A DNA stretch of 64,000 bases. It comes from an uncultured virus (IMG/VR IMGVR_UViG_3300018878_000142). Its lineage: Duplodnaviria > Heunggongvirae > Uroviricota > Caudoviricetes. Of the stretch, positions 1-64,000 are shown one piece after another. The notes under the pieces were generated by a model. That model searched no databases. It saw nothing but the letters and a program-made list of their open reading frames with translations, and was not told the origin of the DNA. Both the position numbers and the translations under genes were made by a program. The stretch lies in IMG/VR virus record IMGVR_UViG_3300018878_000142; one strand, written 5' to 3'. Positions within the stretch are counted from its first letter, which is position 1, and each line of letters opens with the position of its first letter.

Positions 1-2613
1 AGTCTTATGGAATCCATCTAAGGCTCCCTCTCAAGCAGATGGTTACATGAAAATGCATGGCGATTACGAATATGTGATTGGCTCTAAGAAATATAAACCT
101 ACAGAAAAAGAAATTTCAATTTTAAGAGATTTTTGTAAGAAGTATAAGGTTTTATTTGCTGCGGTTTGGGAAGATAAATTAATTGCAGATGACGTTGCAG
201 ATTATCTTAAAGGTAGAATTTTATGGAAAGATCTAATGTATTGCTTTTATAATATATCAGCTAGTATGAAGGATTTGTTGATACACTGTCAAAACTTGAA
301 AGATTTAGAATATGCAGTTAGACGGAATAAAATTTTTAATATGCATGATTGAGGTAGCATATGAGATTCGATTTTAGTGATGATATACAATGGTTGTATA
401 GAGAATATGGTGAAAAAGCAGAGTTCTCTGGAACAATAGAATTATTAAAAAGAAAGCAAGATGAGTATAATAATGTTCTTATGCAATTAACTAAAGTAAT
501 AGAAGATAGAGATAAAAAGATCGAAGAGTTAATTAATGAAAAAGTTAATTATAGGGACTTATACGAACAAACTAAAAAAGAATTAGATCAGTTAAAAGAT
601 ACAAATATTTGTTATAATGTAATAAATAGATTGATACAGCAAGTAAAAGATACTCAAGCGGCTTTAAGTAAAGTAGAAGGCGATAACAATAAACTAAAAG
701 CTAGGCTATGGGATATGTCCGAAACTCGATCTAGCAATATAGAAGATTTGCAAAAAGAAATTAAAGACTTGAAAAATAGATTAGGTTTTACGCTTGATTT
801 ATTAAATAAATTGCTTAAAATATAATTATTAAGGTAATCTATAGATGAAATATAAACATAAATTTGAAAAATATTATTTTAACCCGGAGTTAAATGATCT
901 AGAAGTTGATTTTAATTATATTATTGAAACTAAAATATCACTAAAGCGAGATAAAGATTACAGAGATTATTTCTTAGCAACTCTAGCTCAAACAATGTTA
1001 TATGTAATTATTGTATTATTAGTTGGCTGGGGTATTTCATCACAATCAGTTGTTGGAGCTATTATAATTGATATCATTTTAGGATCTATAACGATTGTTG
1101 TTGGTGTATGTTTTGCTTTATTTAACTATTACTGTGATGATAAATCAATTTTAATAGATTTATATAAAGATGTTGAGGAATATCAAAAATTGCAAGCGCA
1201 TAATCTAGCAGAACTTGATGCTATGGAAAATTGGCGAGCAAGACACCCATTCGAGGAAACGGTTAGAAAAGCTATGAAATCTAAAAACTCTAATGATGTA
1301 GCTGATGTAATTAAAATGATTTTAGAGAGGGATACTATCTAATGTATTACTTGAGAAAACAATCTACTGAAAAATTAGCTGTTACAGATGGAAAATATAC
1401 AGTTAAAGATGCAGAATACGAATTAGATAGAGCTTTATATAAGCATAAAAGATATAATAGATTCTATAGAAGTACTTATCCTGATTACAGTGATGACTTA
1501 AAACTGTGGACAGCAAAAGGCTTAAAAACAGCTTTGCAACAGAGGGTTCGTTTATGGTATTATTGCAACGAATGGTTTGATATTTATGATGATAATGGAA
1601 AGGTATCAGAAGAAGTTTATCTAGAATATAAACCTAAAGCTCTCTATAAAGCTAAAACTACTCGAACACTTTATTACAGCGAAGAAGAAGGTGAAATAGT
1701 AGATGATAAACCTACTTATGGTTATTATGACCTTTATCGATCTGGAACAGTCTTAAAAATTTATAAATGGTTAGATTGGTATGAAGAATGGGATTTCTAT
1801 AAAGATATAAACGAGAGATTAGAAAAAGAAAGCCAATTAGTAGCTGTAACAAATTCTGGTAAACACCTCTTTACGTTTACAGATGAGCAAGATTTTTTAG
1901 AGTAAAACTGCTGGTTTAAAATCTTATATTAAGTGAGGATTATATGATAAATACTTATCCTGAAACCTGGGCTATAAATGGTTATTTAATAAATGAGTGG
2001 CAGCGCAATGGTCATGATCTAGCTGTATATGAAATAAAAGAAATAAGTTTTTTAGATAAAGTTAAAAAAGTAGATAAAGAATTTTTTGCAGTTATAGATG
2101 GATTTAAGATTCGAGGAAATGATTCTATATTTGTAAAGACTTTAGATGCAGCTATTGAGTTAGCAAATAATTTTGCTGATAAGAAAAATGGAGGGTATAA
2201 GCTTGAACAATAATGATATTAAACTGGATTTATCAGACTTTCAAACTGATTTAGAAACTTTCATGAAAGATTATGCTGTGCAATACACTCAACCTGTAGC
2301 TGTACCTCAAGCTGCTGATGTTGTTGTTAACGTTATTGATGATTATGAAACAAACATTGCTTCTAAAGAAAAGCAGAATGAAGACTTATTAAAGCAGCAA
2401 TTTCCTAATTTAAGTATTTTAGGAACAAATTTAGGCTCAATAATGCCTGCAGAAGAAATATCATCAGTTAAAATTTGCCACTTATGCTCGGAAGAATTTG
2501 CTGTTGGATTGCATGATTGGCGAACTATCTGCCCTAAATGTCAAAAGGCTTGGAAGATTTTACGTGATCAAGTTTTACACGATCCTCTAGAACCTATTTT
2601 AGATTAAAATTTC

Positions 2614-2661
2614 AAGAATCAGCTGGAAACAGTTGATTCTTTTTTTATTTTATATTATAAT
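2614..2661 (+). promoter_or_regulatory. intrinsic terminator overlapping sigma70-like early promoter
   Basis: Stem AAGAATCAGCTG-GAAA-CAGTTGATTCTT + T tract; TTGATT (2633) -17bp- TATAAT (2656). Confidence 0.8.
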
Positions 2662-3306
2662 AATATTGTAAATAAATAGAAGAGGTATATTTTATGGATA
2701 AATTAATTCATGTAAACGTAGAAGAAATGCAGAAAGATTGCCCTTATCTGGCCAGCAAGTTTCACTACAATGAAATGCCAAAGCCTTTCAGAGAAATCAC
2801 TCAAGAGCAGTTTTATAATTATCTGGATACGTGGTGCTGTATGTATCAAGGCTCTGGTCAGATTTGCAGACCAAACGATCTTGAGGCTTTAACTGGTGAT
2901 AGAAATCATGCTATGATCCCTGCTAGATATTATTTCTACGCAGAAAAAGGTCTTGCTAGACTTAAGTTTACTACCTGGTCTAAAGAAACTGGTCACGTAA
3001 CTGTTACTAGATATTATGAGTTAGGGTGTAAGCATGAGTGGGAAACTATTGAAGCTGATAAATTCGAAACTGTATGCAAGTGTAAAAAATGCGGTTTGGT
3101 TCACAGCTTTCAAACGGGGTATTAATTATGGCTTGGAATATGACTAAAAAATGTTGTAACTGCAACACCCCTATAGCTAAGCTCGTTAAAGATAGAATCG
3201 ATGAAAGACTTAAAAGTTTTGGAATAGATGATGGCTGGGTTTATAAGCCGCAATACAATGAAAATGCTTCTAAAACTGATTGTAATTATTGTAAGAGGTG
3301 CAGACC

Positions 3307-3945
3307 ATGAAATATACTGTTCAAGAAATTTTTAATCTTATTGGTGAAGATAATATGAGTTTCGATGTGCTTGAAAAGCATTCTAAAAAGAGCAAGCAAA
3401 TCGAATTAGAAGGTTTCCCTGTTTATGCAAAATCTCTCAGATACGCTACATTTTTTCAGAAAGGTTGCAAATGCGTAAAATGTGGGAAGGAAGGTACTTA
3501 TTTTCAGCTTGATGCGTCTAAAGAAGGAAATAAAAATAGAAGACATCTCAATCTTTATTGCGAAGATGGTACGCTTATGACGAAAGATCACATTAAGCCG
3601 AAGAGTAAAGGTGGTCTAGATTGCGTTTCTAATATGCAGCCTATGTGTGAAATCTGCAATAAAGAAAAAGGAAATGCATATGATGGAGAATGGACTGCTG
3701 AGCAGAAAGCACCTAGAGAGTATATTGTTTGTACAAATCAGCAAAATGGTAAAGAAGAGCTTTTCGATAGTATAGATGCTGCTATTTATAGTTTGTTACA
3801 AAGACAACATAATGGTATAGATATTAAAAAATTAGGTAGCAAAGTTGCCATTAAAATGATCATAAGATCAACACTTAAAGCAGCAGAAACTTTAGCAAAT
3901 AATCAAACATATATGGGTTATAGATGGAGCACAGAAATTAGATGA
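3307..3945 (+). CDS. HNH endonuclease
   Basis: CxxC ... TKDHIKPKSKGG ... NMQPMCEICN HNH signature. Confidence 0.8.
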   Translation: MKYTVQEIFNLIGEDNMSFDVLEKHSKKSKQIELEGFPVYAKSLRYATFFQKGCKCVKCGKEGTYFQLDASKEGNKNRRHLNLYCEDGTLMTKDHIKPKSKGGLDCVSNMQPMCEICNKEKGNAYDGEWTAEQKAPREYIVCTNQQNGKEELFDSIDAAIYSLLQRQHNGIDIKKLGSKVAIKMIIRSTLKAAETLANNQTYMGYRWSTEIR

Positions 3946-4093
3946 GGCGTGTACAAATTAAAGTAATACAATATGGGTATGTATCAGTCGATGATGATGC
4001 TGATGACTCAGAAATTGTTAGAGATCTTGAAACAATGGATTTAGATCAGCTAAGAAATTATTTAAATAATGATTTTGATGTAGAGGTTGTTTA

Positions 4094-6236
4094 ATGGAAA
4101 AATCTTTGGTAGAAAAAGTTATACTCGGTTACGAAGAGGCTACAGGAAATAAAATTGATAGTAAGAAAGTTAATCTTGCTAGCGAAGCTTCCTGGTCTGC
4201 TAAAAAAGCTTTAGATTCGCTTGAGTATGAGCCTACTGGGAATCTTGCAATTTTACTTATCCGAAAAGCTTGGGAAGAGTTTCTCAACGAAAGCCATCTC
4301 AAGATTCGCGAATTATTAAATCCTGATTTTGAAAAAGATCTTGAAACTATCAGAAATTTTAATAAAGAAATGCGAGAAGGTGAGGCTGGAAAAATTTTAG
4401 ACTCTACTATCTCTACTATAAAGAAAATTTCTCAAAAATTTGGCATCAGCGATTTTGATTCTATAGATGTTACACGCTTCATTGATATTTTCGAAGAATG
4501 CTTTTCAAATATTTATCGGAAATACGAGGTTGATAAAATTCTCTGCTCAGATAATAAAGAGGGTGAGCCTTTTATCGCTGTGCATGAGTATCATTTCAAG
4601 TCCCTAAAGGATTTTGTAGATTGCTTAAAGCGCTCTAATAATTGTATAGCTTACGCAAAAATAGATGCTTTATATGATTACGAAGAGACTGATGAGTATG
4701 ATATTTTCTTCGCTTTTGGCTGTAGGTGTGGTAACTATGTTTATATAAATAGTCCTAGAGATAATCATGCTACGCCTGTTTCTAGAGATATTAAAAAGAC
4801 TAGAAATCCTGGTAAGAAATTAAGAAATATGGCTGATAGCACTTACATGCCTTATTATGATCTTATTGGTAAGAAAGAAGTTAGTACTGATACTGCTTTA
4901 GTAGCTATCGATCCTAATTTAACACCTATCAATAAAATTTGTGAACTTTATGACCTTTATGCTAAGTTAGCTATTTGTACATCTATAGCTGCTGTTTATC
5001 AAAAATATTTTATTGATAAGACTGTAGATATCAGGTATAATAGTATAGAGAGAGCTTGGGTGCCTGTTACAGATAGTTATTTTGGCGAAGAAATTAAACT
5101 TCTTCCAAATAAAAATACTACAGCCTTAGCCTTACCGGGTGAATTGCAACTTCCAGTAGTTAGCAGACATGATCTTGAAATGATGAGCCCCGATATTTAT
5201 GCTAAAAATATAGGTTTCTGGGATTGGTATGTTAAAGAATATATTAAAGATGATGAGCTTAACGAACCTGTTGCTATAAAAGAATTTATAGGAAATAAGC
5301 GAGAAGCTGAAAGGCGTGTTTGGTGGACTTATCGAAATATGGCTAAAACATTAGTCAATGAGAGACGCACTAAAGATATTGCAAAAGATTTTTATTGTAT
5401 TGATACTTTCAAAAAGACTGGTAAACTAGAGGATCTTAGTGCAGAGCTCAGAGAATATGATAGTTGGGGTAAACCTATTAACGCTTCCTGGGAAGAAATA
5501 AGTGGCTATAAGACATATTTTTTGCGTAGCTTACCTACTATCCATTTTCTTAAAAATTTCTCAGCAGCTGAAAAACTCAGCAATAATTTAGAAGTAATTA
5601 TACGTGATATTCTCACTGGTGGGACAAATTATGCTAAAAATACTGGTTGGGGACACAGCTCTACGTATTATCTCAATGATAAAATTATGGAAAGGGATAG
5701 ACTGGCTTAGAATATATTATAGCAGAAAATCTTGAGAATCCAATTTTTTAGCTGATACTTTAGATAGAGATATTTGTAGCGCAAGTGATGCTAGAAGTGA
5801 TTATAATCATCTAATAAAATATAAAAATCACAGAGAATATCAGAGAGAACTTTATAATAAAGACTTTAATGCAAGAATATGTTATCAGTTAGATGATGAT
5901 ACTATTGATGTGATTATTGGCGATGCAAAAAATAAAGATTATGAATTTAAACTTAAAGCTACTACTGTTTATGATTTATGTTATCTTTTAGGTGTAAAAC
6001 GTAATGAGCTTCCTAAAGCACTTCGCAGATGGTTATCTAAAAGAAGATGTTTCCATCCAGATACTGGTAATCATATACTTAATGTAACTGATCCTATGGA
6101 TAGAATGTTTGATTGGGTTGACGAATGCCTTAGCTTTGAGATCTGTGTATATACATCTAAATCAGAGTTAAATAAATTAGCTAAAAAACTTAATGTTGAT
6201 CTTAATATTAGAGATAGAGAATGGAGGAATGATTAA
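4094..6236 (+). pseudogene. large hypothetical protein, apparently disrupted near 5685-5735 (frameshift plus TGA)
   Basis: 538-aa ORF ends at 5710; another frame is open from ~5736 into ORF 5910..6236 without its own clear RBS/start. Confidence 0.5.
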
Positions 6237-6810
6237 TTATGTTGATTTGTATCTTAGCTATAACTATACCACTTCTTTTAGGTTTATTATGGCTTATTTT
6301 CAAGATTGGTGATGTTTGTTACGATAAAGCTTATGATAATTATCATAAATTGAGATGGGAATTAAATTATAAAGAAGATAATCCAGAATTAAAAATTGCT
6401 AGGAAAAAGCTAGATAAGCTTAATTGGACTACTAGAAATAATTGTACAGAACCTTTTGGTATCAGTTTCTTTATCAGCTTAATGCTTCCATTTTTCGCTT
6501 TTTTAATTCTTTTATGTATGAGAAGTCCATATACAGACAATAAGGAATATTTAAAAATTAAGCATGAGAAAGATGTTTTAGAATATAGACTGGAATCAGA
6601 TGTAGAAATTGGAAACGAACTTCTGTATAATGATATAGTAGACTTTAATAATAAGTTAACTGATTATAAATTAGGTAGAGAAAATATTTGGGTAAGCTGG
6701 TATTTTAATCCAAAAATTTCTGATATTTCATATATAGACTACAAAAGTGGAAAGGAATCGCCAGAAGTTATTCCCGAAATTAATTCATAAAATTTGGAGG
6801 TACATAATAT

Positions 6811-8040
6811 ATGTTAAATGCAAGAGGTGTGCGTGAGCTCGCATATGTTGTGCAAGTAGATTCTGTAGAATCTATGGTTGGCTATGATAGTCTTGAAATA
6901 GCTACAGTAAACGGTTGGAAATGTGTAGTCGGAAAGGGATCTATGAAAGCTGGTGACCTAGCTATATATTTCGAAATTGATTCTAAGCTTCCTGATGTTG
7001 AACCCTTTAATCTTAATTCTGCTTTAGTAAAATATAAGTTCAAGATTAAGACTCAACGTTTTGGTAGAGGTGGTATTCCTTATATCTCTCAAGGTTTGCT
7101 TATGTCTCTAACCGAATTTGGTTATAAGTTAAAGAATATTAAACTAGGCGATTTCCTAACTGAAAAACTTAATATTACATATTACGAAGTAGAAGATAAT
7201 ACTAGAAAAGCTAATAAAGATAAGTATACTTCCATGAGGGACCGTCATAAGAAGTTTTTCAAGACGAAGTTTGGTAGATGGCTCATGCGCCATGAGTTTA
7301 CTAGAAAGATTTGTTTCCTATTCTTAGGTAAGAAGAAGGATAAGAAGACGGATTGGCCTAACTGGGTAGTTAAAACTGATGAGGAAAGATGTCAGAACTG
7401 CTTTAATCAGATGAAGGCACTCAATAAGAAGTGGTTAACTACTGAAAAGATCGATGGTTCTTCTGCTACATATACGATGAAAAATACTAGAAATAAGAAA
7501 AATCGTGAGATGCTTGTCTGCTCTAGAAATGTTGTTTTCAACGCACCAGAAAAAGAAGCTAGAAATTTCTATAAAGATACTGATGGTAACATTTGGCTAG
7601 AAATGGCTGCGAAGTATGATATGAAAACTGTTTTAGAAACTATTTTAGATAACGATCCTAATCTAGAATTTGTAACAATACAGGGCGAAGTTTATGGCGG
7701 AAAGATTCAGAAGAGAAATTATGGTCCTGAGCATAGACTTGCTATTTTCAATGTCATACTTAAGCAAAATGGAAAAGCTCCAGTTCGTATGAATCCTGTT
7801 GAAATGGAAAATTACATTTTTGATCTCAATAGTAAGTATGAATTTAATCTAACAACAGTTCCTGTGTTAGAATCTGGGTTTGAACTTCCTGAAACTGTTG
7901 AGGAACTTTTGGAAATAGCTACTGGAAATTCTGTTATAGATGGTGGTCCTAGAGAGGGTATTGTTTTACGTACAGAAGATGGTGTAAACAGTTTCAAAGC
8001 TGTTTCGAACCAATTCTTGTTAGATTTCCATAACAACTAA
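6811..8040 (+). CDS. RNA ligase, Rnl2/DRB0094-like
   Basis: Nucleotidyltransferase motifs TEKIDG, QGEVYG, REGIV, FKAVS; N-terminal OB-like domain (YFEIDS). Confidence 0.85.
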   Translation: MLNARGVRELAYVVQVDSVESMVGYDSLEIATVNGWKCVVGKGSMKAGDLAIYFEIDSKLPDVEPFNLNSALVKYKFKIKTQRFGRGGIPYISQGLLMSLTEFGYKLKNIKLGDFLTEKLNITYYEVEDNTRKANKDKYTSMRDRHKKFFKTKFGRWLMRHEFTRKICFLFLGKKKDKKTDWPNWVVKTDEERCQNCFNQMKALNKKWLTTEKIDGSSATYTMKNTRNKKNREMLVCSRNVVFNAPEKEARNFYKDTDGNIWLEMAAKYDMKTVLETILDNDPNLEFVTIQGEVYGGKIQKRNYGPEHRLAIFNVILKQNGKAPVRMNPVEMENYIFDLNSKYEFNLTTVPVLESGFELPETVEELLEIATGNSVIDGGPREGIVLRTEDGVNSFKAVSNQFLLDFHNN

Positions 8041-8053
8041 AAAAAATTATTAG

Positions 8054-8100
8054 AGAATCAGCTAGAAATAGTTGATTCTTTTCTTTATTTATCATATAAT
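8054..8100 (+). promoter_or_regulatory. terminator-overlapping sigma70-like promoter
   Basis: AGAATCAGCTA-GAAA-TAGTTGATTCT hairpin; TTGATT (8072) -17bp- TATAAT (8095); near-copy of 2614-2661. Confidence 0.8.
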
Positions 8101-8528
8101 AATATAGAGGAATAAGATTATGTTTAAATTGCTTACGGATTCAGAAAAAATAGATGTTCAAAATACTATTTTAAATGTTCAAGAGCTTATTACTAAAACA
8201 AAAGAGACTAAACTTTATGATAATTTAATAGATGCAGTAGAATGCATGCAATTATTATTAAGTTTGGTGATTAAAAGCGAAAAAATGCTGACAGAAGCTA
8301 TTGATCCAGATACTAAAACAAACTATTCTGTAAAACTTTCAGAAGAAGATATTTGGGACCTTCTAGAAAGTGATGAGTTGTGTAATAATGAAATTGGTCT
8401 AAATTACATAGATGAGCTTCCAACTAGCATCGATACTATAAGTAGATTGAGAGAAATTAAAATGAAAAATGTATATCTACAAAAAGACTTAGAAGATCTT
8501 ATGTATGATATGATTGCGAGGTTATTAT

Positions 8529-8987
8529 ATGTCGAATAAATATATGGAATTAGCTAGGAAAAAAGCTTTAGAAACTAGCCAGAATAATATTGGTGGCCCC
8601 TTCGGTTGCTGCATAGTTAAAGATGGTAATGTTATTTGCGTGGCTTCTAACTCAGTTATAAGAGATAATGACCCAACTGCTCATGGTGAAATAAATGCTA
8701 TCAGAGAAGCTGGTAAAATTTTAGGTACATATGATTTAAGTGGTTGCGAATTGTTCACTTCGTCTTACCCATGTCCTATGTGCTTATCCGCTATTATTTG
8801 GGCAAACATTAAAAAAGTATATTATGGTTGCACTGTTAAAGATGCTGAACAAATCGGTTTTAGAGATGATTTTATCTACAACTATCTGCAAAATGGTGGT
8901 GACATAATTGATCTAGAAGAGGTAGATCGAGCTGAATGCTTAAAAGTCTTTGAAAAGTATCTTTTTGAAAACAAAACTATTTATTGA
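8529..8987 (+). CDS. zinc-dependent nucleobase deaminase, GuaD-like
   Basis: GGPFG, DPTAHGEINAIREA, PCPMCLSAIIWA, IGFRDDFIY. Confidence 0.85.
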   Translation: MSNKYMELARKKALETSQNNIGGPFGCCIVKDGNVICVASNSVIRDNDPTAHGEINAIREAGKILGTYDLSGCELFTSSYPCPMCLSAIIWANIKKVYYGCTVKDAEQIGFRDDFIYNYLQNGGDIIDLEEVDRAECLKVFEKYLFENKTIY

Positions 8988-8995
8988 GGTGATTT

Positions 8996-9757
8996 ATGGA
9001 TTACGATTATTATTACGAAGATAGCAAAAGCGAAGCTGATGAAATAATTGAGGATGCTGTAGATAAACTTAGTAAGCTTATCTATGATAAAGCTAAAGAA
9101 GAAATTACATATATACAGGACGCTTATGAAATTTCAAAAAAGAATTATAAAGAAGCTATGGATAAAATTGGCGAGCTAACTAAAACGAATATTGCTAAAG
9201 ATAAAGAGATCGAAAAACTTAAAGCGCAAATTAATTCTGGTGATAAAAAATCTTTAACTGAGCTTCCTATAGCTATCGGCGATAAAGTTTGGATTGTTGT
9301 TTATGATCATGATGATGAAATTACTTGCCCCGTTTGTGGCGGTACTAGATCTATTGAACGGCTCATTGAAGGTGTAAAATATAAAGCTGACTGCCCTAAA
9401 TGTTCTTATTCTGTACCTAAAGATTCTAGAATGTCAGATAAATGTTGTTATAACTTTTATAAAGTTAAAGAATGTAAAGTAACAGAATTAGTTATAAACC
9501 TTACAAAAAATTCGAGAATAATCAGTTACTGGGCTGTTGATGCGGGTTGGAATGGTTCGACACATAAATATGATGAGGATAAAGTCTTTAAGTTTAAAGA
9601 AGACGCGGAAGATTGTGCTGAAAAATTACATAGAATAAGCAGAGCTAAAGCTTATGAGGCTGTTGGAAGAGAACTTCCAGATATTTTAAAACCTTATTTA
9701 GAAATAAAAGAGCATGGTAGCTCAGAAACTTGCTTACCTTATGCGGAGATTAAATAA
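8996..9757 (+). CDS. coiled-coil plus zinc-finger hypothetical protein
   Basis: CPVCGG...CPKC after a heptad-rich N-terminus. Confidence 0.5.
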   Translation: MDYDYYYEDSKSEADEIIEDAVDKLSKLIYDKAKEEITYIQDAYEISKKNYKEAMDKIGELTKTNIAKDKEIEKLKAQINSGDKKSLTELPIAIGDKVWIVVYDHDDEITCPVCGGTRSIERLIEGVKYKADCPKCSYSVPKDSRMSDKCCYNFYKVKECKVTELVINLTKNSRIISYWAVDAGWNGSTHKYDEDKVFKFKEDAEDCAEKLHRISRAKAYEAVGRELPDILKPYLEIKEHGSSETCLPYAEIK

Positions 9758-9950
9758 TGATCGAATATAGAGAATTAGAACGTGATGGTCATTGCAGTTT
9801 ATGTGGTGATGCTATTAAGAAGAATGAAACAAAAACTACTATTGTGCATTTTTATCACAGAAGTAAAAATCCAAAAGTAAATATTTGTAGAGAGTGTGCA
9901 TATAAAATTTTTTATGCACCTAGTTTAGTAGATGAGGAAGGTATTGTAGA

Positions 9951-10472
9951 ATGAAAAGTATAAGACGAGGCACATTTGAAACAAACAGTAGTTCGAGTCA
10001 TTCCATTTCAATTGTTGACTCAGAGTTAGTAGAATCAGAATTAAATTTAGTTGACCCTTGGGAAATTGATTACTGTGATGACCTTGATTACAACAAACAA
10101 TATGTAATGATTGATTTTCATGAGTATTGTGGCTGGGATGATCACGAAAGTCAAGAAGATAGACTAGCCCTTTGTATACAACAATTAGTAGCTGAATTAG
10201 ATCTTGATTTCTGGTGTGTTAGCAATGAAAAGTGGTATGAAAATATCAAAAAGTTGTATGAGAGTGAGAAGTTTCAAGAAATTAGTGACGAAATTGCTGA
10301 TTATGTTGGTAGTCATTGCGGTGGTGTAAGAATTCGAGAACTTTCTGAAGGATATATTGACCATGATAGTTATTACGGTAGTTATGATAATTTTATGAGC
10401 TGTAATGGTCTTGATTTAGTTTGCTTTGTGTTTGCTAAAGAAGCTTATGCTCATTTTGAGTTCAATGGTTAA
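9951..10472 (+). CDS. FETNSSS-motif protein 1
   Basis: MKSIRRGTFETNSSSSHS. Confidence 0.8.
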   Translation: MKSIRRGTFETNSSSSHSISIVDSELVESELNLVDPWEIDYCDDLDYNKQYVMIDFHEYCGWDDHESQEDRLALCIQQLVAELDLDFWCVSNEKWYENIKKLYESEKFQEISDEIADYVGSHCGGVRIRELSEGYIDHDSYYGSYDNFMSCNGLDLVCFVFAKEAYAHFEFNG

Positions 10473-10954
10473 TCAGAGGTAATGAAATGGATTTATTTGT
10501 TGAAATAATTGAAAATGCAACTGAGCCATGGGAAGAAATTAAATGCGAAGAATGCGGAACGGTCATTCGATTTCATCCTCTCAAAGCGATGAAAAAATGT
10601 GAGTACATAGAAAATGGTTACTATCATATAAATGAATGCATTGATTGTCCGAAATGTTACCACACTGTTTTGAGATATCCGAAGAACTGATGGAGTAAAA
10701 ATAGATTATGACGAAAATTAACAAAAAGAAACTAGCTTTTGAAATACTTTATATTATATTTAATAGCCTCACATTCTTTTTTATTGGCGGCGGTATCGGT
10801 AGTTTGATCATAACAGCTTGTACAGGTGATCCAATGACTACATATGCATATATATGCTGTTATGGAGCGTTTCCTGCTACATGTTTTAGAGCCATTTTTC
10901 AACGGTTAGATAAGAATCAAGAACGGTACATAGAAGATAGGGAGGAAAATTTAA

Positions 10955-11200
10955 ATGAAAACAGTAAGGAATAATACATTTGAAACTAACTCATCATCCA
11001 CACATTCTTTCGCTATCAGAAGGGGAAGTGATAACTGGGAGGAACTACATAAAATATTTGATACTATCTTATATGGCGACTCATTACATAATATTGATGG
11101 TGTTGATGATATTTATGACGAAGAAGGCTTGCTTAAATTACTTAAATTATTAAACGAAGCACAAACAATTCTTATAGAAGGAACGGAGGATTGGGATTAA
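10955..11200 (+). CDS. FETNSSS-motif protein 2
   Basis: MKTVRNNTFETNSSSTHS. Confidence 0.8.
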   Translation: MKTVRNNTFETNSSSTHSFAIRRGSDNWEELHKIFDTILYGDSLHNIDGVDDIYDEEGLLKLLKLLNEAQTILIEGTEDWD

Positions 11201-11201
11201 A

Positions 11202-11720
11202 ATGATTACCATTAGAAAAAATACTTTTGAAACAAATAGCAGCAGCACTCATAGCATTGTGATTCCTAAGAATGTTGATAATAAAAAAGATTTTACTAAA
11301 TCTATACACTTTGGATTAGGTGAATTTGGTTGGAGTAGAGATGTTGCTGATCCAGCTGATTACTTATATACGGCTATTTGTGATGCTTATTTAGATAGTT
11401 ATTATACTGCTGAACATCAAGAAAAAGGAAAAGTATACTTACAAAAAATAAAAGATATTCTCGAGAAAAATGGTATCACATATGAATTCGAAGAGGTAAA
11501 AAATGGGCCTTATAATTATTTTTATGTAGATCACTGCAGTGAGTTAGATACTTTTATAGAAAGGGTCTGTAATGATGAGGACCTTCTCTTGAGATATCTT
11601 AAGTATGGTACAGTTTATACTGGTAACGATAATGATGATTATGATGAAAGCTATCACTACTTCGATGCTTACCATGAACTAGATCCAGAAAATTATGATT
11701 ACTTCTATAAATCTAATTAA
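11202..11720 (+). CDS. FETNSSS-motif protein 3
   Basis: MITIRKNTFETNSSSTHS. Confidence 0.8.
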   Translation: MITIRKNTFETNSSSTHSIVIPKNVDNKKDFTKSIHFGLGEFGWSRDVADPADYLYTAICDAYLDSYYTAEHQEKGKVYLQKIKDILEKNGITYEFEEVKNGPYNYFYVDHCSELDTFIERVCNDEDLLLRYLKYGTVYTGNDNDDYDESYHYFDAYHELDPENYDYFYKSN

Positions 11721-11765
11721 ATATTTCAAAAACCTCTGTATATAATTATATATGGAGGTTATTTT

Positions 11766-12137
11766 ATGTTTACTATTAGAAATAGTACATTTGAAACAAA
11801 CTCAAGTTCAACGCACAGTATAGTAATTGGTACAGAAAAGCAGTTCGAAGATTGGCGAGCAGGTACGCTTTTATATAAACATTACGCATGGTCATCTGAT
11901 AAACTCGAAAAGGGTTTTTATACATTAGAAGAATTGAAGCAATATCTAATAGATGATGGCGAGTATACAAAAGTAGATATCGAAGCTATGGATCAAGATG
12001 AGCTTTTAGATATTCTGAGAGAAGATGATATTGTTGACTATGATAACTGGTATGAGAATCTTGAGCATGATACTCATACATACACAACAGCTAGCGGTGA
12101 AAAGATTGTCATCGAATGTGCTTATGGTTACGATTGA
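11766..12137 (+). CDS. FETNSSS-motif protein 4
   Basis: MFTIRNSTFETNSSSTHS. Confidence 0.8.
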   Translation: MFTIRNSTFETNSSSTHSIVIGTEKQFEDWRAGTLLYKHYAWSSDKLEKGFYTLEELKQYLIDDGEYTKVDIEAMDQDELLDILREDDIVDYDNWYENLEHDTHTYTTASGEKIVIECAYGYD

Positions 12138-12152
12138 TATGGAGGAATAACT

Positions 12153-12515
12153 ATGATAAGTATCAGAAGAAATACTTTTGAAACTAACTCTTCTTCTACT
12201 CATTCTTTATCTGTTGTTAACAAAGAAGATTGGGAAAAATTTAAAGCTGGCGAGCTTTATTTCGCATCAGATAATTATGATTTAATCAGTAAGGAAGATG
12301 TCATTGAACTAGATGCTTTCGAAGATAGCTATCCAGAATTTAAAGATCAGCCAGAAGATGTTAAAAAATATTTAATTGAAAAATTTATAAAAGATAATTG
12401 CGACGGAGAATACGCACCTATATACTCTTACAGATATCTTGATCCACCTTTCAAAATTGTTTATGATAAAAATGGAAATGAGATGGTAGCTTTTTCATTC
12501 TATTTTTATGGCTAA
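12153..12515 (+). CDS. FETNSSS-motif protein 5
   Basis: MISIRRNTFETNSSSTHS. Confidence 0.8.
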   Translation: MISIRRNTFETNSSSTHSLSVVNKEDWEKFKAGELYFASDNYDLISKEDVIELDAFEDSYPEFKDQPEDVKKYLIEKFIKDNCDGEYAPIYSYRYLDPPFKIVYDKNGNEMVAFSFYFYG

Positions 12516-12625
12516 ATTAAAAGAACATAGACGCTTTAATATAGTATAATCAGCTCTAAATGCGCGCAAGAGTTTATTATTCTGTATAATAAAGCAAATA
12601 CAAAAATTTAAGGAGAATAAAAATC

Positions 12626-13929
12626 ATGGCAGGTAATAATTCTATACAACTTCTGCGTGGTAGTTCAACTGCTAGAAAAGCTAGCACTGAAAAATTGCTC
12701 TCCGGTCAACCTTTCTACGAAACAGATACAAATTTGTTTTATGTAGGGGGGGGGGCAACTTAAGCTCTGCTACACCTATTAAGGTTAGCACTCTCACAAT
12801 CTAGAGAAATGGTACAACTGTTGGTACCTTTAATGGTTAGACAGCTCAAACTATTAATATCTAGGATACTGATACTAACACAGACTTAAAAACAGCATCA
12901 GGAAATACTTCAAGCAAAATCTACTTAATTGGTGCTACTAGCCAATCTAGTTCTGGTCAAACAACATACTCTCATGATACAGCATATGTTGGAACAGATG
13001 GTTGTTTATACAGTAATAGTAGTAAGGTTGCTGTAAGAACAGAAGTACCATATATTTTAAAAGATAACTCTTATTTAGTTATTTATAAAAACGATTCTTC
13101 TACATTAGAGTCAAATTGTATATATACAAATTATCCATCATACACAATAACTTTTAATGCGAATGGTGGCAGCTGTTCAACAACATCGAGTAAGACATTT
13201 AGAGGAAAATTATCTAGCTTACCTACACCCACTATGAGTGGTGGTACATTCTTAGGTTGGGGCACGTCATCTTCTGCAACTAGCTATGTAAGCTCTAGCA
13301 AAGTTTATAGCTCTAACACAACACTTTATGCTATTTGGAAAATTGATAGTACATCAAGTGGATCAGGTAACGATTATGAAGGTACTTATCAGTTAATAGA
13401 TGATGAAAGTCCACAAAACGTGTTAGCTACTGATGATTATGTTATCATAGCCGGCACCACATCATCTGACAGTATGTTATATTTTATGGGTAATGATTTT
13501 TCTGGTAATTATCCATATAACTATTCTTTAGATCCTTCTGACCAACTAACTTTAGATGGCTCTAGCAGTATAGCTATATTTAAAGTTACTTATAACGATG
13601 GTTAGATAGCTTTACAACTTGCAAATGGTGAGTATTCAGGACAATATTTAGCAAATACTTCGAATAAATATTTAAAACTTCAATCAGATGAATGTTTTTG
13701 GGATATCTCAGAACATGGGTCTCCAGCGTACGGCGGTTTGCAAGTTGGTTCTAATAGAACCAAGCTCATATGTCAGGACACAGGCAACCTTATAGTAGTT
13801 CCTACTAGTATGCAAGCTAATAGCAACAACAGCTATAGTACAACATTCTCGTGTTATACTAATCCAAGTAGTAGTTATCTTGATACGACTCAAATATTCA
13901 GGCTGATCACAGATTCTAACCAACCATAA
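12626..13929 (+). CDS. fibre/adhesin-like protein (Mtd-N-like N-terminus, InlB-B/Listeria-Bacteroides repeat); out of frame at G10 tract, 4 in-frame TAG
   Basis: MAGNNSIQLLRG...GQPFYETDTNLFYVG; -1 shift at 12746-12755 joins a frame with YTITFNANGG...PTPT...FLGW...TLYAIWK running to TAA 13929. Confidence 0.75.
12746..12755 (+). repeat. G10 homopolymer
   Basis: ATGTA-G10-CAACT in an AT-rich genome. Confidence 0.95.
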
Positions 13930-13937
13930 GAAAATAA

Positions 13938-14007
13938 AAAAGATCTCAAGATTTATTTCTTGAGATCTTTTCTTTTAGTTGATTTTATCCTCAAAATATT
14001 ATATAAT
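13938..14007 (+). promoter_or_regulatory. terminator followed by sigma70-like promoter
   Basis: AAAGATCTCAAG...CTTGAGATCTTT hairpin; TTGATT (13979) -17bp- TATAAT (14002). Confidence 0.8.
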
Positions 14008-14293
14008 ATAAATATAAAAGAAGAGGTAAAAAAAAAATTATGTTGAAAATTGAACAAATCGAAAAAGACTTACTTTGGGTAATTAAACTTACAGATGGTA
14101 CTAGAAAAGTTGGAACCTATGATACGGTTAAAGCTTTTTTAGATAGAAATGCTAATATGTTCGATGATATCGATCTGTGTTGTAAGCAACCTGAACATCT
14201 TCAAGAATTTGTTGATAACTGGCTTAAGCATGATTCTGATAATAAATGTTTTACTATTTTAGAAGAATACTATAAAATCTATCTTAAAAATAG

Positions 14294-14322
14294 TTGACTT
14301 TTAACCCAAAATATACTATAAT
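14294..14322 (+). promoter_or_regulatory. sigma70-like promoter
   Basis: TTGACT -17bp- TATAAT. Confidence 0.8.
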
Positions 14323-16616
14323 TATAATATAAATAAGAGAGGTAATTTTATTATGACTATGCAAGAACTTGAACTTAAATATGAGCAAGCAAAAATAACT
14401 GAAAAAGAATTAGCTGAAAAAGCTTGCGAAGCTAGAATTGCTTTAAGTGATAAATTCCAGAAAACGTTAGAGCAATTCTTTGTAGAAGATGATTGCATTA
14501 TCAGTTATTCTGACGTAAGAATAAGTTATCATGATGCAACTAAAGCAGAATTTGGTTGTGATATTGGCTTTAAAGACCCTGAAAATACTGATAGATTGGA
14601 TTTTGGATCTAGCTTTTATTTTGAGTTCGAAGATAGTAAGATCAAAATAAATACTGGAAGTATTGGTGCTTATAAACTTTCTGATATATATCAACTTAAA
14701 AGAAACAATACTATATACCATCTTACTTGCGTTAATGGCGAAAAACTTGAAAAAGCTTTGTGTGATATTGATTGTAGCGAATATGTTGAAGCTACACATA
14801 AATTTTGGGAAGCTTCTACACAAACTAGAGATGCATATAAAGCTATTGAAAACGCTAGAGTAAAAAATATTTCTGAAAGTCTTAATGTGGGTAAGATTTA
14901 TAAGCATTCTAACGATAGAAGTATGTCTTTCTACAAACCTTGCCTTTTTACCTTTCAAACAGACCTTATTAAGATTACAAAAATCACAAACAAATCTGTT
15001 GAGGTTGAAATTACTAATACTGACACTCAAAGATATCCTGGAATCAAGTATGAAAAAGTCAGAAAAAGTAGCTTAATTGATGATATTTTAGCAGGAAAGT
15101 TGTTAGAGGTAGAATAATGGAAAATACTAAATCATCTCTTATTGCAGCATTCTTTGAAAAGCAACCTATTGGTGATTGCACTGATAATAAATTTGAGTTT
15201 GGAAATTTACATAGAAAAACTATCGAATGTTCATTTTGTATAAATAATAAATGTCATTATCGAGGTGACTGCGATCGGAGGAAATCATATGAAAAATAAA
15301 GAAGACTTTAATCAAGAAACCGCTGAGCGTGATCTTCTTGAAAAAGATATTTCAGAAAGTATCGAATATGATGACTGGCGAGCTAGAGAGTATGGTGAAC
15401 TCGATGTTGATACGCACTGGACTGCTAAGCATCTCTATGATAAAGGTTGGCGAAATAAATGTTTAGAAACACCTAACACGCCGAATACTTTTATTATTAA
15501 GGATACTGCTTATATTACATGCAAATGCTGCAATCACGCCATCAGAACTTATGATTTGAGCATATACATGCCTGATGCAGAAGTTATTAAACAATCTATC
15601 GAGGTAAATAAAGATAACATTTATCCTTATTATTGCGAAAATTGTGGTGTAAAATTAAAGTAAATCTAGAGAAAAATTATGGAAGCAAACTTAAAAAATA
15701 ATTACTTCCCAAACTATGAGTGTGGTGAGTGTGTTCCACATCTTGCTTATTTGTATGATCACATAAGCAGAGATGACTTGATTAAAGATAACTGTATAAA
15801 ATGTTTTTTATATAAAAAAGATATAAAAGTTTTAGATGAAAATCTGTATACATATAAGAATATATTTATAGAAAAAGTAGATTTAACTTCGCAAATAGTA
15901 TCAGGTTATGGTTTCAAGGTAAAAAATAGAGAAACTATACACTTTAATATAACGAGCGCTTGCGATGAAATAGATGAGGAAATACAAAATGTTTAATTTT
16001 TGGAGTCAATTAGAAGAAGCTTTAACCGACGCACTCAGAAATGGTATGGTTAATGAGGATAGTAATGCACTAATTACTTTCGCGAGCATTTCTATTCCTA
16101 TCTGGGCAGCAAAATCGATTTTAGATGATCACAAAGATGAGGAAGAACATTTATCAGCACTTTTACAGCATATAGATATGCTAGAAGATTACAACAGACT
16201 TCTCAGAAAAGAAAATGAGGAATTGAAAGCTGATGCGTTGGAATAATGATCACCATGAAAAGATTTTAATGGCTAAACGCGAAAAGAAGCGTATAGAAAA
16301 GCTGTATAAAGAAAAATATCCGCAATATGATACATCAGTGCAGGATCTTGCGCAAGTAGATAAAAACTCTACAGTAACAAAATTTAAACAAATATGACAA
16401 ATAGAGAATACTTAAACACAATAGATGTATGCGATGCTACTATAATTATCATACTTAAAAATACTGAGATTGAGAGTAAAATAAAACAAAGTATTATAGG
16501 AAGCAACGTAAGAAACAAATTGTGTGAAAAATATGGGGTAGATCCACATGATGGGGATCAATACTCAAAATTACAAAAAGCTATGTTAAAAGTGTGGTTA
16601 GCAGAGGAATGTATAA

Positions 16617-16961
16617 ATGTTATTAAGTAAAGAAAGTTTTGTTAAAACAATTAATTTCATGAAAGAAAGAAATGCTAAAATGGAATAGTTAAATAAGCTT
16701 TTCACCGAAGAATTTGAAGATTCTATTTTCTTTCCTTATTTTAAGTACGAAGCTGAAATGGGTAGAGTGTTGAAAGAAATTTTCAATGATACAGAAGAAT
16801 GGATAGATTATTTTTGCTATGAGCGCAATTTTGGTGCTGACTTGAAACTGGGTGATGTTAAATATGCAGATGGTACGCCTATACCAATGAGCACGCCTGA
16901 AGAGCTTTATGATTTTCTTATTATAAATATGAAAGAAAAATCAGAAGAAATTGCTGATTAA
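16617..16961 (+). CDS. hypothetical protein (1 in-frame TAG)
   Basis: ATG 16617 with GAGG RBS reads through TAG into ORF 16758..16961. Confidence 0.65.
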
Positions 16962-17070
16962 CATATTTATCTAAATATTTATGTTTTACCTATAGAGGGT
17001 AATAAAATTATTACAAACAAACACTTAAACATTATATTTCATGTGTTTTGTCTTTCATACTTCTCTTCCG

Positions 17071-17133
17071 CCTCGAAATCTTTTTGGTTTCGAGGTATTT
17101 TTAGTTGATTTATTCCATAAAATATATTATAAT
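17071..17133 (+). promoter_or_regulatory. terminator plus sigma70-like promoter
   Basis: CCTCGAAA...TTTCGAGG hairpin; TTGATT (17105) -17bp- TATAAT (17128). Confidence 0.8.
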
Positions 17134-17164
17134 ATATATGTAAATAAAAGATAGAGGTGCTGTT

Positions 17165-17968
17165 ATGGCGAAAGTAGAATTTATTGAAAAGCGAATCGAA
17201 GGTTGCAAGAAAAATCTTGAAAAAGCTGAAAAGAAACTTGCACGAATTCTTAAAGCAGAAGAAAGTAATTATGAGGAAAACAATCCTTATTACTACTCAG
17301 ACTATGATAAGCGGGTTACTTTGAGAGATATCGAAGATCTTAAAAAGAATCTTGAAAAATATGAGCAAGATTTAGCTATTGCAACCGAAAAAGAAAATAG
17401 CAGAAATGTTCAGATTATTATTGACTTCTTGCAGAATTGGAAAGAAAAAGTATTTGCTGAGTATAAAAGAGATTTAACAGCAGCATATAATATGAGAGCA
17501 GAAGTAAGAAAACTTTATCCAGCTTATTATGTAAGCAAAGATAGCGCTGAGTATCATGAGTGGGAAGAGTTAAGTAAAGAATATAATGAAAGAATTAAGG
17601 GTAAATATTCTTACGAATTGCTCATGAATCCCTGGACTAAAAAAGAAGAAAAGCATAAAGTTAAAGTAGAAGATGGGATTTGGGAATATCTTATAAACTA
17701 TCTCAGTTATAATACCTTAGAAGATGCGCTTGAAAGATTGGATAAAGATTTAACTGATGAGAAGAACAGAAAATATGATTTCATTATCGAGCGCACAAAT
17801 AAGTTTGTAGGTGAAATAGAAGATGTTTCTGATTTGAGAGTTTCTTCTAATGGCGAACTTAATGGTTTCATTATTGGGACTAGAGGAAAAGCAAAAGTTA
17901 CTACTATCATTGCAAATGGTCCTATCAGAATTGCTCATTTCAGAGTTTTGGTTAAAGAGGTAAAATAA
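17165..17968 (+). CDS. phage hypothetical coiled-coil protein
   Basis: 267-aa ORF directly after promoter with GAGGTG RBS. Confidence 0.7.
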   Translation: MAKVEFIEKRIEGCKKNLEKAEKKLARILKAEESNYEENNPYYYSDYDKRVTLRDIEDLKKNLEKYEQDLAIATEKENSRNVQIIIDFLQNWKEKVFAEYKRDLTAAYNMRAEVRKLYPAYYVSKDSAEYHEWEELSKEYNERIKGKYSYELLMNPWTKKEEKHKVKVEDGIWEYLINYLSYNTLEDALERLDKDLTDEKNRKYDFIIERTNKFVGEIEDVSDLRVSSNGELNGFIIGTRGKAKVTTIIANGPIRIAHFRVLVKEVK

Positions 17969-18637
17969 CATGTTGAAAACTAGAAATTATGTCAGAGGTA
18001 AACAAATTCTCACAGTATCAGATCTCAAAAATGCAACTAATGGATTGTTTGTTAAAGATAAAACGATGACGGAATTTGGCTGTATCGATAATCCAGTAAA
18101 TAGAGAATTTTCATATTTAGGCGATGATAAGGCTATTGAAAAATGGTTAAATAGCGCTTTAAAGACTCATGACTTATATGAGAGAATAATTGAAAATAGA
18201 GAAGTCGTATTTTCTGATAAGATTGATAATATGCTCGATGATATGTTAGCATCATTTGCGTATGAATACTCTGATACGGAATATCATAATGAAGAAATTA
18301 TGGAAAAATTTCTTCGTGAACTTAAAGAAAAATTTAAAATTGAGGTGAGAGATGAGTAATGAAAATTTTTTCCTTATGCTGGTAGAAAAAGAAATGATTG
18401 AGTTATGCAATAACAAGCCTAAAATTGAAAATTCACTTAGAATTTATACTTTCTCATATCACAATGCATATGATGTGGCTATATATGGTACAGTTAAATT
18501 TAACCAAATCGGTGGTTTTATAGAATTTATTGAGGAGGGACGATCTGATGATTAAATACATACTATTAGGACTTATATGCTCTAGCTTCGGCTTTTTTAT
18601 GGGTAGATGGTCTAAAAATTAAAAGAGGTGATAAAAT

Positions 18638-18985
18638 ATGACTGAGTTATCTATGAGAGAAATTAGCGAAATATTTAAAGAATACGCTGAAGAAGTTAAT
18701 ATTCCTGTTCGAGATATTATGTTTAGTACTGATGGTAAAAATACTATCACCATCTATACTGATATTCCAGGGCTCTTAATTGGTAAAGCCGGCTCTACTA
18801 TTGAAAAGTATAAGAAAAAATTAAATGCGTTAGTTACTGAGCACAATAATATTATTAAGCAAATAAACAGCAAGCCAGATAGAGAGTATACTATTCCTGA
18901 GATGCCAGAAGTTAAGTTTAATATAATCGAAGTAACTAGAGCTAATTTTTGGTTAAATTATAATTCAATGGGGGAATGTTTCTGA
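18638..18985 (+). CDS. KH-domain protein resembling the ribosomal protein uS3 N-terminal domain
   Basis: ITIYTDIPGLLIGKAGSTIEKYKKKL resembles the S3 KH-II xPGxxIGKxG motif. Confidence 0.65.
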   Translation: MTELSMREISEIFKEYAEEVNIPVRDIMFSTDGKNTITIYTDIPGLLIGKAGSTIEKYKKKLNALVTEHNNIIKQINSKPDREYTIPEMPEVKFNIIEVTRANFWLNYNSMGECF

Positions 18986-20181
18986 TGAAAGATATCTTTA
19001 GATTTTGCATTAGTGTTGCTATAACTATTTTAAATGTTATCTGGATAGTTCATGGAGCTGTAGTTATACATAATTCTTTTGTAGAAGGTAAACAGGTAGC
19101 TTTATGGGAAGTTATTGTTATGAGCTTAGCTTTTGGTTGGTTAGGTTATTTAGCTATAAGCGAGTTTATTTGGGCTATTAAAAATATTTCTTTTCAGAGA
19201 GATAGATATGAAAACAGAGTAGCAAAATATTTAGTTAAAGCTAGACATTATACTAGATTTAAAGCTTACCGACTCATCGATGCTAATAAAGGAATAATCA
19301 GTATGTGTATTGAAGATAACTTATCTCATAAAATTTGTGGTAGAATTTTAGATGGAGTATTTAACGTTGAAAAAGAATAAATTAATAATAGGTATCATTC
19401 TCATGATTGTTGGTTTCGCGGTTATTGCGTTAAACATCGCTTTAATGGTAAAAAATTCTGGTGTAAATATTAAATTAGATGATGCTTTTTTCTATGTTAT
19501 TATAACAATAGCTGGTTGGTGTTTTATCAAAACAGGCTTCTTTATGATTTTAGAAGCGTTTGTTACCAGTGAGCGAGTGTATAAGATTGCTTTAAAGGAA
19601 ACGTTCAATAAATATAATACTAATATGTATGATTACATGACCGATGAGATGATCAAATATTGCGCAGAGCATTGCTGCAACACAGAACATGTTTTTTATT
19701 TAGTAACTAATTCTAAATACGAACCTGAGTTTAATTTGTGAGGCGCTAGCATGTTAACAGAAAAAGATTTAGAAGAGATAGCTAGAGTAAAGAAAAATGT
19801 AGAAGCATGTATGGATAATGAAAATTGTAAAAATTGCTCATACAAACAATCTACAAGCAGCAGTGAGAGTTGCAAATCTAAACTACTAGCTGATTGCTTT
19901 AACGTTATGAGAAAGTATCAAATAAGCTATGATAAATTATTATCACAGAATAAAAGATTACATAAAAGGGTGATGGAGGATTTAGGTATATGATTTGCGT
20001 AGAAGGCTATAAAGCATTTAGAGGTATTATGAAAATTACCCCAACTAACCCAAAATTTCCTGCAGAAGAAATAGAAGCTGACTGGCTTTATAAACCGGAA
20101 TATGATTGTTGGTATGGGAAGGGTTGGTCTTATCCAGCAGCTATTTGTATAGTAATTTTAGATAAAACAGCTTAAAAACAG

Positions 20182-20210
20182 TTGATCTTTCTATAAATTT
20201 ATTATATAAT
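20182..20210 (+). promoter_or_regulatory. sigma70-like promoter
   Basis: TTGATC -17bp- TATAAT. Confidence 0.8.
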
Positions 20211-20838
20211 ATTATTGTAATAAATAGTAAGAAGGTTAAATTATGGCTGATTATTTTAAGGATGATTTTGGAAATTACGAAGTTACTTTCACTTATAAGG
20301 AGCCAGATAATGGGAAAACTTATGAGTTTAGAAAATATGTAAATAGTAAGAAAATTAAAGCTTTAGGTGGTATGTATGCTATCTACTGCGAAGAAGATAA
20401 TAAAATTATTTTTAGAAAATCAGAATATTTGCGGGATAGAAGTTACAAAAAGTTTTCAGAAGATCAATGCGAGGATTTCATTTATGTAAATAAAGCTACG
20501 GATGATGAAAATCCTTCTGCTTATGAGTTGTTAGAACAATTAAATAAAAGAATAAAGTCAGAATATTATTCACTTCCTTCTAAAATTGATAAAACAAAAT
20601 TAACAGAAGAAGAATTTCAAACTTTGATAGGACTGATAAAGAAAAGCTTACCATCGAGGTGAAACTATGAGATACGATAAATATAGAATTCTTAAGCAAG
20701 GTAAAGACTTATGGGTGATTATTGAGCCTAGCAGACAGCTTACGTTGTATGATGAAAATAATAAGTTATTGCATTTTACTACAAAAGAATCTGCTTTAAA
20801 ATATTGTGCAGATAATAATCTAGAAGTAGGTGAGGAAT

Positions 20839-22137
20839 ATGTTTGAGGAATTAATTAAAGAATATACTTGCTTAAAAACAGAAGCAGAATTTTCTGTTAG
20901 ATTTGCTAACATGTTACAAAGTTTGACCTGCGCATTAAATCAAAATAATAAGAATGATGTAAGTTATTATACTAGAAGAAGCAAAGAGCTTTTGGAAGGT
21001 ACTAGAGTTCCTATCCAGGTTCCTATGTTTGAAATCAGTAATACGCATCCTGATTTTGCATGGCTTACAAATGCTCTCGAATCTGTTATTAGTTCTGAAA
21101 TGTGGCACCCTATGGTTAGTGCTAACGTAGGTTATGAGTATAGAAAGATTGTAAATCATTGGTATGATTTAACCTGTGATGATTCTGCACCCAGAAGAAA
21201 AGCATTAGGTGATTTCTCTATGAGAGGTCAAGAATGTAGACACAGTGCTTATAAATCAAGCGCTGGTTGGTTGTTATCTCACGTAAACACTGCTACTGTT
21301 CCTGCAATCCCTTATCTCGAACAATATTATAATGCAGATTGTACTAAAGAAGAAGTTGGTTTTGGATCACCTAGTACTGAGCATTCTGTTATGTGCTCAA
21401 ACTTCGCAGTAGATGGTGATGAAATCACAATGGTTAAACGCCTTCTTACTGAAAAATATCCTAACACTTCTTTCTCAATGGTTTCAGATAGTTATGATTA
21501 TTGGAATTTAGTTTGCAATATTCTTCCTAAATGCAGAAAAGAAATAGAAGAACATAATGGATGCTTACTAGTTAGAGGTGATAGCGGTGATCCAGTAGAT
21601 GTTGTAACTAAAACAGTATTTCAATTAGGTGAGCTTTTTGGTTATAGCGTAAATAGTAAAGGCTATAAAGTTCTCAATCCTAAAGTGAAAGCTATTTATG
21701 GCGATTCTATTACAGTGACTAGAGCTGCTCAAATCTATGAAATTTTATATAAAAATGGTTGGGCTGCTAGCAATGTAGTATTAGGTGTTGGTAGTTTCTC
21801 AATGCAATGTCTTGAGGGTGAAAATGGTAAATTAAATCCTTTTACTAGAGACACTTTTGGTATTGCTATTAAAGCAACGCATGTGCTTATGAAAGATGGA
21901 ACTGAACATTTTGTATTTAAGAATCCTAAAGAAGGTGGATTTAAAAAGTCACATAAAGGTTGCTGTTTAGTTATTAATGATGGTGGCGAACTTATTTGCA
22001 ATGATGAACATAAATTTGTAGAAACATACTCAGTGTTAAACGAAATGAAAGTAGTGTTTAAAGATGGTAAGATGGTTAAAGATCAGAGCTTGAAAGAAAT
22101 TAGAGACAGATTGTGGGACAATAAATTCTATGAGTAA
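20839..22137 (+). CDS. nicotinamide phosphoribosyltransferase-family protein (Nampt/NadV or Namat), N-terminus atypical
   Basis: EGTRVP..VPMFEISNTHPDFAWL, DFSMRG, STEHSVM, VSDSYD, RGDSGDP, IYGDSIT, GVGSF, RDTFGIAIKAT. Confidence 0.85.
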   Translation: MFEELIKEYTCLKTEAEFSVRFANMLQSLTCALNQNNKNDVSYYTRRSKELLEGTRVPIQVPMFEISNTHPDFAWLTNALESVISSEMWHPMVSANVGYEYRKIVNHWYDLTCDDSAPRRKALGDFSMRGQECRHSAYKSSAGWLLSHVNTATVPAIPYLEQYYNADCTKEEVGFGSPSTEHSVMCSNFAVDGDEITMVKRLLTEKYPNTSFSMVSDSYDYWNLVCNILPKCRKEIEEHNGCLLVRGDSGDPVDVVTKTVFQLGELFGYSVNSKGYKVLNPKVKAIYGDSITVTRAAQIYEILYKNGWAASNVVLGVGSFSMQCLEGENGKLNPFTRDTFGIAIKATHVLMKDGTEHFVFKNPKEGGFKKSHKGCCLVINDGGELICNDEHKFVETYSVLNEMKVVFKDGKMVKDQSLKEIRDRLWDNKFYE

Positions 22138-23041
22138 TTACAGAATAACATATAAAAACTGTTTCGATGTACCAAATAAAAACAAACATATTTACTCTAA
22201 AGCTATTCTTGAAAAAGCTTTCGCACAATTAACAGAAAAACTTCCTGTTATGTATGTAGCTGATGAAAAGCAATTTCTAGAGAATAGTTTTGAAATAATT
22301 GGCGCAGTAACAGATACAACTTTCACTGATAATGATCTTATTATGGAAGTTAGCATTTGTAATGCAGATTTATATCCTGAAAGTTATCCATTATGCTTAT
22401 GTGGTTGGGATGAGGTTGAGTATGAGCCATCAGAAGGTGCCTTTTGCGCAACTGAAAATTATAGATTAAATTGTTTATATCCATGGCCAGATTGCGCTTT
22501 TGATTATGAGTTGGAGAAAATCTAAATGTATAAGGTAGAATTATCTATAGAAGAAATTTGCTTAATTAAATCAGCTTTAACTGACTTAAATCAAAAATTG
22601 GAAGATAAGAAAATAACAGCAGTGCATTTTTATACTGGCAAAAAAGATTTAAAGAAAAGCTTACAACATATAGATGAGACTAGGTTAGATATTTTTACTG
22701 TTTTAGGTAAATTAAATAATGTAACTATAAAAACACAATAAAATTTGCTAAAAGTTTAAATATTATTGATATTAAAATATAAATAAAAATAATTGGAAGA
22801 GGAATAAAAATGGATACATTATCAATAAATTATATGGAACTAGATCCAAATAAAGTTTATCATATCGCTGTTGAAGTTAGAGATATGAGTGTAAAGGATA
22901 CAGAAGACCATTTAACTAGAGTTAGAGATTTATTTAGTAACTATGGAATTAAAGCAATTTATTCTGCGATGACCTACGGTGTACATTCAGTAACTATTAC
23001 TGATTTACCTATGTCTATAAAGAATAACAATTAAACAAATT

Positions 23042-23332
23042 ATGGCATTTCTTTTAATATATTTACTAGTTGCATTATTTACTATGGTTATTTCATTAGG
23101 TAAAGTGGTTTAGCAAGAAGATGAGGATTTTATATTGAATTGTACTCCATCGATGCTCTACGATAACTACCGCAGTTTAAATATGTTTGCTTGTGTTACA
23201 TTATGGGTAATTATTTTACTGATAAATCCATTATGGCAAATTTTATTCAATGGTGGTACTTTTCTAATTTATAATATTGGTAAATTTTTTAAATTTATTT
23301 TTACAATTGGGAGAAAAAATGATTACTTATAA
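23042..23332 (+). CDS. small membrane protein (1 in-frame TAG)
   Basis: ATG 23042 reads through TAG into ORF 23135..23332; hydrophobic segments. Confidence 0.55.
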
Positions 23333-23798
23333 AACTGGAAATTTATTAGAAGCAGATGTTGACTATATTGTACATCAGGTAAATTGTCAAGGCGCGATGG
23401 GTTCAGGTATAGCTAAGCAAATTAGAAATAAATGGCCTCATGTTTACGATGAGTATAAGTGGTTTTTAAATTGCAGTAAAAATAGCTGGAAAATACCTGC
23501 TTTAGGAAGAATCCAAATTATTCTAGAAGATCCAGATAAAGAAGTTGGTAAATGTAGAAATATAGTAAATTTCTTCTCTCAGTATCACTATTTACCTAGA
23601 AATGTAGTTAACACAGATTATGATGCTTTCAGAAGTTGCTGCGAAGAGCTGAGAACAGTTGCACTCAAACATCAAACAATCGGTTTTCCTTATAAAATTG
23701 GGTGTGGTTTAGCAGGTGGTGATTGGACAATTGTAGAGAATATTATCGCCACTGTTTTCGAAGATTATAATGTGGAGATTTATAAATATGAAGCTTGA
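23319..23798 (+). CDS. macro domain protein (ADP-ribose processing)
   Basis: GNLL, HQVNCQGAMGSGIA, PYKIGCGLAGGDW. Confidence 0.9.
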   Translation: MITYKTGNLLEADVDYIVHQVNCQGAMGSGIAKQIRNKWPHVYDEYKWFLNCSKNSWKIPALGRIQIILEDPDKEVGKCRNIVNFFSQYHYLPRNVVNTDYDAFRSCCEELRTVALKHQTIGFPYKIGCGLAGGDWTIVENIIATVFEDYNVEIYKYEA

Positions 23799-23987
23799 TC
23801 TTTGTAAGAAAATATTTCTAACTATACTTTTCATTTTCTTTGGTGTACTAGGTATTTGGTATACCATTAAAACAGCGAACCCTGCAGCTTTAATCTTAGA
23901 CGCTATAATGAGCTTTATAATTGGTGTAGCGTGTGGTGTAGGAATACATAGCATATGGTTTCTTAAATAAATAATAGAGGTATATAA

Positions 23988-24788
23988 ATGGACGCTAAAA
24001 GAGTAGCAAATAATATAAATAACTGGTTAGAAGATTATAGAGTTATAACTGATTGTAAGGGTGTTGTATTAGGCTTAAGCGGAGGTAAAGATAGTACCGT
24101 AGTTGCTATGCTTGCTAAAAAGCAATGGGGTGATGATGTTTTCGCTATTATTATGCCTAATGGTAATCAAGCTGATATCGATGATGCTATCGAAATTGCA
24201 GAAACATTAAATATTGATTATAGAATTGTAAATATTGAAACTGTTTTCAATAATTTATTATTTAATATCGAGACTGTGGTTCGCAAATCAGACATTACTG
24301 GCGAAAAAGATTGGTTTGAAAATTGCCCTAAAATTTCAGATAAAGCTAAAACAAACATTCCACCTAGACTTCGCATGACTATTCTTTATGCTGTAGCTCA
24401 AACATTGGGTTATAGAGTTATTGGAACAGGAAATGCTAGCGAAAGATGCATTGGTTGGTTTACAAAATATGGTGATGGGGGTTGTGATTTAAATCCTATT
24501 GCGCATCTCACTTGTTCAGAAGTAATTGAGTTAGGTACATATCTCGCTCAAGAGTTTAATTTATCTGATGTATTTATTAAGAAAGTTCCTGCTGATGGTT
24601 TAACAGGTAAGTCCGATGAGGATAATTTCGGTTTCACATATAAGCAGTTAGATGCTTTCATTAGGGAAGGTGATTGTGGGGATGAAACTCTCAACAAAAA
24701 GATGAAGAAAATGCATGATATGAGCGAACATAAATTGAGAGTTCCTGTAACATATACTGATACATGGTTTCTAAATAGAAGAGATTAA
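23988..24788 (+). CDS. nadE: NH3-dependent NAD+ synthetase
   Basis: GLSGGKDS PP-loop, NIPPRLRMTILY, GTGNASE, GWFTKYGDG, PADGL...DE. Confidence 0.92.
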   Translation: MDAKRVANNINNWLEDYRVITDCKGVVLGLSGGKDSTVVAMLAKKQWGDDVFAIIMPNGNQADIDDAIEIAETLNIDYRIVNIETVFNNLLFNIETVVRKSDITGEKDWFENCPKISDKAKTNIPPRLRMTILYAVAQTLGYRVIGTGNASERCIGWFTKYGDGGCDLNPIAHLTCSEVIELGTYLAQEFNLSDVFIKKVPADGLTGKSDEDNFGFTYKQLDAFIREGDCGDETLNKKMKKMHDMSEHKLRVPVTYTDTWFLNRRD

Positions 24789-25168
24789 ATATGATTTATT
24801 TACATTTTGGTTTAGCTTTTTGGATAGTTTTTGGTTTATACTTCTTCTATATAATAATAGATTTAGAATATTATCATGATGACTTGATAAAAGCTGTTGT
24901 AGCATTTTATAAAAGTTTAAGACGACGCATTAGCTCATTTAATATATTTGGAAAGATTTTTTCTTATATTATAAGTACAGCAGTAGCTTTGCCTGCGATA
25001 TTATTGCATTATATACTCTTTATACCTTTTGTATTAATTATCTGGTTTTTACTCAATATATTTTTCTGGTTAGCTACATTAAAATTAAAGAAAGATAAAA
25101 CAACAAAATGGACATCTACAGATAAAACAGAATAATATTAAAAATCATTAAAATTATAAGTTATCTAG

Positions 25169-25197
25169 TTGATTTCTTATAATTTTTATTATATAAT
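25169..25197 (+). promoter_or_regulatory. sigma70-like promoter
   Basis: TTGATT -17bp- TATAAT. Confidence 0.8.
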
Positions 25198-25227
25198 ATT
25201 AATATAAGAAATATGTGAGGTAAAGAT

Positions 25228-25614
25228 ATGTTTTCTATTAACGATAACCACACACTTTTAGAAATGGCCTTAGTTGGAACAACTAGTGATAATATTGAAA
25301 TACGAGTGTATGGAAAAGAAGGAAACATTCCACATTTTCACTTTGATCATATACAATCTAAACGAAAGGGTTGTATAAGAATCGATGTTGCAGAATATTT
25401 TGATTATGGTGATAAATATAAAGATAGATTAACTAATAAAGAAATAAAAAATTTAATCTTATGGTTAAAATCTGATAAAACAGTTTTCAAAAAATTTGGT
25501 AGCAATATAACTATTTACGATTATATTAAAATATTATGGGATGATAATAATCCGAATTATCCCTTGAAAGAAGATTATAAAATTCCTGATTATGAGCAGT
25601 TGAAAAATTTTTAA
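25228..25614 (+). CDS. PHFH-motif (DUF4160-like) protein
   Basis: IRVYGKEGNIPHFHF. Confidence 0.45.
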   Translation: MFSINDNHTLLEMALVGTTSDNIEIRVYGKEGNIPHFHFDHIQSKRKGCIRIDVAEYFDYGDKYKDRLTNKEIKNLILWLKSDKTVFKKFGSNITIYDYIKILWDDNNPNYPLKEDYKIPDYEQLKNF

Positions 25615-25631
25615 GAGAGGTATTAATTAAA

Positions 25632-26558
25632 ATGGCTAAGTGGGTCGGATATAAAAATGGAAATTATAATGTGCACATTGACCTTGAAACAGGTACAAAA
25701 GTTAGAGAAAATAATTTAGATTTTTTCGAATGTGATACTGTAGAAAGCATGGATGTTAAAATCACTAACTGCTGTGATGTTGGTTGCGCTATGTGCCATG
25801 AGAATAGTACACCTGATGGTAAGCATGCAGATATTTTGAGTCCATCTTTTTTAGATAAATTGCACCCTTATTGTGAGTTAGCTATCGGTGGTGGTAATCC
25901 TCTTGAACACCCTGATCTGCTTAAGTTTTTGGAAAAATGTAAAGAAAGAAAACATATTCCTTCTATGACTGTTAATCAGGTGCATTTTGAAAAGAATTTT
26001 GAGTATGTAAAGAATCTCTGCGAAAATAAGCTTATCTATGGCTTAGGTATTTCTTTGCAAAAAGTAACCGATTCTTTTATTGAAAAAGTAAAGCAAATTC
26101 CTACTGCTGTTATCCATGTTATAAATGGTATTGTAACAAAAGAGCAGCTCGAGGCTTTAGCTAACAATAACATTAAAGTTTTAGTTTTAGGTTATAAAGT
26201 ATTTAGACGTGGTGAGAAACTTTATGAAACTGCAAGCGAAAGCATTGAGAAAAAGAAGTCAATGCTCAAAGAACTTCTTCCTAACATTATTAAGGAAGGC
26301 TGGTTTAAGGTAATTAGCTTCGATAACCTTGCATTAAAGCAACTTGATGTTAGGTCTCATATGACCGAAGAGGAATGGAATCGTTTCTATATGGGTGCAG
26401 ATTCTGAAGAAGAGGATTATAATAATATGAGTGCAACTTTTTTTGTAGATTTAGTTGAAAGAAAATTTGCTATCAATAGTTGTTCAAATAACAGGTATGA
26501 TTTGAAAGATACTGCAGAAGAAATGCTTAAATTTTTATATGAAAAATTACATAAATAA
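25632..26558 (+). CDS. radical SAM protein
   Basis: CDVGCAMC (CxxxCxxC) followed by AIGGGNPL. Confidence 0.9.
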   Translation: MAKWVGYKNGNYNVHIDLETGTKVRENNLDFFECDTVESMDVKITNCCDVGCAMCHENSTPDGKHADILSPSFLDKLHPYCELAIGGGNPLEHPDLLKFLEKCKERKHIPSMTVNQVHFEKNFEYVKNLCENKLIYGLGISLQKVTDSFIEKVKQIPTAVIHVINGIVTKEQLEALANNNIKVLVLGYKVFRRGEKLYETASESIEKKKSMLKELLPNIIKEGWFKVISFDNLALKQLDVRSHMTEEEWNRFYMGADSEEEDYNNMSATFFVDLVERKFAINSCSNNRYDLKDTAEEMLKFLYEKLHK

Positions 26559-26604
26559 CATGCTAAATTAAGTAGTGCAACATTATTTAAGGGAAGAAGT
26601 AAAG

Positions 26605-27657
26605 ATGTTAAAGAAACTACTTGATGAAAATTTATTAGAGAGGAATGAATTCTATGATGCATATATTGATTTAATAGCTCAAAATAAAAATCAGAAGAGA
26701 ATAAAATATAAAACGGAATAGCATCATATAATTCCTAGATGTTATTTTAAAAGGCATCCATAGAAATTACCTGTGGATAATTCAAAAGAGAATTTAATTA
26801 ATTTATTACATAAAAATCATTTATTAGCACATTATTACCTAGCTAAATGTGCTACTGGTTGGTTAAAATTTTATCTTATTTAGGCATTTACTCAACTTCA
26901 GCAGCGTCTCAACAAAAATATAAGCTGTGACATATTTAATATAATGGATGATTATTAGGTCTTAATTGAAGAAGGCTTAAAACTTAAATCAACCTTATAT
27001 AAAGGCAGAAAATAGTCTGAAGAATCAAAAATTAAAAGAATAGCAACTAGGCTTGAACGTTACCCAGATGGTGTTAGAACTAATACAGGCAAAAAGAGAT
27101 TAATAAAAGATGGTATAAGAATTTTTGTTTTAAGGGACTAGGTAGAAAAATATCTGAAAGATGGTTGGAAATTTGATAGACAACCTAGATCAGAAGAAAC
27201 AAAACAAAAAATACGTGAAGCAAAAAGAGTTAATAAAAAGGTTGCGTGGAATAAGGGTTTGACAAAAGAAATAGATGCCAGAGTTGCTAAAAACGCAGAA
27301 TCAACATCGAGATCTATCTAGAGAATAAAGACTGAGAATCCAGATTTATGGAAAAAACATACCGATAATATAGGAAAACGTAAAAGAAACTGTGTTGTTG
27401 TTACAAATGGAATAGAAGATCGCATGATAAAGTTAGATTTACTAGATGAGTTTTTAGCTAATGGATATGTGAGAGGTAGAACATTTAAAAAGACTCCTGA
27501 GTAGAACAGAAAATCTGCTGAAAAGCGTAAAGGATTAAAGCCTGGAAATTTTGGTAAAATCTGTATATATAATACTACTACTGGACATAGAACGTATATA
27601 TTTGAAGAAGAATTACCTAAATATATTAATTTAGGTTATCATAAAGGAAAAAAGTAA
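26605..27657 (+). CDS. HNH homing endonuclease with NUMOD3-like repeats (8 in-frame TAG)
   Basis: 350 aa with TAG=Q: TEQHHIIPRC...DNSKENLINL..KNHLLAH; KGRKQSEESK, RSEETKQKIREA; absent from ORF track. Confidence 0.85.
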
Positions 27658-27658
27658 A

Positions 27659-27733
27659 AATAGCTGCAGCAACGATCGTTATGATCTAATGGATACTGCA
27701 GAAGAAATGCTTGCATTCTTAAAGAGTGCCTAA
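27659..27733 (+). pseudogene. displaced duplicate 3' end of the radical SAM gene
   Basis: NSCSNDRYDLMDTAEEMLAFLKSA* versus NSCSNNRYDLKDTAEEMLKFLYEKLHK* at 26475-26558. Confidence 0.85.
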
Positions 27734-27761
27734 TATTGATTACACACTTCTTTTATTTACA

Positions 27762-27833
27762 GACCTGGATTTGAAATTATTTTTCATTTCCAGGTCATTT
27801 TTAGTTGATCTTTTTCTCGATTTATTATATAAT
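27762..27833 (+). promoter_or_regulatory. terminator plus sigma70-like promoter
   Basis: GACCTGGA...TCCAGGTC hairpin + T tract; TTGATC (27805) -17bp- TATAAT (27828). Confidence 0.75.
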
Positions 27834-27869
27834 ATATGTGTAGAAAATAAATGGAGGTGATATGTAATT

Positions 27870-28133
27870 ATGAAAAAGCTTTTAGTAAGTATTATTGCGC
27901 TAACATCTGTGTTCGCATTTTCAGGTTGCAATGAAAGTTTGGGTATGGGTAATTATAGCTTCAAAAGAGCTCATATTTATCTCGGCGGAGAAAAAGGTGT
28001 TTGCGTAGAAGTAGAAAGCTGGCACGATAATGAGGTTGGTGTTGAGCTTAAATTAAAAGGTGGGCACAGTATCTATTGCAGCGAAGGTACATATATGCTG
28101 GTAGAAGATTATTGTCCTATTTGTGGTAAATAA
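27870..28133 (+). CDS. small lipoprotein
   Basis: MKK + hydrophobic stretch + FSGC lipobox-like motif. Confidence 0.6.
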   Translation: MKKLLVSIIALTSVFAFSGCNESLGMGNYSFKRAHIYLGGEKGVCVEVESWHDNEVGVELKLKGGHSIYCSEGTYMLVEDYCPICGK

Positions 28134-28191
28134 AAAAAAAATCCATAATTGTATAAAATAATAAAAATAAATCGGAGGTAATAATATTATT

Positions 28192-28800
28192 ATGGTAAAT
28201 GAAATGTTTAATGGTATGTTTGGTAAAGTAGGTAGCGGTATGTGCAAGCTCACGACGAGCGGTAGAATTGCGGTAAATTGCGGCGGTACATACAAATCTT
28301 ATAATCCGAAGAATGGTAAGCTCACTAACTGCGGTAATTTTGTCCTCCCTGTTGGTGATGATTTCTTCTTTGTAATTCCTACTAATAAGGTAGAAGTAGG
28401 TGATATTATTTTGGTAAATAAGAAACCTCGCTTTGTAAAGGAAGTAGGTAAGAATCAAATCACGGTTATCAATTACGAAAACTCTACAATTGAAACTATT
28501 CTTCCTGAAAGACATATGTTTATGGGTAACACGTACTTCTATGGTAAGATTGTATCTATGTTTGGTGATTCGCTTAAAGGTAAAGGCGGCGCAAATAACA
28601 TGATGAAGTACATGATGATGTCTGAAATGATGAAAGGTAATAATGGTATGAGCGGTATGGGTTCAATGCTTCCTTTCATGATGATGTCTGGCGGTAATTT
28701 CGAAAATATGTTCAGCGGAATTTTTGATGATGCATCTGATGATGAAGTGGAAGATGTTGAAGTTGTAGAAGAAGATCAGGCAGTGGAGGATGACGAATAA
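28192..28800 (+). CDS. Met-rich hypothetical protein, first gene of vWA-PurA-like cluster
   Basis: MMKYMMMSEMM; stop overlaps the vWA start. Confidence 0.7.
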   Translation: MVNEMFNGMFGKVGSGMCKLTTSGRIAVNCGGTYKSYNPKNGKLTNCGNFVLPVGDDFFFVIPTNKVEVGDIILVNKKPRFVKEVGKNQITVINYENSTIETILPERHMFMGNTYFYGKIVSMFGDSLKGKGGANNMMKYMMMSEMMKGNNGMSGMGSMLPFMMMSGGNFENMFSGIFDDASDDEVEDVEVVEEDQAVEDDE

Positions 28801-29687
28801 TGGGCGGCGGAAGTTGGACTACTCAAGCTTATTGTAATTATTCTGCGAGTAGAGGTAGGACAGTTTCTACGTCTTATGTTAATGGCGTAGCTACAGCTTC
28901 GCTTGCTAATTCTGCTTATTCTACTCAAGAATTTTATAAAGCAAGCAGACTTGATGAAGCGCTTAAGCCTCATAAAGTTATGAGAGAATGCTGTGATACA
29001 GAAGAGCATCCTGAAACTATTCCTGTTATTTTTGGTCTTGATGTAACAGGCTCAATGGGAAGCTCTCTCGAATTGGTTGCTAAAAAGCTCAATGAAATTA
29101 TGACTAGAATCTATCAAGAAGTAAAAGATGTTGAGTTTATGATTATGGGTATTGGTGATTTGTATTGCGATGATGCACCTATCCAAATCTCTCAATTTGA
29201 GTCAGATATTCGTATCGCTGAGCAACTTGAAAAGGTTTACTTCGAAAGAGGTGGTGGCGGTAATGGGTATGAGTCTTATACTGCAGCATGGTATATGGGC
29301 TCGAGACATTGTAAGCTCGATTGCTGGAAGCGTGGTAAGAAAGGTATTATTATCACTCTCGGCGACGAACCTCTCAATCCTTATCTTCCTAGAGAAGCTC
29401 TTAATAGAGCTACTGGTGATAGTGTAGAAGCAGATGTTGAAACTAAAGATCTTTATCCGGAAGTAACTGAAAAATTCGATGTTTATCATATTGTAGTAAC
29501 AGATGGTGGATCAAGCTATAGCTGGCATAAGCAAGGAATCAAAAATAGCTGGCCAGAATACCTTGATGAAGAACATCTCAAGTATGCTAAGATTGATAAT
29601 CTTGCTGAAATGGTTTCTGAGATTATTACTGGACATGCTAGTTCCGGTACGACTATTAATGGAGAACTTAATACAATTTCTTGGTAA
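28800..29687 (+). CDS. vWA domain protein
   Basis: MIDAS DVTGSMG, GIGD, GGGGNGYESY, TLGDE. Confidence 0.85.
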   Translation: MGGGSWTTQAYCNYSASRGRTVSTSYVNGVATASLANSAYSTQEFYKASRLDEALKPHKVMRECCDTEEHPETIPVIFGLDVTGSMGSSLELVAKKLNEIMTRIYQEVKDVEFMIMGIGDLYCDDAPIQISQFESDIRIAEQLEKVYFERGGGGNGYESYTAAWYMGSRHCKLDCWKRGKKGIIITLGDEPLNPYLPREALNRATGDSVEADVETKDLYPEVTEKFDVYHIVVTDGGSSYSWHKQGIKNSWPEYLDEEHLKYAKIDNLAEMVSEIITGHASSGTTINGELNTISW

Positions 29688-29693
29688 AAATAT

Positions 29694-30866
29694 ATGAAAT
29701 GTAAAATTGTTGTTGGTGCGAATTATGGTGATGAAGGTAAGGGCTTGGTAACACATGTCCTTACCTCACAATATAAAAAGCAAAATGAAAGGGTATTAAA
29801 CATCTTATACAACGGCGGTTGTCAACGTGGTCATACCGTCGAATACAAAAATGGTGCTAAACATGTTTTTAAGCATTTTGGTAGTGGTACATTAGATGGC
29901 GCAGACACATATTTCAATAAAGATTTTATATTAAATCCGACACAATTCATGACTGAGTACTCACAATTAGCTTCTTTAGATAAAGAATATTTTAACTCAG
30001 AAATGACTAAATGTTTCTGTCATAGAGATTGTAGAGTTTCTACCCCTTATGATGCACTTTTAAATCAGATGCTCGAACTTAATAGAGATGAAAGCAGACA
30101 TGGTTCGTGCGGTTGGGGTATTTTTGAAACTAGAAAAAGATATGAAAGCTCTGAGTATGACTGGTCGCTTTTAAAAATGCGTTGTTCTACTAACCAACAA
30201 CTTTTTATGTACCTAGAAAAAATTGCTAAAGAATATCTTCCAGAAAAGATTGAAGAGTATGGTATAAAAGATTCTGTAATTGAAAAATACAGAAACATTT
30301 GTATAAGCTCTGATTTAATTAACGCTTACATTTCTGATTTTAGAGCTATGTGTAAGTTAGTAGATATAATTTATTTTGGCGATTTAATTAAAAAATATGA
30401 CGCTGTTATTTATGAGGGTGGACAGGGTTTAGCTTTAAGCGAAACAAATATTAGCGATTTTCCATATTTAACACCTAGTAAAACTGGCTCAGAAGTACCT
30501 ATCGAAGAGATTAAACCTTACACAAATGATATCGAAGTTATTTATGTAAGCAGAACATATTTCACTAGACATGGTGCTGGTCCCTTAGCTTTTGAATGTA
30601 ATAAAGATAAGCTCAATCCAGAAATTGAAGATTTAACAAATTTTCCTAATGATTTTCAAAAATCACTGCGATTCGCTCCATTTGTAGATAAGGATCTCAT
30701 AGACAGAATCTTGAAAGATGGTTGTACATATAAAAGAAGCTTATATTTAACTCATAATAATTATATTAGACAGTCGGATACTATATTAGAAATCCTATCT
30801 GGTTATTTTAGTAAAATTATGTTGAGTTTCGATAAGTACGGGGTAATAAATGAGTGTTTTTCTTAA
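29694..30866 (+). CDS. adenylosuccinate synthetase-like protein
   Basis: GANYGDEGKG, GHT, HFGSG, HGSCGWGI, EGGQG, TPSKTG, TRHGAGP. Confidence 0.85.
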   Translation: MKCKIVVGANYGDEGKGLVTHVLTSQYKKQNERVLNILYNGGCQRGHTVEYKNGAKHVFKHFGSGTLDGADTYFNKDFILNPTQFMTEYSQLASLDKEYFNSEMTKCFCHRDCRVSTPYDALLNQMLELNRDESRHGSCGWGIFETRKRYESSEYDWSLLKMRCSTNQQLFMYLEKIAKEYLPEKIEEYGIKDSVIEKYRNICISSDLINAYISDFRAMCKLVDIIYFGDLIKKYDAVIYEGGQGLALSETNISDFPYLTPSKTGSEVPIEEIKPYTNDIEVIYVSRTYFTRHGAGPLAFECNKDKLNPEIEDLTNFPNDFQKSLRFAPFVDKDLIDRILKDGCTYKRSLYLTHNNYIRQSDTILEILSGYFSKIMLSFDKYGVINECFS

Positions 30867-31172
30867 ATCAGATTTAAATATAACTTATGTTTCACAAGAA
30901 TATTGTGATAATTTTGAAAAAGTTACTAAAGGTTTAGCTAATGCTATTGATTGCCCAGAATTAAAACCCAGTAAAAAGTTTCTAGAGAAATGCTTTAATT
31001 TATTGTTAGAGATGGATTCAGCTATTTTTGAAGCAGAATCTGTCATAAACAAACAGAGAGAAAAATTATCTGATTTCGATTGCTTAGATGAAGATGAAGA
31101 AGAGAATATCTGGGATGAAGATAATGAAGATTTTGAAGAATCAGACTTCGATATAGATGATGAGTATGAAGA

Positions 31173-31619
31173 ATGAAACGTAAACCTATCTCAAAAGAAG
31201 TGAGAGAGTTAGTTTATCACAAATTTGGAAAACACTGCGCTTACTGTGGGTGTTATCTAGAAAATATAAAAGACATGCAAGTAGATCATTTTGCACCTGT
31301 ATATTTGTTTGGAGATAATATTGATATAAAAAATTTATATCCAGCCTGCCGTAGCTGTAACAAATATAAAGATACTTTCACAATAGAAAAATTTAGAGAT
31401 CAATTAAGTAAAATTCCAGAAAGATTATCAAGAGATGTAACTACATACAACATCGCAAAAAGATATGGAATGATTCAAGAAACAAAAAAGCCTATCAAAT
31501 TTTTCTATGAAGAATACACTAGCGTATTAGACTTTGATGACCTCGCAAATAAAATATTAAATAAAAATATGGCTGATATAAAAACAGGTAATGAGGAAGA
31601 AGTCAGTGAAAAATTATAA
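31173..31619 (+). CDS. HNH endonuclease
   Basis: CAYCG...MQVDHFAP...NLYPACRSCN. Confidence 0.85.
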   Translation: MKRKPISKEVRELVYHKFGKHCAYCGCYLENIKDMQVDHFAPVYLFGDNIDIKNLYPACRSCNKYKDTFTIEKFRDQLSKIPERLSRDVTTYNIAKRYGMIQETKKPIKFFYEEYTSVLDFDDLANKILNKNMADIKTGNEEEVSEKL

Positions 31620-32252
31620 TTTAACAGACATAAAAACAATTTGTGAAAGAGCAGTAAGCGAAGGAAAATGTGGAAGTAATAGCTGTCCGATTCAAGAATT
31701 TTGTTATAAACATTTTAAAGATATTCCTAAAGATTGGGATAATATAGAAAAAATATCAGAGCCTGGAATATATAGTTGGTTTGTAGAAGAAGATGATGGA
31801 TATAATTATGGCGAAGCAGGTCATGCAGAAAATTTAGAAGAAGCATTCTATAAAGCAACAGAGTATAGTCCAAAACAAATAAAAACTATTACAATAAACA
31901 AACAAAATTAAAAGTAACATATTTGTTAATAAAAGATATTATTGTAAAGAAAACATATAGAGAATTGTAGGGAAACAACCTTAAAACAAAAATCTCTGAA
32001 AAAATAATCAAACAATTACGCTAAATTAAGTGAATTGGTCAAAAAATCCATTAATAAATTTTCCTGGTCTAGTCAAGTATCGGCTAGACCTTTTCTGTAT
32101 AAAAATGAGAACATAGAATAATTTAGTGAGAAAATATAGCTAAATTAAACGAACACAGACGTTTTCAATTATATATAAAATTAATGGGTGCGCAACATTA
32201 ATATAAAAATATAAGAAGAAAACAAATAAAAAATTTCAAGGAGTTACACAAA

Positions 32253-32715
32253 ATGGCAGGTAACAACGCAATTCAGTTCCTTAGAGGAACAACATCTGCA
32301 ATAAGCAGCAGCACAGCTACACTCCTCGAAGGCCAACCTCTATATGACTACGAAACAGGTTTGTTTTACGTAGGTAAGAAGGGGGGGGGCAGTTAATTAG
32401 ACAGCTCCCATAAAAGCCGGGAGTGTGAAAAACAGTCTTACAATTAAGACAAATGGAACAACAGCAGCTACTTTCGATGGTAGCTCAGCAGCAAGTGTGA
32501 ATATAACACCATCATCGATTGGTGCTGCTTCCTCATCACATTCTCACTCAAATTACGCTACTATTTCTTATGTTGACGAGAAACTCAGTAATGCTGAAAT
32601 GACTTGTGAATTTGATTTTTCTGGTAATACAATCACAATTACACCACCAGAACGAGCTACAGCTACAACTAGTTGGTCTATAAACAGTGATGGCAGATTG
32701 GTTATTGAGGTGTAA
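32253..32715 (+). CDS. fibre-like protein paralogous to 12626; out of frame at G9 tract, 1 in-frame TAG
   Basis: MAGNNAIQFLRG...GQPLYDYETGLFYVGKK-G9; +1 shift joins ORF 32425..32715 (LTIKTNGTTAATFDGSSAASVNI). Confidence 0.75.
32381..32389 (+). repeat. G9 homopolymer
   Basis: AAGAA-G9-CAGTT. Confidence 0.95.
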
Positions 32716-32717
32716 TT

Positions 32718-33890
32718 ATGGCGAATGTTATAATAGATGAAAAATATAGTATTTGCGGCACAGATGATGGGCATAGAGTTTTTGATTTAGTAGTAAATGA
32801 TCAACTAGTTAGAAGATTTCCTAGATTAGAGGGAGATTTTTTACATATGCCAGATGCGGATTATGTAATGGCTCAAGGAACATTTTTAGGAGAGGGTATG
32901 CCTCCAGCAGTCTTGGTATCCGAATATGAGTATGAGCAACCTAGTATTTATGATCCATTTTACTATATGATACATAGTATAAGATCTGATGCAGTAGATA
33001 TTCCTGTAAATCTTTAGAGACTTATAACTGATGCTGAAGCATTAAATACTCTAGCATCAAACTTAGAAAATAATAATCATAGATTAATATTTGTTTATAT
33101 TAACACTACTGATGAGCAATCTTTTATTGATTTGATTAAAAAATTTCATGATAAGTTTTCTGAGGAGTATTTTTTTATATTTATTAATCTAGAATTAATT
33201 TTATCTGGTTATCCTAACATACTTTCAAATTATTATAATATGTATGTTATTAGAAGTGGTTTATATGGTGTAATAGATGCTGCTAAAAGTTTAATTAACA
33301 ATATTAGTACTAATTCTGAAATGTCGAATATTTGTGTTATCGAATAGGGTAGTCGTTTAACAAATATTGATGGTACAGAAAAATTAAATTATTTAACTAT
33401 ATACTCAGAACTTTTAGATAGTCTCAATGTTGTATAGATATACAACTTTGCTGGAAGTGATTAGACATCATTATTAAATACTCTAGAGGTGTGTATTAAT
33501 GAGGCATCTAGTTATGGTACTGATACTATATTAATTTTACCAGATATTTATATATCAAATACTACTTTAAAACCATTAAAACCAGATCTCGAAGAGGCTG
33601 GTATAAATTTACTAATAATAAAGCCAAGTCAAGAAAGCTTAAATGCTGAAACTGATTAGTATTTTATTTGTAAGTATAATACTGAGAATGTAGGTTCTTT
33701 TTTGTACAATTTATTTTCTGCTTTTGAATCAGGTTCTATAGATGATGTTGATTGTTCTTTAAGGGATTTTACTAGAAATTTTTATTTTTATTAGCCAAGC
33801 GGTACTGATTATTATGAGGCTCTTGATTCAAATTTTCAACCTATGAGTTGGGCTGAGTGGCTTATAACGCCAAGTCCTCAGATATTATAA
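32718..33890 (+). CDS. hypothetical protein (6 in-frame TAG)
   Basis: ORFs 32718..33017 and 33132..33347 share a frame interrupted only by TAG until TAA 33888. Confidence 0.75.
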
Positions 33891-33902
33891 AATATAGAAT
33901 AA

Positions 33903-33980
33903 AAAACCTTACTTAAGAGAAATCTTTTGTAAGGTTTTCCTTTGTTAATAGTTGATCTTTTCTTTTAGGTATATTATAAT
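33903..33980 (+). promoter_or_regulatory. terminator plus sigma70-like promoter
   Basis: AAAACCTTAC...GTAAGGTTTT hairpin; TTGATC (33952) -17bp- TATAAT (33975). Confidence 0.75.
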
Positions 33981-34398
33981 ATAGATATAAAATAGAAGAG
34001 GTATTATTTTATGTCAATAAAAATTTATCAAACGCAATTTACTAAAAATATGTCTGATATTGATCTCATTTATAAGCAGCACATTTTAGCTGAGAATTTA
34101 GATCAGGCTAAAGAGTTATTTTGCAAGAAACTGTATCTTGAATCTTTTCCTGATAATATTTCTATTAAAGAAATTCCTTTCAATATCTCTTATATGCGGA
34201 CTTATTTTGGGGATGGTTGGAAGGATGAAATTAATTCTGAAACAGATACTCATACAGTAAGAAGAAATGTTATCCATGAGTGCGCTAATTGCGGACGTAA
34301 CTTTGTAACTATTAAGCAATCTGATTTTTGTCCTGATTGCGGTAGTTATCTTGCTTATGAGGTTATGGATCTGTAAAATAAAATTTATACAGAAAAAT

Positions 34399-34450
34399 AA
34401 AGATCAACTAGTTAATTTTAGTTGATCTTTTTTCATTTTTATTATATAAT
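34399..34450 (+). promoter_or_regulatory. terminator-overlapping sigma70-like promoter
   Basis: AAAGATCAACTA...TAGTTGATCTTT; TTGATC (34422) -17bp- TATAAT (34445). Confidence 0.8.
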
Positions 34451-34843
34451 TAATATATAGAATATATAAGTAGGTATTAGTTTATGGGACTAAAACTTTT
34501 TAAATGCTTTATTGAGGAAAATGGTTGGGGAACATATTATGAGCGCAATCCAGAAATTATTATCGCTCAAAATGCTGAAGAAGCCTTAACCTTATATCGA
34601 TCTAATAAGAATTTACGTAAAAATGCTAAGGGCTTGAAAATAAAAGAAGTACCATACAAAGTAGGTAAACGTATAAATAAACAAAAATTAGAAAGAGTAT
34701 TAGTGAAAGAAATTTATCCCATTAAGCAAGCTTATAAAACAACTAAAGAAGTTACACATTTTTATTGTAACTGTTGTATGAAAGAAGTGAACAGATATGA
34801 TAGCTTCTGTAAATGTTGTGGTACATATTTTCCAAATTAAGTC

Positions 34844-35302
34844 ATGAGAAAATTAGAAAACAAATTTATTCACTTTGGTGATACAAAATTTGATATTAAT
34901 AAGTGGGAAGATGTAATAGATACGCACTGGATTAAACCTATAGGTGGATTATGGGCTTCTAGAAAGCATGTTCCTTATGGATGGTTTCAATGGAATGCTT
35001 CTAACCACTACATGGATTGCTCTTCTTATAATTGTTTTGAATTTAGTCTTAAACCAGAAGCTAGAATACTTACTATAAAATCTATTGAGGATTTGGAAGC
35101 TTTACCTAAACATTAGCCTGAAAAATGCTTTCAATTGTTAAGAGTTTTTGAGACTGTTTATTTAGACTTTAACAAATTGAAAGAAGAATATGATGCTATC
35201 GAAGTATTTATTTCTTCCGACAGTCGATTATATCGAGCTTTATATGGTTGGGATTGTGATTCTATTTTAATTATGAATAAGGATGTGATTGAATATGTTT
35301 AA
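34844..35302 (+). CDS. phage hypothetical protein (1 in-frame TAG)
   Basis: KPIGGLWAS; continues past TAG 35114 to LYGWDCDSILIMNKD and TAA. Confidence 0.7.
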
Positions 35303-36659
35303 TCCAGGAAAATGGGAACAGAAGTGTGCAGAAAGGTGTCCTATTTCTGTAGATTCTGATTTAGAAAAAACAGCTCAGTTAGAAGTTGATAGAATAAAAT
35401 TTTTACAACAGTTTGAGAATAAAAGTACTTTTATGATTTCAGATGTTATTTATGCTGACGAGCTTTCTGATATTGGTAAAATAAATTTTAATGCTAATAG
35501 ATCTCAACCAGCATTGTTTTTCGAAGTACATACTTTTGATAATAAAATTAGATATAGGTCTGCTAACTCAGAAGAAGAATTATTTAAAAAGTATTCTAAC
35601 ATTAAAGCTCTCAGACAAATATCGAAAGAAAATTATGATACATTAAGAGCAAAAGCTGTGCGTACAAATGCTGATGATTTATAATGAGAGGTGTAATAGA
35701 TGACTGAAACAATAGATATTGTTAAAAATTATACTGAAGCTAAAGATGCTTATATAGATAATGTAAAAAGCTATATTGAAACTATCTTAGCTACAAATTT
35801 TTGTAAGCACGCTCAAGTATCAGTTAAGCCTAATTATATTACTGCAGAATTAGTAAACGCATATATTTATATTGATTTTGTGGATGATAATAATGAACAC
35901 ATTTTTGGTAGCGATATTAATATTCGGTACACAGAAAAACGACCTGTTGATTTTGAAAAATTAGAAATGACTGTTGAGATGGATTACTATGCTCACACTG
36001 TTTTTGATTATGATGCTCTTGAAATAGAAAGGTGTAGAGCTATTAGCGTATTAGCTACTTGCTTAAGCGTTATAAAGACTATTCTAGATAAAGAGCCTAA
36101 AGAAGATTTCATTAAAGCTAGTATTGCTTTAAATGAGTTTTATAAACAAAACAAACAAAAAGAAATAGATATGCTGAGGTCAAGTAATGGTAAAAGAAAT
36201 ACTGACTAATTTAAGAGATGATAAATCTGTTTACATACAATCTGCTAGCGGTTTATCTATTATCCAAATCGCTTATTTTAAGCCTGATAAATTTGATGAT
36301 GCTATTATCAATCTAAGATATTTTGGAAGTGTTAGTAAAGATAATTTCAAATATTCTGGTTTTAGATTTGACGTGAAAGGTTTTTATGAGTTTTATTCTC
36401 ATTTGCAAGATTTGCTTAATCCAGATAGTACGCAATTGATGTATACTAAGATTGATTCTAATGATGAGCGTATAAATCTCACTAGATCAGATAATGGGAT
36501 TTCTGTATATAAATATGTAAGTAAAACATTGCAGGAACGTAATGATCCTCTATGGGAATTTTATATTGATAGAGATGCAGCAAATGAGTTTATCGAACAT
36601 CTTCGCAATATGTTAGCGCTTATTGCTACACAGGTTGATATGAGTGAGGAAGTATAATT

Positions 36660-37106
36660 ATGAGACATGTTTTAAGAAGTATAAAACCATATTGGGTGTA
36701 TCTTATTTTGAAGGGTAAAAAGACTGTTGAGGTTGGTAAAAATATACCTAAAGCAGAAGATTGGTCTAAATATATTTATATTTATTGCAGTAAAGATTTG
36801 AGATCTTTCAATCGCATTCCTAAAGAAGATCGAGAATGGTTTAAGAAATATTTAGGAACAGTTGTTGGTAGATTCTTTTGCCCTGAAATTGGAAGAGCTT
36901 ACTGGACAGATATCGATGGCGAAGATGGATATCTGCTACCATGCTTAGGTGATGAGTGCCTCACTTATGATGAGCTACTCGACTATGGCCAATATGCAGA
37001 TTTGTTTTTATATAAGATATCGAATTTGGAAATGTTCGAATATTCTAAAAATTTGAAATTTTTTGGATTAGAAAAAGCACCACAAAGCTGGTGCTACATA
37101 AAATAA
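36660..37106 (+). CDS. ASCH domain protein
   Basis: LRSIKPYWVYLILKGKKTVEV...YIYCS...APQSWCY. Confidence 0.75.
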   Translation: MRHVLRSIKPYWVYLILKGKKTVEVGKNIPKAEDWSKYIYIYCSKDLRSFNRIPKEDREWFKKYLGTVVGRFFCPEIGRAYWTDIDGEDGYLLPCLGDECLTYDELLDYGQYADLFLYKISNLEMFEYSKNLKFFGLEKAPQSWCYIK

Positions 37107-37123
37107 TATTGAGGAGAAAATTT

Positions 37124-37552
37124 ATGTTAAAAGATCTTATTTTAGAAAAATGGAAGGAAGCATTTAAAGCAAAAGATGAAAATTTGAAATCAGCCTACTC
37201 GATGGTTAAAGCAAAAATTCTAGTAGAAGAAAAATCAGGTAAATATACGCTTCCTCTCACTGATGATGTTGTAGTTGCTATCATCACAAAAGAAGTAAAA
37301 GAATTAAAAGAAACTCAAACATTCTACAAACCAGAAGATCAAATGTACGCTGATATCAATGTAAAGATTGCGGCTTTATCAGAATATCTTCCTAAACAAA
37401 TGACTGCAGAAGAAGTTAAAGAAGTCATTGCTAGACTTCTTACTCAAGAAACAAATAAAGGTAAACTTATTGGTTTAACTGTTAAAGAAGTTGGTAACAG
37501 ATATGATAAGTCTAAAATTGCTCAGCTAGTTAATGAGGTAGTAAATGGATAA
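37124..37552 (+). CDS. GatB/YqeY domain protein
   Basis: WKEAFKAKD...IITKEVKE...LSEYLPKQMTAEEV...GKLIG. Confidence 0.85.
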   Translation: MLKDLILEKWKEAFKAKDENLKSAYSMVKAKILVEEKSGKYTLPLTDDVVVAIITKEVKELKETQTFYKPEDQMYADINVKIAALSEYLPKQMTAEEVKEVIARLLTQETNKGKLIGLTVKEVGNRYDKSKIAQLVNEVVNG

Positions 37553-38252
37553 TAAGCCTAATGATGATTTACTCATATGCATTCTTTTGCAACTGCTAGT
37601 TTGCTGCATACTTCCATTAGCTATTCCTGTTGCTATTTTGTGCCCATACGAGACGTTTTTAGATTATTTTTTAAGCATATTTATTTTATCAATTGAGGCT
37701 ATTGTTTTCATTTGTTTATCTATTTTCATTTGGAAACACTATAAGGCATGGAGGGGAAAGAGGTGAGAAAGCAGTTCGTAACTAAACAAATCTGTAAAGG
37801 TGATAATTGTGTGCAGGTGAGTGGTGATATCTATATTGGAAATGGTACAAAGATCCAAAACAGTAGAATTGGATCAAGCTCACAAATAACTAGTAGTAGC
37901 ATTATTCTTAATGGAAAAGAAATTCCAGCACCACCTAAAGTGCGAGGTAATAATAGGTATGTAGAGATTATTAACAATCATGTTTGGTTTGGAGGCTACT
38001 ACTGGACTGGAAAAGAGTGGGTGAAAATGTCTAAATTGAGATTTAGACTGATGAGGAAAAATTAAAAATGGAAGAAGATATCCGCTATAAAAGCATTTTA
38101 TCTAAAGAAACTTTAATCTATAATCTCATTTATCATTTAAGAGATTGTAAAGATGAGGAAGATAGTACAGCTAGAATTAGAAGTGTTTTAGAGCATTTCG
38201 AAGATAAAGAAAAATATTGTCAAAAATGTTTAAAGAGACGTAAGAAAAATAG

Positions 38253-38281
38253 TTGATTTAAACTTGATTTTATCATATAAT
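38253..38281 (+). promoter_or_regulatory. sigma70-like promoter
   Basis: TTGATT -17bp- TATAAT. Confidence 0.8.
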
Positions 38282-38318
38282 ATATACATAAAATGAAATA
38301 AAATTTTTCAGGTAGTGT

Positions 38319-38858
38319 ATGTTTAAGTTAACTGAGTCTGTAATTAATTCTGGTATCGAAAATGCTTCTAAAATATTAAGCGAAGTGTATCCAACATTTC
38401 AAGTTCCTAATATTTGGAGCATAAAAGTAACTAACGCAACTAGCTATTGGGCTAATATTGGAAGAGATAAAAAAGTTAGATCTAGATTTGGAATGCACAT
38501 CAGCCGAACTTTTGAGAAAATTCCAGATGAAAATCTTGCTAGACTTAGATTTGAAACATGCATGATACATGAGCTTATACATACTATTCCTGGTTGCAAT
38601 AATCATGGAAACAATTTTAAAAGAGTTGGGCGCATGGTTAAAAGAAAATATCCTCAATATGATATCTGCAGATGTGTAAGCGCAGAAGAGTTTGGTGTTG
38701 ATAAAGCAGAAGCTAAACCTGCTAAATATCTTATTCGATGTGAACACTGCAATCATGAGTATAGATATCAGCGTAAGCCAAAGTATGCTATAAGCGAATA
38801 TAAATGCTCAAAATGTGGTTCGGATAAGTTAAAACTGTTTACAATTAAAATTTTCTAA
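38319..38858 (+). CDS. SprT-like zinc metalloprotease
   Basis: HELIH...NHGNNFK plus C-terminal CxxC...CxxC ribbon. Confidence 0.85.
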   Translation: MFKLTESVINSGIENASKILSEVYPTFQVPNIWSIKVTNATSYWANIGRDKKVRSRFGMHISRTFEKIPDENLARLRFETCMIHELIHTIPGCNNHGNNFKRVGRMVKRKYPQYDICRCVSAEEFGVDKAEAKPAKYLIRCEHCNHEYRYQRKPKYAISEYKCSKCGSDKLKLFTIKIF

Positions 38859-39384
38859 GACTTGATTTGTAAATTAGTATGTAACAGTTAATTCTCACTC
38901 AGAGAGGGTAATATTCGCTGAAGGAAATTATACTAAGAATGTTAAAGTAATATATTTTATTACCTTGAAAATTTAATTCAGGGAGAATAAAGAGAATCAT
39001 ATAAAATAAAAATAACAGGTGAAAATATGGAAAAGAAATTTGTAACTGTAGATCAGATTGAAACAGTTGTATGTCCAATCGATGAGCAAGAATTTACTGT
39101 ATGTGGTTATCGAAAAGATTCTACTTTCGAAGTTTTCTGCTCAGATCAAGTTATGTTAACTAAGCTAAAAAAGTCTTTAGCTACCAGTCCTGATGAAGTT
39201 AAATGCTGGGAAGGAAGCAGAGATTCCGAAGGTAATATGACTGGCTATTTCTTCTCAATGCCGAAGAAATTTATCGCGCTAAAGAAAGCTATTAACACTA
39301 GAAGTAAAAATATGACTCAAGAAGAAAAAGATGCTAGAGCACAACGTATGCGTGATAATTGGGCTAAACGTAAGGCAGTTAAAA

Positions 39385-39885
39385 ATGTGGAAGAATAAAA
39401 AAGACAAACCTATTAAATTAGGTGAAATTAAAAATGAAAAGCTCGAAAAATTTTCGGATTCTATTACATGGGATTTTGACATCACCTTGCTTATATTCAT
39501 TAGAGATGGTTTGAAAAGATTTAAAGAGCTTAATAATGGTATTCCATAAAGAATTTTTCAAAAGCATGATCAAGAATGCCAGGCTATTAAAGAGTGGGAT
39601 GATATAATACAAACTATCATTGATAACATTGATTATTATTTTCGAGATGAGGAATCATTTTTAAGTTCAGATGATAAAAACTTATTAGAAAATTACCATA
39701 AAGAAGATCATGTAATTAGTAGAGAAGAGCATGAAGATGGATCTGTTACAGTCAAATATGCTGAAATGCCTGCTTCTATAAAAGCTATCTATGACTTTAT
39801 GGTGGAAAAATCTAAAGAACAAGAAGAAAAGTTGCAAGAAGCATTTGACTTAATTAAAGAATGGCATGCTGAGTTTTGGTGGTAA
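39385..39885 (+). pseudogene. phage hypothetical protein with one internal TAA (39547-39549)
   Basis: Frame continues ~110 codons past the TAA to ...AFDLIKEWHAEFWW*. Confidence 0.6.
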
Positions 39886-39888
39886 TTC

Positions 39889-40476
39889 ATGAAAATATTT
39901 TTTGATTTTGACAACACTTTAGTAAACACTACAGCTGCTTTTTGCGAATATGCTAAATGGACTTTTGATGATGTATGTATTTCACCATTTGCAGTTCGAC
40001 AATACGATTTTTCAGATCAGATGAAATTTTCTAAAGATCAACTTATCAATGCTTTTTCTTCGGATAGATTATTTGAATATTTGAGACCTTATACTGGTGT
40101 AAGAAATGTTTTAGAGCAATTGCAAAAAACAAATCTTTTTGAAATATATTTAGTTTCAAATTGCTCAGCAGAAAGTGCTACTAAAAAATTGAAGTGGTTG
40201 CATGAATTTCAATTCGATAGATATTTTACTGGTAAGATTATGCTTGATATAAATAAGCCTTATGATAAATCTCTCATTGATATGTCAGGTAGCATATTTG
40301 TAGATGATCATAAATTAAACCATGCAAGCAGTAATGCTAATTATAAATACGCTTTTGTAGAAGCTGATACTGTTAGAAATTGGGCACCTACAGAAGCTGA
40401 TAATGTAAAAATTTTTAAAGGCTGGTACACTCCAATTGCCAAGGAATGGATCAATATAGCCGAAAATAATAAATAA
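39889..40476 (+). CDS. HAD-family 5'(3')-deoxyribonucleotidase-like
   Basis: FFDFDNTL, K..WL, FVDD. Confidence 0.75.
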   Translation: MKIFFDFDNTLVNTTAAFCEYAKWTFDDVCISPFAVRQYDFSDQMKFSKDQLINAFSSDRLFEYLRPYTGVRNVLEQLQKTNLFEIYLVSNCSAESATKKLKWLHEFQFDRYFTGKIMLDINKPYDKSLIDMSGSIFVDDHKLNHASSNANYKYAFVEADTVRNWAPTEADNVKIFKGWYTPIAKEWINIAENNK

Positions 40477-40501
40477 ATTAAAAGGTGGTGATTTTCACAT
40501 T

Positions 40502-40735
40502 ATGGCAAGCAACGTAACTATTAAACAAAAGTATCCTCATGAGTCAGCAGAATCTATGATTCGTAGATTTAAGAAGAAAGTTGAGAAAGCTGGTGTATTG
40601 CAAGACATGCGTAAGCATGAAGAATATGTAGCACCTGCTGAAAAGAAACGTCTCAAATCTAAATTAGCTAGAGCAAGAGTAGCTAAAGAAGAGAGAAAGA
40701 AAGCTGCTAGAGAAGCTGCTTCGAGACAGTATTGA
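40502..40735 (+). CDS. rpsU: ribosomal protein bS21
   Basis: ESAESMIRRFKKKVEKAGVLQDMRKHEEYVAPAEKKR. Confidence 0.9.
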   Translation: MASNVTIKQKYPHESAESMIRRFKKKVEKAGVLQDMRKHEEYVAPAEKKRLKSKLARARVAKEERKKAAREAASRQY

Positions 40736-40751
40736 GAGGTACATAACTGGG

Positions 40752-41297
40752 ATGACTAAGGTAATTAATTTATTTGGTGGCCCAGGTTGCGGAAAAAGTA
40801 CAGGCGCAGCGTTCATTTTTGCTAGATTAAAAATGGCAGGGGTGAACGCTGAGCTAGTTACTGAATTCGCAAAAGATAAGACATGGGAACATAATTCTAA
40901 AGCACTTACATGTCAACCCTATGTTTTTGGAAAACAATCCTATAGAATGGATAGATGTGCAGATGAGGTAGATATTATTGTCACTGATAGCCCATTATTC
41001 TTATCTGCTATGTACAATGATGATAAAGAAATTGAACCAGAGTTTACTTCTACTGTAATTAAGAAATTTAATGAGTTTAATAATTTTAATTATTTCTTGA
41101 GAAGAGTTAAACTATATAACCCTAAGGGTAGAAATCAGACTGAAGAAGAAGCTATAGAGCTAGATAAAAAGATCAAGAAAAATTTAGATAATTTTGGAAT
41201 CAAATATTCTGAAGCTAATGGTGATAAAGATGGTTATGAAACTATCTTAAATGAAATTTTTAAAGTACTTATTCTTGAAAAGTTAAAATCTGAATAA
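40752..41297 (+). CDS. P-loop kinase, NadR/AAA_28-like
   Basis: GGPGCGKST, EFAKD, VTDSPL, GRNQTEEEA. Confidence 0.75.
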   Translation: MTKVINLFGGPGCGKSTGAAFIFARLKMAGVNAELVTEFAKDKTWEHNSKALTCQPYVFGKQSYRMDRCADEVDIIVTDSPLFLSAMYNDDKEIEPEFTSTVIKKFNEFNNFNYFLRRVKLYNPKGRNQTEEEAIELDKKIKKNLDNFGIKYSEANGDKDGYETILNEIFKVLILEKLKSE

Positions 41298-42140
41298 AAA
41301 TATAAGTGGAAATTTATGTACTAAAAATGTGGAATTTCCACTTTTTCCACTTTCCTATGACGCTTCAGATAAAGCGCTTTATATAGAGCGTCCAGATCTT
41401 AATATTACTTGTTTAGATAAGTATATGATAATATACTTAGATAAATAATAATATTAATATATTTAAATATATATATAATAAATAATATATAATAATATAA
41501 TATATATACTTGTTATAGATTAGAGCGCAGTTGGTTTTTGGAAAGTGTACTAAATCGGAAGTGTACAGTAGTCACTTCCTCAGATCCATAATTTTTTTTT
41601 CAGAAGAAATATCTACATTTTAGCTTAAATGAAAGTTAGGTCAGTGAATAGCGCCCCGCGCTTCTCGCCACATAGGAAATATTATGGGACATTATGAACA
41701 ATGGCTAGATGAGTTTTTACATAAAAAGATGCTAGCAAAAATAGAAAGAAAACTTAATCCGAAAAAGCCTAAACCAGAACTTTTCAAGGATATTATTTGC
41801 AAGACAATTCGAGGATATCTATCTGAACATGGTTATAGGTATTTAGAGATAAATGCTCAGTCAGGAAGCATTTATTTTCAAATAAGCATTCCAGAATCAG
41901 ATTGGCAAACACCAGTTATAAGAATCTCTGATCATTACAGCAAGCGCTCAAAAATACATTTAGCTGAGTTTATAATACCTGAAATTTCAAAAAATAGAAA
42001 AAAAGATAATTTACAGAAGTATGTTATCAAGCAGCTAAATGTTGGATTTAAAAAGCTAAAGAAATCTGCTTTACATAAAGCCTGGGAAGCTGTGCGCGAA
42101 GTAAATTAAATTTTTTCAAATATTTTTGATAAATACTTAA

Positions 42141-42148
42141 GCTAAATT
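42141..42148 (+). promoter_or_regulatory. GCTAAATT putative late promoter (also at 12511, 26562, 32020, 32139, 44308, 55495, 61581)
   Basis: Recurrent intergenic octamer upstream of TAG-containing or virion-like units. Confidence 0.6.
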
Positions 42149-42190
42149 TGTGTGTAGTAACAAATTCTTGAAAAGAAAGGAAATTGAAAC

Positions 42191-43192
42191 ATGTATAATA
42201 AAAATTTGTTCGAAGGATTAGATAAATATTTTGACGATAAATCAGCTAAGAAAAATTTAACTGAAGCAGTAGATAATCAAGTTTCTAAAGTTAAAATCGA
42301 AGCAAAGTATGAAGTATATAATCGTTATGGAGATAATCCAACAAAAACTGTTCAAATTAGCGGCGTTAATTTGAAGGATGCTATTGTTAAATTTTTAGAT
42401 CGTCTCAGAATTTTTCAATATATTGGTTGCGATTATGATATGAGTTTAGAGCAAATTATTTCAAATCTTGAAACATCAAATGGCGATGGTTGCGAATATA
42501 TTTTCTATATTAAAGATTTAACTGACGGTAAAATTGTTTTTGAAGGTAGTTTTAATGATGATGACATCGAAGATTGGGATGATCTCGATGAAGCATTAAA
42601 TGCAGAAGATGCTAGAAATATCGAAGCTGCAACTGAAAAAGCTCAAGCTGCTTTAGATGATGCAAATGCTGCATGCGATAAAATTTTGAGAGAAGATGCT
42701 GATGATGATTATCCAGAAGAAGAAAAAATTCTAGACTCAGCAGAATTATCTTATGAGAAAGATGGTAAAAAAGTAAGAGAAAAATTTAATACAGTTATCG
42801 AAGCAAAAGAAAGAAGAGAAGAATTAGGGCTTACAAAAGAAAATTCTGTTATTATAGCAGTGTATGAAAGTGGTGAGCTTGAACTAGTAGAATCAATTTT
42901 GAAAGAAGCAGAATGTACTTTACCTGATTGCGAAGAAAAAGCTAAAAACGAAAGCTTAGCAGATAGATTACGCGCTGCTGTTGCTGGGAAACCATTACCA
43001 AAAGACCCAGTAGTTAAAGATGATGAGCCAGATTTACACAAAACTCTAGGCAAATTATCTGATAGATTAAAGAAAAGAATGCAAGCAGAATCTGTTGAAG
43101 AAAATTCTGAGAAAGATGAAAATTGCGAAGATTGCTTAGAAGAAAATGTATCAATCAGAATGCTAGGTGCTAAAAAGAATAAAAATGTTTAA
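42191..43192 (+). CDS. acidic putative internal head protein
   Basis: Multiple (L/I)xE-(A/S/D) motifs: LTEA, LDEA, LRED, LVES, LKEA. Confidence 0.5.
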   Translation: MYNKNLFEGLDKYFDDKSAKKNLTEAVDNQVSKVKIEAKYEVYNRYGDNPTKTVQISGVNLKDAIVKFLDRLRIFQYIGCDYDMSLEQIISNLETSNGDGCEYIFYIKDLTDGKIVFEGSFNDDDIEDWDDLDEALNAEDARNIEAATEKAQAALDDANAACDKILREDADDDYPEEEKILDSAELSYEKDGKKVREKFNTVIEAKERREELGLTKENSVIIAVYESGELELVESILKEAECTLPDCEEKAKNESLADRLRAAVAGKPLPKDPVVKDDEPDLHKTLGKLSDRLKKRMQAESVEENSEKDENCEDCLEENVSIRMLGAKKNKNV

Positions 43193-43385
43193 TTAGGAAT
43201 TAATCAATTCTATTTTAGATAAATTAGTAGAAGAAAAGAAAATGTCTTTAGGCTTATCGCTTGAAGACATTTCTGATTATCTGTACACACTAGAAGATAA
43301 CTTTGACCACATAAATTCTGAAAAACAAAACGTTATTAAAGAAACGCTTTATTAGTTAGTTGAGTATATAAAAAAGGAAGAATGA
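43185..43385 (+). CDS. hypothetical protein (2 in-frame TAG)
   Basis: Fills the gap between flanking genes with overlapping start and stop when TAG=Q. Confidence 0.6.
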
Positions 43386-44191
43386 AAATGCTTAATGAGG
43401 CTAGTGGATTACATTTTGGTGATTTAGAGATAGCTAAAAAAGCTGATGCACGCGGAATAATGTCAGATAGAGGAACAGGACATTTTGGCACTGGCTTTTA
43501 TTTTGTTAGTGATAGATATAAAAATGCAAATTACCATGATCGTGCTTTATGGGATATAGACTACTCAGCTTACAATTTGTATAAACCTAGATCAAATAGC
43601 GAAGCTTATGACCTACATGATGCGTTGAAAGCTTTAAATAATTGCTTTTATATGTACCATTACAGACATCTGTCTGAGGAATTACTTAATAAGCGAGCAT
43701 ATGAGCTTGAAAGAGAATTAGATGATTTAGAATATGAAAAAGATAATGAAGGAATTCTTGAGTTTATAAATAAATATAACCCCAACGCTATCGAAGAATA
43801 TTATTATTTGCGAGAAGCAATTGATCACAAAAAATGGGGAGTAGTAGAAGAATTCGCTCATGATGAAATAATAAAAGCTGCTGATAAGTTTAAGGATATG
43901 CTAAGAAGAGCAATATTTGATTTGCATTTAATTTTTATCGGTAAAATAGCAGAAGATAAAATTAAAAGTATCATATGGAAGTTAATTAAAGATGAGTCCT
44001 TAGATGAAACTGATGCAGATAGTATTTCAACATTATTTATGAAAGCGTTAGGTTACGAAGGTATTGATGTTACTCATCTTAATCATGATGCTCAAGGGTT
44101 AGCTGGACCAGATAATTTCGCATATGGTTCAGTAATATATGACTTGAAGCCAGGAACATATAAAAAGATAAGAGATAAAAAAGAAAGCTGA
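43382..44191 (+). CDS. putative ADP-ribosyltransferase-fold protein
   Basis: LHFG...HFGTGFYF...LGYEGID...SVIYD resembles phage ART-like domains. Confidence 0.45.
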   Translation: MKMLNEASGLHFGDLEIAKKADARGIMSDRGTGHFGTGFYFVSDRYKNANYHDRALWDIDYSAYNLYKPRSNSEAYDLHDALKALNNCFYMYHYRHLSEELLNKRAYELERELDDLEYEKDNEGILEFINKYNPNAIEEYYYLREAIDHKKWGVVEEFAHDEIIKAADKFKDMLRRAIFDLHLIFIGKIAEDKIKSIIWKLIKDESLDETDADSISTLFMKALGYEGIDVTHLNHDAQGLAGPDNFAYGSVIYDLKPGTYKKIRDKKES

Positions 44192-44251
44192 GTTAAATCT
44201 CAGCTTTTTCCTTATAAAATAGTTGATTATTAATTTGTATTATAGTATAAT
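44183..44251 (+). promoter_or_regulatory. terminator plus sigma70-like promoter
   Basis: AAAGCTGAG...CTCAGCTTTTT; TTGATT (44223) -17bp- TATAAT (44246). Confidence 0.75.
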
Positions 44252-44398
44252 TATAATGTAAAAGAATCTAAAAATTAAATTTATAATCGCTTAAACTAAA
44301 TTACATTGCTAAATTAAATGTGAAAAATAAAATACATAATAGCTCTAACTACACTACGTTAAGGAAGAGCTTAAAAATAAAAAAGGAATTTTATAGTT

Positions 44399-45643
44399 AT
44401 GAAAATGAAATTTAAGCTTACAGAAGAAAAGAATGTTAGCAAGACTAGTTGGATAGCATCTGATTATAAAAAACTTGCAAATCTTGATGAAAGTGCAGTT
44501 GTAGCTAAAGAAGATATTGATAGCGATGTTGTAAACAAAGTTGCAGCTAGAAATTATCTTGAGAAAGAAGAAGTAGTAGAAGCTATTTTAGAAGAGAAGG
44601 AAACGCTTACGGAAGCTCCATCTATAGGTGATTCTGCAGAATAGGAAGTAGCTAAAAAACTTGATGCAGAAGTTGTTGATGATGAAGATGATGTAAAGAA
44701 AGAATTAGATAGAGCTTTAGCTACTGCTAAAAGATTACAAAAACGTGGTAAAAAAGATGGTTACTCAAATATTCTTTTAGTTGGCGAGGCTGGTACTGGT
44801 AAAACATCACGTTGTAAACAGTGGGCTCAAGAACGTGGTGTAAATCTATATGTAAGAAAAGCGATGGACCTTGATGTAACAGATATGGGTGGTGCTATTA
44901 CTCCAGATAAGGAAGGGAAGAAAGTTAATCGTCTTACTTCTAGCGAATGGGATCCACTCGATAGACCTAACTCAGTTTTATTCTTAGATGAGTTAAATAG
45001 AGCTGCTCCAGATGTTAGAGGTCAATTACTTACTCTAGTTAACAACCACACTGTTTCAGATATTCATAGTGAGTCTGGTGAAAGATTCCTTCCTAACTTC
45101 CTTTTCACTATTGCAGCTATCAATCCATCTGGCGCTGATTATGAAGTTGGTGAGCTCGATGATGCTGAGTATGATAGATTTAAAGAAGTAGATGTTGTAG
45201 CTAATAAACGCAGTCTTCTTAAATATATGATTTCTTCTTTTGATAAAGATATTGCAGCTAGCACTGATGAAGAAGATACTAAAATATTAAAAGGTCAAAA
45301 GCAACTCGCTGTTACTTTATTAAGTCATAAAGATTTCAAATTTGATACTTTAGCAGATAAAGCAAAAGCAAAAGATAATGGTCAACGTAAGAGCTTATCA
45401 CCTAGATCTTTTGAAGCAGCCATAAACAATTGTGATGGTACCAAAAATGATTTATTAGCTGTCTGGGGAAGCAACTGCGGAATGTCTTCTAAAGCTATGG
45501 TAGAAAGAATTCTTAAAGATTATAAAGATATTGATGATAAAGCAAATGACGCACTTAAAGGTGGAACAGAATCAGAGGTATTTAGTACAGCTAAACCTTT
45601 AAGCTCAAGATTAAGAGATAGATTGGCTTCTCAAGGTAATTAA
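44399..45643 (+). CDS. MoxR/AAA_5-like AAA+ ATPase (1 in-frame TAG at 44642)
   Basis: Walker A GEAGTGKT in the gap between the two tracked ORFs, Walker B LFLDELNRA, AAINP, LDDAEYDRF, SPRS. Confidence 0.9.
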
Positions 45644-45670
45644 TAAATACTAGTTGGAGGTATAGCATAT

Positions 45671-47221
45671 ATGATGACAGCAACAGAGCTAGCAGCTAAA
45701 AGACAGTTGCTAGACATTCTCAACAAACAGGGCTATCCAACATATTCTAGATTACTCGATCATTTTCATATAAACCTTACTAATGACCCCGAAGTTATTG
45801 CTTTTATGGAACCTGGTAAAGGTAGAATAGTTTTAAATAGAGGTTTAGACTTAGAGCAAGTTTCTATGATTGTTAGACATGAAATATTGCACGAATATTT
45901 ATCTCATCAATTACGTATGGAAAGACATAAAGGTAAAGATAAATGGGATAAACGTACACCTCAAGAGCATGAAAGAGCTAATATGGCTGCTGACTATGAA
46001 ATCTCAAATAGAGGTTATACTGATGCAGATAAAATAACTGCTAGAAGTATTATGCTTAATGGTCAGCTTTTGCAAGGCTTAGTTACTGATATAGATCATC
46101 CAGATTGGGTAAACCTTTCTATGGAAGAGATGTATGACTTGCTTGAAAAAGAAATGAAAAATGAAAAGCAAGAAGCTGGTAAAAAGATTGTCAGAATCGG
46201 AGATAAAGGTGATCAAGCTACTCAAGATGCAGAAGCTGCTCAAAGAGAAGCAGAAGCTATCATTGATGATGCTGACGAAATAATTATGGACCCATCGGCT
46301 TCGCAAGAAGAAAAGAGCGAAGCAGAGCAAGCTAAAAAAGTAGCTCAAGCGGCAAAAGATCAAGCAAAAAAAGCTGGCGAGCAAGCTCAAGCAGAAACTC
46401 AATCTGCAGATGATCAATCTGATGCAGATAAACCAGCAGAAAATAATAATGATAGCTCTTCTAAAAATAATCAATCAGCTAATCAAGATGGACCTGTTTT
46501 TAGTAAAGATACAGAAGGTAAGTTAGATAAGATAGCTGAAAGAATAGCGAGAATAAATAAAGCTTTATCTGATGTTCAGCTAGGTGATAAAATAAAAGAT
46601 GAGACTGCTAGTCAAATTGAAAGAGAAAAACAAATAAAAATAGCTAGAGAAACAGCTAAGTTTAGAAATGACCCATTAAGACGTTTTGTAGATTCGCTTA
46701 ATCAATTTATAAGAAAAGAAGTTGGTGTTGGTAGAGGTAAATCTTATGGTAGAATAAATAAGACCTATGCTAACACTCCGATTATCAGAGCTGGAATAAC
46801 TAGAAGAGCTGAACAACATATTCCGCTTATAAATGTTTATTTCGATGCATCAGCATCATGGGACGAAGCAAAAATTGCAGTAGGTAAACGTGGTGTAGCT
46901 ACACTTAATCAATATGTTCGTCAAGGTAAACTTAAAATAAAAACATATTATTTTGGTGACCATGTATCTGAAAAGAGATCGGAAGTTTCTGGTGGTGGGA
47001 CTGGAGCTATTAGAGAGATTTTTCAACATATAAAAGATACTAAAGCAGATAATGTTGTTATAATGACTGATGGTGATATGGATAATCAAGGTGGATCTGT
47101 TTCAATTCTAACTGTTCCTGGGGCAGTTTGGTTTTTATTTGTAGATGATGATTGTGATAAATTAAAAGATAATTTACATGGGCAAAAATTAACTAAAGAA
47201 TTTTTCATAAAATCAAAATAA
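45671..47221 (+). CDS. HEXXH metallopeptidase-like plus vWA domain protein (DUF2201-like architecture)
   Basis: RHEILH...NMAADYEIS; acidic linker; DASAS, GGGT, MTDGD. Confidence 0.8.
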   Translation: MMTATELAAKRQLLDILNKQGYPTYSRLLDHFHINLTNDPEVIAFMEPGKGRIVLNRGLDLEQVSMIVRHEILHEYLSHQLRMERHKGKDKWDKRTPQEHERANMAADYEISNRGYTDADKITARSIMLNGQLLQGLVTDIDHPDWVNLSMEEMYDLLEKEMKNEKQEAGKKIVRIGDKGDQATQDAEAAQREAEAIIDDADEIIMDPSASQEEKSEAEQAKKVAQAAKDQAKKAGEQAQAETQSADDQSDADKPAENNNDSSSKNNQSANQDGPVFSKDTEGKLDKIAERIARINKALSDVQLGDKIKDETASQIEREKQIKIARETAKFRNDPLRRFVDSLNQFIRKEVGVGRGKSYGRINKTYANTPIIRAGITRRAEQHIPLINVYFDASASWDEAKIAVGKRGVATLNQYVRQGKLKIKTYYFGDHVSEKRSEVSGGGTGAIREIFQHIKDTKADNVVIMTDGDMDNQGGSVSILTVPGAVWFLFVDDDCDKLKDNLHGQKLTKEFFIKSK

Positions 47222-47232
47222 GGAAGATAACT

Positions 47233-47895
47233 ATGCATTTAACAGACGCTTTGCAAGATGAAATGTTTATACAAAATTTAGATAATCAGAACTTCGAAGC
47301 ATGTTATGAAACGCTAGAAGAAACTGAAAGGTATTAGCTAGCTTTATTTTTAGCAGAAGAAGGTCTAGATCCATTAAAAGATCTAGACTATATTCCTGAT
47401 GTTTTATTTTCACATTTATCTTTCGAAACTTTTAATATTCCAGATAGAATTAAAAAGATAGGTAAGCATTCTTTTTCACATAATGATGACCTTGAGTATA
47501 TAACCTTACCAGATAATATTGAGCTTATAAAATCTTATGCTTTTTATAATTGCAAAAATCTAAAAGAAATAAATATACCTCAAAAAGTTAAAAAAATAAG
47601 TTTCTTCTGTTTTGGTGATTGCGAGAGTTTAGAAGAACTAACTTTACCCGAAGGTATTAAAACCATTGAGCCATGGGCTTTTTCATCTTGCTTAAATCTT
47701 AAAAAGATCTATCTACCAAAATCTTTAGAGCAAATAGAGGCAGCTGCTTTTAATGGTTGTAAAAACTTGAAAGATATTTTTTATGCTGGAACGATAGAAG
47801 AATGGAAGCGAGTATTTAAGGGTAAATCTATTTTTAGAGATGTACCAACTAGACTGGCTAAATGCTCTGATGGTAAAGGTTTGTTGAGGTAGTAA
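47233..47895 (+). CDS. shared-N-module protein with BspA-type LRR (TAG-recoded)
   Basis: IPDRIKKIGKHSF, LPDNIELIKSYAFYNCKNLKEINIP, LPEGIKTIEPWAFSSC; YAGTIEEW cap. Confidence 0.85.
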
Positions 47896-47899
47896 TATA

Positions 47900-48556
47900 A
47901 TGCATGAAAATATATAGAAAAAATTAAATTGGTATCTAGATAATGAAACTTTTTGTGACCTTCTAGATAAGCATAATGTGGTAGATTTATTTGCGGGAGT
48001 TGATGAATTCGATATTCCATGGCTTATAGATATACTAAAAGAAGAAGGTGTACAAGTACCACAAACATATTTAAATATGTATGATTTATCTAGATCACAA
48101 TGTCCTGTTTTTTCTAAAGTAAATATACTAAATCAAGAAGAATTAGGTTTTAATCTAGAATTACATCTAACGCCTGATTCTCTTTTTATTATAAAACTAA
48201 TTAATTTAATCTATTATAAAAATCATTCTGGATTGTTTAATAACATAGATAATCTAGAAACTTTTGGGGATGTTTTACTTTTAAATGATTTTAATATAGA
48301 ATATGCTAGTATCTGTATTATTTTAGATAAGCCCTTAGATCCAACTAATATAACAGGATATAACTTACCAAAAGTGCGGATAGTTATAGATGGTTTAGAT
48401 ACTATTCTAAGTTTTGAAATTTATGATAGATCTTTTTATGATGCAACTAGTGATTTTGAATTTGATGAAACTGGTTATAGTTATAAAGTAAACATAAATA
48501 AGTTTATACAATCCCTTAATGAAGCATTCGAGTTTATAAACTCTATGAGTATATAA
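47900..48556 (+). CDS. shared-N-module protein (TAG at codon 6)
   Basis: MHENI[TAG]KKLNWYLDN aligns with ENIQLRLNKYLEN of the next gene. Confidence 0.8.
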
Positions 48557-48566
48557 GGATTAATAT

Positions 48567-49208
48567 ATGTTTAATATAAATAATGAAAATATACAATTGA
48601 GATTAAATAAATATCTAGAAAACGAAGAGTGGGTAAATGCTTTAGATTCTTTTGATCTCGAAAAAGTATTTAAGTTATCTAGTGTAGTAGATTATATCTG
48701 GTTATGTCATCTCTTAGAGGAAGAAAACTTAGAAATACCTCATATTTATAATAGATTTAAAGATATTAAAATACAGCATGTAGATAAAAACTCTTTCAAA
48801 TTATATCAAGACGTAAGCTCTAGAGAAGATGGGCCTATGTTTGAGTATGAAGTTAATTTAAAATCAAAAGCAGAAACATTAAAACTTTTACATCTAGTAT
48901 ATTTTACTGATTTATTAGATGATTATATCTATTGCTGTGATTTAGATTTAGAAACTGATATAGAAATACAAAATATAAATCAAGCATGGTTTGCTGTAGA
49001 TAGTTACACAATAGACATTGATAGATTTAATGATTTAAATGCTTATAGTAATATAAAATTACATTGCTTAATAAAAAATTATATGACTACTATAATTATT
49101 CCAGATAATAAATCTTTCTATAAACATAAAGGGTCTTATTATACAGTAGATAAAGAAGCTCTCATAGATGCAATTAATAATTTTATCGATGAGTTAAATA
49201 GGTGGTAA
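48567..49208 (+). CDS. shared-N-module protein
   Basis: ALDSFDL...LLEEENLEIP. Confidence 0.8.
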   Translation: MFNINNENIQLRLNKYLENEEWVNALDSFDLEKVFKLSSVVDYIWLCHLLEEENLEIPHIYNRFKDIKIQHVDKNSFKLYQDVSSREDGPMFEYEVNLKSKAETLKLLHLVYFTDLLDDYIYCCDLDLETDIEIQNINQAWFAVDSYTIDIDRFNDLNAYSNIKLHCLIKNYMTTIIIPDNKSFYKHKGSYYTVDKEALIDAINNFIDELNRW

Positions 49209-49210
49209 TT

Positions 49211-49825
49211 ATGGATATGACTATTGAAGAATTATTACTCAGTGAAGATGGAATTAAAGCTATAGACGAGGAAAACTTTATAAAAGCTTATGACTTGCTT
49301 GAAGAATTTGAAAGACCTAAACTCACCAAGTTATTTTATAGTGAAAATATTGATCCATTAAATTATATGTGTCTTATTCCTAAACGTTATATGGATAAAA
49401 GTTTCAATAAAAGATTGATACGTATTCCAGAAAATATAGTTTTAATAAGCCAGGAAGCATTTATAGGATGTGATAACATTTGTCAAATAGATTTTTCAGA
49501 AAGAATAACTCGGATAGGTATGTTAGCTTTTTCTGATTGTACTAACTTAAAAGAATTAACTTTTCCTAGAAGTCTTGAAGTATTAGATCAATGGGCCTTT
49601 ACTGGTTGTAAAAATCTAAGAGAAATTCATTTCGAGAAAGATTATTTACGTTATATAAGTAATTATGTATTTGGTGAGTGCTCTCAGTTAGAAATAATAA
49701 CATATACTGGAACTATTGATGAGTGGCGAAAAATAGATATAGCAGGTGACGCTTTTAAGGGTGCTAGGACAAAAAATGTGCGATGCGCAGATGGCATATT
49801 TTCTATTTATGAGGATGAGGACTGA
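49211..49825 (+). CDS. shared-N-module protein with BspA-type LRR
   Basis: IPENIVLISQEAFIGC, RIGMLAFSDCTNLKEL, YTGTIDEW. Confidence 0.85.
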   Translation: MDMTIEELLLSEDGIKAIDEENFIKAYDLLEEFERPKLTKLFYSENIDPLNYMCLIPKRYMDKSFNKRLIRIPENIVLISQEAFIGCDNICQIDFSERITRIGMLAFSDCTNLKELTFPRSLEVLDQWAFTGCKNLREIHFEKDYLRYISNYVFGECSQLEIITYTGTIDEWRKIDIAGDAFKGARTKNVRCADGIFSIYEDED

Positions 49826-50499
49826 TGAGTCAAAATACAAATAAAAAAACTGTAGAGCTTCTAAATAAATGGTTAGCTAAACCAGATATAATAGCGTTAA
49901 TAGATGCAGGAAATATAAAAGAAGCGATATTAAAAACATTATAGCTTCCAGCATTTGATATTAATGCTATTAGAGCTTTATTAGGATTATTTTTAGCAGA
50001 AGGCTATACCTTAGTAGACTTAATTGCAAGACCTTCTGTAAATATACCTTTAGTAGAAACAGCAGACGTACAGCTAGAGAATAATGGAGAATATAAAGCA
50101 TTAAGTGTTAGATATGCAGCTGATGTAATGAGTGATCCAGAATTAAATTTATTTTTAACACTGCTTCATGGAATAAAATATACTGATTGCAAATTGCATT
50201 TTTGGATTTATGCTCCAGATGATTCTAGAATTTATCCAGAAGCATTTCTTTATTGTGATTCATTATTTGTGACAAGAAATTATGCTATAAAAGATATAAC
50301 TGATGAGATATCTGATTATATAATCACATATCCAGATAATACTTACTCCGAGGATGAATCAGTTACTGTATATGATATAGATGGAAGAGAAGACACTGCT
50401 CATGATATTTTAGAGCAACAACTTAACATACATATATCAGAAGCGTGGCACGAAATTTTTGAAAAGAATAACTATAGAGATTTAGGAATAGTTTTATGA
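49825..50499 (+). CDS. shared-N-module protein (1 TAG)
   Basis: ATG 49825 in frame with ORF 50128; LIDAGNI...FLAEG. Confidence 0.75.
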
Positions 50500-51008
50500 G
50501 CACATATTTAACTACTTATGAGGAATATCAATTTCAACATGTTTTGTTAGATAATTATCCAGAATTATTTGACACATATCAGTTTGAAAAAATATATGAG
50601 TTAGCTACAGAAAAAGGTTTAGGTCAAGACCTTATAGCTAAAATTTATCCTCTCATGTTAGATTTCGGAGTAAATGTTTTAGATCATATTAAAAATGTTC
50701 CTGAACATTTTGGTTATAATTCGGATATTAAAGAAATAAGATTTCCAAACAATGTAGAAAAAATCTTGCCTTATGCTTTTATGGGTGCTGACTTAGAAAA
50801 AATTATAATAGAAAATCCAAATATTAAAATAGACGATGATGGATTTAAATGGTGTGAGAAAATAAAAGAAGTTATTTATAGTGGTACATGTAAGCAATTT
50901 CATGACAACAGATTAAGTGCTGCTTTCACGCAGTGGACAAATGAGAATTTACTTATTAAATGTACAAATGATAATATAATTTTTAACTTAAAAGGATCTA
51001 AAAGATGA
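50496..51008 (+). CDS. shared-N-module protein with short BspA-type LRR
   Basis: FPNNVEKILPYAF, IDDDGFKWCEKIKEVIYSGT. Confidence 0.8.
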   Translation: MSTYLTTYEEYQFQHVLLDNYPELFDTYQFEKIYELATEKGLGQDLIAKIYPLMLDFGVNVLDHIKNVPEHFGYNSDIKEIRFPNNVEKILPYAFMGADLEKIIIENPNIKIDDDGFKWCEKIKEVIYSGTCKQFHDNRLSAAFTQWTNENLLIKCTNDNIIFNLKGSKR

Positions 51009-51613
51009 GAGCTGATGTAAGCGAAAAACTTAATAAAATGCTAGAAGATTCTGATTGCACAGGTTTTTTAGATTCTGGTGAAATATTAAAAGCTTTAGAG
51101 CGAGCTATAAGTAAACAATATTTTGAGCTAGAAGACTTATATGATATAGTCAGAGAATTAGTTTTATGTGATGTTCCATTAAAAGATATTTTTGGTGAAC
51201 CTAAAACAGAATTAACATTAAGAGTTAATTTTGATGCTGATGATCAACACGGTGTTGCTGGTCATGCTGTATATTGTTTCGATCCAATGCCATGCAATAA
51301 AGAAACTTATATCTTATTAGCTTATATGTTTGGTTATGCGTCTATCTACACTAGTAAATTATTTGTTTTAGATTTACCATCAAATGGAATAACTTCTGGT
51401 AGGTTTAAAATTTTTGAAGATGATAACTTACTAGATCAATTTCTAGTAGATAAACAAAAATTTTCAGTTGTTTTAGCTGGTGGAACAGACCTTGATCCAG
51501 TTTATGAACTAGATGGAAAAGTTTCAAAAGCTAAAACATTAGTATTAGATACTCTTGATTCTGCTATAAAAGAGTTTTACGAAGATCATGTAGAGACTAA
51601 TAGGTGTATATAA
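51005..51613 (+). CDS. shared-N-module protein
   Basis: LNKMLE...FLDSGEI. Confidence 0.7.
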   Translation: MRADVSEKLNKMLEDSDCTGFLDSGEILKALERAISKQYFELEDLYDIVRELVLCDVPLKDIFGEPKTELTLRVNFDADDQHGVAGHAVYCFDPMPCNKETYILLAYMFGYASIYTSKLFVLDLPSNGITSGRFKIFEDDNLLDQFLVDKQKFSVVLAGGTDLDPVYELDGKVSKAKTLVLDTLDSAIKEFYEDHVETNRCI

Positions 51614-51628
51614 GAAAGGAAAGATAGT

Positions 51629-52066
51629 ATGGCTATAACTAAAGAATAGTTAGAAGAATATTTATATGAGATTTCTGATGATTTAGATGAAGGAAACTTA
51701 GATAAAATTTATTAGCGTAATGATCCTAGAAATGAGTGGTTAACTGATGAGCTATATTATATGGGAATAGACCCACTAGATGGGTTACCCTGGGTTTTAA
51801 ATCACATAGCTGAAATGGAGTTAGCTATATAGCCAGAAGAAAGCACTTCTTATAATGGAGCTACTCTAGATTGGCTTATAGAAGGTTTTGGCAGCTCAGC
51901 TTATAGATATTTATATTTGTATCAATTTAAGCATAACCCAGTATTTAAATGTGAAAGATTAGAGAAGAGATATAGTTGGTGTCAAGATAATGATAATGAT
52001 TACTATATATGTCTTGCACAACATTGGGATATAGATAAATTTAAAGAGATAGTAGATGGTAAATAA
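51629..52066 (+). CDS. shared-N-module protein (3 TAG), paralog of next gene
   Basis: LDEGNL...GIDPL; C-terminal WLIEG..YLY..LEKRYSW..YIC..WDIDKF. Confidence 0.8.
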
Positions 52067-52077
52067 GGAAATATATT

Positions 52078-52536
52078 ATGTTAACATTATCAGAAATAAT
52101 AGATAAATTTGCTGAGTAGATTGATAATGATCAATTTGAAGAGATTTTAAAAAGCAGTGATTTAGAACTAGTAGATAAAATTGACTTCGTTGATTTCTTA
52201 TACGAAGAATTAAAAAGTCTAGGTAAAAGTTTATACTCTTATTTTCCTAATTTTGATAGAGAAATAAATGCTATGAGTAATCAGCTACAAACCTTAGCTA
52301 CAGGTGCTAGTTATTGGGGTGAAAGATTGTGGTGGCTAATAGAAGGTGAGGGACAGGCTCATAGAGCAGCTTTATATCTACATTACTATCAAAATGATTC
52401 ATACTATTTGGTAGAGAATCTAGAGGAAAAATATGCGTGGTATGGCTCAGGTGATGATTGGTATATTTGCAGAGCTGATAGATGGGATATAAATAGATTT
52501 TATAGGGCTATGGATGCTTGCTTAGCCGAGGAATAA
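52078..52536 (+). CDS. shared-N-module protein (1 TAG)
   Basis: IDKFAE[TAG]IDNDQF; C-terminal WLIEG..LYL..LEEKYAW..YIC..WDINRF. Confidence 0.8.
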
Positions 52537-52538
52537 AG

Positions 52539-52940
52539 ATGAAATTTCGATTAGTAGAAGATATAGTAACAGAATCAGATTTAACTGATAAAAATTTAAT
52601 AAAAGAATTGCAAGATAAATTTGGATCAGATTTCGATAGCAAACCTTTATGCAAAGAAGTTACAGAATATATCTCTACTAAATTTGGTGTAAAAGGTTTA
52701 TATTATACTGTACTAGTCCTATCAAAAGAAGATGGATTAATATCAGCAAATGGCCACTGTGTAATTTATCATAATAATAGACTTTATGACTACACATCAA
52801 ATCAATATTGCAATTATTCTGGAATAGAAAAATCAGAATGTCCCAGAATATTGTATTTCGATAAAGAAATATCAGATAAGCTAGGTATGAAATCATACTC
52901 AAGCGGTAATTATATAGTTTGTGTATCGGAGCATGTATGA
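52539..52940 (+). CDS. hypothetical protein, possible Cys-His-Asp papain/transglutaminase-like fold
   Basis: LCKEV...GHCVI...LYDYTSNQY; MKFRLVE leader. Confidence 0.45.
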   Translation: MKFRLVEDIVTESDLTDKNLIKELQDKFGSDFDSKPLCKEVTEYISTKFGVKGLYYTVLVLSKEDGLISANGHCVIYHNNRLYDYTSNQYCNYSGIEKSECPRILYFDKEISDKLGMKSYSSGNYIVCVSEHV

Positions 52941-53581
52941 CAGAATTAGATAAAGCTTTAGATGAGCTACTTTCAAATAATGATTTCTCAACAGCTGTAG
53001 ATAGCGGTGATTTAAATACTGTTTTAAAAATATTATTTAATTCTAGGACTTCTGGGATAGTTGAGCATTTTATAGATATTATAATTAATGAGGATTCTGA
53101 TTATTTTAATAGAAACTTACTTAATGATGCAACTAGATTATCACCAGATGATATAAGCAATAAATCTAACAGATACTCTGGATTAGATATTGATAATAAA
53201 AGATTCTCTGATAACTTAAAAATATTGCATGCTTTAAGATCAGTAATGATACCTGAAGGTAAAGCTGAAATAAACAGCGGTATGAAAGATACTGATTGCT
53301 ATGTATATTTTTATACTACTGTAAATATATAGTTAAGTAAGTTGCAACTTTCGGAAACTTATTTGAGAATACCCTTTGTGGGTGGAGCTTTAACTTATGG
53401 GTATATAATTCCAACAGAGAATTGTTATTCTAAAGTTGCATATGGTGTTTTTCAAAACTTACCTAAAGAAGATCAACATCAAATTGCTAGTTATTTATGT
53501 CAAAGTATAAATGCTTTCTATGATTTCGCTGTAGATACTGTAAGATCCTATTTAACTAGTAGAATTAAGGATAAGAAATGA
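52937..53581 (+). CDS. shared-N-module protein (1 TAG)
   Basis: AVDSGDL; ORFs 52919 and 53342 joined across TAG 53330. Confidence 0.75.
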
Positions 53582-54192
53582 TTGACTTAGAAGATTTTAT
53601 AATAAAGTATCATGCTCAAATAGATTCTGGTGATACAGAAACATTATGCGAATTAATAGAAGATAATTTATCTACTGATGATGCTGCTGAATTTATAAAT
53701 ATGCTTTTAGAAGAAGATTTTGATATAATAAAACACTTGAAAGACATTTATCCAGTATCAAAAATATTTAATGAGTTTGTATTTATAGAAGATTTTCAAG
53801 AAAGTATTTATAATGATTTTATTAAACCACTAAATATTCCAGAAGATAGAGATGCTAAAAAATTTGGAAGATATTTGCTTAAGAATTATGCTAGTACTGG
53901 ATTTGATATACATAATCCAAACAGCGTCAATGCTGGCGAATTAGTCGGTGATATTTGTGCATTACATATTGCACCATATTTATATGAAAACTCACTATTT
54001 GCATTATTATGTGTAGAAGATGAAAAAGCTCAATCATTCGAGTTATTAAAATATTTTCCAAATAACACTATGTTAACTTTTTATAGTAAAATCGGCTATG
54101 GTTGTGATCCAGATAATATAGATAAAGAATTTGAAACATTACAAAAATAGATGAACGAGTTTGTTTCAAAATATAATGCAGAGAGTAATTAA
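53578..54192 (+). CDS. shared-N-module protein (1 TAG)
   Basis: QIDSGDT...MLLEEDFDII; extends past TAG 54148 to TAA 54190. Confidence 0.75.
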
Positions 54193-54193
54193 T

Positions 54194-54799
54194 ATGAGAC
54201 TAACCGAATTTATAGATACTTATGCAGAGCTTATAGATTCTAAAAATACTTATGATCTTCTTTTTTATGCTAATATGAACTTAAGTGATGAAGATATAAG
54301 TAAACTCACTAGAGAGCTTGACATACTAGGATTAAATATGCTTGAACACCTCAAAAAAGATAATGATGAGGTAAGATTGTTTAGTGATGATTTTACTTTA
54401 AGGGATTTGCAAGAGTATCTAAATAAAAATTTTAAACTAGAAGTAGATATAAGAGATTATTCTAAATATAACTTAAATGATATGTTTGAGCTTCTAGAAA
54501 AATACCGAGATGATTTAGATATTACCATCTCACCTTCTAATTTAGAGCCATTTTAGTATATTGATCTATATTTAGATAAAATAATAATATCAGTGATTGT
54601 TACTGAAGATACACATTATATAAATGTGAGTTTTATAACAACCACAAATTTGTTTTATAAGATAAATCTAGATTTAGAGCATGATGCATTTTCATTAAAC
54701 AGCGCAGTTGGTTATACTTTAAATAGAAATACTCTAAAAGATACTCTAGCTAGCGTGGCTGATGCATTAAAAGATTTCTTTAACTCACATTTAGCTTAA
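54194..54799 (+). CDS. shared-N-module protein (1 TAG)
   Basis: FIDTYAELIDSKN; two tracked ORFs joined across TAG 54554. Confidence 0.75.
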
Positions 54800-54811
54800 T
54801 AAGGATTAATT

Positions 54812-55435
54812 ATGACTATAGAACAATTTATAGAAAAATATGAAAACCTTTTAGATAGTAAACCATTAGATACAAAGCATTTGTGTATTGCTATTTTAAG
54901 TGATTTAAGTGATGTCTATACATATGATTTCACTCAAATGCTTCTTGAGTCTAATGTTGATATTTTAAGTTGGTTAAAACCAGATTTCAAAGAAGTAAAA
55001 TGCTTTAATAGAGATTACTCAGTATTTAAATTTGATGATTATTTGATAGAAAATGCTTTTGTAACTTTAGATGAAGATTTTTATTCTAATTATAGTTTAT
55101 TTAGTGTAATAAATTTATTAGATGACGCTAAAGCAAGTTTAAATTTACGAAATAACAGATACACAATGCCTGTTAGATCTTTTACTAATGCAAAATTTAA
55201 GTCTGGGTGTATAGGTATATTTAGGGATGATTCTAATTCTCCACCCTGTACTATTGTATTGCGTTTATAGGCTGATGATCAAACAGTTTACGAGTTAGAG
55301 CAATCAATACCAACTAATGTTTTAAGATATCTTCCAGGAATTGGCTTTGGGCTAAACTTGCGTGAGCTAAGATAGTTACTCATTGATTTAAATGATAAGA
55401 TTACGCGCCTTATACAAACAAATTTAATAAGGTAA
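54812..55435 (+). CDS. shared-N-module protein (2 TAG)
   Basis: FIEKYENLLDS...MLLESNVDIL; extends to TAA 55433 just before a terminator. Confidence 0.75.
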
Positions 55436-55441
55436 AAATGT

Positions 55442-55478
55442 GGACATGAGAAATTAAAAATTTATCTCATGTCCTTTT
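55442..55478 (+). terminator. intrinsic terminator
   Basis: GGACATGAGA...TCTCATGTCC-TTTT. Confidence 0.8.
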
Positions 55479-55531
55479 ATTATGTAAAATGTGCGCTAAA
55501 TTATTTGTGCAATAAAATTTTGGAGAATATT

Positions 55532-56272
55532 ATGAAATTATTGAAAGAAGAATTTGAAATACATGAAACATTAAATAAAAAACTATTTGACGAAGATCAT
55601 ATTCTCCGCAAAGATGTAAGAAATACCTTAATGAAAATAGCTGACATGTTTGTAGGATCTATGCAAGAAGATCAAGTACCACTAAAAGTATATGATTATT
55701 GGTTGGTGGGTTCTAATGCAGCTTATAATTATACACCAACTTCAGATATAGATATACACATTATAGTTGATATGGATATGGGTGTCAATCCTTATATTCT
55801 TAGACTTCTTTATGATTATATCAAGAGCAGCTTTAATGATAAATATGATATTAAAGTAAAAGGCCACGAAGTAGAACTATACTTAGAAGATATAAATACT
55901 AGCGCAGTGACTAATGGTATATATTCTCTAAAACAAAATAAATGGATTAAAGTTCCTATTCAAGAAGAGCCTAAGAAAATAAATATAGAAGATTCTCAAT
56001 TATATAAAGATGCATACAAAAAATATCAAGAATTAAAAGATGATGAAATCGAAAAATTTATAGATGATATGTATGTTATGAGAAAAATAAGTTTAGCTAA
56101 TGATGGTGAGTTTGGCGAAGGTAATTTAGTTTTCAAAGAATTCAGAAATAAAGGCTATCTTGATGATTTAAAAGATAGAAAATACGCTTATAAGAGTAAA
56201 GAATTAACTTTAGAGAAATTAGCTATTTCTTCTGCTACGCTTGATGGTGAGGAGACATGTAATGGATTTTAA
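55532..56272 (+). CDS. Pol-beta superfamily nucleotidyltransferase
   Basis: GSNAAYNYTPTSDIDIH...VELY. Confidence 0.8.
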   Translation: MKLLKEEFEIHETLNKKLFDEDHILRKDVRNTLMKIADMFVGSMQEDQVPLKVYDYWLVGSNAAYNYTPTSDIDIHIIVDMDMGVNPYILRLLYDYIKSSFNDKYDIKVKGHEVELYLEDINTSAVTNGIYSLKQNKWIKVPIQEEPKKINIEDSQLYKDAYKKYQELKDDEIEKFIDDMYVMRKISLANDGEFGEGNLVFKEFRNKGYLDDLKDRKYAYKSKELTLEKLAISSATLDGEETCNGF

Positions 56273-56897
56273 TAAAATATTAAATGATTAGAAAGCTATT
56301 GATGCATTAGATCGAGAAAATTGGAGTATATTTTTTAATCAAATTAATTCTTTAGACTTATCGAGAGAAGATTTTTATGAAATACTTAAATTGATAGCAT
56401 CTGAAGCATCCGATCAACTTTGTAATTGGGTTAACAATCTTAAAATCACAGTAACTAATTAGGATATCACATTTATTAGATCACATTGGTCTTATGGAAT
56501 TGAAATTACAGATATAACTATTTCCCATAAACTTAAATGGTTAACTTTTTTACATTCGGTTATGTTTTCCAACACAAGGTTTGGAGGATGGGCGGATAAG
56601 GATACTCGGGAAAAAATTCAAGGATTCTTTGACAAGAAATCCTTAGGAGATCCTTGTTCTGGAAATGGAGAGTTTTAGTCTATTTATTTATATGTTGAAA
56701 TTCCTCTTGATAATTACTACAATCAAGTAGAATATTAGATACGGCTTTCAGAGCGGTATTACTTTAATGGATCATCTCTATGCGGAGTTCCTAAACATCT
56801 TTTAAGTGATGTTATTAATCAGATTAATAAAAAAGTAGATAATTTAATAACTAAATTAATTGAAAAAATAAATCAAATTAAATATGAAAATAATTGA
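56262..56897 (+). CDS. shared-N-module protein (4 TAG)
   Basis: ALDRENW; open only with TAG readthrough; fills the gap between flanking genes. Confidence 0.75.
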
Positions 56898-56909
56898 AGG
56901 TAATTAATC

Positions 56910-57449
56910 ATGACTCTCGAACAGGCATTTGAAAATGATGAATTTAATTTAGCTCTAGATACTCATGATTTTCCTAAAGCATTTTCTTTTTTGGGTTATA
57001 CGGATGCGGATGAAGAAAGAGAAAAGTTATTTTTACTAATTTAGGAAGAAGGTTTAAATCCTTTATCCGGATTTACTATAATTCCTAAGCAGTTTTTAAA
57101 AACATGTTCAAAAATAATTGAGATCGAAATACCGAATAGCGTAACATTAATAGATTCAAGGGCATTCTGGTGTTGTCGAAGCCTGACAAGTGTAGTTATC
57201 CCTGACGCTGTAATAGAGATAAGTGATCAAGCGTTCTCTGAGTGTAATAAGTTAGAAGATGTAGTAATCCCTGATAGTGTAAAAATTATAGGTAGTGGAG
57301 CGTTCAAAAGTTGCTATAGGTTAGAAAGCATTAAGTATAATGGAACTAGAGAGCAGTGGAGAAATATATCCCACAGAGGTTCTATGTTCGGATATTCTAG
57401 TGAAGGTTGGAGTAAAATAATCTGCACAGATGGGGTTATTGAATTATGA
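56910..57449 (+). CDS. shared-N-module protein with BspA-type LRR (1 TAG)
   Basis: EEGLNPL; IPNSVTLIDSRAFWCCRSLTSVVIPD, IPDSVKIIGSGAFKSC, YNGTREQW. Confidence 0.85.
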
Positions 57450-58132
57450 CATTAGAACAATTTATAGATAAATATTTTAATTATATAGATAACTTAAAAT
57501 TTAAAGACTTACATAAGCAGTTAGTAGACTCAGAAGATATTTTTAAGTTAGAAGATAATGTAATTGAAAATCTGAACAAACTATTAATAGAAGAAGTTGG
57601 AATTGGCTTATTGTACGAAGCAGAAGAAGACTCTAATTATGTTATTATAAAGAATCAATATTGCGAAGATTTATGTACACGAAATAACAGCCCGTTTGTT
57701 TATAAATATACAAACAGAATAGATAAGAGCAGAAGTACTTTAGCTTTGTTTAATGATCTAATTGATTCTGATATTCATACATTGTTCGATTATATTGTAG
57801 ATTCTGATAATGATAAAATTAATGTATCTGACGCTAGAAGCATATTAGGTGATTATTCCAAAACCAAATCTTTAGAATTATCTATGGATTACAGTGGTGG
57901 ATTATTTTAGATAGTCTTGAGTTTTCTTTTTACATATGACGATTATGGAAATTTTAATCCTAGTATAACAAATAACATCTGCTTTATTATTAATTTACCG
58001 CAAAGTTTCGGTTACAGTTTTAGTAAAAGTTACTACGACTCGGCTGAAAATACTTATGCTATAAATGATACAGCGATTGATACTTTAATAAAAGAGATAG
58101 ATAAAAGAGTTTTAGGAGCACTAAATAAATGA
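57446..58132 (+). CDS. shared-N-module protein (1 TAG)
   Basis: MTLEQFIDKY..YIDN; joined across TAG 57908. Confidence 0.75.
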
Positions 58133-58686
58133 AATTAGTAAATTGTTTTAATAATGATACATTTATTGCGAATTTAGACGCTCACAATATAGGTACATGC
58201 TTCTTCATAGTTGATATAGAAGATAGATATAAATTCTTTTCTCTTTTATTAGAAGATTCTGAAACTTCTGAAGAAGTTAAACAATGGCTTATCGATAATA
58301 TCCATGAAGCAGATATATCAATGTTAAATACTACCCCAGATTGGCAGCATGAGTATTCTATAATTGATAGGAAAGTTATTAAGACTGTAAATATATTAAT
58401 TTCACTTAATTATGCTTTATTGAAAAATTATAAAGAAGTTGCTGATTATAAAATAGTAGATGGCAAAGTTTTTGATACACCAATAGATAATATAACATTA
58501 TCGATAGATGATCTAAATGTACCAGATCGCTTAACTGCATGTCTTTTTGGAAAAGATTTTATATATTGTGAGTTTGCAGATGTGGTAACAATAGATATAC
58601 ATAATATGACAGATGATGATTTCTAGATAGAGTGTGTTAATTTTTTGAATACGTTTATTAAAGTTTTAGCTGCTGGATTATTTTAA
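58129..58686 (+). CDS. shared-N-module protein (1 TAG)
   Basis: FIANLDAHN...LLLED; extends to TAA 58684. Confidence 0.7.
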
Positions 58687-58700
58687 GGGTATGATGACAT

Positions 58701-59114
58701 ATGAAATTTAAACTAGTAGAAAAATTTACAATAGAAGCGTGGCAAATAAAAGATGATGTTGTGATAAAAGGGACACTTTTTAAAGCTAATATTGAGTTAA
58801 ATAATTAGCAATTCTTTTCATTCGATCAACCTGATGGAAAAGTTTATTGGATAAAAGGGTTAGATAATTGCTGCATAATATTTAAAGCTATCACACCTAC
58901 TATTAATCCTGGCTTTATACATCAAGAATTTGAAAGAGAAATCCAAAAATATAAACCTATAACAGAAGCTAGTTTTACAGCATATGTAGATGCTAGAGGT
59001 GAGTTTGCTATTGAATTAGATTCTATTTTACATAATAAAGAATTTAAGTCTTTTGCTAGAGACTTGAAATTAACTATAGAAGATTATTATATATAGCCGG
59101 ATGATGATTATTGA
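58701..59114 (+). CDS. hypothetical protein with MKFKLVE leader (2 TAG)
   Basis: Open with TAG=Q to TGA 59112. Confidence 0.7.
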
Positions 59115-59132
59115 TGCAAAAGGAAATTATAG

Positions 59133-60140
59133 ATGAAATTATTAGAAAAAATAGATTTAGATTCTTTAATAGATTAGAATATACATCTTATAGATACTGG
59201 TGATTTTGAAAAATTTTATGATATATGTAAAGCATAGCTTAAGCGAAAAGATTTAATTCTTCTTACAGATTTATTAGCAGAAGAAGGTATCGAATTACCA
59301 TATTCTATTACAGGGTTTTTGTATGGAGTAAAAACATCAAGTCATACTTTAGCTTTAAGAGCACTTATTAGTCCAACAATGTATAATGTAGGTTTCACAT
59401 CAAATCAAGGTATGAAAGGTGGACATCAGATTGGCTTTGAGTCAAGAAAAGCTGCTTAGAATTATATAGATAACAATTTTGGTTCTGCTAGAGTATCGAT
59501 AATTCTTCCAGAGACTGTTGCAGGTTATAATTGGAAATAGATAGAAATTCCAGGCAGCATAGCATTTGCAACAACATCAGCTATAAATTCTTTCGAACCA
59601 TATATGGATCCAGATCAAAAGAAAATAAGCAGATTAAAAAATAGATATACTAATGAAATAAATAAACTTGAAAAAGAAATCACAGCACCTGAGGAAACAG
59701 AAGATGTAAGAAATTTAACTGCTGATAAAAATACAGCTATCGCAGAAGAAATGTTAGAAAAATTAAGAAAATATGTTGAGAATACTCCGGAAGAATATTT
59801 TGTAGATCCAACCCCTGTGCGTCGTGAATTGTCTTTACTAGATGTTAAATATTTAATATCATATTGCATATCTGTCTTCCGTGATGATATACGCATTAGT
59901 TTATATATAGAATTTAATTCTGATAAATTTGCTAAAAAATTCGAGTCAGGACTTAAAAAAGTCTTTCTAGATAGCATTTATTCGATTGAGTTTAGACGAG
60001 AGTTTGTAAATGCTAACAAATACTGGATAAGAATATCAACCCCATACCTTATAGACTCGACATCACCAGAAGCGCTTGCTATAATAGATAAGAAAACTAA
60101 AAAAGTAGAGTTGCTAAAACAAAAATTAGCAGCTATATAA
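59133..60140 (+). CDS. shared-N-module protein (4 TAG)
   Basis: LIDTGDFEKFY...LLAEEGIELP; in frame with ORF 59604. Confidence 0.75.
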
Positions 60141-60160
60141 TATGAGAAGGAAAAATAACA

Positions 60161-61534
60161 ATGGCGGATAAAAATATTAATGTTATTTTATTAAATAGAC
60201 ATGATACCGATGATAACTGGGCTAATTCTAAATATCAACCTAGAAATGGTGAAATCATTGTTTATGATAATTCAGGTAGGCTAAAAGTTGGTAATGGGAG
60301 TGCTACTCCAGATCAGCTTCCATTCCTTGATAAAAACTATTATTTGACATTGAATGGTAATAGACTTATTTTTTCTAATGATGGGGTTGGTGCTGTAGCA
60401 ACCGATATAACATTACCAGATAATGATACTCTTTATTATGCTAAAGCAAACGGTGGCTTAGTCTTAGATTCTGATACAAAAGAATTTAGTCTAGGTAATA
60501 GCGGTGTAATAGCAGGAACTTATGAGCCTGACTCAACAAAACGAACACCACAGCCTGGTGGAATATTTACTGTACCTAGATTTGTTGTAGATAGTCATGG
60601 TAGAATTACAGAAGCTGGAACTGTTGATATAACTCTTCCTATAGATAATGACTCAAAAGCATCTTCTGGAGATACTTCTGAGAAAATATATCTCATAGGT
60701 ACAGCTGAACGCTCAGAAAGTGGTCGAATAACTTACTCATATGAAAATGCTTATGTGCAAGATGGTTATGTTTACAGTGGTGGTAAAAAGGTTTTAACAG
60801 AAGAAACTACTTTAAGTAAGGGAACTGATTCTACTAGTACTGATGAGATCGGTCCTAGTGATTCATTTACTGCTGTTGAAAGTGTTGCTGTAGATAATCA
60901 TAAAATAACTGAAACAAAAAAGACTTATACAATTAAGCCGGAAACTCAATTAAGCAAAGGTACTGCAGCAGAAACAGATGGATCAACTTTAACTTTTGGT
61001 GGTGATTTAAGTGTTATGGATAACACAACTGTTTCTAATCACATTATTACTGATCATAAAGTAAAATATAAATTACCTAGTGAAACAGCTATAAGTACTT
61101 CTGATGCTACTGGAACCGCAGAAACGCCTGCTCATGGTGATTCTATTACTGTAGTCACAAATGTATCGAAAGGCACTGGTAGCCATAATATATCTGTTGA
61201 GAAAACTAGTATAACATTACCTACAGCACCAGGTGTCGCAGTTTCTGATAGTACTGCTGGAACATAGACACCAAAACATGGTGGAACTTTTACAGCTATA
61301 AGTGAAATAACAGCTGATGGTCATGGTATAAAGAAAAAGACAACAACTTATACACTTCCAACAGAGACAACAGTAACTATTAGCACAGCTAAAGCTGGTA
61401 CAGCTACAGAGTTAACTCATGGAAACACTTTTGAAGCTATAACTGGAATAGAAGCATCTGGACATACTGTAACACCAATTGTTACTACTTTCACGCTCCC
61501 ATCAGGTGTAGACGATGGTGAGTTAACAGAATAA
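60161..61534 (+). CDS. tail fibre-like protein with Thr-rich repeats (1 TAG)
   Basis: Hyaluronidase/Mtd-N-like start (GEIIVYD..RLKVGNG..QLPF), VDSHGRIT, repeated HG..F/I..H.I....Y/FTLP units. Confidence 0.75.
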
Positions 61535-61618
61535 CTAAACATAAAATTAAATAATTAAAATAATAACCTCTAGATAATAAGCTAAATTATTTAGAGGTTA
61601 CTTTTATGGGGGTATATT

Positions 61619-62230
61619 ATGAATAAAGCAGAAGCTGAAATATTGGAAAATTATCTTAAAGATGCTAAGTATTGCGAAGCTTTAGACAATAAGAAATATG
61701 GTAGATTATTCTAGTTAACTGACGAAGAAGACTTGCATTTACTTATTGAGCTTCTAGAAGCTGAGAATGAGGATATTCCAGAAGAATCTATTTCTGATTT
61801 ATTTTCTGATTATAAAGATTTTATGTTAGACCGTAAATATAGCTGGGATGTATATTTTGATTTATTTATGGGTTTTCCTTATGAGCAGCAATATGATTTG
61901 AGAGATTATGATATTTCAAGAAATCTTTTAGATGATATAGCAAAAAGTCTGCACGAAGATAGAGTTTTCGATAATGTAATTAATCATGCTGATAACTCAG
62001 ATATCCCATATATAATGTCTATTTCAGCTAGAATAGTTGAAAACGATGATTTAATTATTTACTGCTATGTTATAAGCGAAACAGGCGAAGATTTAGTAGA
62101 ATTAAAACGTGCTTTACCTACTTATAAATATTTCAAAGGTATACCATATGTAGGCTATGGTTATAATGAGTCAGCTATAAAGAAAATTATAGAAGCGGTG
62201 TTTACTAAAGTAGGAAGATATTTGGGGTAA
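61619..62230 (+). CDS. shared-N-module protein (1 TAG)
   Basis: LENYL...ALDNKKY...LLEAENEDIP. Confidence 0.8.
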
Positions 62231-62234
62231 TCTT

Positions 62235-62873
62235 ATGCAATTAACTGATAAACAAAAAGAAGTATTAAATAGATACCTCACAAAAGATGATTGGGTAAAA
62301 GCTTTAGATAGCAGAGATTATTCTGAGTTATTAAAATTAACAGCTACATATCATATAAATCTAGTAGCTTAGATGCTAGAAGAGCTAGAGTCACCAATAC
62401 CTAGAGATGAGATAAGAAAATTATTTGTTGGCTTTACTGGGGTACATTTTGAGCCAGAATATGATAATATTGAGTATGCTGATATTTTAGTAGATGATAC
62501 TAAGAGAAGAATTAAAGTTAAAATTCCTAAAGCAAAGCTAGAGAAAAATATTGATAAGTTAGTTAGAAGAAATATAATTGCTTATTATTCTTTTGCGTAT
62601 GAAGATTCTCTAGATTATGTTGAAAATAAATATTTAGATGATATATGCACTGTTGTTAGTTATGTTTATGTAACAATAGGTGGTGATCTAGAATTTCATT
62701 TCGATTTAATAGATTCTAATGGTATAACACATGCTACTTTGCAAGATGAACATCCAGCAGCACCTTTCTTTATTGGTGTAAATGGAATTGGCTACGCTAC
62801 AAACTTAGATGAAATAGTAAAATATGCGGAAAAGCTTTTTAAAGATTGTTTAAAAGTACTTTTGGAGGATTAA
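62235..62873 (+). CDS. shared-N-module protein (1 TAG)
   Basis: LNRYL..DDWVKALDSRDY...MLEELESPIP. Confidence 0.8.
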
Positions 62874-62874
62874 T

Positions 62875-64000
62875 ATGGTTGATATAATTAAAGCTGTTAA
62901 AGAAAAATTTAATGCTTCTAATTATCCAGTATCAGGACCTACATATATTCTTCCCGATGGATCATTTTTAGATATAGCTGGAACTTTTGATCCTAAAAAT
63001 AGTTTTGAAGATTTTCCATGTCATGCTGAAGTAGAAGGTTTTCTTTTAGATATTGGCTTATCTAATCAAGTAGTAGATGTATCAGGTAGCCCTACTTTAG
63101 AAAGCTTAGGTGCTATAAGATGTAATGACTTAGCGGATAATAATTTTGTTCAATTAAGCAATATAAGACCCACTTCTGATTAGTATGAAAGTTTGGAAAA
63201 TTGGATATATGAAAATGCTACGCATAGAAGCGAGCTTATAGTAGCTACACCTGAATTTATTCAATATAAAAAATATGATCCAGAAGATGTTGAGTACATT
63301 ATCAAAAGAATAAAAAGATACTATACATCAGGTACTTTATATGAGAGTAAATGTAGCATATCTTATAAAGATATTTCAGACCTCGATCGCTATAAAAAAT
63401 CTGCAAATGAGATTCTTGGCGGTTGGGGTAGCCAATCTGATAATGGAATATTAGATAATACTAAAGAAATATATGTAGATGATAAATTAGTTGGTTACAT
63501 AAGTTTCGAAGAATTTGATGATATCGAGGGTTATAATAAAGCATTAGGTTTCGGCAACTTTATGATTTTAGATAGAGGTAAAGGTTACGGAACATAGGTT
63601 TTAAAAGATTTAATCCAAAGATATAGAGATACTTTTGATCTTATTTATTGTTTTGTAAATTCTGATAATTATGATGCTATAAAACTTTATAAAAAATTAG
63701 GTAAAGTGTATGATGAAGATGGGCCTAATGATGATAATCAATATTATGTAACTTTTTGGGATAATAAATATATGTCAATTAATGAAAATGTGTCAATAAA
63801 AGAAGCTAAAAAGAAAAAGAAGAAGAAAAAAGCTTTAGGCTGGTGGCAAACTTTTACACCTGATGCTGGTAATGTACTGTTTAATAATGCGTTTTTCAAT
63901 CATGCAATGGGAAACACAACAACAGATGAGTTTGTTGCAGAGGCTGGCGAAGCTTTAGCTGGTGATTGTGGCGCTGGTTTAGGTGAGTCCTTACAAAAAG
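62875..64000 (+). CDS. multidomain protein containing a GNAT acetyltransferase; runs off window (2 TAG seen)
   Basis: LVGYI...RGKGYGT[TAG]VLKDL...VNSDNYDAIKLYKKLG. Confidence 0.8.

Follow-up and report, generated by a model that had tools for sequence, protein, structure and literature searches.

In the window analysed here, the whole 64,000-nucleotide stretch of an uncultured Caudoviricetes phage genome (IMG/VR record IMGVR_UViG_3300018878_000142), two paralogous genes, A and B, each stop just past a long G tract, and the question is whether the phage switches them by changing tract length or whether the breaks reflect recoding, inactivation or error. The features of the two loci, all on the + strand, are these:

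12610 to 12615, +: ribosome-binding site of gene A, from the sequence
12626 to 12763, +: gene A as assembled, from the ATG at 12626; a 45-aa ORF that encodes just the Mtd_N-like domain (model pLDDT 83; fold neighbours HylP1/HylP2 and Mtd)
12746 to 12755, +: G10 tract of gene A, in frame at 8 or 11 (gap-free bridging in runs X1, X2 and X4)
12757 to 13929, +: downstream frame of gene A, 390 codons with TAG as Gln; predicted fibre shaft, InlB-B repeat and tip
13141 to 13332, +: PF09479 Listeria-Bacteroides (InlB B) repeat, E 9.5e-14
13938 to 13971, +: terminator-like hairpin closing gene A
32066 to 32090, +: terminator-like hairpin upstream of gene B
32238 to 32243, +: ribosome-binding site of gene B, from the sequence
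32253 to 32396, +: gene B as assembled, from the ATG at 32253; a 47-aa ORF that encodes just the Mtd_N-like domain (PF18454 E 0.0035, under the curated cut-off)
32381 to 32389, +: G9 tract of gene B, in frame at 8 or 11 (gap-free bridging in run X2)
32389 to 32715, +: downstream frame of gene B, 108 codons; short predicted stalk
32401 to 32426, +: predicted RNA hairpin 11 nt past the B tract, z -3.3 (60-nt window), which bears on recoding
32718 to 33890, +: gene for a 390-aa product, beginning 2 nt past the B stop
60161 to 61534, +: intact, more distant Mtd_N-like fibre gene with no G tract, sharing a shaft module with A

Both tracts terminate a Mtd_N-like domain of about 43 aa, and in each gene a TAA (12761–12763 in A, 32394–32396 in B) follows two codons past the codon with the last G. 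Among tract lengths of 7 to 13, only 8 and 11 put A and B in frame, giving full-length proteins of about 434 aa and 153 aa. These results bear out an earlier note, which had placed the two tracts at the equivalent spot, with a TAA within three codons and the frame restored by G8 or G11, and they add a condition that it left unstated: the long frames, with four TAG codons in A and one in B, are open only when TAG is read as Gln. Switching from table 11 to table 15 raises the ORF cover from 0.72 to 0.88. The C-termini differ as the note had described, a single InlB-B-type repeat in the A frame against just 108 codons in B, and its statement that other long G runs are absent holds for the 75,277-base record, in which these are the sole G runs of at least 6 and C runs of at least 6 do not occur. 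Across 153 kb (the phage's own record plus 78 kb of assembly G001) there are four G runs of at least 9 and none of 6–8, against a chance expectation of 0.009 by geometric extrapolation, an excess far beyond chance in runs long enough to slip. No evident ribosome-binding site marks an internal restart in the downstream frames (the first ATG in A is at 13234), and promoter scans near A and B gave scores not above those of shuffles.

The assignment of A and B to phage fibres is supported by Pfam and by fold search. The PF18454 (Mtd_N) profile matches the N-termini of nine of the 15 predicted family members (best E 5e-10), with paralogue H above the cut-off (33 bits against 26.3) and no match for gene A itself in the Pfam scan; the model of A resembles the HylP/Mtd N-terminus with a fold-search probability of 0.99 but an E of 0.15. 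By profile, fold and a weak tblastn match (E 0.03), this N-terminus is thus like that of Bordetella phage Mtd, streptococcal phage HylP1/HylP2 and crAss001 gp25; gp25 is not named in PMC10172136, and PMC8825819 holds nothing on an Mtd_N-like domain. Unlike Mtd and HylP, A and B have no detected hyaluronidase or lectin domain, and the tips that set them apart from these fibres and gp25 comprise an InlB-B repeat with an unassigned domain, or a separate gene. A general domain scan of 30 window proteins matched no reverse transcriptase of the kind found in the diversity-generating system of Mtd. By analogy with the homologues the fibres would be trimeric and attached to the virion, and the note's virion-docking N-terminus and alternative adhesins are likewise inferences; a three-copy complex prediction of the 45-aa product scored 0.02, which counts neither way.

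Other searches returned little: none of 13 proteins matched PHROGs, a single-sequence fold of the A downstream frame reached a pLDDT of 33, and a PDB sequence search with A3 gave spurious matches only. The B downstream frame contains a module common to other phage fibre-like genes. The product of 32718–33890, which has no Pfam or PHROG match, is 28% and 16% identical, across about 60 aa, to the products of the genes that follow paralogues E and H, and may be a separate tip partner for B.

The earlier note predicted further paralogues with G tracts, and these were found. Comparing longer assemblies of the same phage (G001, G002 and G006) with G000, together with Logan contigs of six runs, X1–X6 (runs X7–X9, with a share of 0.06–0.14, were left out), revealed two more paralogues, C and E, broken like A and B, and a mid-gene G9 in F′, a gene neighbouring a fibre-family member. 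Four of six close paralogues (A, B, C and E, not D and H) carry the tract at the domain end, and in roughly 180 kb from this phage, all five G tracts found fall within fibre-family genes or the adjoining gene. A distinct relative, G004 (233 kb, complete; 17 of the 43 ORFs compared show 38–57% amino acid identity), has just two runs of at least 8, a G9 at the equivalent domain-end spot and a second run in a leader ORF ahead of another family member, so that confinement to predicted surface or interaction genes is 5/5 in this phage and 2/2 in G004. The five intragenic family tracts (A, B, C, E and G004) are all 9 or 10 long, in frame at 8 or 11 and followed by 87–740 open codons, the shifted frame continuing a linker that is present in 13 intact relatives; at these and the other intragenic tracts, an otherwise intact gene is in or out of frame according to tract length, the lengths for F′ being G7 or G10 instead.

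Leader ORFs recur on sister-phage contigs of assembly G019, where two homologous copies differ in tract length and in outcome: with G10 the stop overlaps the fibre ATG, coupling the two, and with G11 an early stop uncouples them. Other G019 contigs hold a 50-member surface-gene family in which, among 21 members examined with odd lengths picked on purpose, 18 carry G10 out of frame, two G9 in frame and one G8 out of frame, a pattern like that of the fibre genes that we counted for switching. A sister phage was binned with a Bacilli genome, only a hint at the host. Counting against switching, the tract is absent from all 12 metagenome loci with the domain, and all but one of 12 more distant phage records lack a G8. 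Three DNA pattern searches of viral contigs returned ten loci (three from this phage, seven unrelated), 87 loci, among which the profile picked out genes from this phage and G004 alone, and 11 loci (six known, five unrelated).

The length heterogeneity that the note's reading called for did not appear. Every contig examined shows one out-of-frame length per tract, with no indel listed at any of them: G10 for A in G000, G001 and three bridging runs; G9 for B in G000, G001 and X2; G10 for C in G001 and G002; G10 for E in G002, G006 and 4/4 runs; and G9 for F′ in G002, G006 and two bridging runs. None of the six intragenic tracts is in frame, the pattern searches yielded no in-frame example either, and two lengths occur only between the homologous leader ORFs. 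These are contigs of depth about 4–10, possibly from one campaign, and minority alleles are lost from contigs when depth is about 10.

That the true tracts are in frame and the breaks are sequencing or assembly errors we regard as highly improbable. Contigs do end in or beside the tracts in X3 (A) and in X5, X6 and G001 (F′), and one platform's homopolymer bias may be common to all data. Against this, four IMG/VR records and the Logan contigs of six runs agree on the lengths, the error would have to leave four genes one G short and two genes one long (or two short), the G019 assembly resolves G8, G9, G10 and G11, some in frame, and even in-frame G8 or G11 tracts would be far beyond chance. One-way inactivation, in which a mutable Gly-Gly-Gly run recently turned these genes into pseudogenes within this population, is also very unlikely. 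It fits the lack of any ON allele among near-identical samples that may be one lineage, but none of the six downstream frames has a second lesion and the design recurs in leader ORFs and in a phage that is about 50% identical. Moreover, GGG is the rarest Gly codon (39 of 712, 5.5%), so the tracts were not left by amino-acid need.

The main rival, which we consider unlikely, is recoding at a fixed ratio, in which the DNA stays unchanged and transcriptional slippage or ribosomal frameshifting on the tract yields a constant full-length minority beside the short anchor peptide. Invariant lengths and six of six intragenic tracts out of frame (P 0.09 if frames were random) suit it, and a G tract permits tRNA re-pairing in any direction; -1, -2 or +1 shifts occur in the tail-assembly genes of different phages described in PMC5009743. 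Predicted hairpins lie 3′ of three of the six tracts (z -3.3 for B, -3.4 for C and -5.8 for G004, the window length having been chosen among three), against z of at most -3 in one of 11 tract-less controls and a background 5th percentile of -2.8, and we counted them against slippage. So too the CA that follows nine of 11 tracts on these phage contigs (background 4%), of which DNA slippage gives no account and which could be a recoding signal. Yet programmed frameshifting is marked by a single direction and a stimulator at a fixed distance, and here a -1 shift would be required in A, C, E and F′ but +1 or -2 in B of that very genome, as in G004, there is no significant hairpin past A (-1.8), E (-0.7) or F′ (-0.2), and the distance of the others varies. 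Nor does recoding fit the two tract lengths in homologous leader ORFs, or the tracts of equal size that G007 carries at intergenic, promoter-like positions.

We find it probable that the G9 and G10 tracts are slipped-strand contingency loci with OFF as the default and ON lengths flanking a G9–G10 mutational optimum. The ON/OFF switching that the note had proposed gains from the added paralogues, from the fibre identity and from the low standing of artefact and simple decay, and lacks the length heterogeneity. Polymerase slippage during phage DNA replication would add or remove one G in a minority of progeny, and those with a restored frame would make and display that fibre. Genes that are ON at 8 and 11 would flank the lengths of 9–10 at which G runs tend to settle, so that most genomes would remain OFF and ON variants revert. 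Under Campylobacter jejuni rates, borrowed from another organism, the stationary distribution puts 77% at G9/G10 and 17.5% at G8/G11, and all-OFF consensus sequences are thus expected. Intact paralogues D and H and the gene at 60161 would supply constitutive fibres, the switched ones, with their different tips, being kept in reserve against phase-varying or alternative surfaces of the host. A more elaborate version is doubtful: that OFF is an engineered default in which the complete 45–53-aa anchor domain plugs or competes for shared docking sites, and that the fibre bank tracks about 50 poly-G-switched surface proteins of a gut Bacilli host in an arms race fought with contingency loci by phage and host alike.

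Precedent comes from Campylobacter Fletchervirus phages, whose receptor-binding protein genes carry hypermutable poly-G tracts (10.1101/2025.10.21.683753, PMC11868660, PMC10877375). As described there, these too fall in a range of 7–11, several per genome in receptor-binding-type genes, with frameshift ON/OFF logic; this precedent and the recurrence in fibre genes, G004 and leader ORFs were counted for switching. The present phage differs in being an unrelated, TAG-recoded large gut phage whose tracts end a common Mtd_N-like domain, with every consensus allele OFF and leader-ORF tracts in relatives. The poly-G/C contingency loci of C. jejuni share modal lengths of 9–10 (PMC3401435) and single-base steps that would switch the gene; those are bacterial chromosomal loci with measured rates, which the phage estimate borrows. 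T2 agt and T4 rIIA are contingency loci of lytic phages with reversible homopolymer frameshifts, poly-A and ON by default (agt frequency about 7e-4), in contrast to poly-G and OFF here; the same source reports repeats to be under-represented in tail-fibre-type genes, to which they are confined here (10.1101/2025.10.21.683753). The tail-assembly frameshifts, including the -2 shift of phage Mu, likewise yield two N-terminally identical products of one tailed-phage gene; as described, each has one direction per gene and phage, whereas direction and tract length differ among our paralogues (PMC5009743).

In the literature surveyed, experimental support for poly-G switching of phage receptor-binding genes comes from Campylobacter phages only. 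If the present phage does switch, G8 should make up a few to about 15% of the existing raw reads and G11 about 3%. The Mtd_N-like fibre family appears to have recruited poly-G switching repeatedly, in leader ORFs as well as within genes, the ON lengths lying off the mutational optimum. Annotators should be warned that gene callers miss such genes twice, through TAG recoding and through the frameshift, and the receptor repertoires of such phages are therefore under-counted.

The two fibre genes of the window that the earlier note had reported as broken at a poly-G tract, here called A and B, proved to lie exactly where it had placed them, with their runs and stop codons.

12626-12763, gene A as assembled
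12746-12755, G10 run of gene A
32253-32396, gene B as assembled
32381-32389, G9 run of gene B

The feature is real and well placed. The same note saw no other long G runs, and this holds across the whole 75,277-base record, where these two are the only G runs of at least 6 and C runs of at least 6 are absent. Across 153 kb of this phage, four G runs reach 9-10 bases, against an expectation of 0.009, while lengths of 6-8 do not occur, and GGG accounts for 5.5% of Gly codons. Other homopolymers in the window are an A10 that separates a ribosome-binding site from its start codon (14028-14037), an A10 at a gene end (28132-28141) and a T9 (41592-41600).

TAG very probably encodes Gln in this phage; read in this way, ORF cover rises from 0.72 to 0.88, and only then are the frames downstream of the A and B runs open (390 and 108 codons). 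When X is placed at the break in the alignment, the frames beyond it extend the linker of 13 intact relatives, so each locus is one broken gene rather than two. That these genes are simply decaying is unlikely. TAG use is uneven across window 1-64000, many genes having none and fibre and endonuclease-like genes several, and no tRNA genes were found in the window. Three further genes suggest NAD and purine salvage functions.

20806-22137, NAPRTase-family gene
23988-24788, NAD synthase gene
29694-30866, adenylosuccinate synthetase gene

By profile matches and a structural model, the N-terminus common to this gene family is Mtd_N-like. Of 15 family members in the alignment, 9 matched PF18454 with E no higher than 0.1 (best 5e-10); paralogue H scored above the curated cut-off, B was below it and A was unmatched. 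For the model of A's 45-aa product (pLDDT 83), the nearest solved folds were streptococcal phage tail-fibre hyaluronidases (probability 0.99, E 0.15), with Bordetella phage Mtd also among them (probability 0.84, E 0.56). Against 50,697 phage records, this product matched only crAss001 gp25 and the equivalent proteins of closely related crAss phages (4 records in all, E 0.03). The Mtd_N domain is the trimeric N-terminal module of hyaluronidase and Mtd fibres. The remainder of A comprises a shaft module in common with window gene 60161 (an intact, distant member without a G run), one InlB-B repeat and a putative tip. The remainder of B carries a module in common with fibre-like genes of other phages (4 other loci), and a 390-aa gene beginning 2 nt after B may be a separate tip.

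Records G001, G002 and G006 come from the phage of the window: the window and G001 differ at 2 of 6,123 bases, G001 and G002 at 0 of 6,129, and G002 and G006 at 1 of 4,049. The further G-tract paralogues that the earlier note proposed looking for are indeed present there.

G001:31048, paralogue C, G10, broken at the same spot as A and B, two InlB-B repeats
G002:12413, paralogue E, G10, broken at the same spot as A and B
G002:14604, F' (the gene after H), mid-gene G9, in frame at 7 or 10

Paralogues D and H are intact and lack a run, and A, B, C, E and F' carry all five G runs found in ~180 kb of this phage. More intact genes with apparently Mtd_N-like N-termini lie near the structural region (G001:153805, by profile match; 157162 and 159209, by eye).

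The design recurs in relatives. G004, a complete relative of 233 kb (38-57% identity in 17 of the 43 ORFs compared), contains two G runs at least 8 long. One, a G9 at the equivalent position, precedes a 740-codon YadA-head-repeat frame; the other, also G9, is inside a short leader ORF, 172 nt upstream of another family member whose start lies within predicted structure. G019, a bin titled uncultured Bacilli, holds one sister-phage contig (23 of 85 ORFs match) and five family genes. Two of these have homologous leader ORFs, in which G10 makes the leader stop overlap the fibre ATG and G11 gives an early stop.

G019:C63 (L241), leader-ORF poly-G upstream of a family fibre gene
G019:C2:28289-28299 (L223), the same arrangement
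G004:178136-178144 (L064), the same arrangement

At these leader loci the ribosome-binding site sits inside a predicted hairpin. G019:C19 has two G10 runs. The first (L266, 1259-1268) belongs to a leader ORF with a stop that overlaps a collagen-like fibre gene's start; the second (L265, 17125-17134) separates a tRNA-like sequence from the ribosome-binding site of the following gene. G007, a distant relative, has two intergenic G10 runs (62697-62706 and 68154-68163; L212, L218), one directly 5' of a TTGACA...TATAAT promoter. No G run accompanied the domain in any of 12 metagenome loci carrying it; among 12 more distant phage records, one had G8 runs (intergenic) and one had the domain.

None of the six intragenic runs is in frame, and each of the five family runs has 9 or 10 G, with the full frame restored at 8 or 11. 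According to PMC3401435, G8 and G9 in C. jejuni mostly gain a base and G11 mostly loses one; the stationary distribution calculated from its rates, with the G12-to-G11 rate assumed, is G9 49%, G10 28%, G8 15% and G11 3%. Lengths of 9 or 10 with ON at 8 or 11 are thus the consensus appearance expected of unselected contingency loci. A bacterial parallel comes from other G019 contigs, where 50 genes have a common leader and a G run; among 21 examined, picked so as to include odd lengths, 18 were G10 out of frame, two G9 in frame and one G8 out of frame. This family resembles a large phase-variation bank that is OFF by default; it consists of predicted membrane-anchored proteins with a 16-codon leader (e.g. 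L211, L248, L249, L250); the one member scanned had no Pfam match.

The main rival to switching is recoding on stable DNA, with which invariant run lengths would agree. The A region occurs in nine public runs, in every case as contigs; six contain 97-99% of its words, and five are flagged as possible sources. Across 12600-32560 in four runs, contigs from X1, X2 and X4 spanned A's tract as G10 and those from X3 were broken there; B's tract was spanned as G9 in X2, its sole covering piece among the matches listed, and no indel at either tract appeared among those matches. E was G10 in all four runs covering the E/F' region; F' was G9 in X1 and X3, and contigs end in or beside its run in X5 and X6. 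A sequencing or assembly artefact in the tract lengths is unlikely. No length heterogeneity was seen in these contigs, which drop minority alleles; at depth 10, a 3% allele appears twice 3.5% of the time and a 15% allele ~46%. Recoding also draws on hairpins after three of six runs and on a CA that directly follows 9 of the 11 G runs in the phage contigs (in the window at 12756-57 and 32390-91, plus seven sites homologous or analogous to these), against a background of 4% for G runs at least 3 long in the window's own record, although four of the nine CA sites may have common ancestry. However, shift directions are mixed within one genome, hairpins are missing in A, E and F', and leaders occur in two lengths.

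Poly-G variation is described for receptor-binding genes of Fletchervirus phages in 10.1101/2025.10.21.683753, PMC11868660, PMC8696038 and PMC10877375; for this phage family, we found no paper on poly-G fibre switches in a literature search that took in few subscription journals. We consider it probable, and the best of the readings weighed, that these fibre genes form a bank of default-OFF contingency loci. Slippage at the G run would reversibly restore the frame, and the fibre would then be displayed on the virion and may alter host range.

Follow-up and report, generated by a model that had tools for sequence, protein, structure and literature searches.

What could be the function of twenty neighbouring phage genes whose products begin with the same small domain, but end in different ones? 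The array occupies positions 47233-62873 of the window, the 64,000-nucleotide stretch of DNA analysed here, and belongs to a phage of at least 225 kb found in animal gut samples. Its twenty paralogous genes lie in tandem on the + strand, directly upstream of tail-fibre and head genes, with intergenic gaps of -11 to +33 nt and a single exception of 84 nt. Four other genes of the span lack the module (Table 1), and a terminator-like hairpin (61564-61600) follows the tail-fibre-like gene among them.

Table 1. Features of the array and its upstream neighbours
Feature	Position	Strand	Evidence
Upstream neighbours: AAA_5 (MoxR-like) ATPase, then DUF2201_N metallopeptidase-like	44399..47221	+	AAA_5 4e-9; DUF2201_N 3.8e-6
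Module gene 1, module aa 1-46 and BspA-type LRR	47233..47895	+	profile 48 bits; LRR_5 1e-36
Module gene 2, orphan C-part group A	47900..48556	+	profile 59.6 bits; BLASTP to gene 3, 8e-8
Module gene 3, group A	48567..49208	+	profile 55.8 bits
Module gene 4, BspA-type LRR	49211..49825	+	LRR_5 1.3e-23; profile 46 bits
Module gene 5, group D	49825..50499	+	profile 40.7 bits; leave-one-out 8.7 vs shuffle maximum 5.4 bits
Module gene 6, short BspA-type LRR	50496..51008	+	LRR_5 2e-9
Module gene 7, group D2	51005..51613	+	profile 47.4 bits
Module gene 8, W-rich C-part, 5 Trp	51629..52066	+	BLASTP to gene 9, 3e-13
Module gene 9, W-rich C-part	52078..52536	+	profile 35.9 bits
Non-module gene, starts MKFRLVE	52539..52940	+	no profile, Pfam, PHROG or NCBIfam match
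Module gene 10, group E	52937..53581	+	profile 46.9 bits
Module gene 11, group C	53578..54192	+	BLASTP to gene 13, 2e-6
Module gene 12, group C	54194..54799	+	BLASTP to gene 13, 3e-8
Module gene 13, group C	54812..55435	+	profile 44.2 bits
Non-module gene, nucleotidyltransferase-like	55469..56272	+	NTP_transf_2 1.4e-4; phrog_36119 5e-31
Module gene 14, group F	56262..56897	+	profile 47.1 bits
Module gene 15, BspA-type LRR	56910..57449	+	LRR_5 1.5e-22; AF2 pTM 0.88
Module gene 16, group G	57446..58132	+	profile 38.9 bits
Module gene 17, group H: LRR-type module, non-LRR C-part	58129..58686	+	BLASTP to gene 1 aa 1-43, 3.5e-4
Non-module gene, starts MKFKLVE	58701..59114	+	
Module gene 18, 335 aa, group I	59133..60140	+	profile 48.2 bits
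Non-module gene, tail-fibre-like, within array	60161..61534	+	Mtd_N weak, E = 0.0018
Module gene 19, group B	61619..62230	+	BLASTP to gene 20, 8.5e-9, full length
Module gene 20, group B	62235..62873	+	profile 48.1 bits

A shared N-terminal module in recoded genes

Open reading frames were called with TAG read through as an amino acid, assumed to be glutamine, and the carrier phage has two tRNA(CUA) genes. This regained an ORF at all twenty starts given in the preliminary description, compared with the standard-code call. At least one in-frame TAG is present in 16 of the 20 module genes, with two in gene 1 (at residues 35 and 220). As one falls within the module itself in ten genes, half of the N-termini are masked under the standard code, bearing out the claim that many were hidden.

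All twenty proteins start with an acidic module of four helices and 43-60 aa, beginning at residue 1-10 and ending at residue 43-60. Its pattern in a MAFFT alignment is (L/I)D-x-x-(N/D)-hydrophobic, then LL-x-E-E-(G/N) around 20 aa on, and one aspartate of the first part never varies among the 36 sequences aligned (the twenty members and 16 external relatives). Against all 456 ORFs of 50 aa or longer in the six frames of the window, the module profile gave members about 37-59 bits and the best of the 436 non-members 5.8 bits, a gap of ~31 bits. Leave-one-out HMMs scored 5.9-36.1 bits, in 18 of 20 cases above every one of 200 shuffled versions of the protein concerned. The exceptions were genes 6 (5.9 vs a shuffle maximum of 10.3 bits) and 16 (9.8 vs 10.5 bits), the former aligning to gene 1 from residue 9 on by BLASTP. 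These two failed tests, in a genome of ~30% GC, are what would favour the similarity being merely compositional, a product of acidic, AT-rich coding rather than a real module. Yet the leave-one-out scores of the other 18, the gap to 436 ORFs of the same genome and the invariant aspartate refute that explanation, and AF2 predicted the same helices (pLDDT 81-98) in two different members, making its probability negligible. In gene 15 (pLDDT 93.2), the helices span residues 3-6, 10-17, 21-26 and 34-46; the LRR comes next, and the module is tightly packed on it to form a single unit, the model being a compact monomer. In gene 3, the module was modelled at pLDDT 81-95, and the C-terminal part poorly. 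Hence the proposed acidic, helical N-terminus of ~50-60 aa is real, if at times slightly shorter.

The module family is specific to a single phage lineage, whose members recode TAG, reach at least 225 kb and have a T4-type head. Its profile found 31 matches at E <= 1e-3 among 1.84 billion representative proteins, nearly all from this lineage, and 30 of the 31 carried it at residues 1-10. The phage's 164-kb and 102-kb records contain the twenty copies only. There was no recurrent match to the module in Pfam or PHROGs, and a tblastn search of 50,697 phage records with one member returned no match.

Diversity and turnover of the C-terminal parts

Four C-terminal parts are BspA-type LRRs, as previously described, with Foldseek matches to 4gt6 and TpLRR 6mlx, and a VIA Z of 17.3 to 4fdw for gene 15. 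The other 16 form around ten groups without detectable mutual sequence relation. One of these is the W-rich pair already recognised (genes 8 and 9, with five and six tryptophans); the gene 9 C-part had relatives only among proteins of its own length (148-156 aa). That the C-termini are unrelated was upheld at the sequence level only, for 104 of 105 profile pairs: the group of genes 19 and 20 matched that of genes 11-13 over the last 60 aa (profile-profile probability 53%, E 1.3e-4), whereas the remaining pairs gave at most 5%.

The array genes are gained, lost and replaced between strains that are ~96-97% identical. Gene 3 is missing in strain X12, where the contig joins 48556 to 49192, and gene 18 in strain X8, where 59121 is joined to 60161. 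Gene 14 is replaced in both strains, with 56217-57414 exchanged for 595 nt in X8. Three strains have 1132 nt inserted just upstream of the non-module gene at 58701, and the tail-fibre-like gene has diverged by 11%, against ~3% in its flanks. The module was better conserved than the C-part by at least five points in ten of 17 external pairs (for example, 94% vs 68%, and 85% vs 52%), the reverse held in four, and three were within five points.

Exchange of C-terminal domains between modules is less clear. The module tree required 15 changes of C-type, compared with 22.2 in shuffles, such that C-types mostly cluster with their modules, and the swapping originally described is retained for a few discordant placements with moderate support: non-LRR gene 17 lies within the LRR-module clade (support 90/89), and the LRR protein P0023 groups with gene 12 (support 94/82). 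As far as a tree of 55 columns can indicate, the LRR fusion may have had a single origin.

Would these proteins therefore be a single fast-diverging family, in which the N-terminal helices dock to nothing, but are the slowest-evolving core or end cap, and the non-LRR C-parts have a hidden fold in common? The tight packing of the module on the LRR in the AF2 model (pTM 0.88), the co-clustering of C-types with modules, the 60 aa common to two groups, and the similar length (185-228 aa) and strand-G-Y/F-helix ending of many non-LRR members are all consistent with this, and the 16 non-LRR C-parts may indeed share a fold. Yet LRR and non-LRR proteins carry the same module, none of 14 non-LRR members scored above its best shuffle with a leave-one-out C-part profile, and the unrelated profile pairs and the better conservation of the module in ten of the 17 external pairs also count against such a family, which is an improbable account. 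We infer that the conserved module serves all the proteins as a docking handle, while diversifying pressure acts on the variable parts, which would be binding domains. The earlier description of a constant tag on a diversified binding repertoire hence holds for the constant module, the diverse C-parts and their turnover, while docking or targeting itself stays conjectural.

Candidate roles for the array

The genes downstream, on the same strand as the array, include those of a T4-type head: a portal (Portal_T4, E = 1.3e-38), a capsid protein (Gp23, E = 1.6e-32) and a prohead protease (Peptidase_S77, E = 3e-11) with a coiled-coil, scaffold-like C-terminal extension of ~330 aa. They also include sheath and many tail-fibre genes. 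The array's use of TAG resembles or exceeds that of this structural region: it has 6.0 in-frame TAG per 1000 codons, with at least one in 19 of 24 genes, compared with 4.3 per 1000 (35 of 54 genes) downstream, and 2.7 per 1000 (18 of 69 genes) in the part of the window upstream (Fisher p = 0.0016). In such phages, recoded stops distinguish the late genes for structure and lysis, in the portion of the source cited (10.1101/2021.08.26.457843), although TAG enrichment is a weak proxy for timing, since clearly non-structural genes hold TAG too.

By analogy with T4 internal proteins and SPN3US paralog family B, the module is tentatively read as a domain for capsid targeting or docking, carried by a changing assortment of packaged proteins, with a probability of roughly 0.35. 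The module would bring the array proteins to the T4-type prohead core, where they would be packaged along with the DNA; once delivered into the next host, these varied binders would blunt its defences. The S77 prohead protease might also cut the module back, although conserved processing is unsupported, because only 18 of the 36 sequences have a fixed (L/I/F/M)-x-E site at the module's end. The T4-type head genes favour capsid targeting, as do the rarity and N-terminal position of the module, the TAG use of the array, its gene turnover between strains and the ten external pairs with the better-conserved module. Against it count the module being a folded domain of ~50 aa packed on the LRR, rather than a short peptide tag, the acidity of all members (pI 4.25-5.9), the lack of homology to SPN3US family B, and, among the external pairs, the four with the better-conserved C-part and the three within five points.

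The same layout could serve proteins that are never packaged. As cytoplasmic effectors of host takeover or anti-defence, they would use the module to recruit variable target-binders to one phage or host machine, in the manner of substrate adaptors, for example for the ATPase and metallopeptidase-like pair encoded upstream. The array begins 11 nt past the second of these genes, LRRs are protein-binding scaffolds, and acidic proteins with strain turnover are as anticipated for arms-race genes. But adjacency by itself is weak evidence, and no anti-defence family was matched, the non-LRR members giving nothing in Pfam, PHROGs or NCBIfam. Furthermore, if the phage switches codes late (10.1101/2021.08.26.457843), the need for read-through in 16 of the 20 genes makes it less likely that they are expressed very early. 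Such a role is rather unlikely, but is to be taken seriously.

Alternatively, the module might dock exchangeable adhesins on the tail fibre, baseplate or capsid, broadening adhesion from the virion surface. A tail-fibre-like gene lies within the array, many tail-fibre genes follow it, and a downstream protein of 1623 aa has LRR_5-type repeats that match phrog_18805 and phrog_35892, as do the small LRR proteins; in addition, PDB structures of BspA-type LRRs are annotated as cell-surface proteins. However, the module is absent from the fibre proteins and the large LRR protein, as the matches in the 164-kb and 102-kb records are the twenty members, and these are small proteins in which trimeric fibre architecture was not seen, gene 15 being modelled as a monomer. 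Accessory adhesins are hence quite unlikely.

Resemblance to known systems

Capsid targeting has a precedent in the T-even internal proteins (IPI-III), which are likewise small, diverse and fast-evolving, with only an N-terminal element conserved, and the array phage has T4-type prohead genes (S77 protease, Gp23 capsid protein and Gp20-type portal). The T4 capsid-targeting sequence is ~10 aa, whereas the array proteins share a folded domain of four helices and 43-60 aa, without a conserved cleavage site, and their genes form one array of twenty. No sequence relation to the T4 internal proteins was found (one member, tblastn, all phage records). In the cited parts of two sources, T-even internal proteins are diverse defence proteins with the capsid-targeting sequence as their only common element (PMC3012670), which brings proteins into the scaffold core and is then removed by the protease (PMC3012670, PMC5694885).

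A second parallel is phage SPN3US, whose head proteins include a family of 20 paralogs, 17 of them encoded in tandem; they were found in the heads of tailless particles and termed candidate ejection proteins, in the section drawn on here (PMC5694885). This family B (gp83, gp138-154, gp161 and gp237) resembles the array in its ~20 paralogs, mainly in one same-strand tandem array, and both phages exceed 200 kb and encode a T4-like prohead protease; the members compared also have a conserved N-terminal stretch. Unlike those of the array, its proteins are larger (175-498 aa) and lack LRRs, and the module did not match them by HMM (<=1.1 bits), BLASTP (none better than E = 0.053) or hhalign (probability 0.1%).

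Four of the twenty array proteins have C-parts belonging to the BspA-type LRR proteins (LRR_5), the solved examples of which are long bacterial cell-surface proteins, whereas those of the array are phage proteins of 170-220 aa with a helical module in front. A constant N-terminal handle with a variable C-terminal domain is also the plan of F-box-type adaptors, although the module matched no F-box or trafficking domain in Pfam. Polymorphic toxin and effector loci similarly join recombining C-terminal domains to an unvarying N-terminal element, for trafficking or as an adaptor, according to the cited extract (PMC3482391); the array, by contrast, showed no toxin domains, immunity genes or secretion signals.

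The suggestion that this is not a described system is thus correct for the family, but not for the concept: the module family is new to the libraries, and the concept has precedents in the T-even internal proteins and the SPN3US paralogs. The layout of the array suggests that phages of this lineage carry a common docking handle on fast-changing binding proteins.

The N-terminal module and its recoded TAG codons

Table 11 splits the span 47233-62873 into short ORFs; with TAG read as a residue, the span becomes a continuous row of genes on the + strand. All 20 starts proposed in the preliminary description are then genuine ORF starts, and its statement that many N-termini lie hidden under the standard code also holds, because in-frame TAG codons, present in 16 of the 20 module genes, fall inside the module in ten and cut it there. 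Gene calling with the standard code misses the module family altogether. In its layout the array resembles an operon: intergenic gaps range from -11 to +33 nt, with a single exception of 84 nt, which contains a terminator-like hairpin. The small module-less genes at 52539 and 58701 share the start MKF(K/R)L(V/T)E with the AAA_5 ATPase gene at 44405, and this start is absent from all other ORFs in the 206 kb examined.

That these 20 genes have a common N-terminal module was borne out by three tests against chance. Firstly, leave-one-out HMMs gave the omitted protein 5.9-36.1 bits, above the best of 200 of its own shuffles in 18 of 20 cases (the exceptions being g50496 and g57446; array genes are named by start coordinate). 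Secondly, when the full profile was run against 456 six-frame ORFs of the window (>=50 aa), the 20 members reached 37-59 bits, compared with 5.8 for the next best. Thirdly, one Asp is invariant in 36/36 sequences, comprising the 20 members and 16 external relatives. The module extends from residue 1-10 to residue 43-60; when the first 80 residues are aligned, it consists of a leading L-x-x-h-L helix, the invariant Asp within (L/I)D-x-x-(N/D)-hydrophobic and, about 20 residues on, L-x-x-LL-x-E-E-(G/N). AF2 predicted four short module helices in both proteins modelled, g56910 and g48567.

None of the libraries searched contains this family. There was no recurrent Pfam family (12 weak families each matched a single one of the 20 modules at E <= 10) and no PHROG match on the module; the ESM Atlas gave no usable match to the whole protein or to residues 1-62, and phage records gave none by megablast (24 kb) or tblastn (g48567). 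A profile search of 1.84 billion representative proteins returned only 31 at E <= 1e-3, made up of proteins from the window itself, their close relatives and around 15 more distant ones, all similar in size and with the module N-terminal except P0021. IMG/VR scans with four proteins (P0009, P0020, P0013 and P0010) found no relatives, and a metagenome scan with P0009 found a single weak 2.3-kb locus, L023. In each of G001 and G002, two IMG/VR records with the same DNA, the profile recovered exactly these 20 module copies. The preliminary description had not recognised a described system: this stands for the family, since literature searches found no description of such arrays, but not for the concept, as diverse cargo behind a constant N-terminal handle is already known in large phages.

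Two assignments of the module to known families were rejected. Membership of a TPR family fails in that none of the 20 modules matches any Pfam TPR model at E <= 10, and, despite a supposed likeness of the module to an F-box, no F-box family is among the 12 weak Pfam families. P0021 is a bacterial-type protein of 681 aa with four TPR_4 repeats, and profile columns 12-41 match these repeats (E 9.5e-5), which suggests that the module may contain a TPR-like hairpin, though TPR models do not match it; VIA fold searches matched alpha-solenoid pieces at only Z 3.0-3.8.

Read-through of TAG is supported by two adjacent tRNA genes with anticodon CTA, among the 35 tRNA genes of G001. These two are no nearer to tRNA-Gln than to other tRNAs, and Q stands opposite TAG at 13/28 aligned positions, in database proteins perhaps themselves called with TAG=Q. 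TAG is enriched in the array relative to the rest of the window (Fisher p = 0.0016). The excerpted text of the Borges et al. preprint (10.1101/2021.08.26.457843) describes recoded stops as marking structural and lysis genes, which cannot be produced before the code switch. By this yardstick the array would resemble late genes, although TAG density is a weak proxy for timing because TAG also occurs in some non-structural genes here. No enrichment of the T4-type late promoter word TATAAATA was seen upstream of genes, and a sigma-70-like promoter scan found 115 sites against 125 expected. Outside the array, the TAG-densest genes of the window are a homing-endonuclease-like gene (26575-27657, eight in-frame TAG) and an orphan 390-aa gene (32718-33890, six).

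Features of the array, the linked records and TAG usage
Feature	Position or value	Detail
Module-less gene in span	52539	Profile and family searches
Module-less gene in span, nucleotidyltransferase-like	55469	phrog_36119 5e-31
Module-less gene in span	58701	Profile and family searches
Module-less gene in span, tail-fibre-like	60161-61534	Profile and family searches
tRNA, anticodon CTA	L030:7231-7321 (G001)	91 nt
tRNA, anticodon CTA	L030:7326-7403 (G001)	Adjoins first CTA tRNA
S77 protease-scaffold-like fusion	L026:4664-6202 (G002)	Protease aa 35-170 and ~330-aa coiled coil
1623-aa protein	L025:344-5212 (G002)	phrog_14959 first, BspA-type LRR repeats last; among tail-fibre genes
TAG density, array region	6.0 per 1000 codons	Genes with >=1 TAG 19/24
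TAG density, rest of window	2.7 per 1000 codons	Genes with >=1 TAG 18/69
TAG density, 54 downstream genes	4.3 per 1000 codons	Genes with >=1 TAG 35/54

Diversity and turnover of the C-terminal parts

Of the regions behind the module, four match Pfam LRR_5 (E from 1e-36 to 2e-9; 37.8-126.1 bits against PF13306, gathering cut-off 27.7), with no LRR match in the other 16 proteins, and the AF2 model of g56910 (pLDDT 93.2, pTM 0.88) resembles BspA-type LRR structures, by Foldseek to 4gt6 and 6mlx and by VIA to 4fdw (Z 17.3, rmsd 2.3, 120 aligned). Hence the four BspA-type LRR C-termini of the preliminary description are upheld by both family matches and the solenoid fold of this model, as is its W-rich paralog pair by BLASTP (51629 and 52078). 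BLASTP joined further non-LRR members into the sets 47900 with 48567, 61619 with 62235, and 53578 with 54194 and 54812. Beyond these sets, the only relation found among the 16 was one of 105 profile-profile pairs (prob 53%, E 1.3e-4), linking the last 60 residues of the 61619/62235 and 53578 groups. Leave-one-out profiles beyond residue 60 failed for 14/14 non-LRR, non-W members, Pfam, PHROGs and NCBIfam held nothing for the non-LRR members, and for g48567, whose model is good in the module only (pLDDT 81-95) and poor behind it, the fold search gave nothing usable (best Z 4.2). The description of these C-termini as unrelated therefore holds at the level of sequence, while a common fold among the non-LRR parts is possible. 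Among the proteins of the same length searched, relatives of the C-terminal domains of g52078 and g59133 were all of the same lineage.

That these domains had been swapped between modules was sustained only in part. In a poorly resolved module tree (55 columns), C-terminal types mostly cluster with their modules (15 changes, compared with 22.2 when shuffled), and few placements are discordant: the non-LRR g58129 lies within an LRR-module clade (90/89), and the LRR protein P0023 lies with g54194 (94/82). This pattern suggests that the main source of the array was tandem duplication with divergence, and that some C-terminal parts were likely replaced. Across 17 comparisons with external relatives, conservation of the module exceeded that of the C-terminal part by at least 5 points in 10, fell short of it by at least 5 points in four, and lay within 5 points of it in three.

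Array DNA was present in 24 listed runs, none of them RNA, which come from 15 studies that sampled animal faeces and gut. Contigs of four runs with a partial word share were aligned on 44001-64000; as contigs, they inform on presence and bridging rather than abundance. The compared strains are around 96-97% identical in the flanks (X8, for example, has 319 differences in 10,046 bases), and whole genes come and go between them. In X12, 48556 is joined to 49192, such that g48567 is absent; in X8, 59121 is joined to 60161, such that g59133 is absent. The segment 56217-57414, containing g56262 and g56910, is swapped for 595 other letters in X8 and for about 1193 unlike letters in X12, and X8, X10 and X12 all have 1132 letters added between g58129 and g58701. 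Of the aligned pieces, the tail-fibre-like gene within the span diverges most (159 differences over 1445 bases), at around 11% between strains vs around 3% in neighbouring genes. Upstream of the array, three other strains have 375 unlike letters in place of the acidic N-terminal region of the AAA_5 ATPase (44496-44860).

Genome context and candidate roles of the module

G001 (164,204 bp) and G002 (102,762 bp) jointly span at least ~225 kb, with ends that do not overlap. Upstream of the array, auxiliary genes all lie on the + strand: RNA ligase, NAMPT, NAD synthetase, a PurZ-like gene, a kinase, the AAA_5 ATPase and a DUF2201_N metallopeptidase-like protein. The nicotinamide phosphoribosyltransferase (20806-22137; phrog_448 2e-122, solved NAMPT 6e-86), the TAGs of which fall in a doubtful 5' extension, forms a NAD salvage pair with the NAD synthetase (23988-24788). 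The PurZ-like enzyme (29694-30866) matches phrog_1211, '2-aminooxy adenylosuccinate synthetase', at 2e-50, and the phage DNA may carry 2-aminoadenine for adenine. Directly 3' of the array (62875-64000 and beyond) is a GNAT acetyltransferase-like gene with eight consecutive Lys codons; this A-rich repeat (63801-63834) was left out of the strain alignment.

The structural genes lie downstream, and comprise many tail-fibre genes, the 1623-aa LRR_5-type repeat protein, glycosyltransferases, Portal_T4 (1.3e-38), an S77 prohead protease with a coiled-coil extension (Peptidase_S77 3e-11), a Gp23-type capsid protein (1.6e-32) and a tail sheath. The array encodes a lineage-specific family, in which a conserved N-terminal domain is combined with diverse, fast-turning-over C-terminal parts, beside structural genes in a phage with a T4-type head. 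In this setting of tail-fibre genes and a further LRR protein, the array products might be surface adhesins docked on the virion, an alternative that we consider quite improbable.

We infer that the module binds one common partner, and the C-terminal parts varied targets. The preferred reading, to which we assign a probability of about 0.35, is that the module would target its proteins to the prohead core, and that the packaged proteins would be delivered with the DNA. This reading rests on likeness to the internal proteins of T4 and to the paralogs of SPN3US. In T4, an N-terminal targeting peptide of around 10 aa is common to otherwise unrelated internal proteins, whereas the element shared here is 43-60 aa with four predicted helices, the T4 side of this comparison being by description only. 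The prohead core itself is T4-like, as this phage encodes the S77 protease, a scaffold-like tail on it, Gp23 and Portal_T4. According to the excerpted text of PMC5694885, T4 internal head proteins all enter the core via a targeting sequence that gp21 removes, and SPN3US head proteins include a 20-member paralog family with 17 consecutive genes.

Three observations count against prohead targeting. Firstly, AF2 predicts a folded module packed on the LRR. Secondly, only 18/36 sequences have an (L/I/F/M)-x-E site at the module's end (profile columns 49-51), a motif that is short and frequent in acidic helices. Thirdly, homology to SPN3US family B (gp138-154, gp160, gp161) was rejected, with HMM scores of at most 1.1 bits, BLASTP E of at least 0.053 and an hhalign probability of 0.1%. 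T4 gp23 is cleaved after an L-x-E site, and the capsid protein here has FLSEAFE in the corresponding N-terminal region. A complex prediction of the module with residues 1-379 of the protease-scaffold protein, the gene of which has a single in-frame TAG at residue 380, scored 0.01 (mark 0.32) and is evidence neither for nor against. The module proteins could instead be cytoplasmic adaptors for one common machine, which is somewhat unlikely; that the module has no docking role at all we regard as quite improbable.

We think it unlikely that the module is a new capsid-loading or docking domain, by which the phage packages or displays a strain-specific, rapidly reshuffled library of around 20 binders. 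If true, this library, with its LRRs as well as its orphan folds, would form a modular 'cargo rack', carrying any module-fused domain to the next host. It would be at once a novel system for delivering anti-defence proteins and a protein-packaging tag ready for use in large phages. Were the module a targeting handle, it would show variable cargo loading by a T4-type head outside the T-even group, and provide a portable tag for putting proteins into big capsids. The 20 orphan genes, joined by one domain, reduce to one testable question, the module's binding partner. A single experiment on the module would account for 20 of the orphan genes in which large phages are rich. Given the gain and loss of genes at the level of strains, the array is likely a front line in the contest of phage and host in animal guts.
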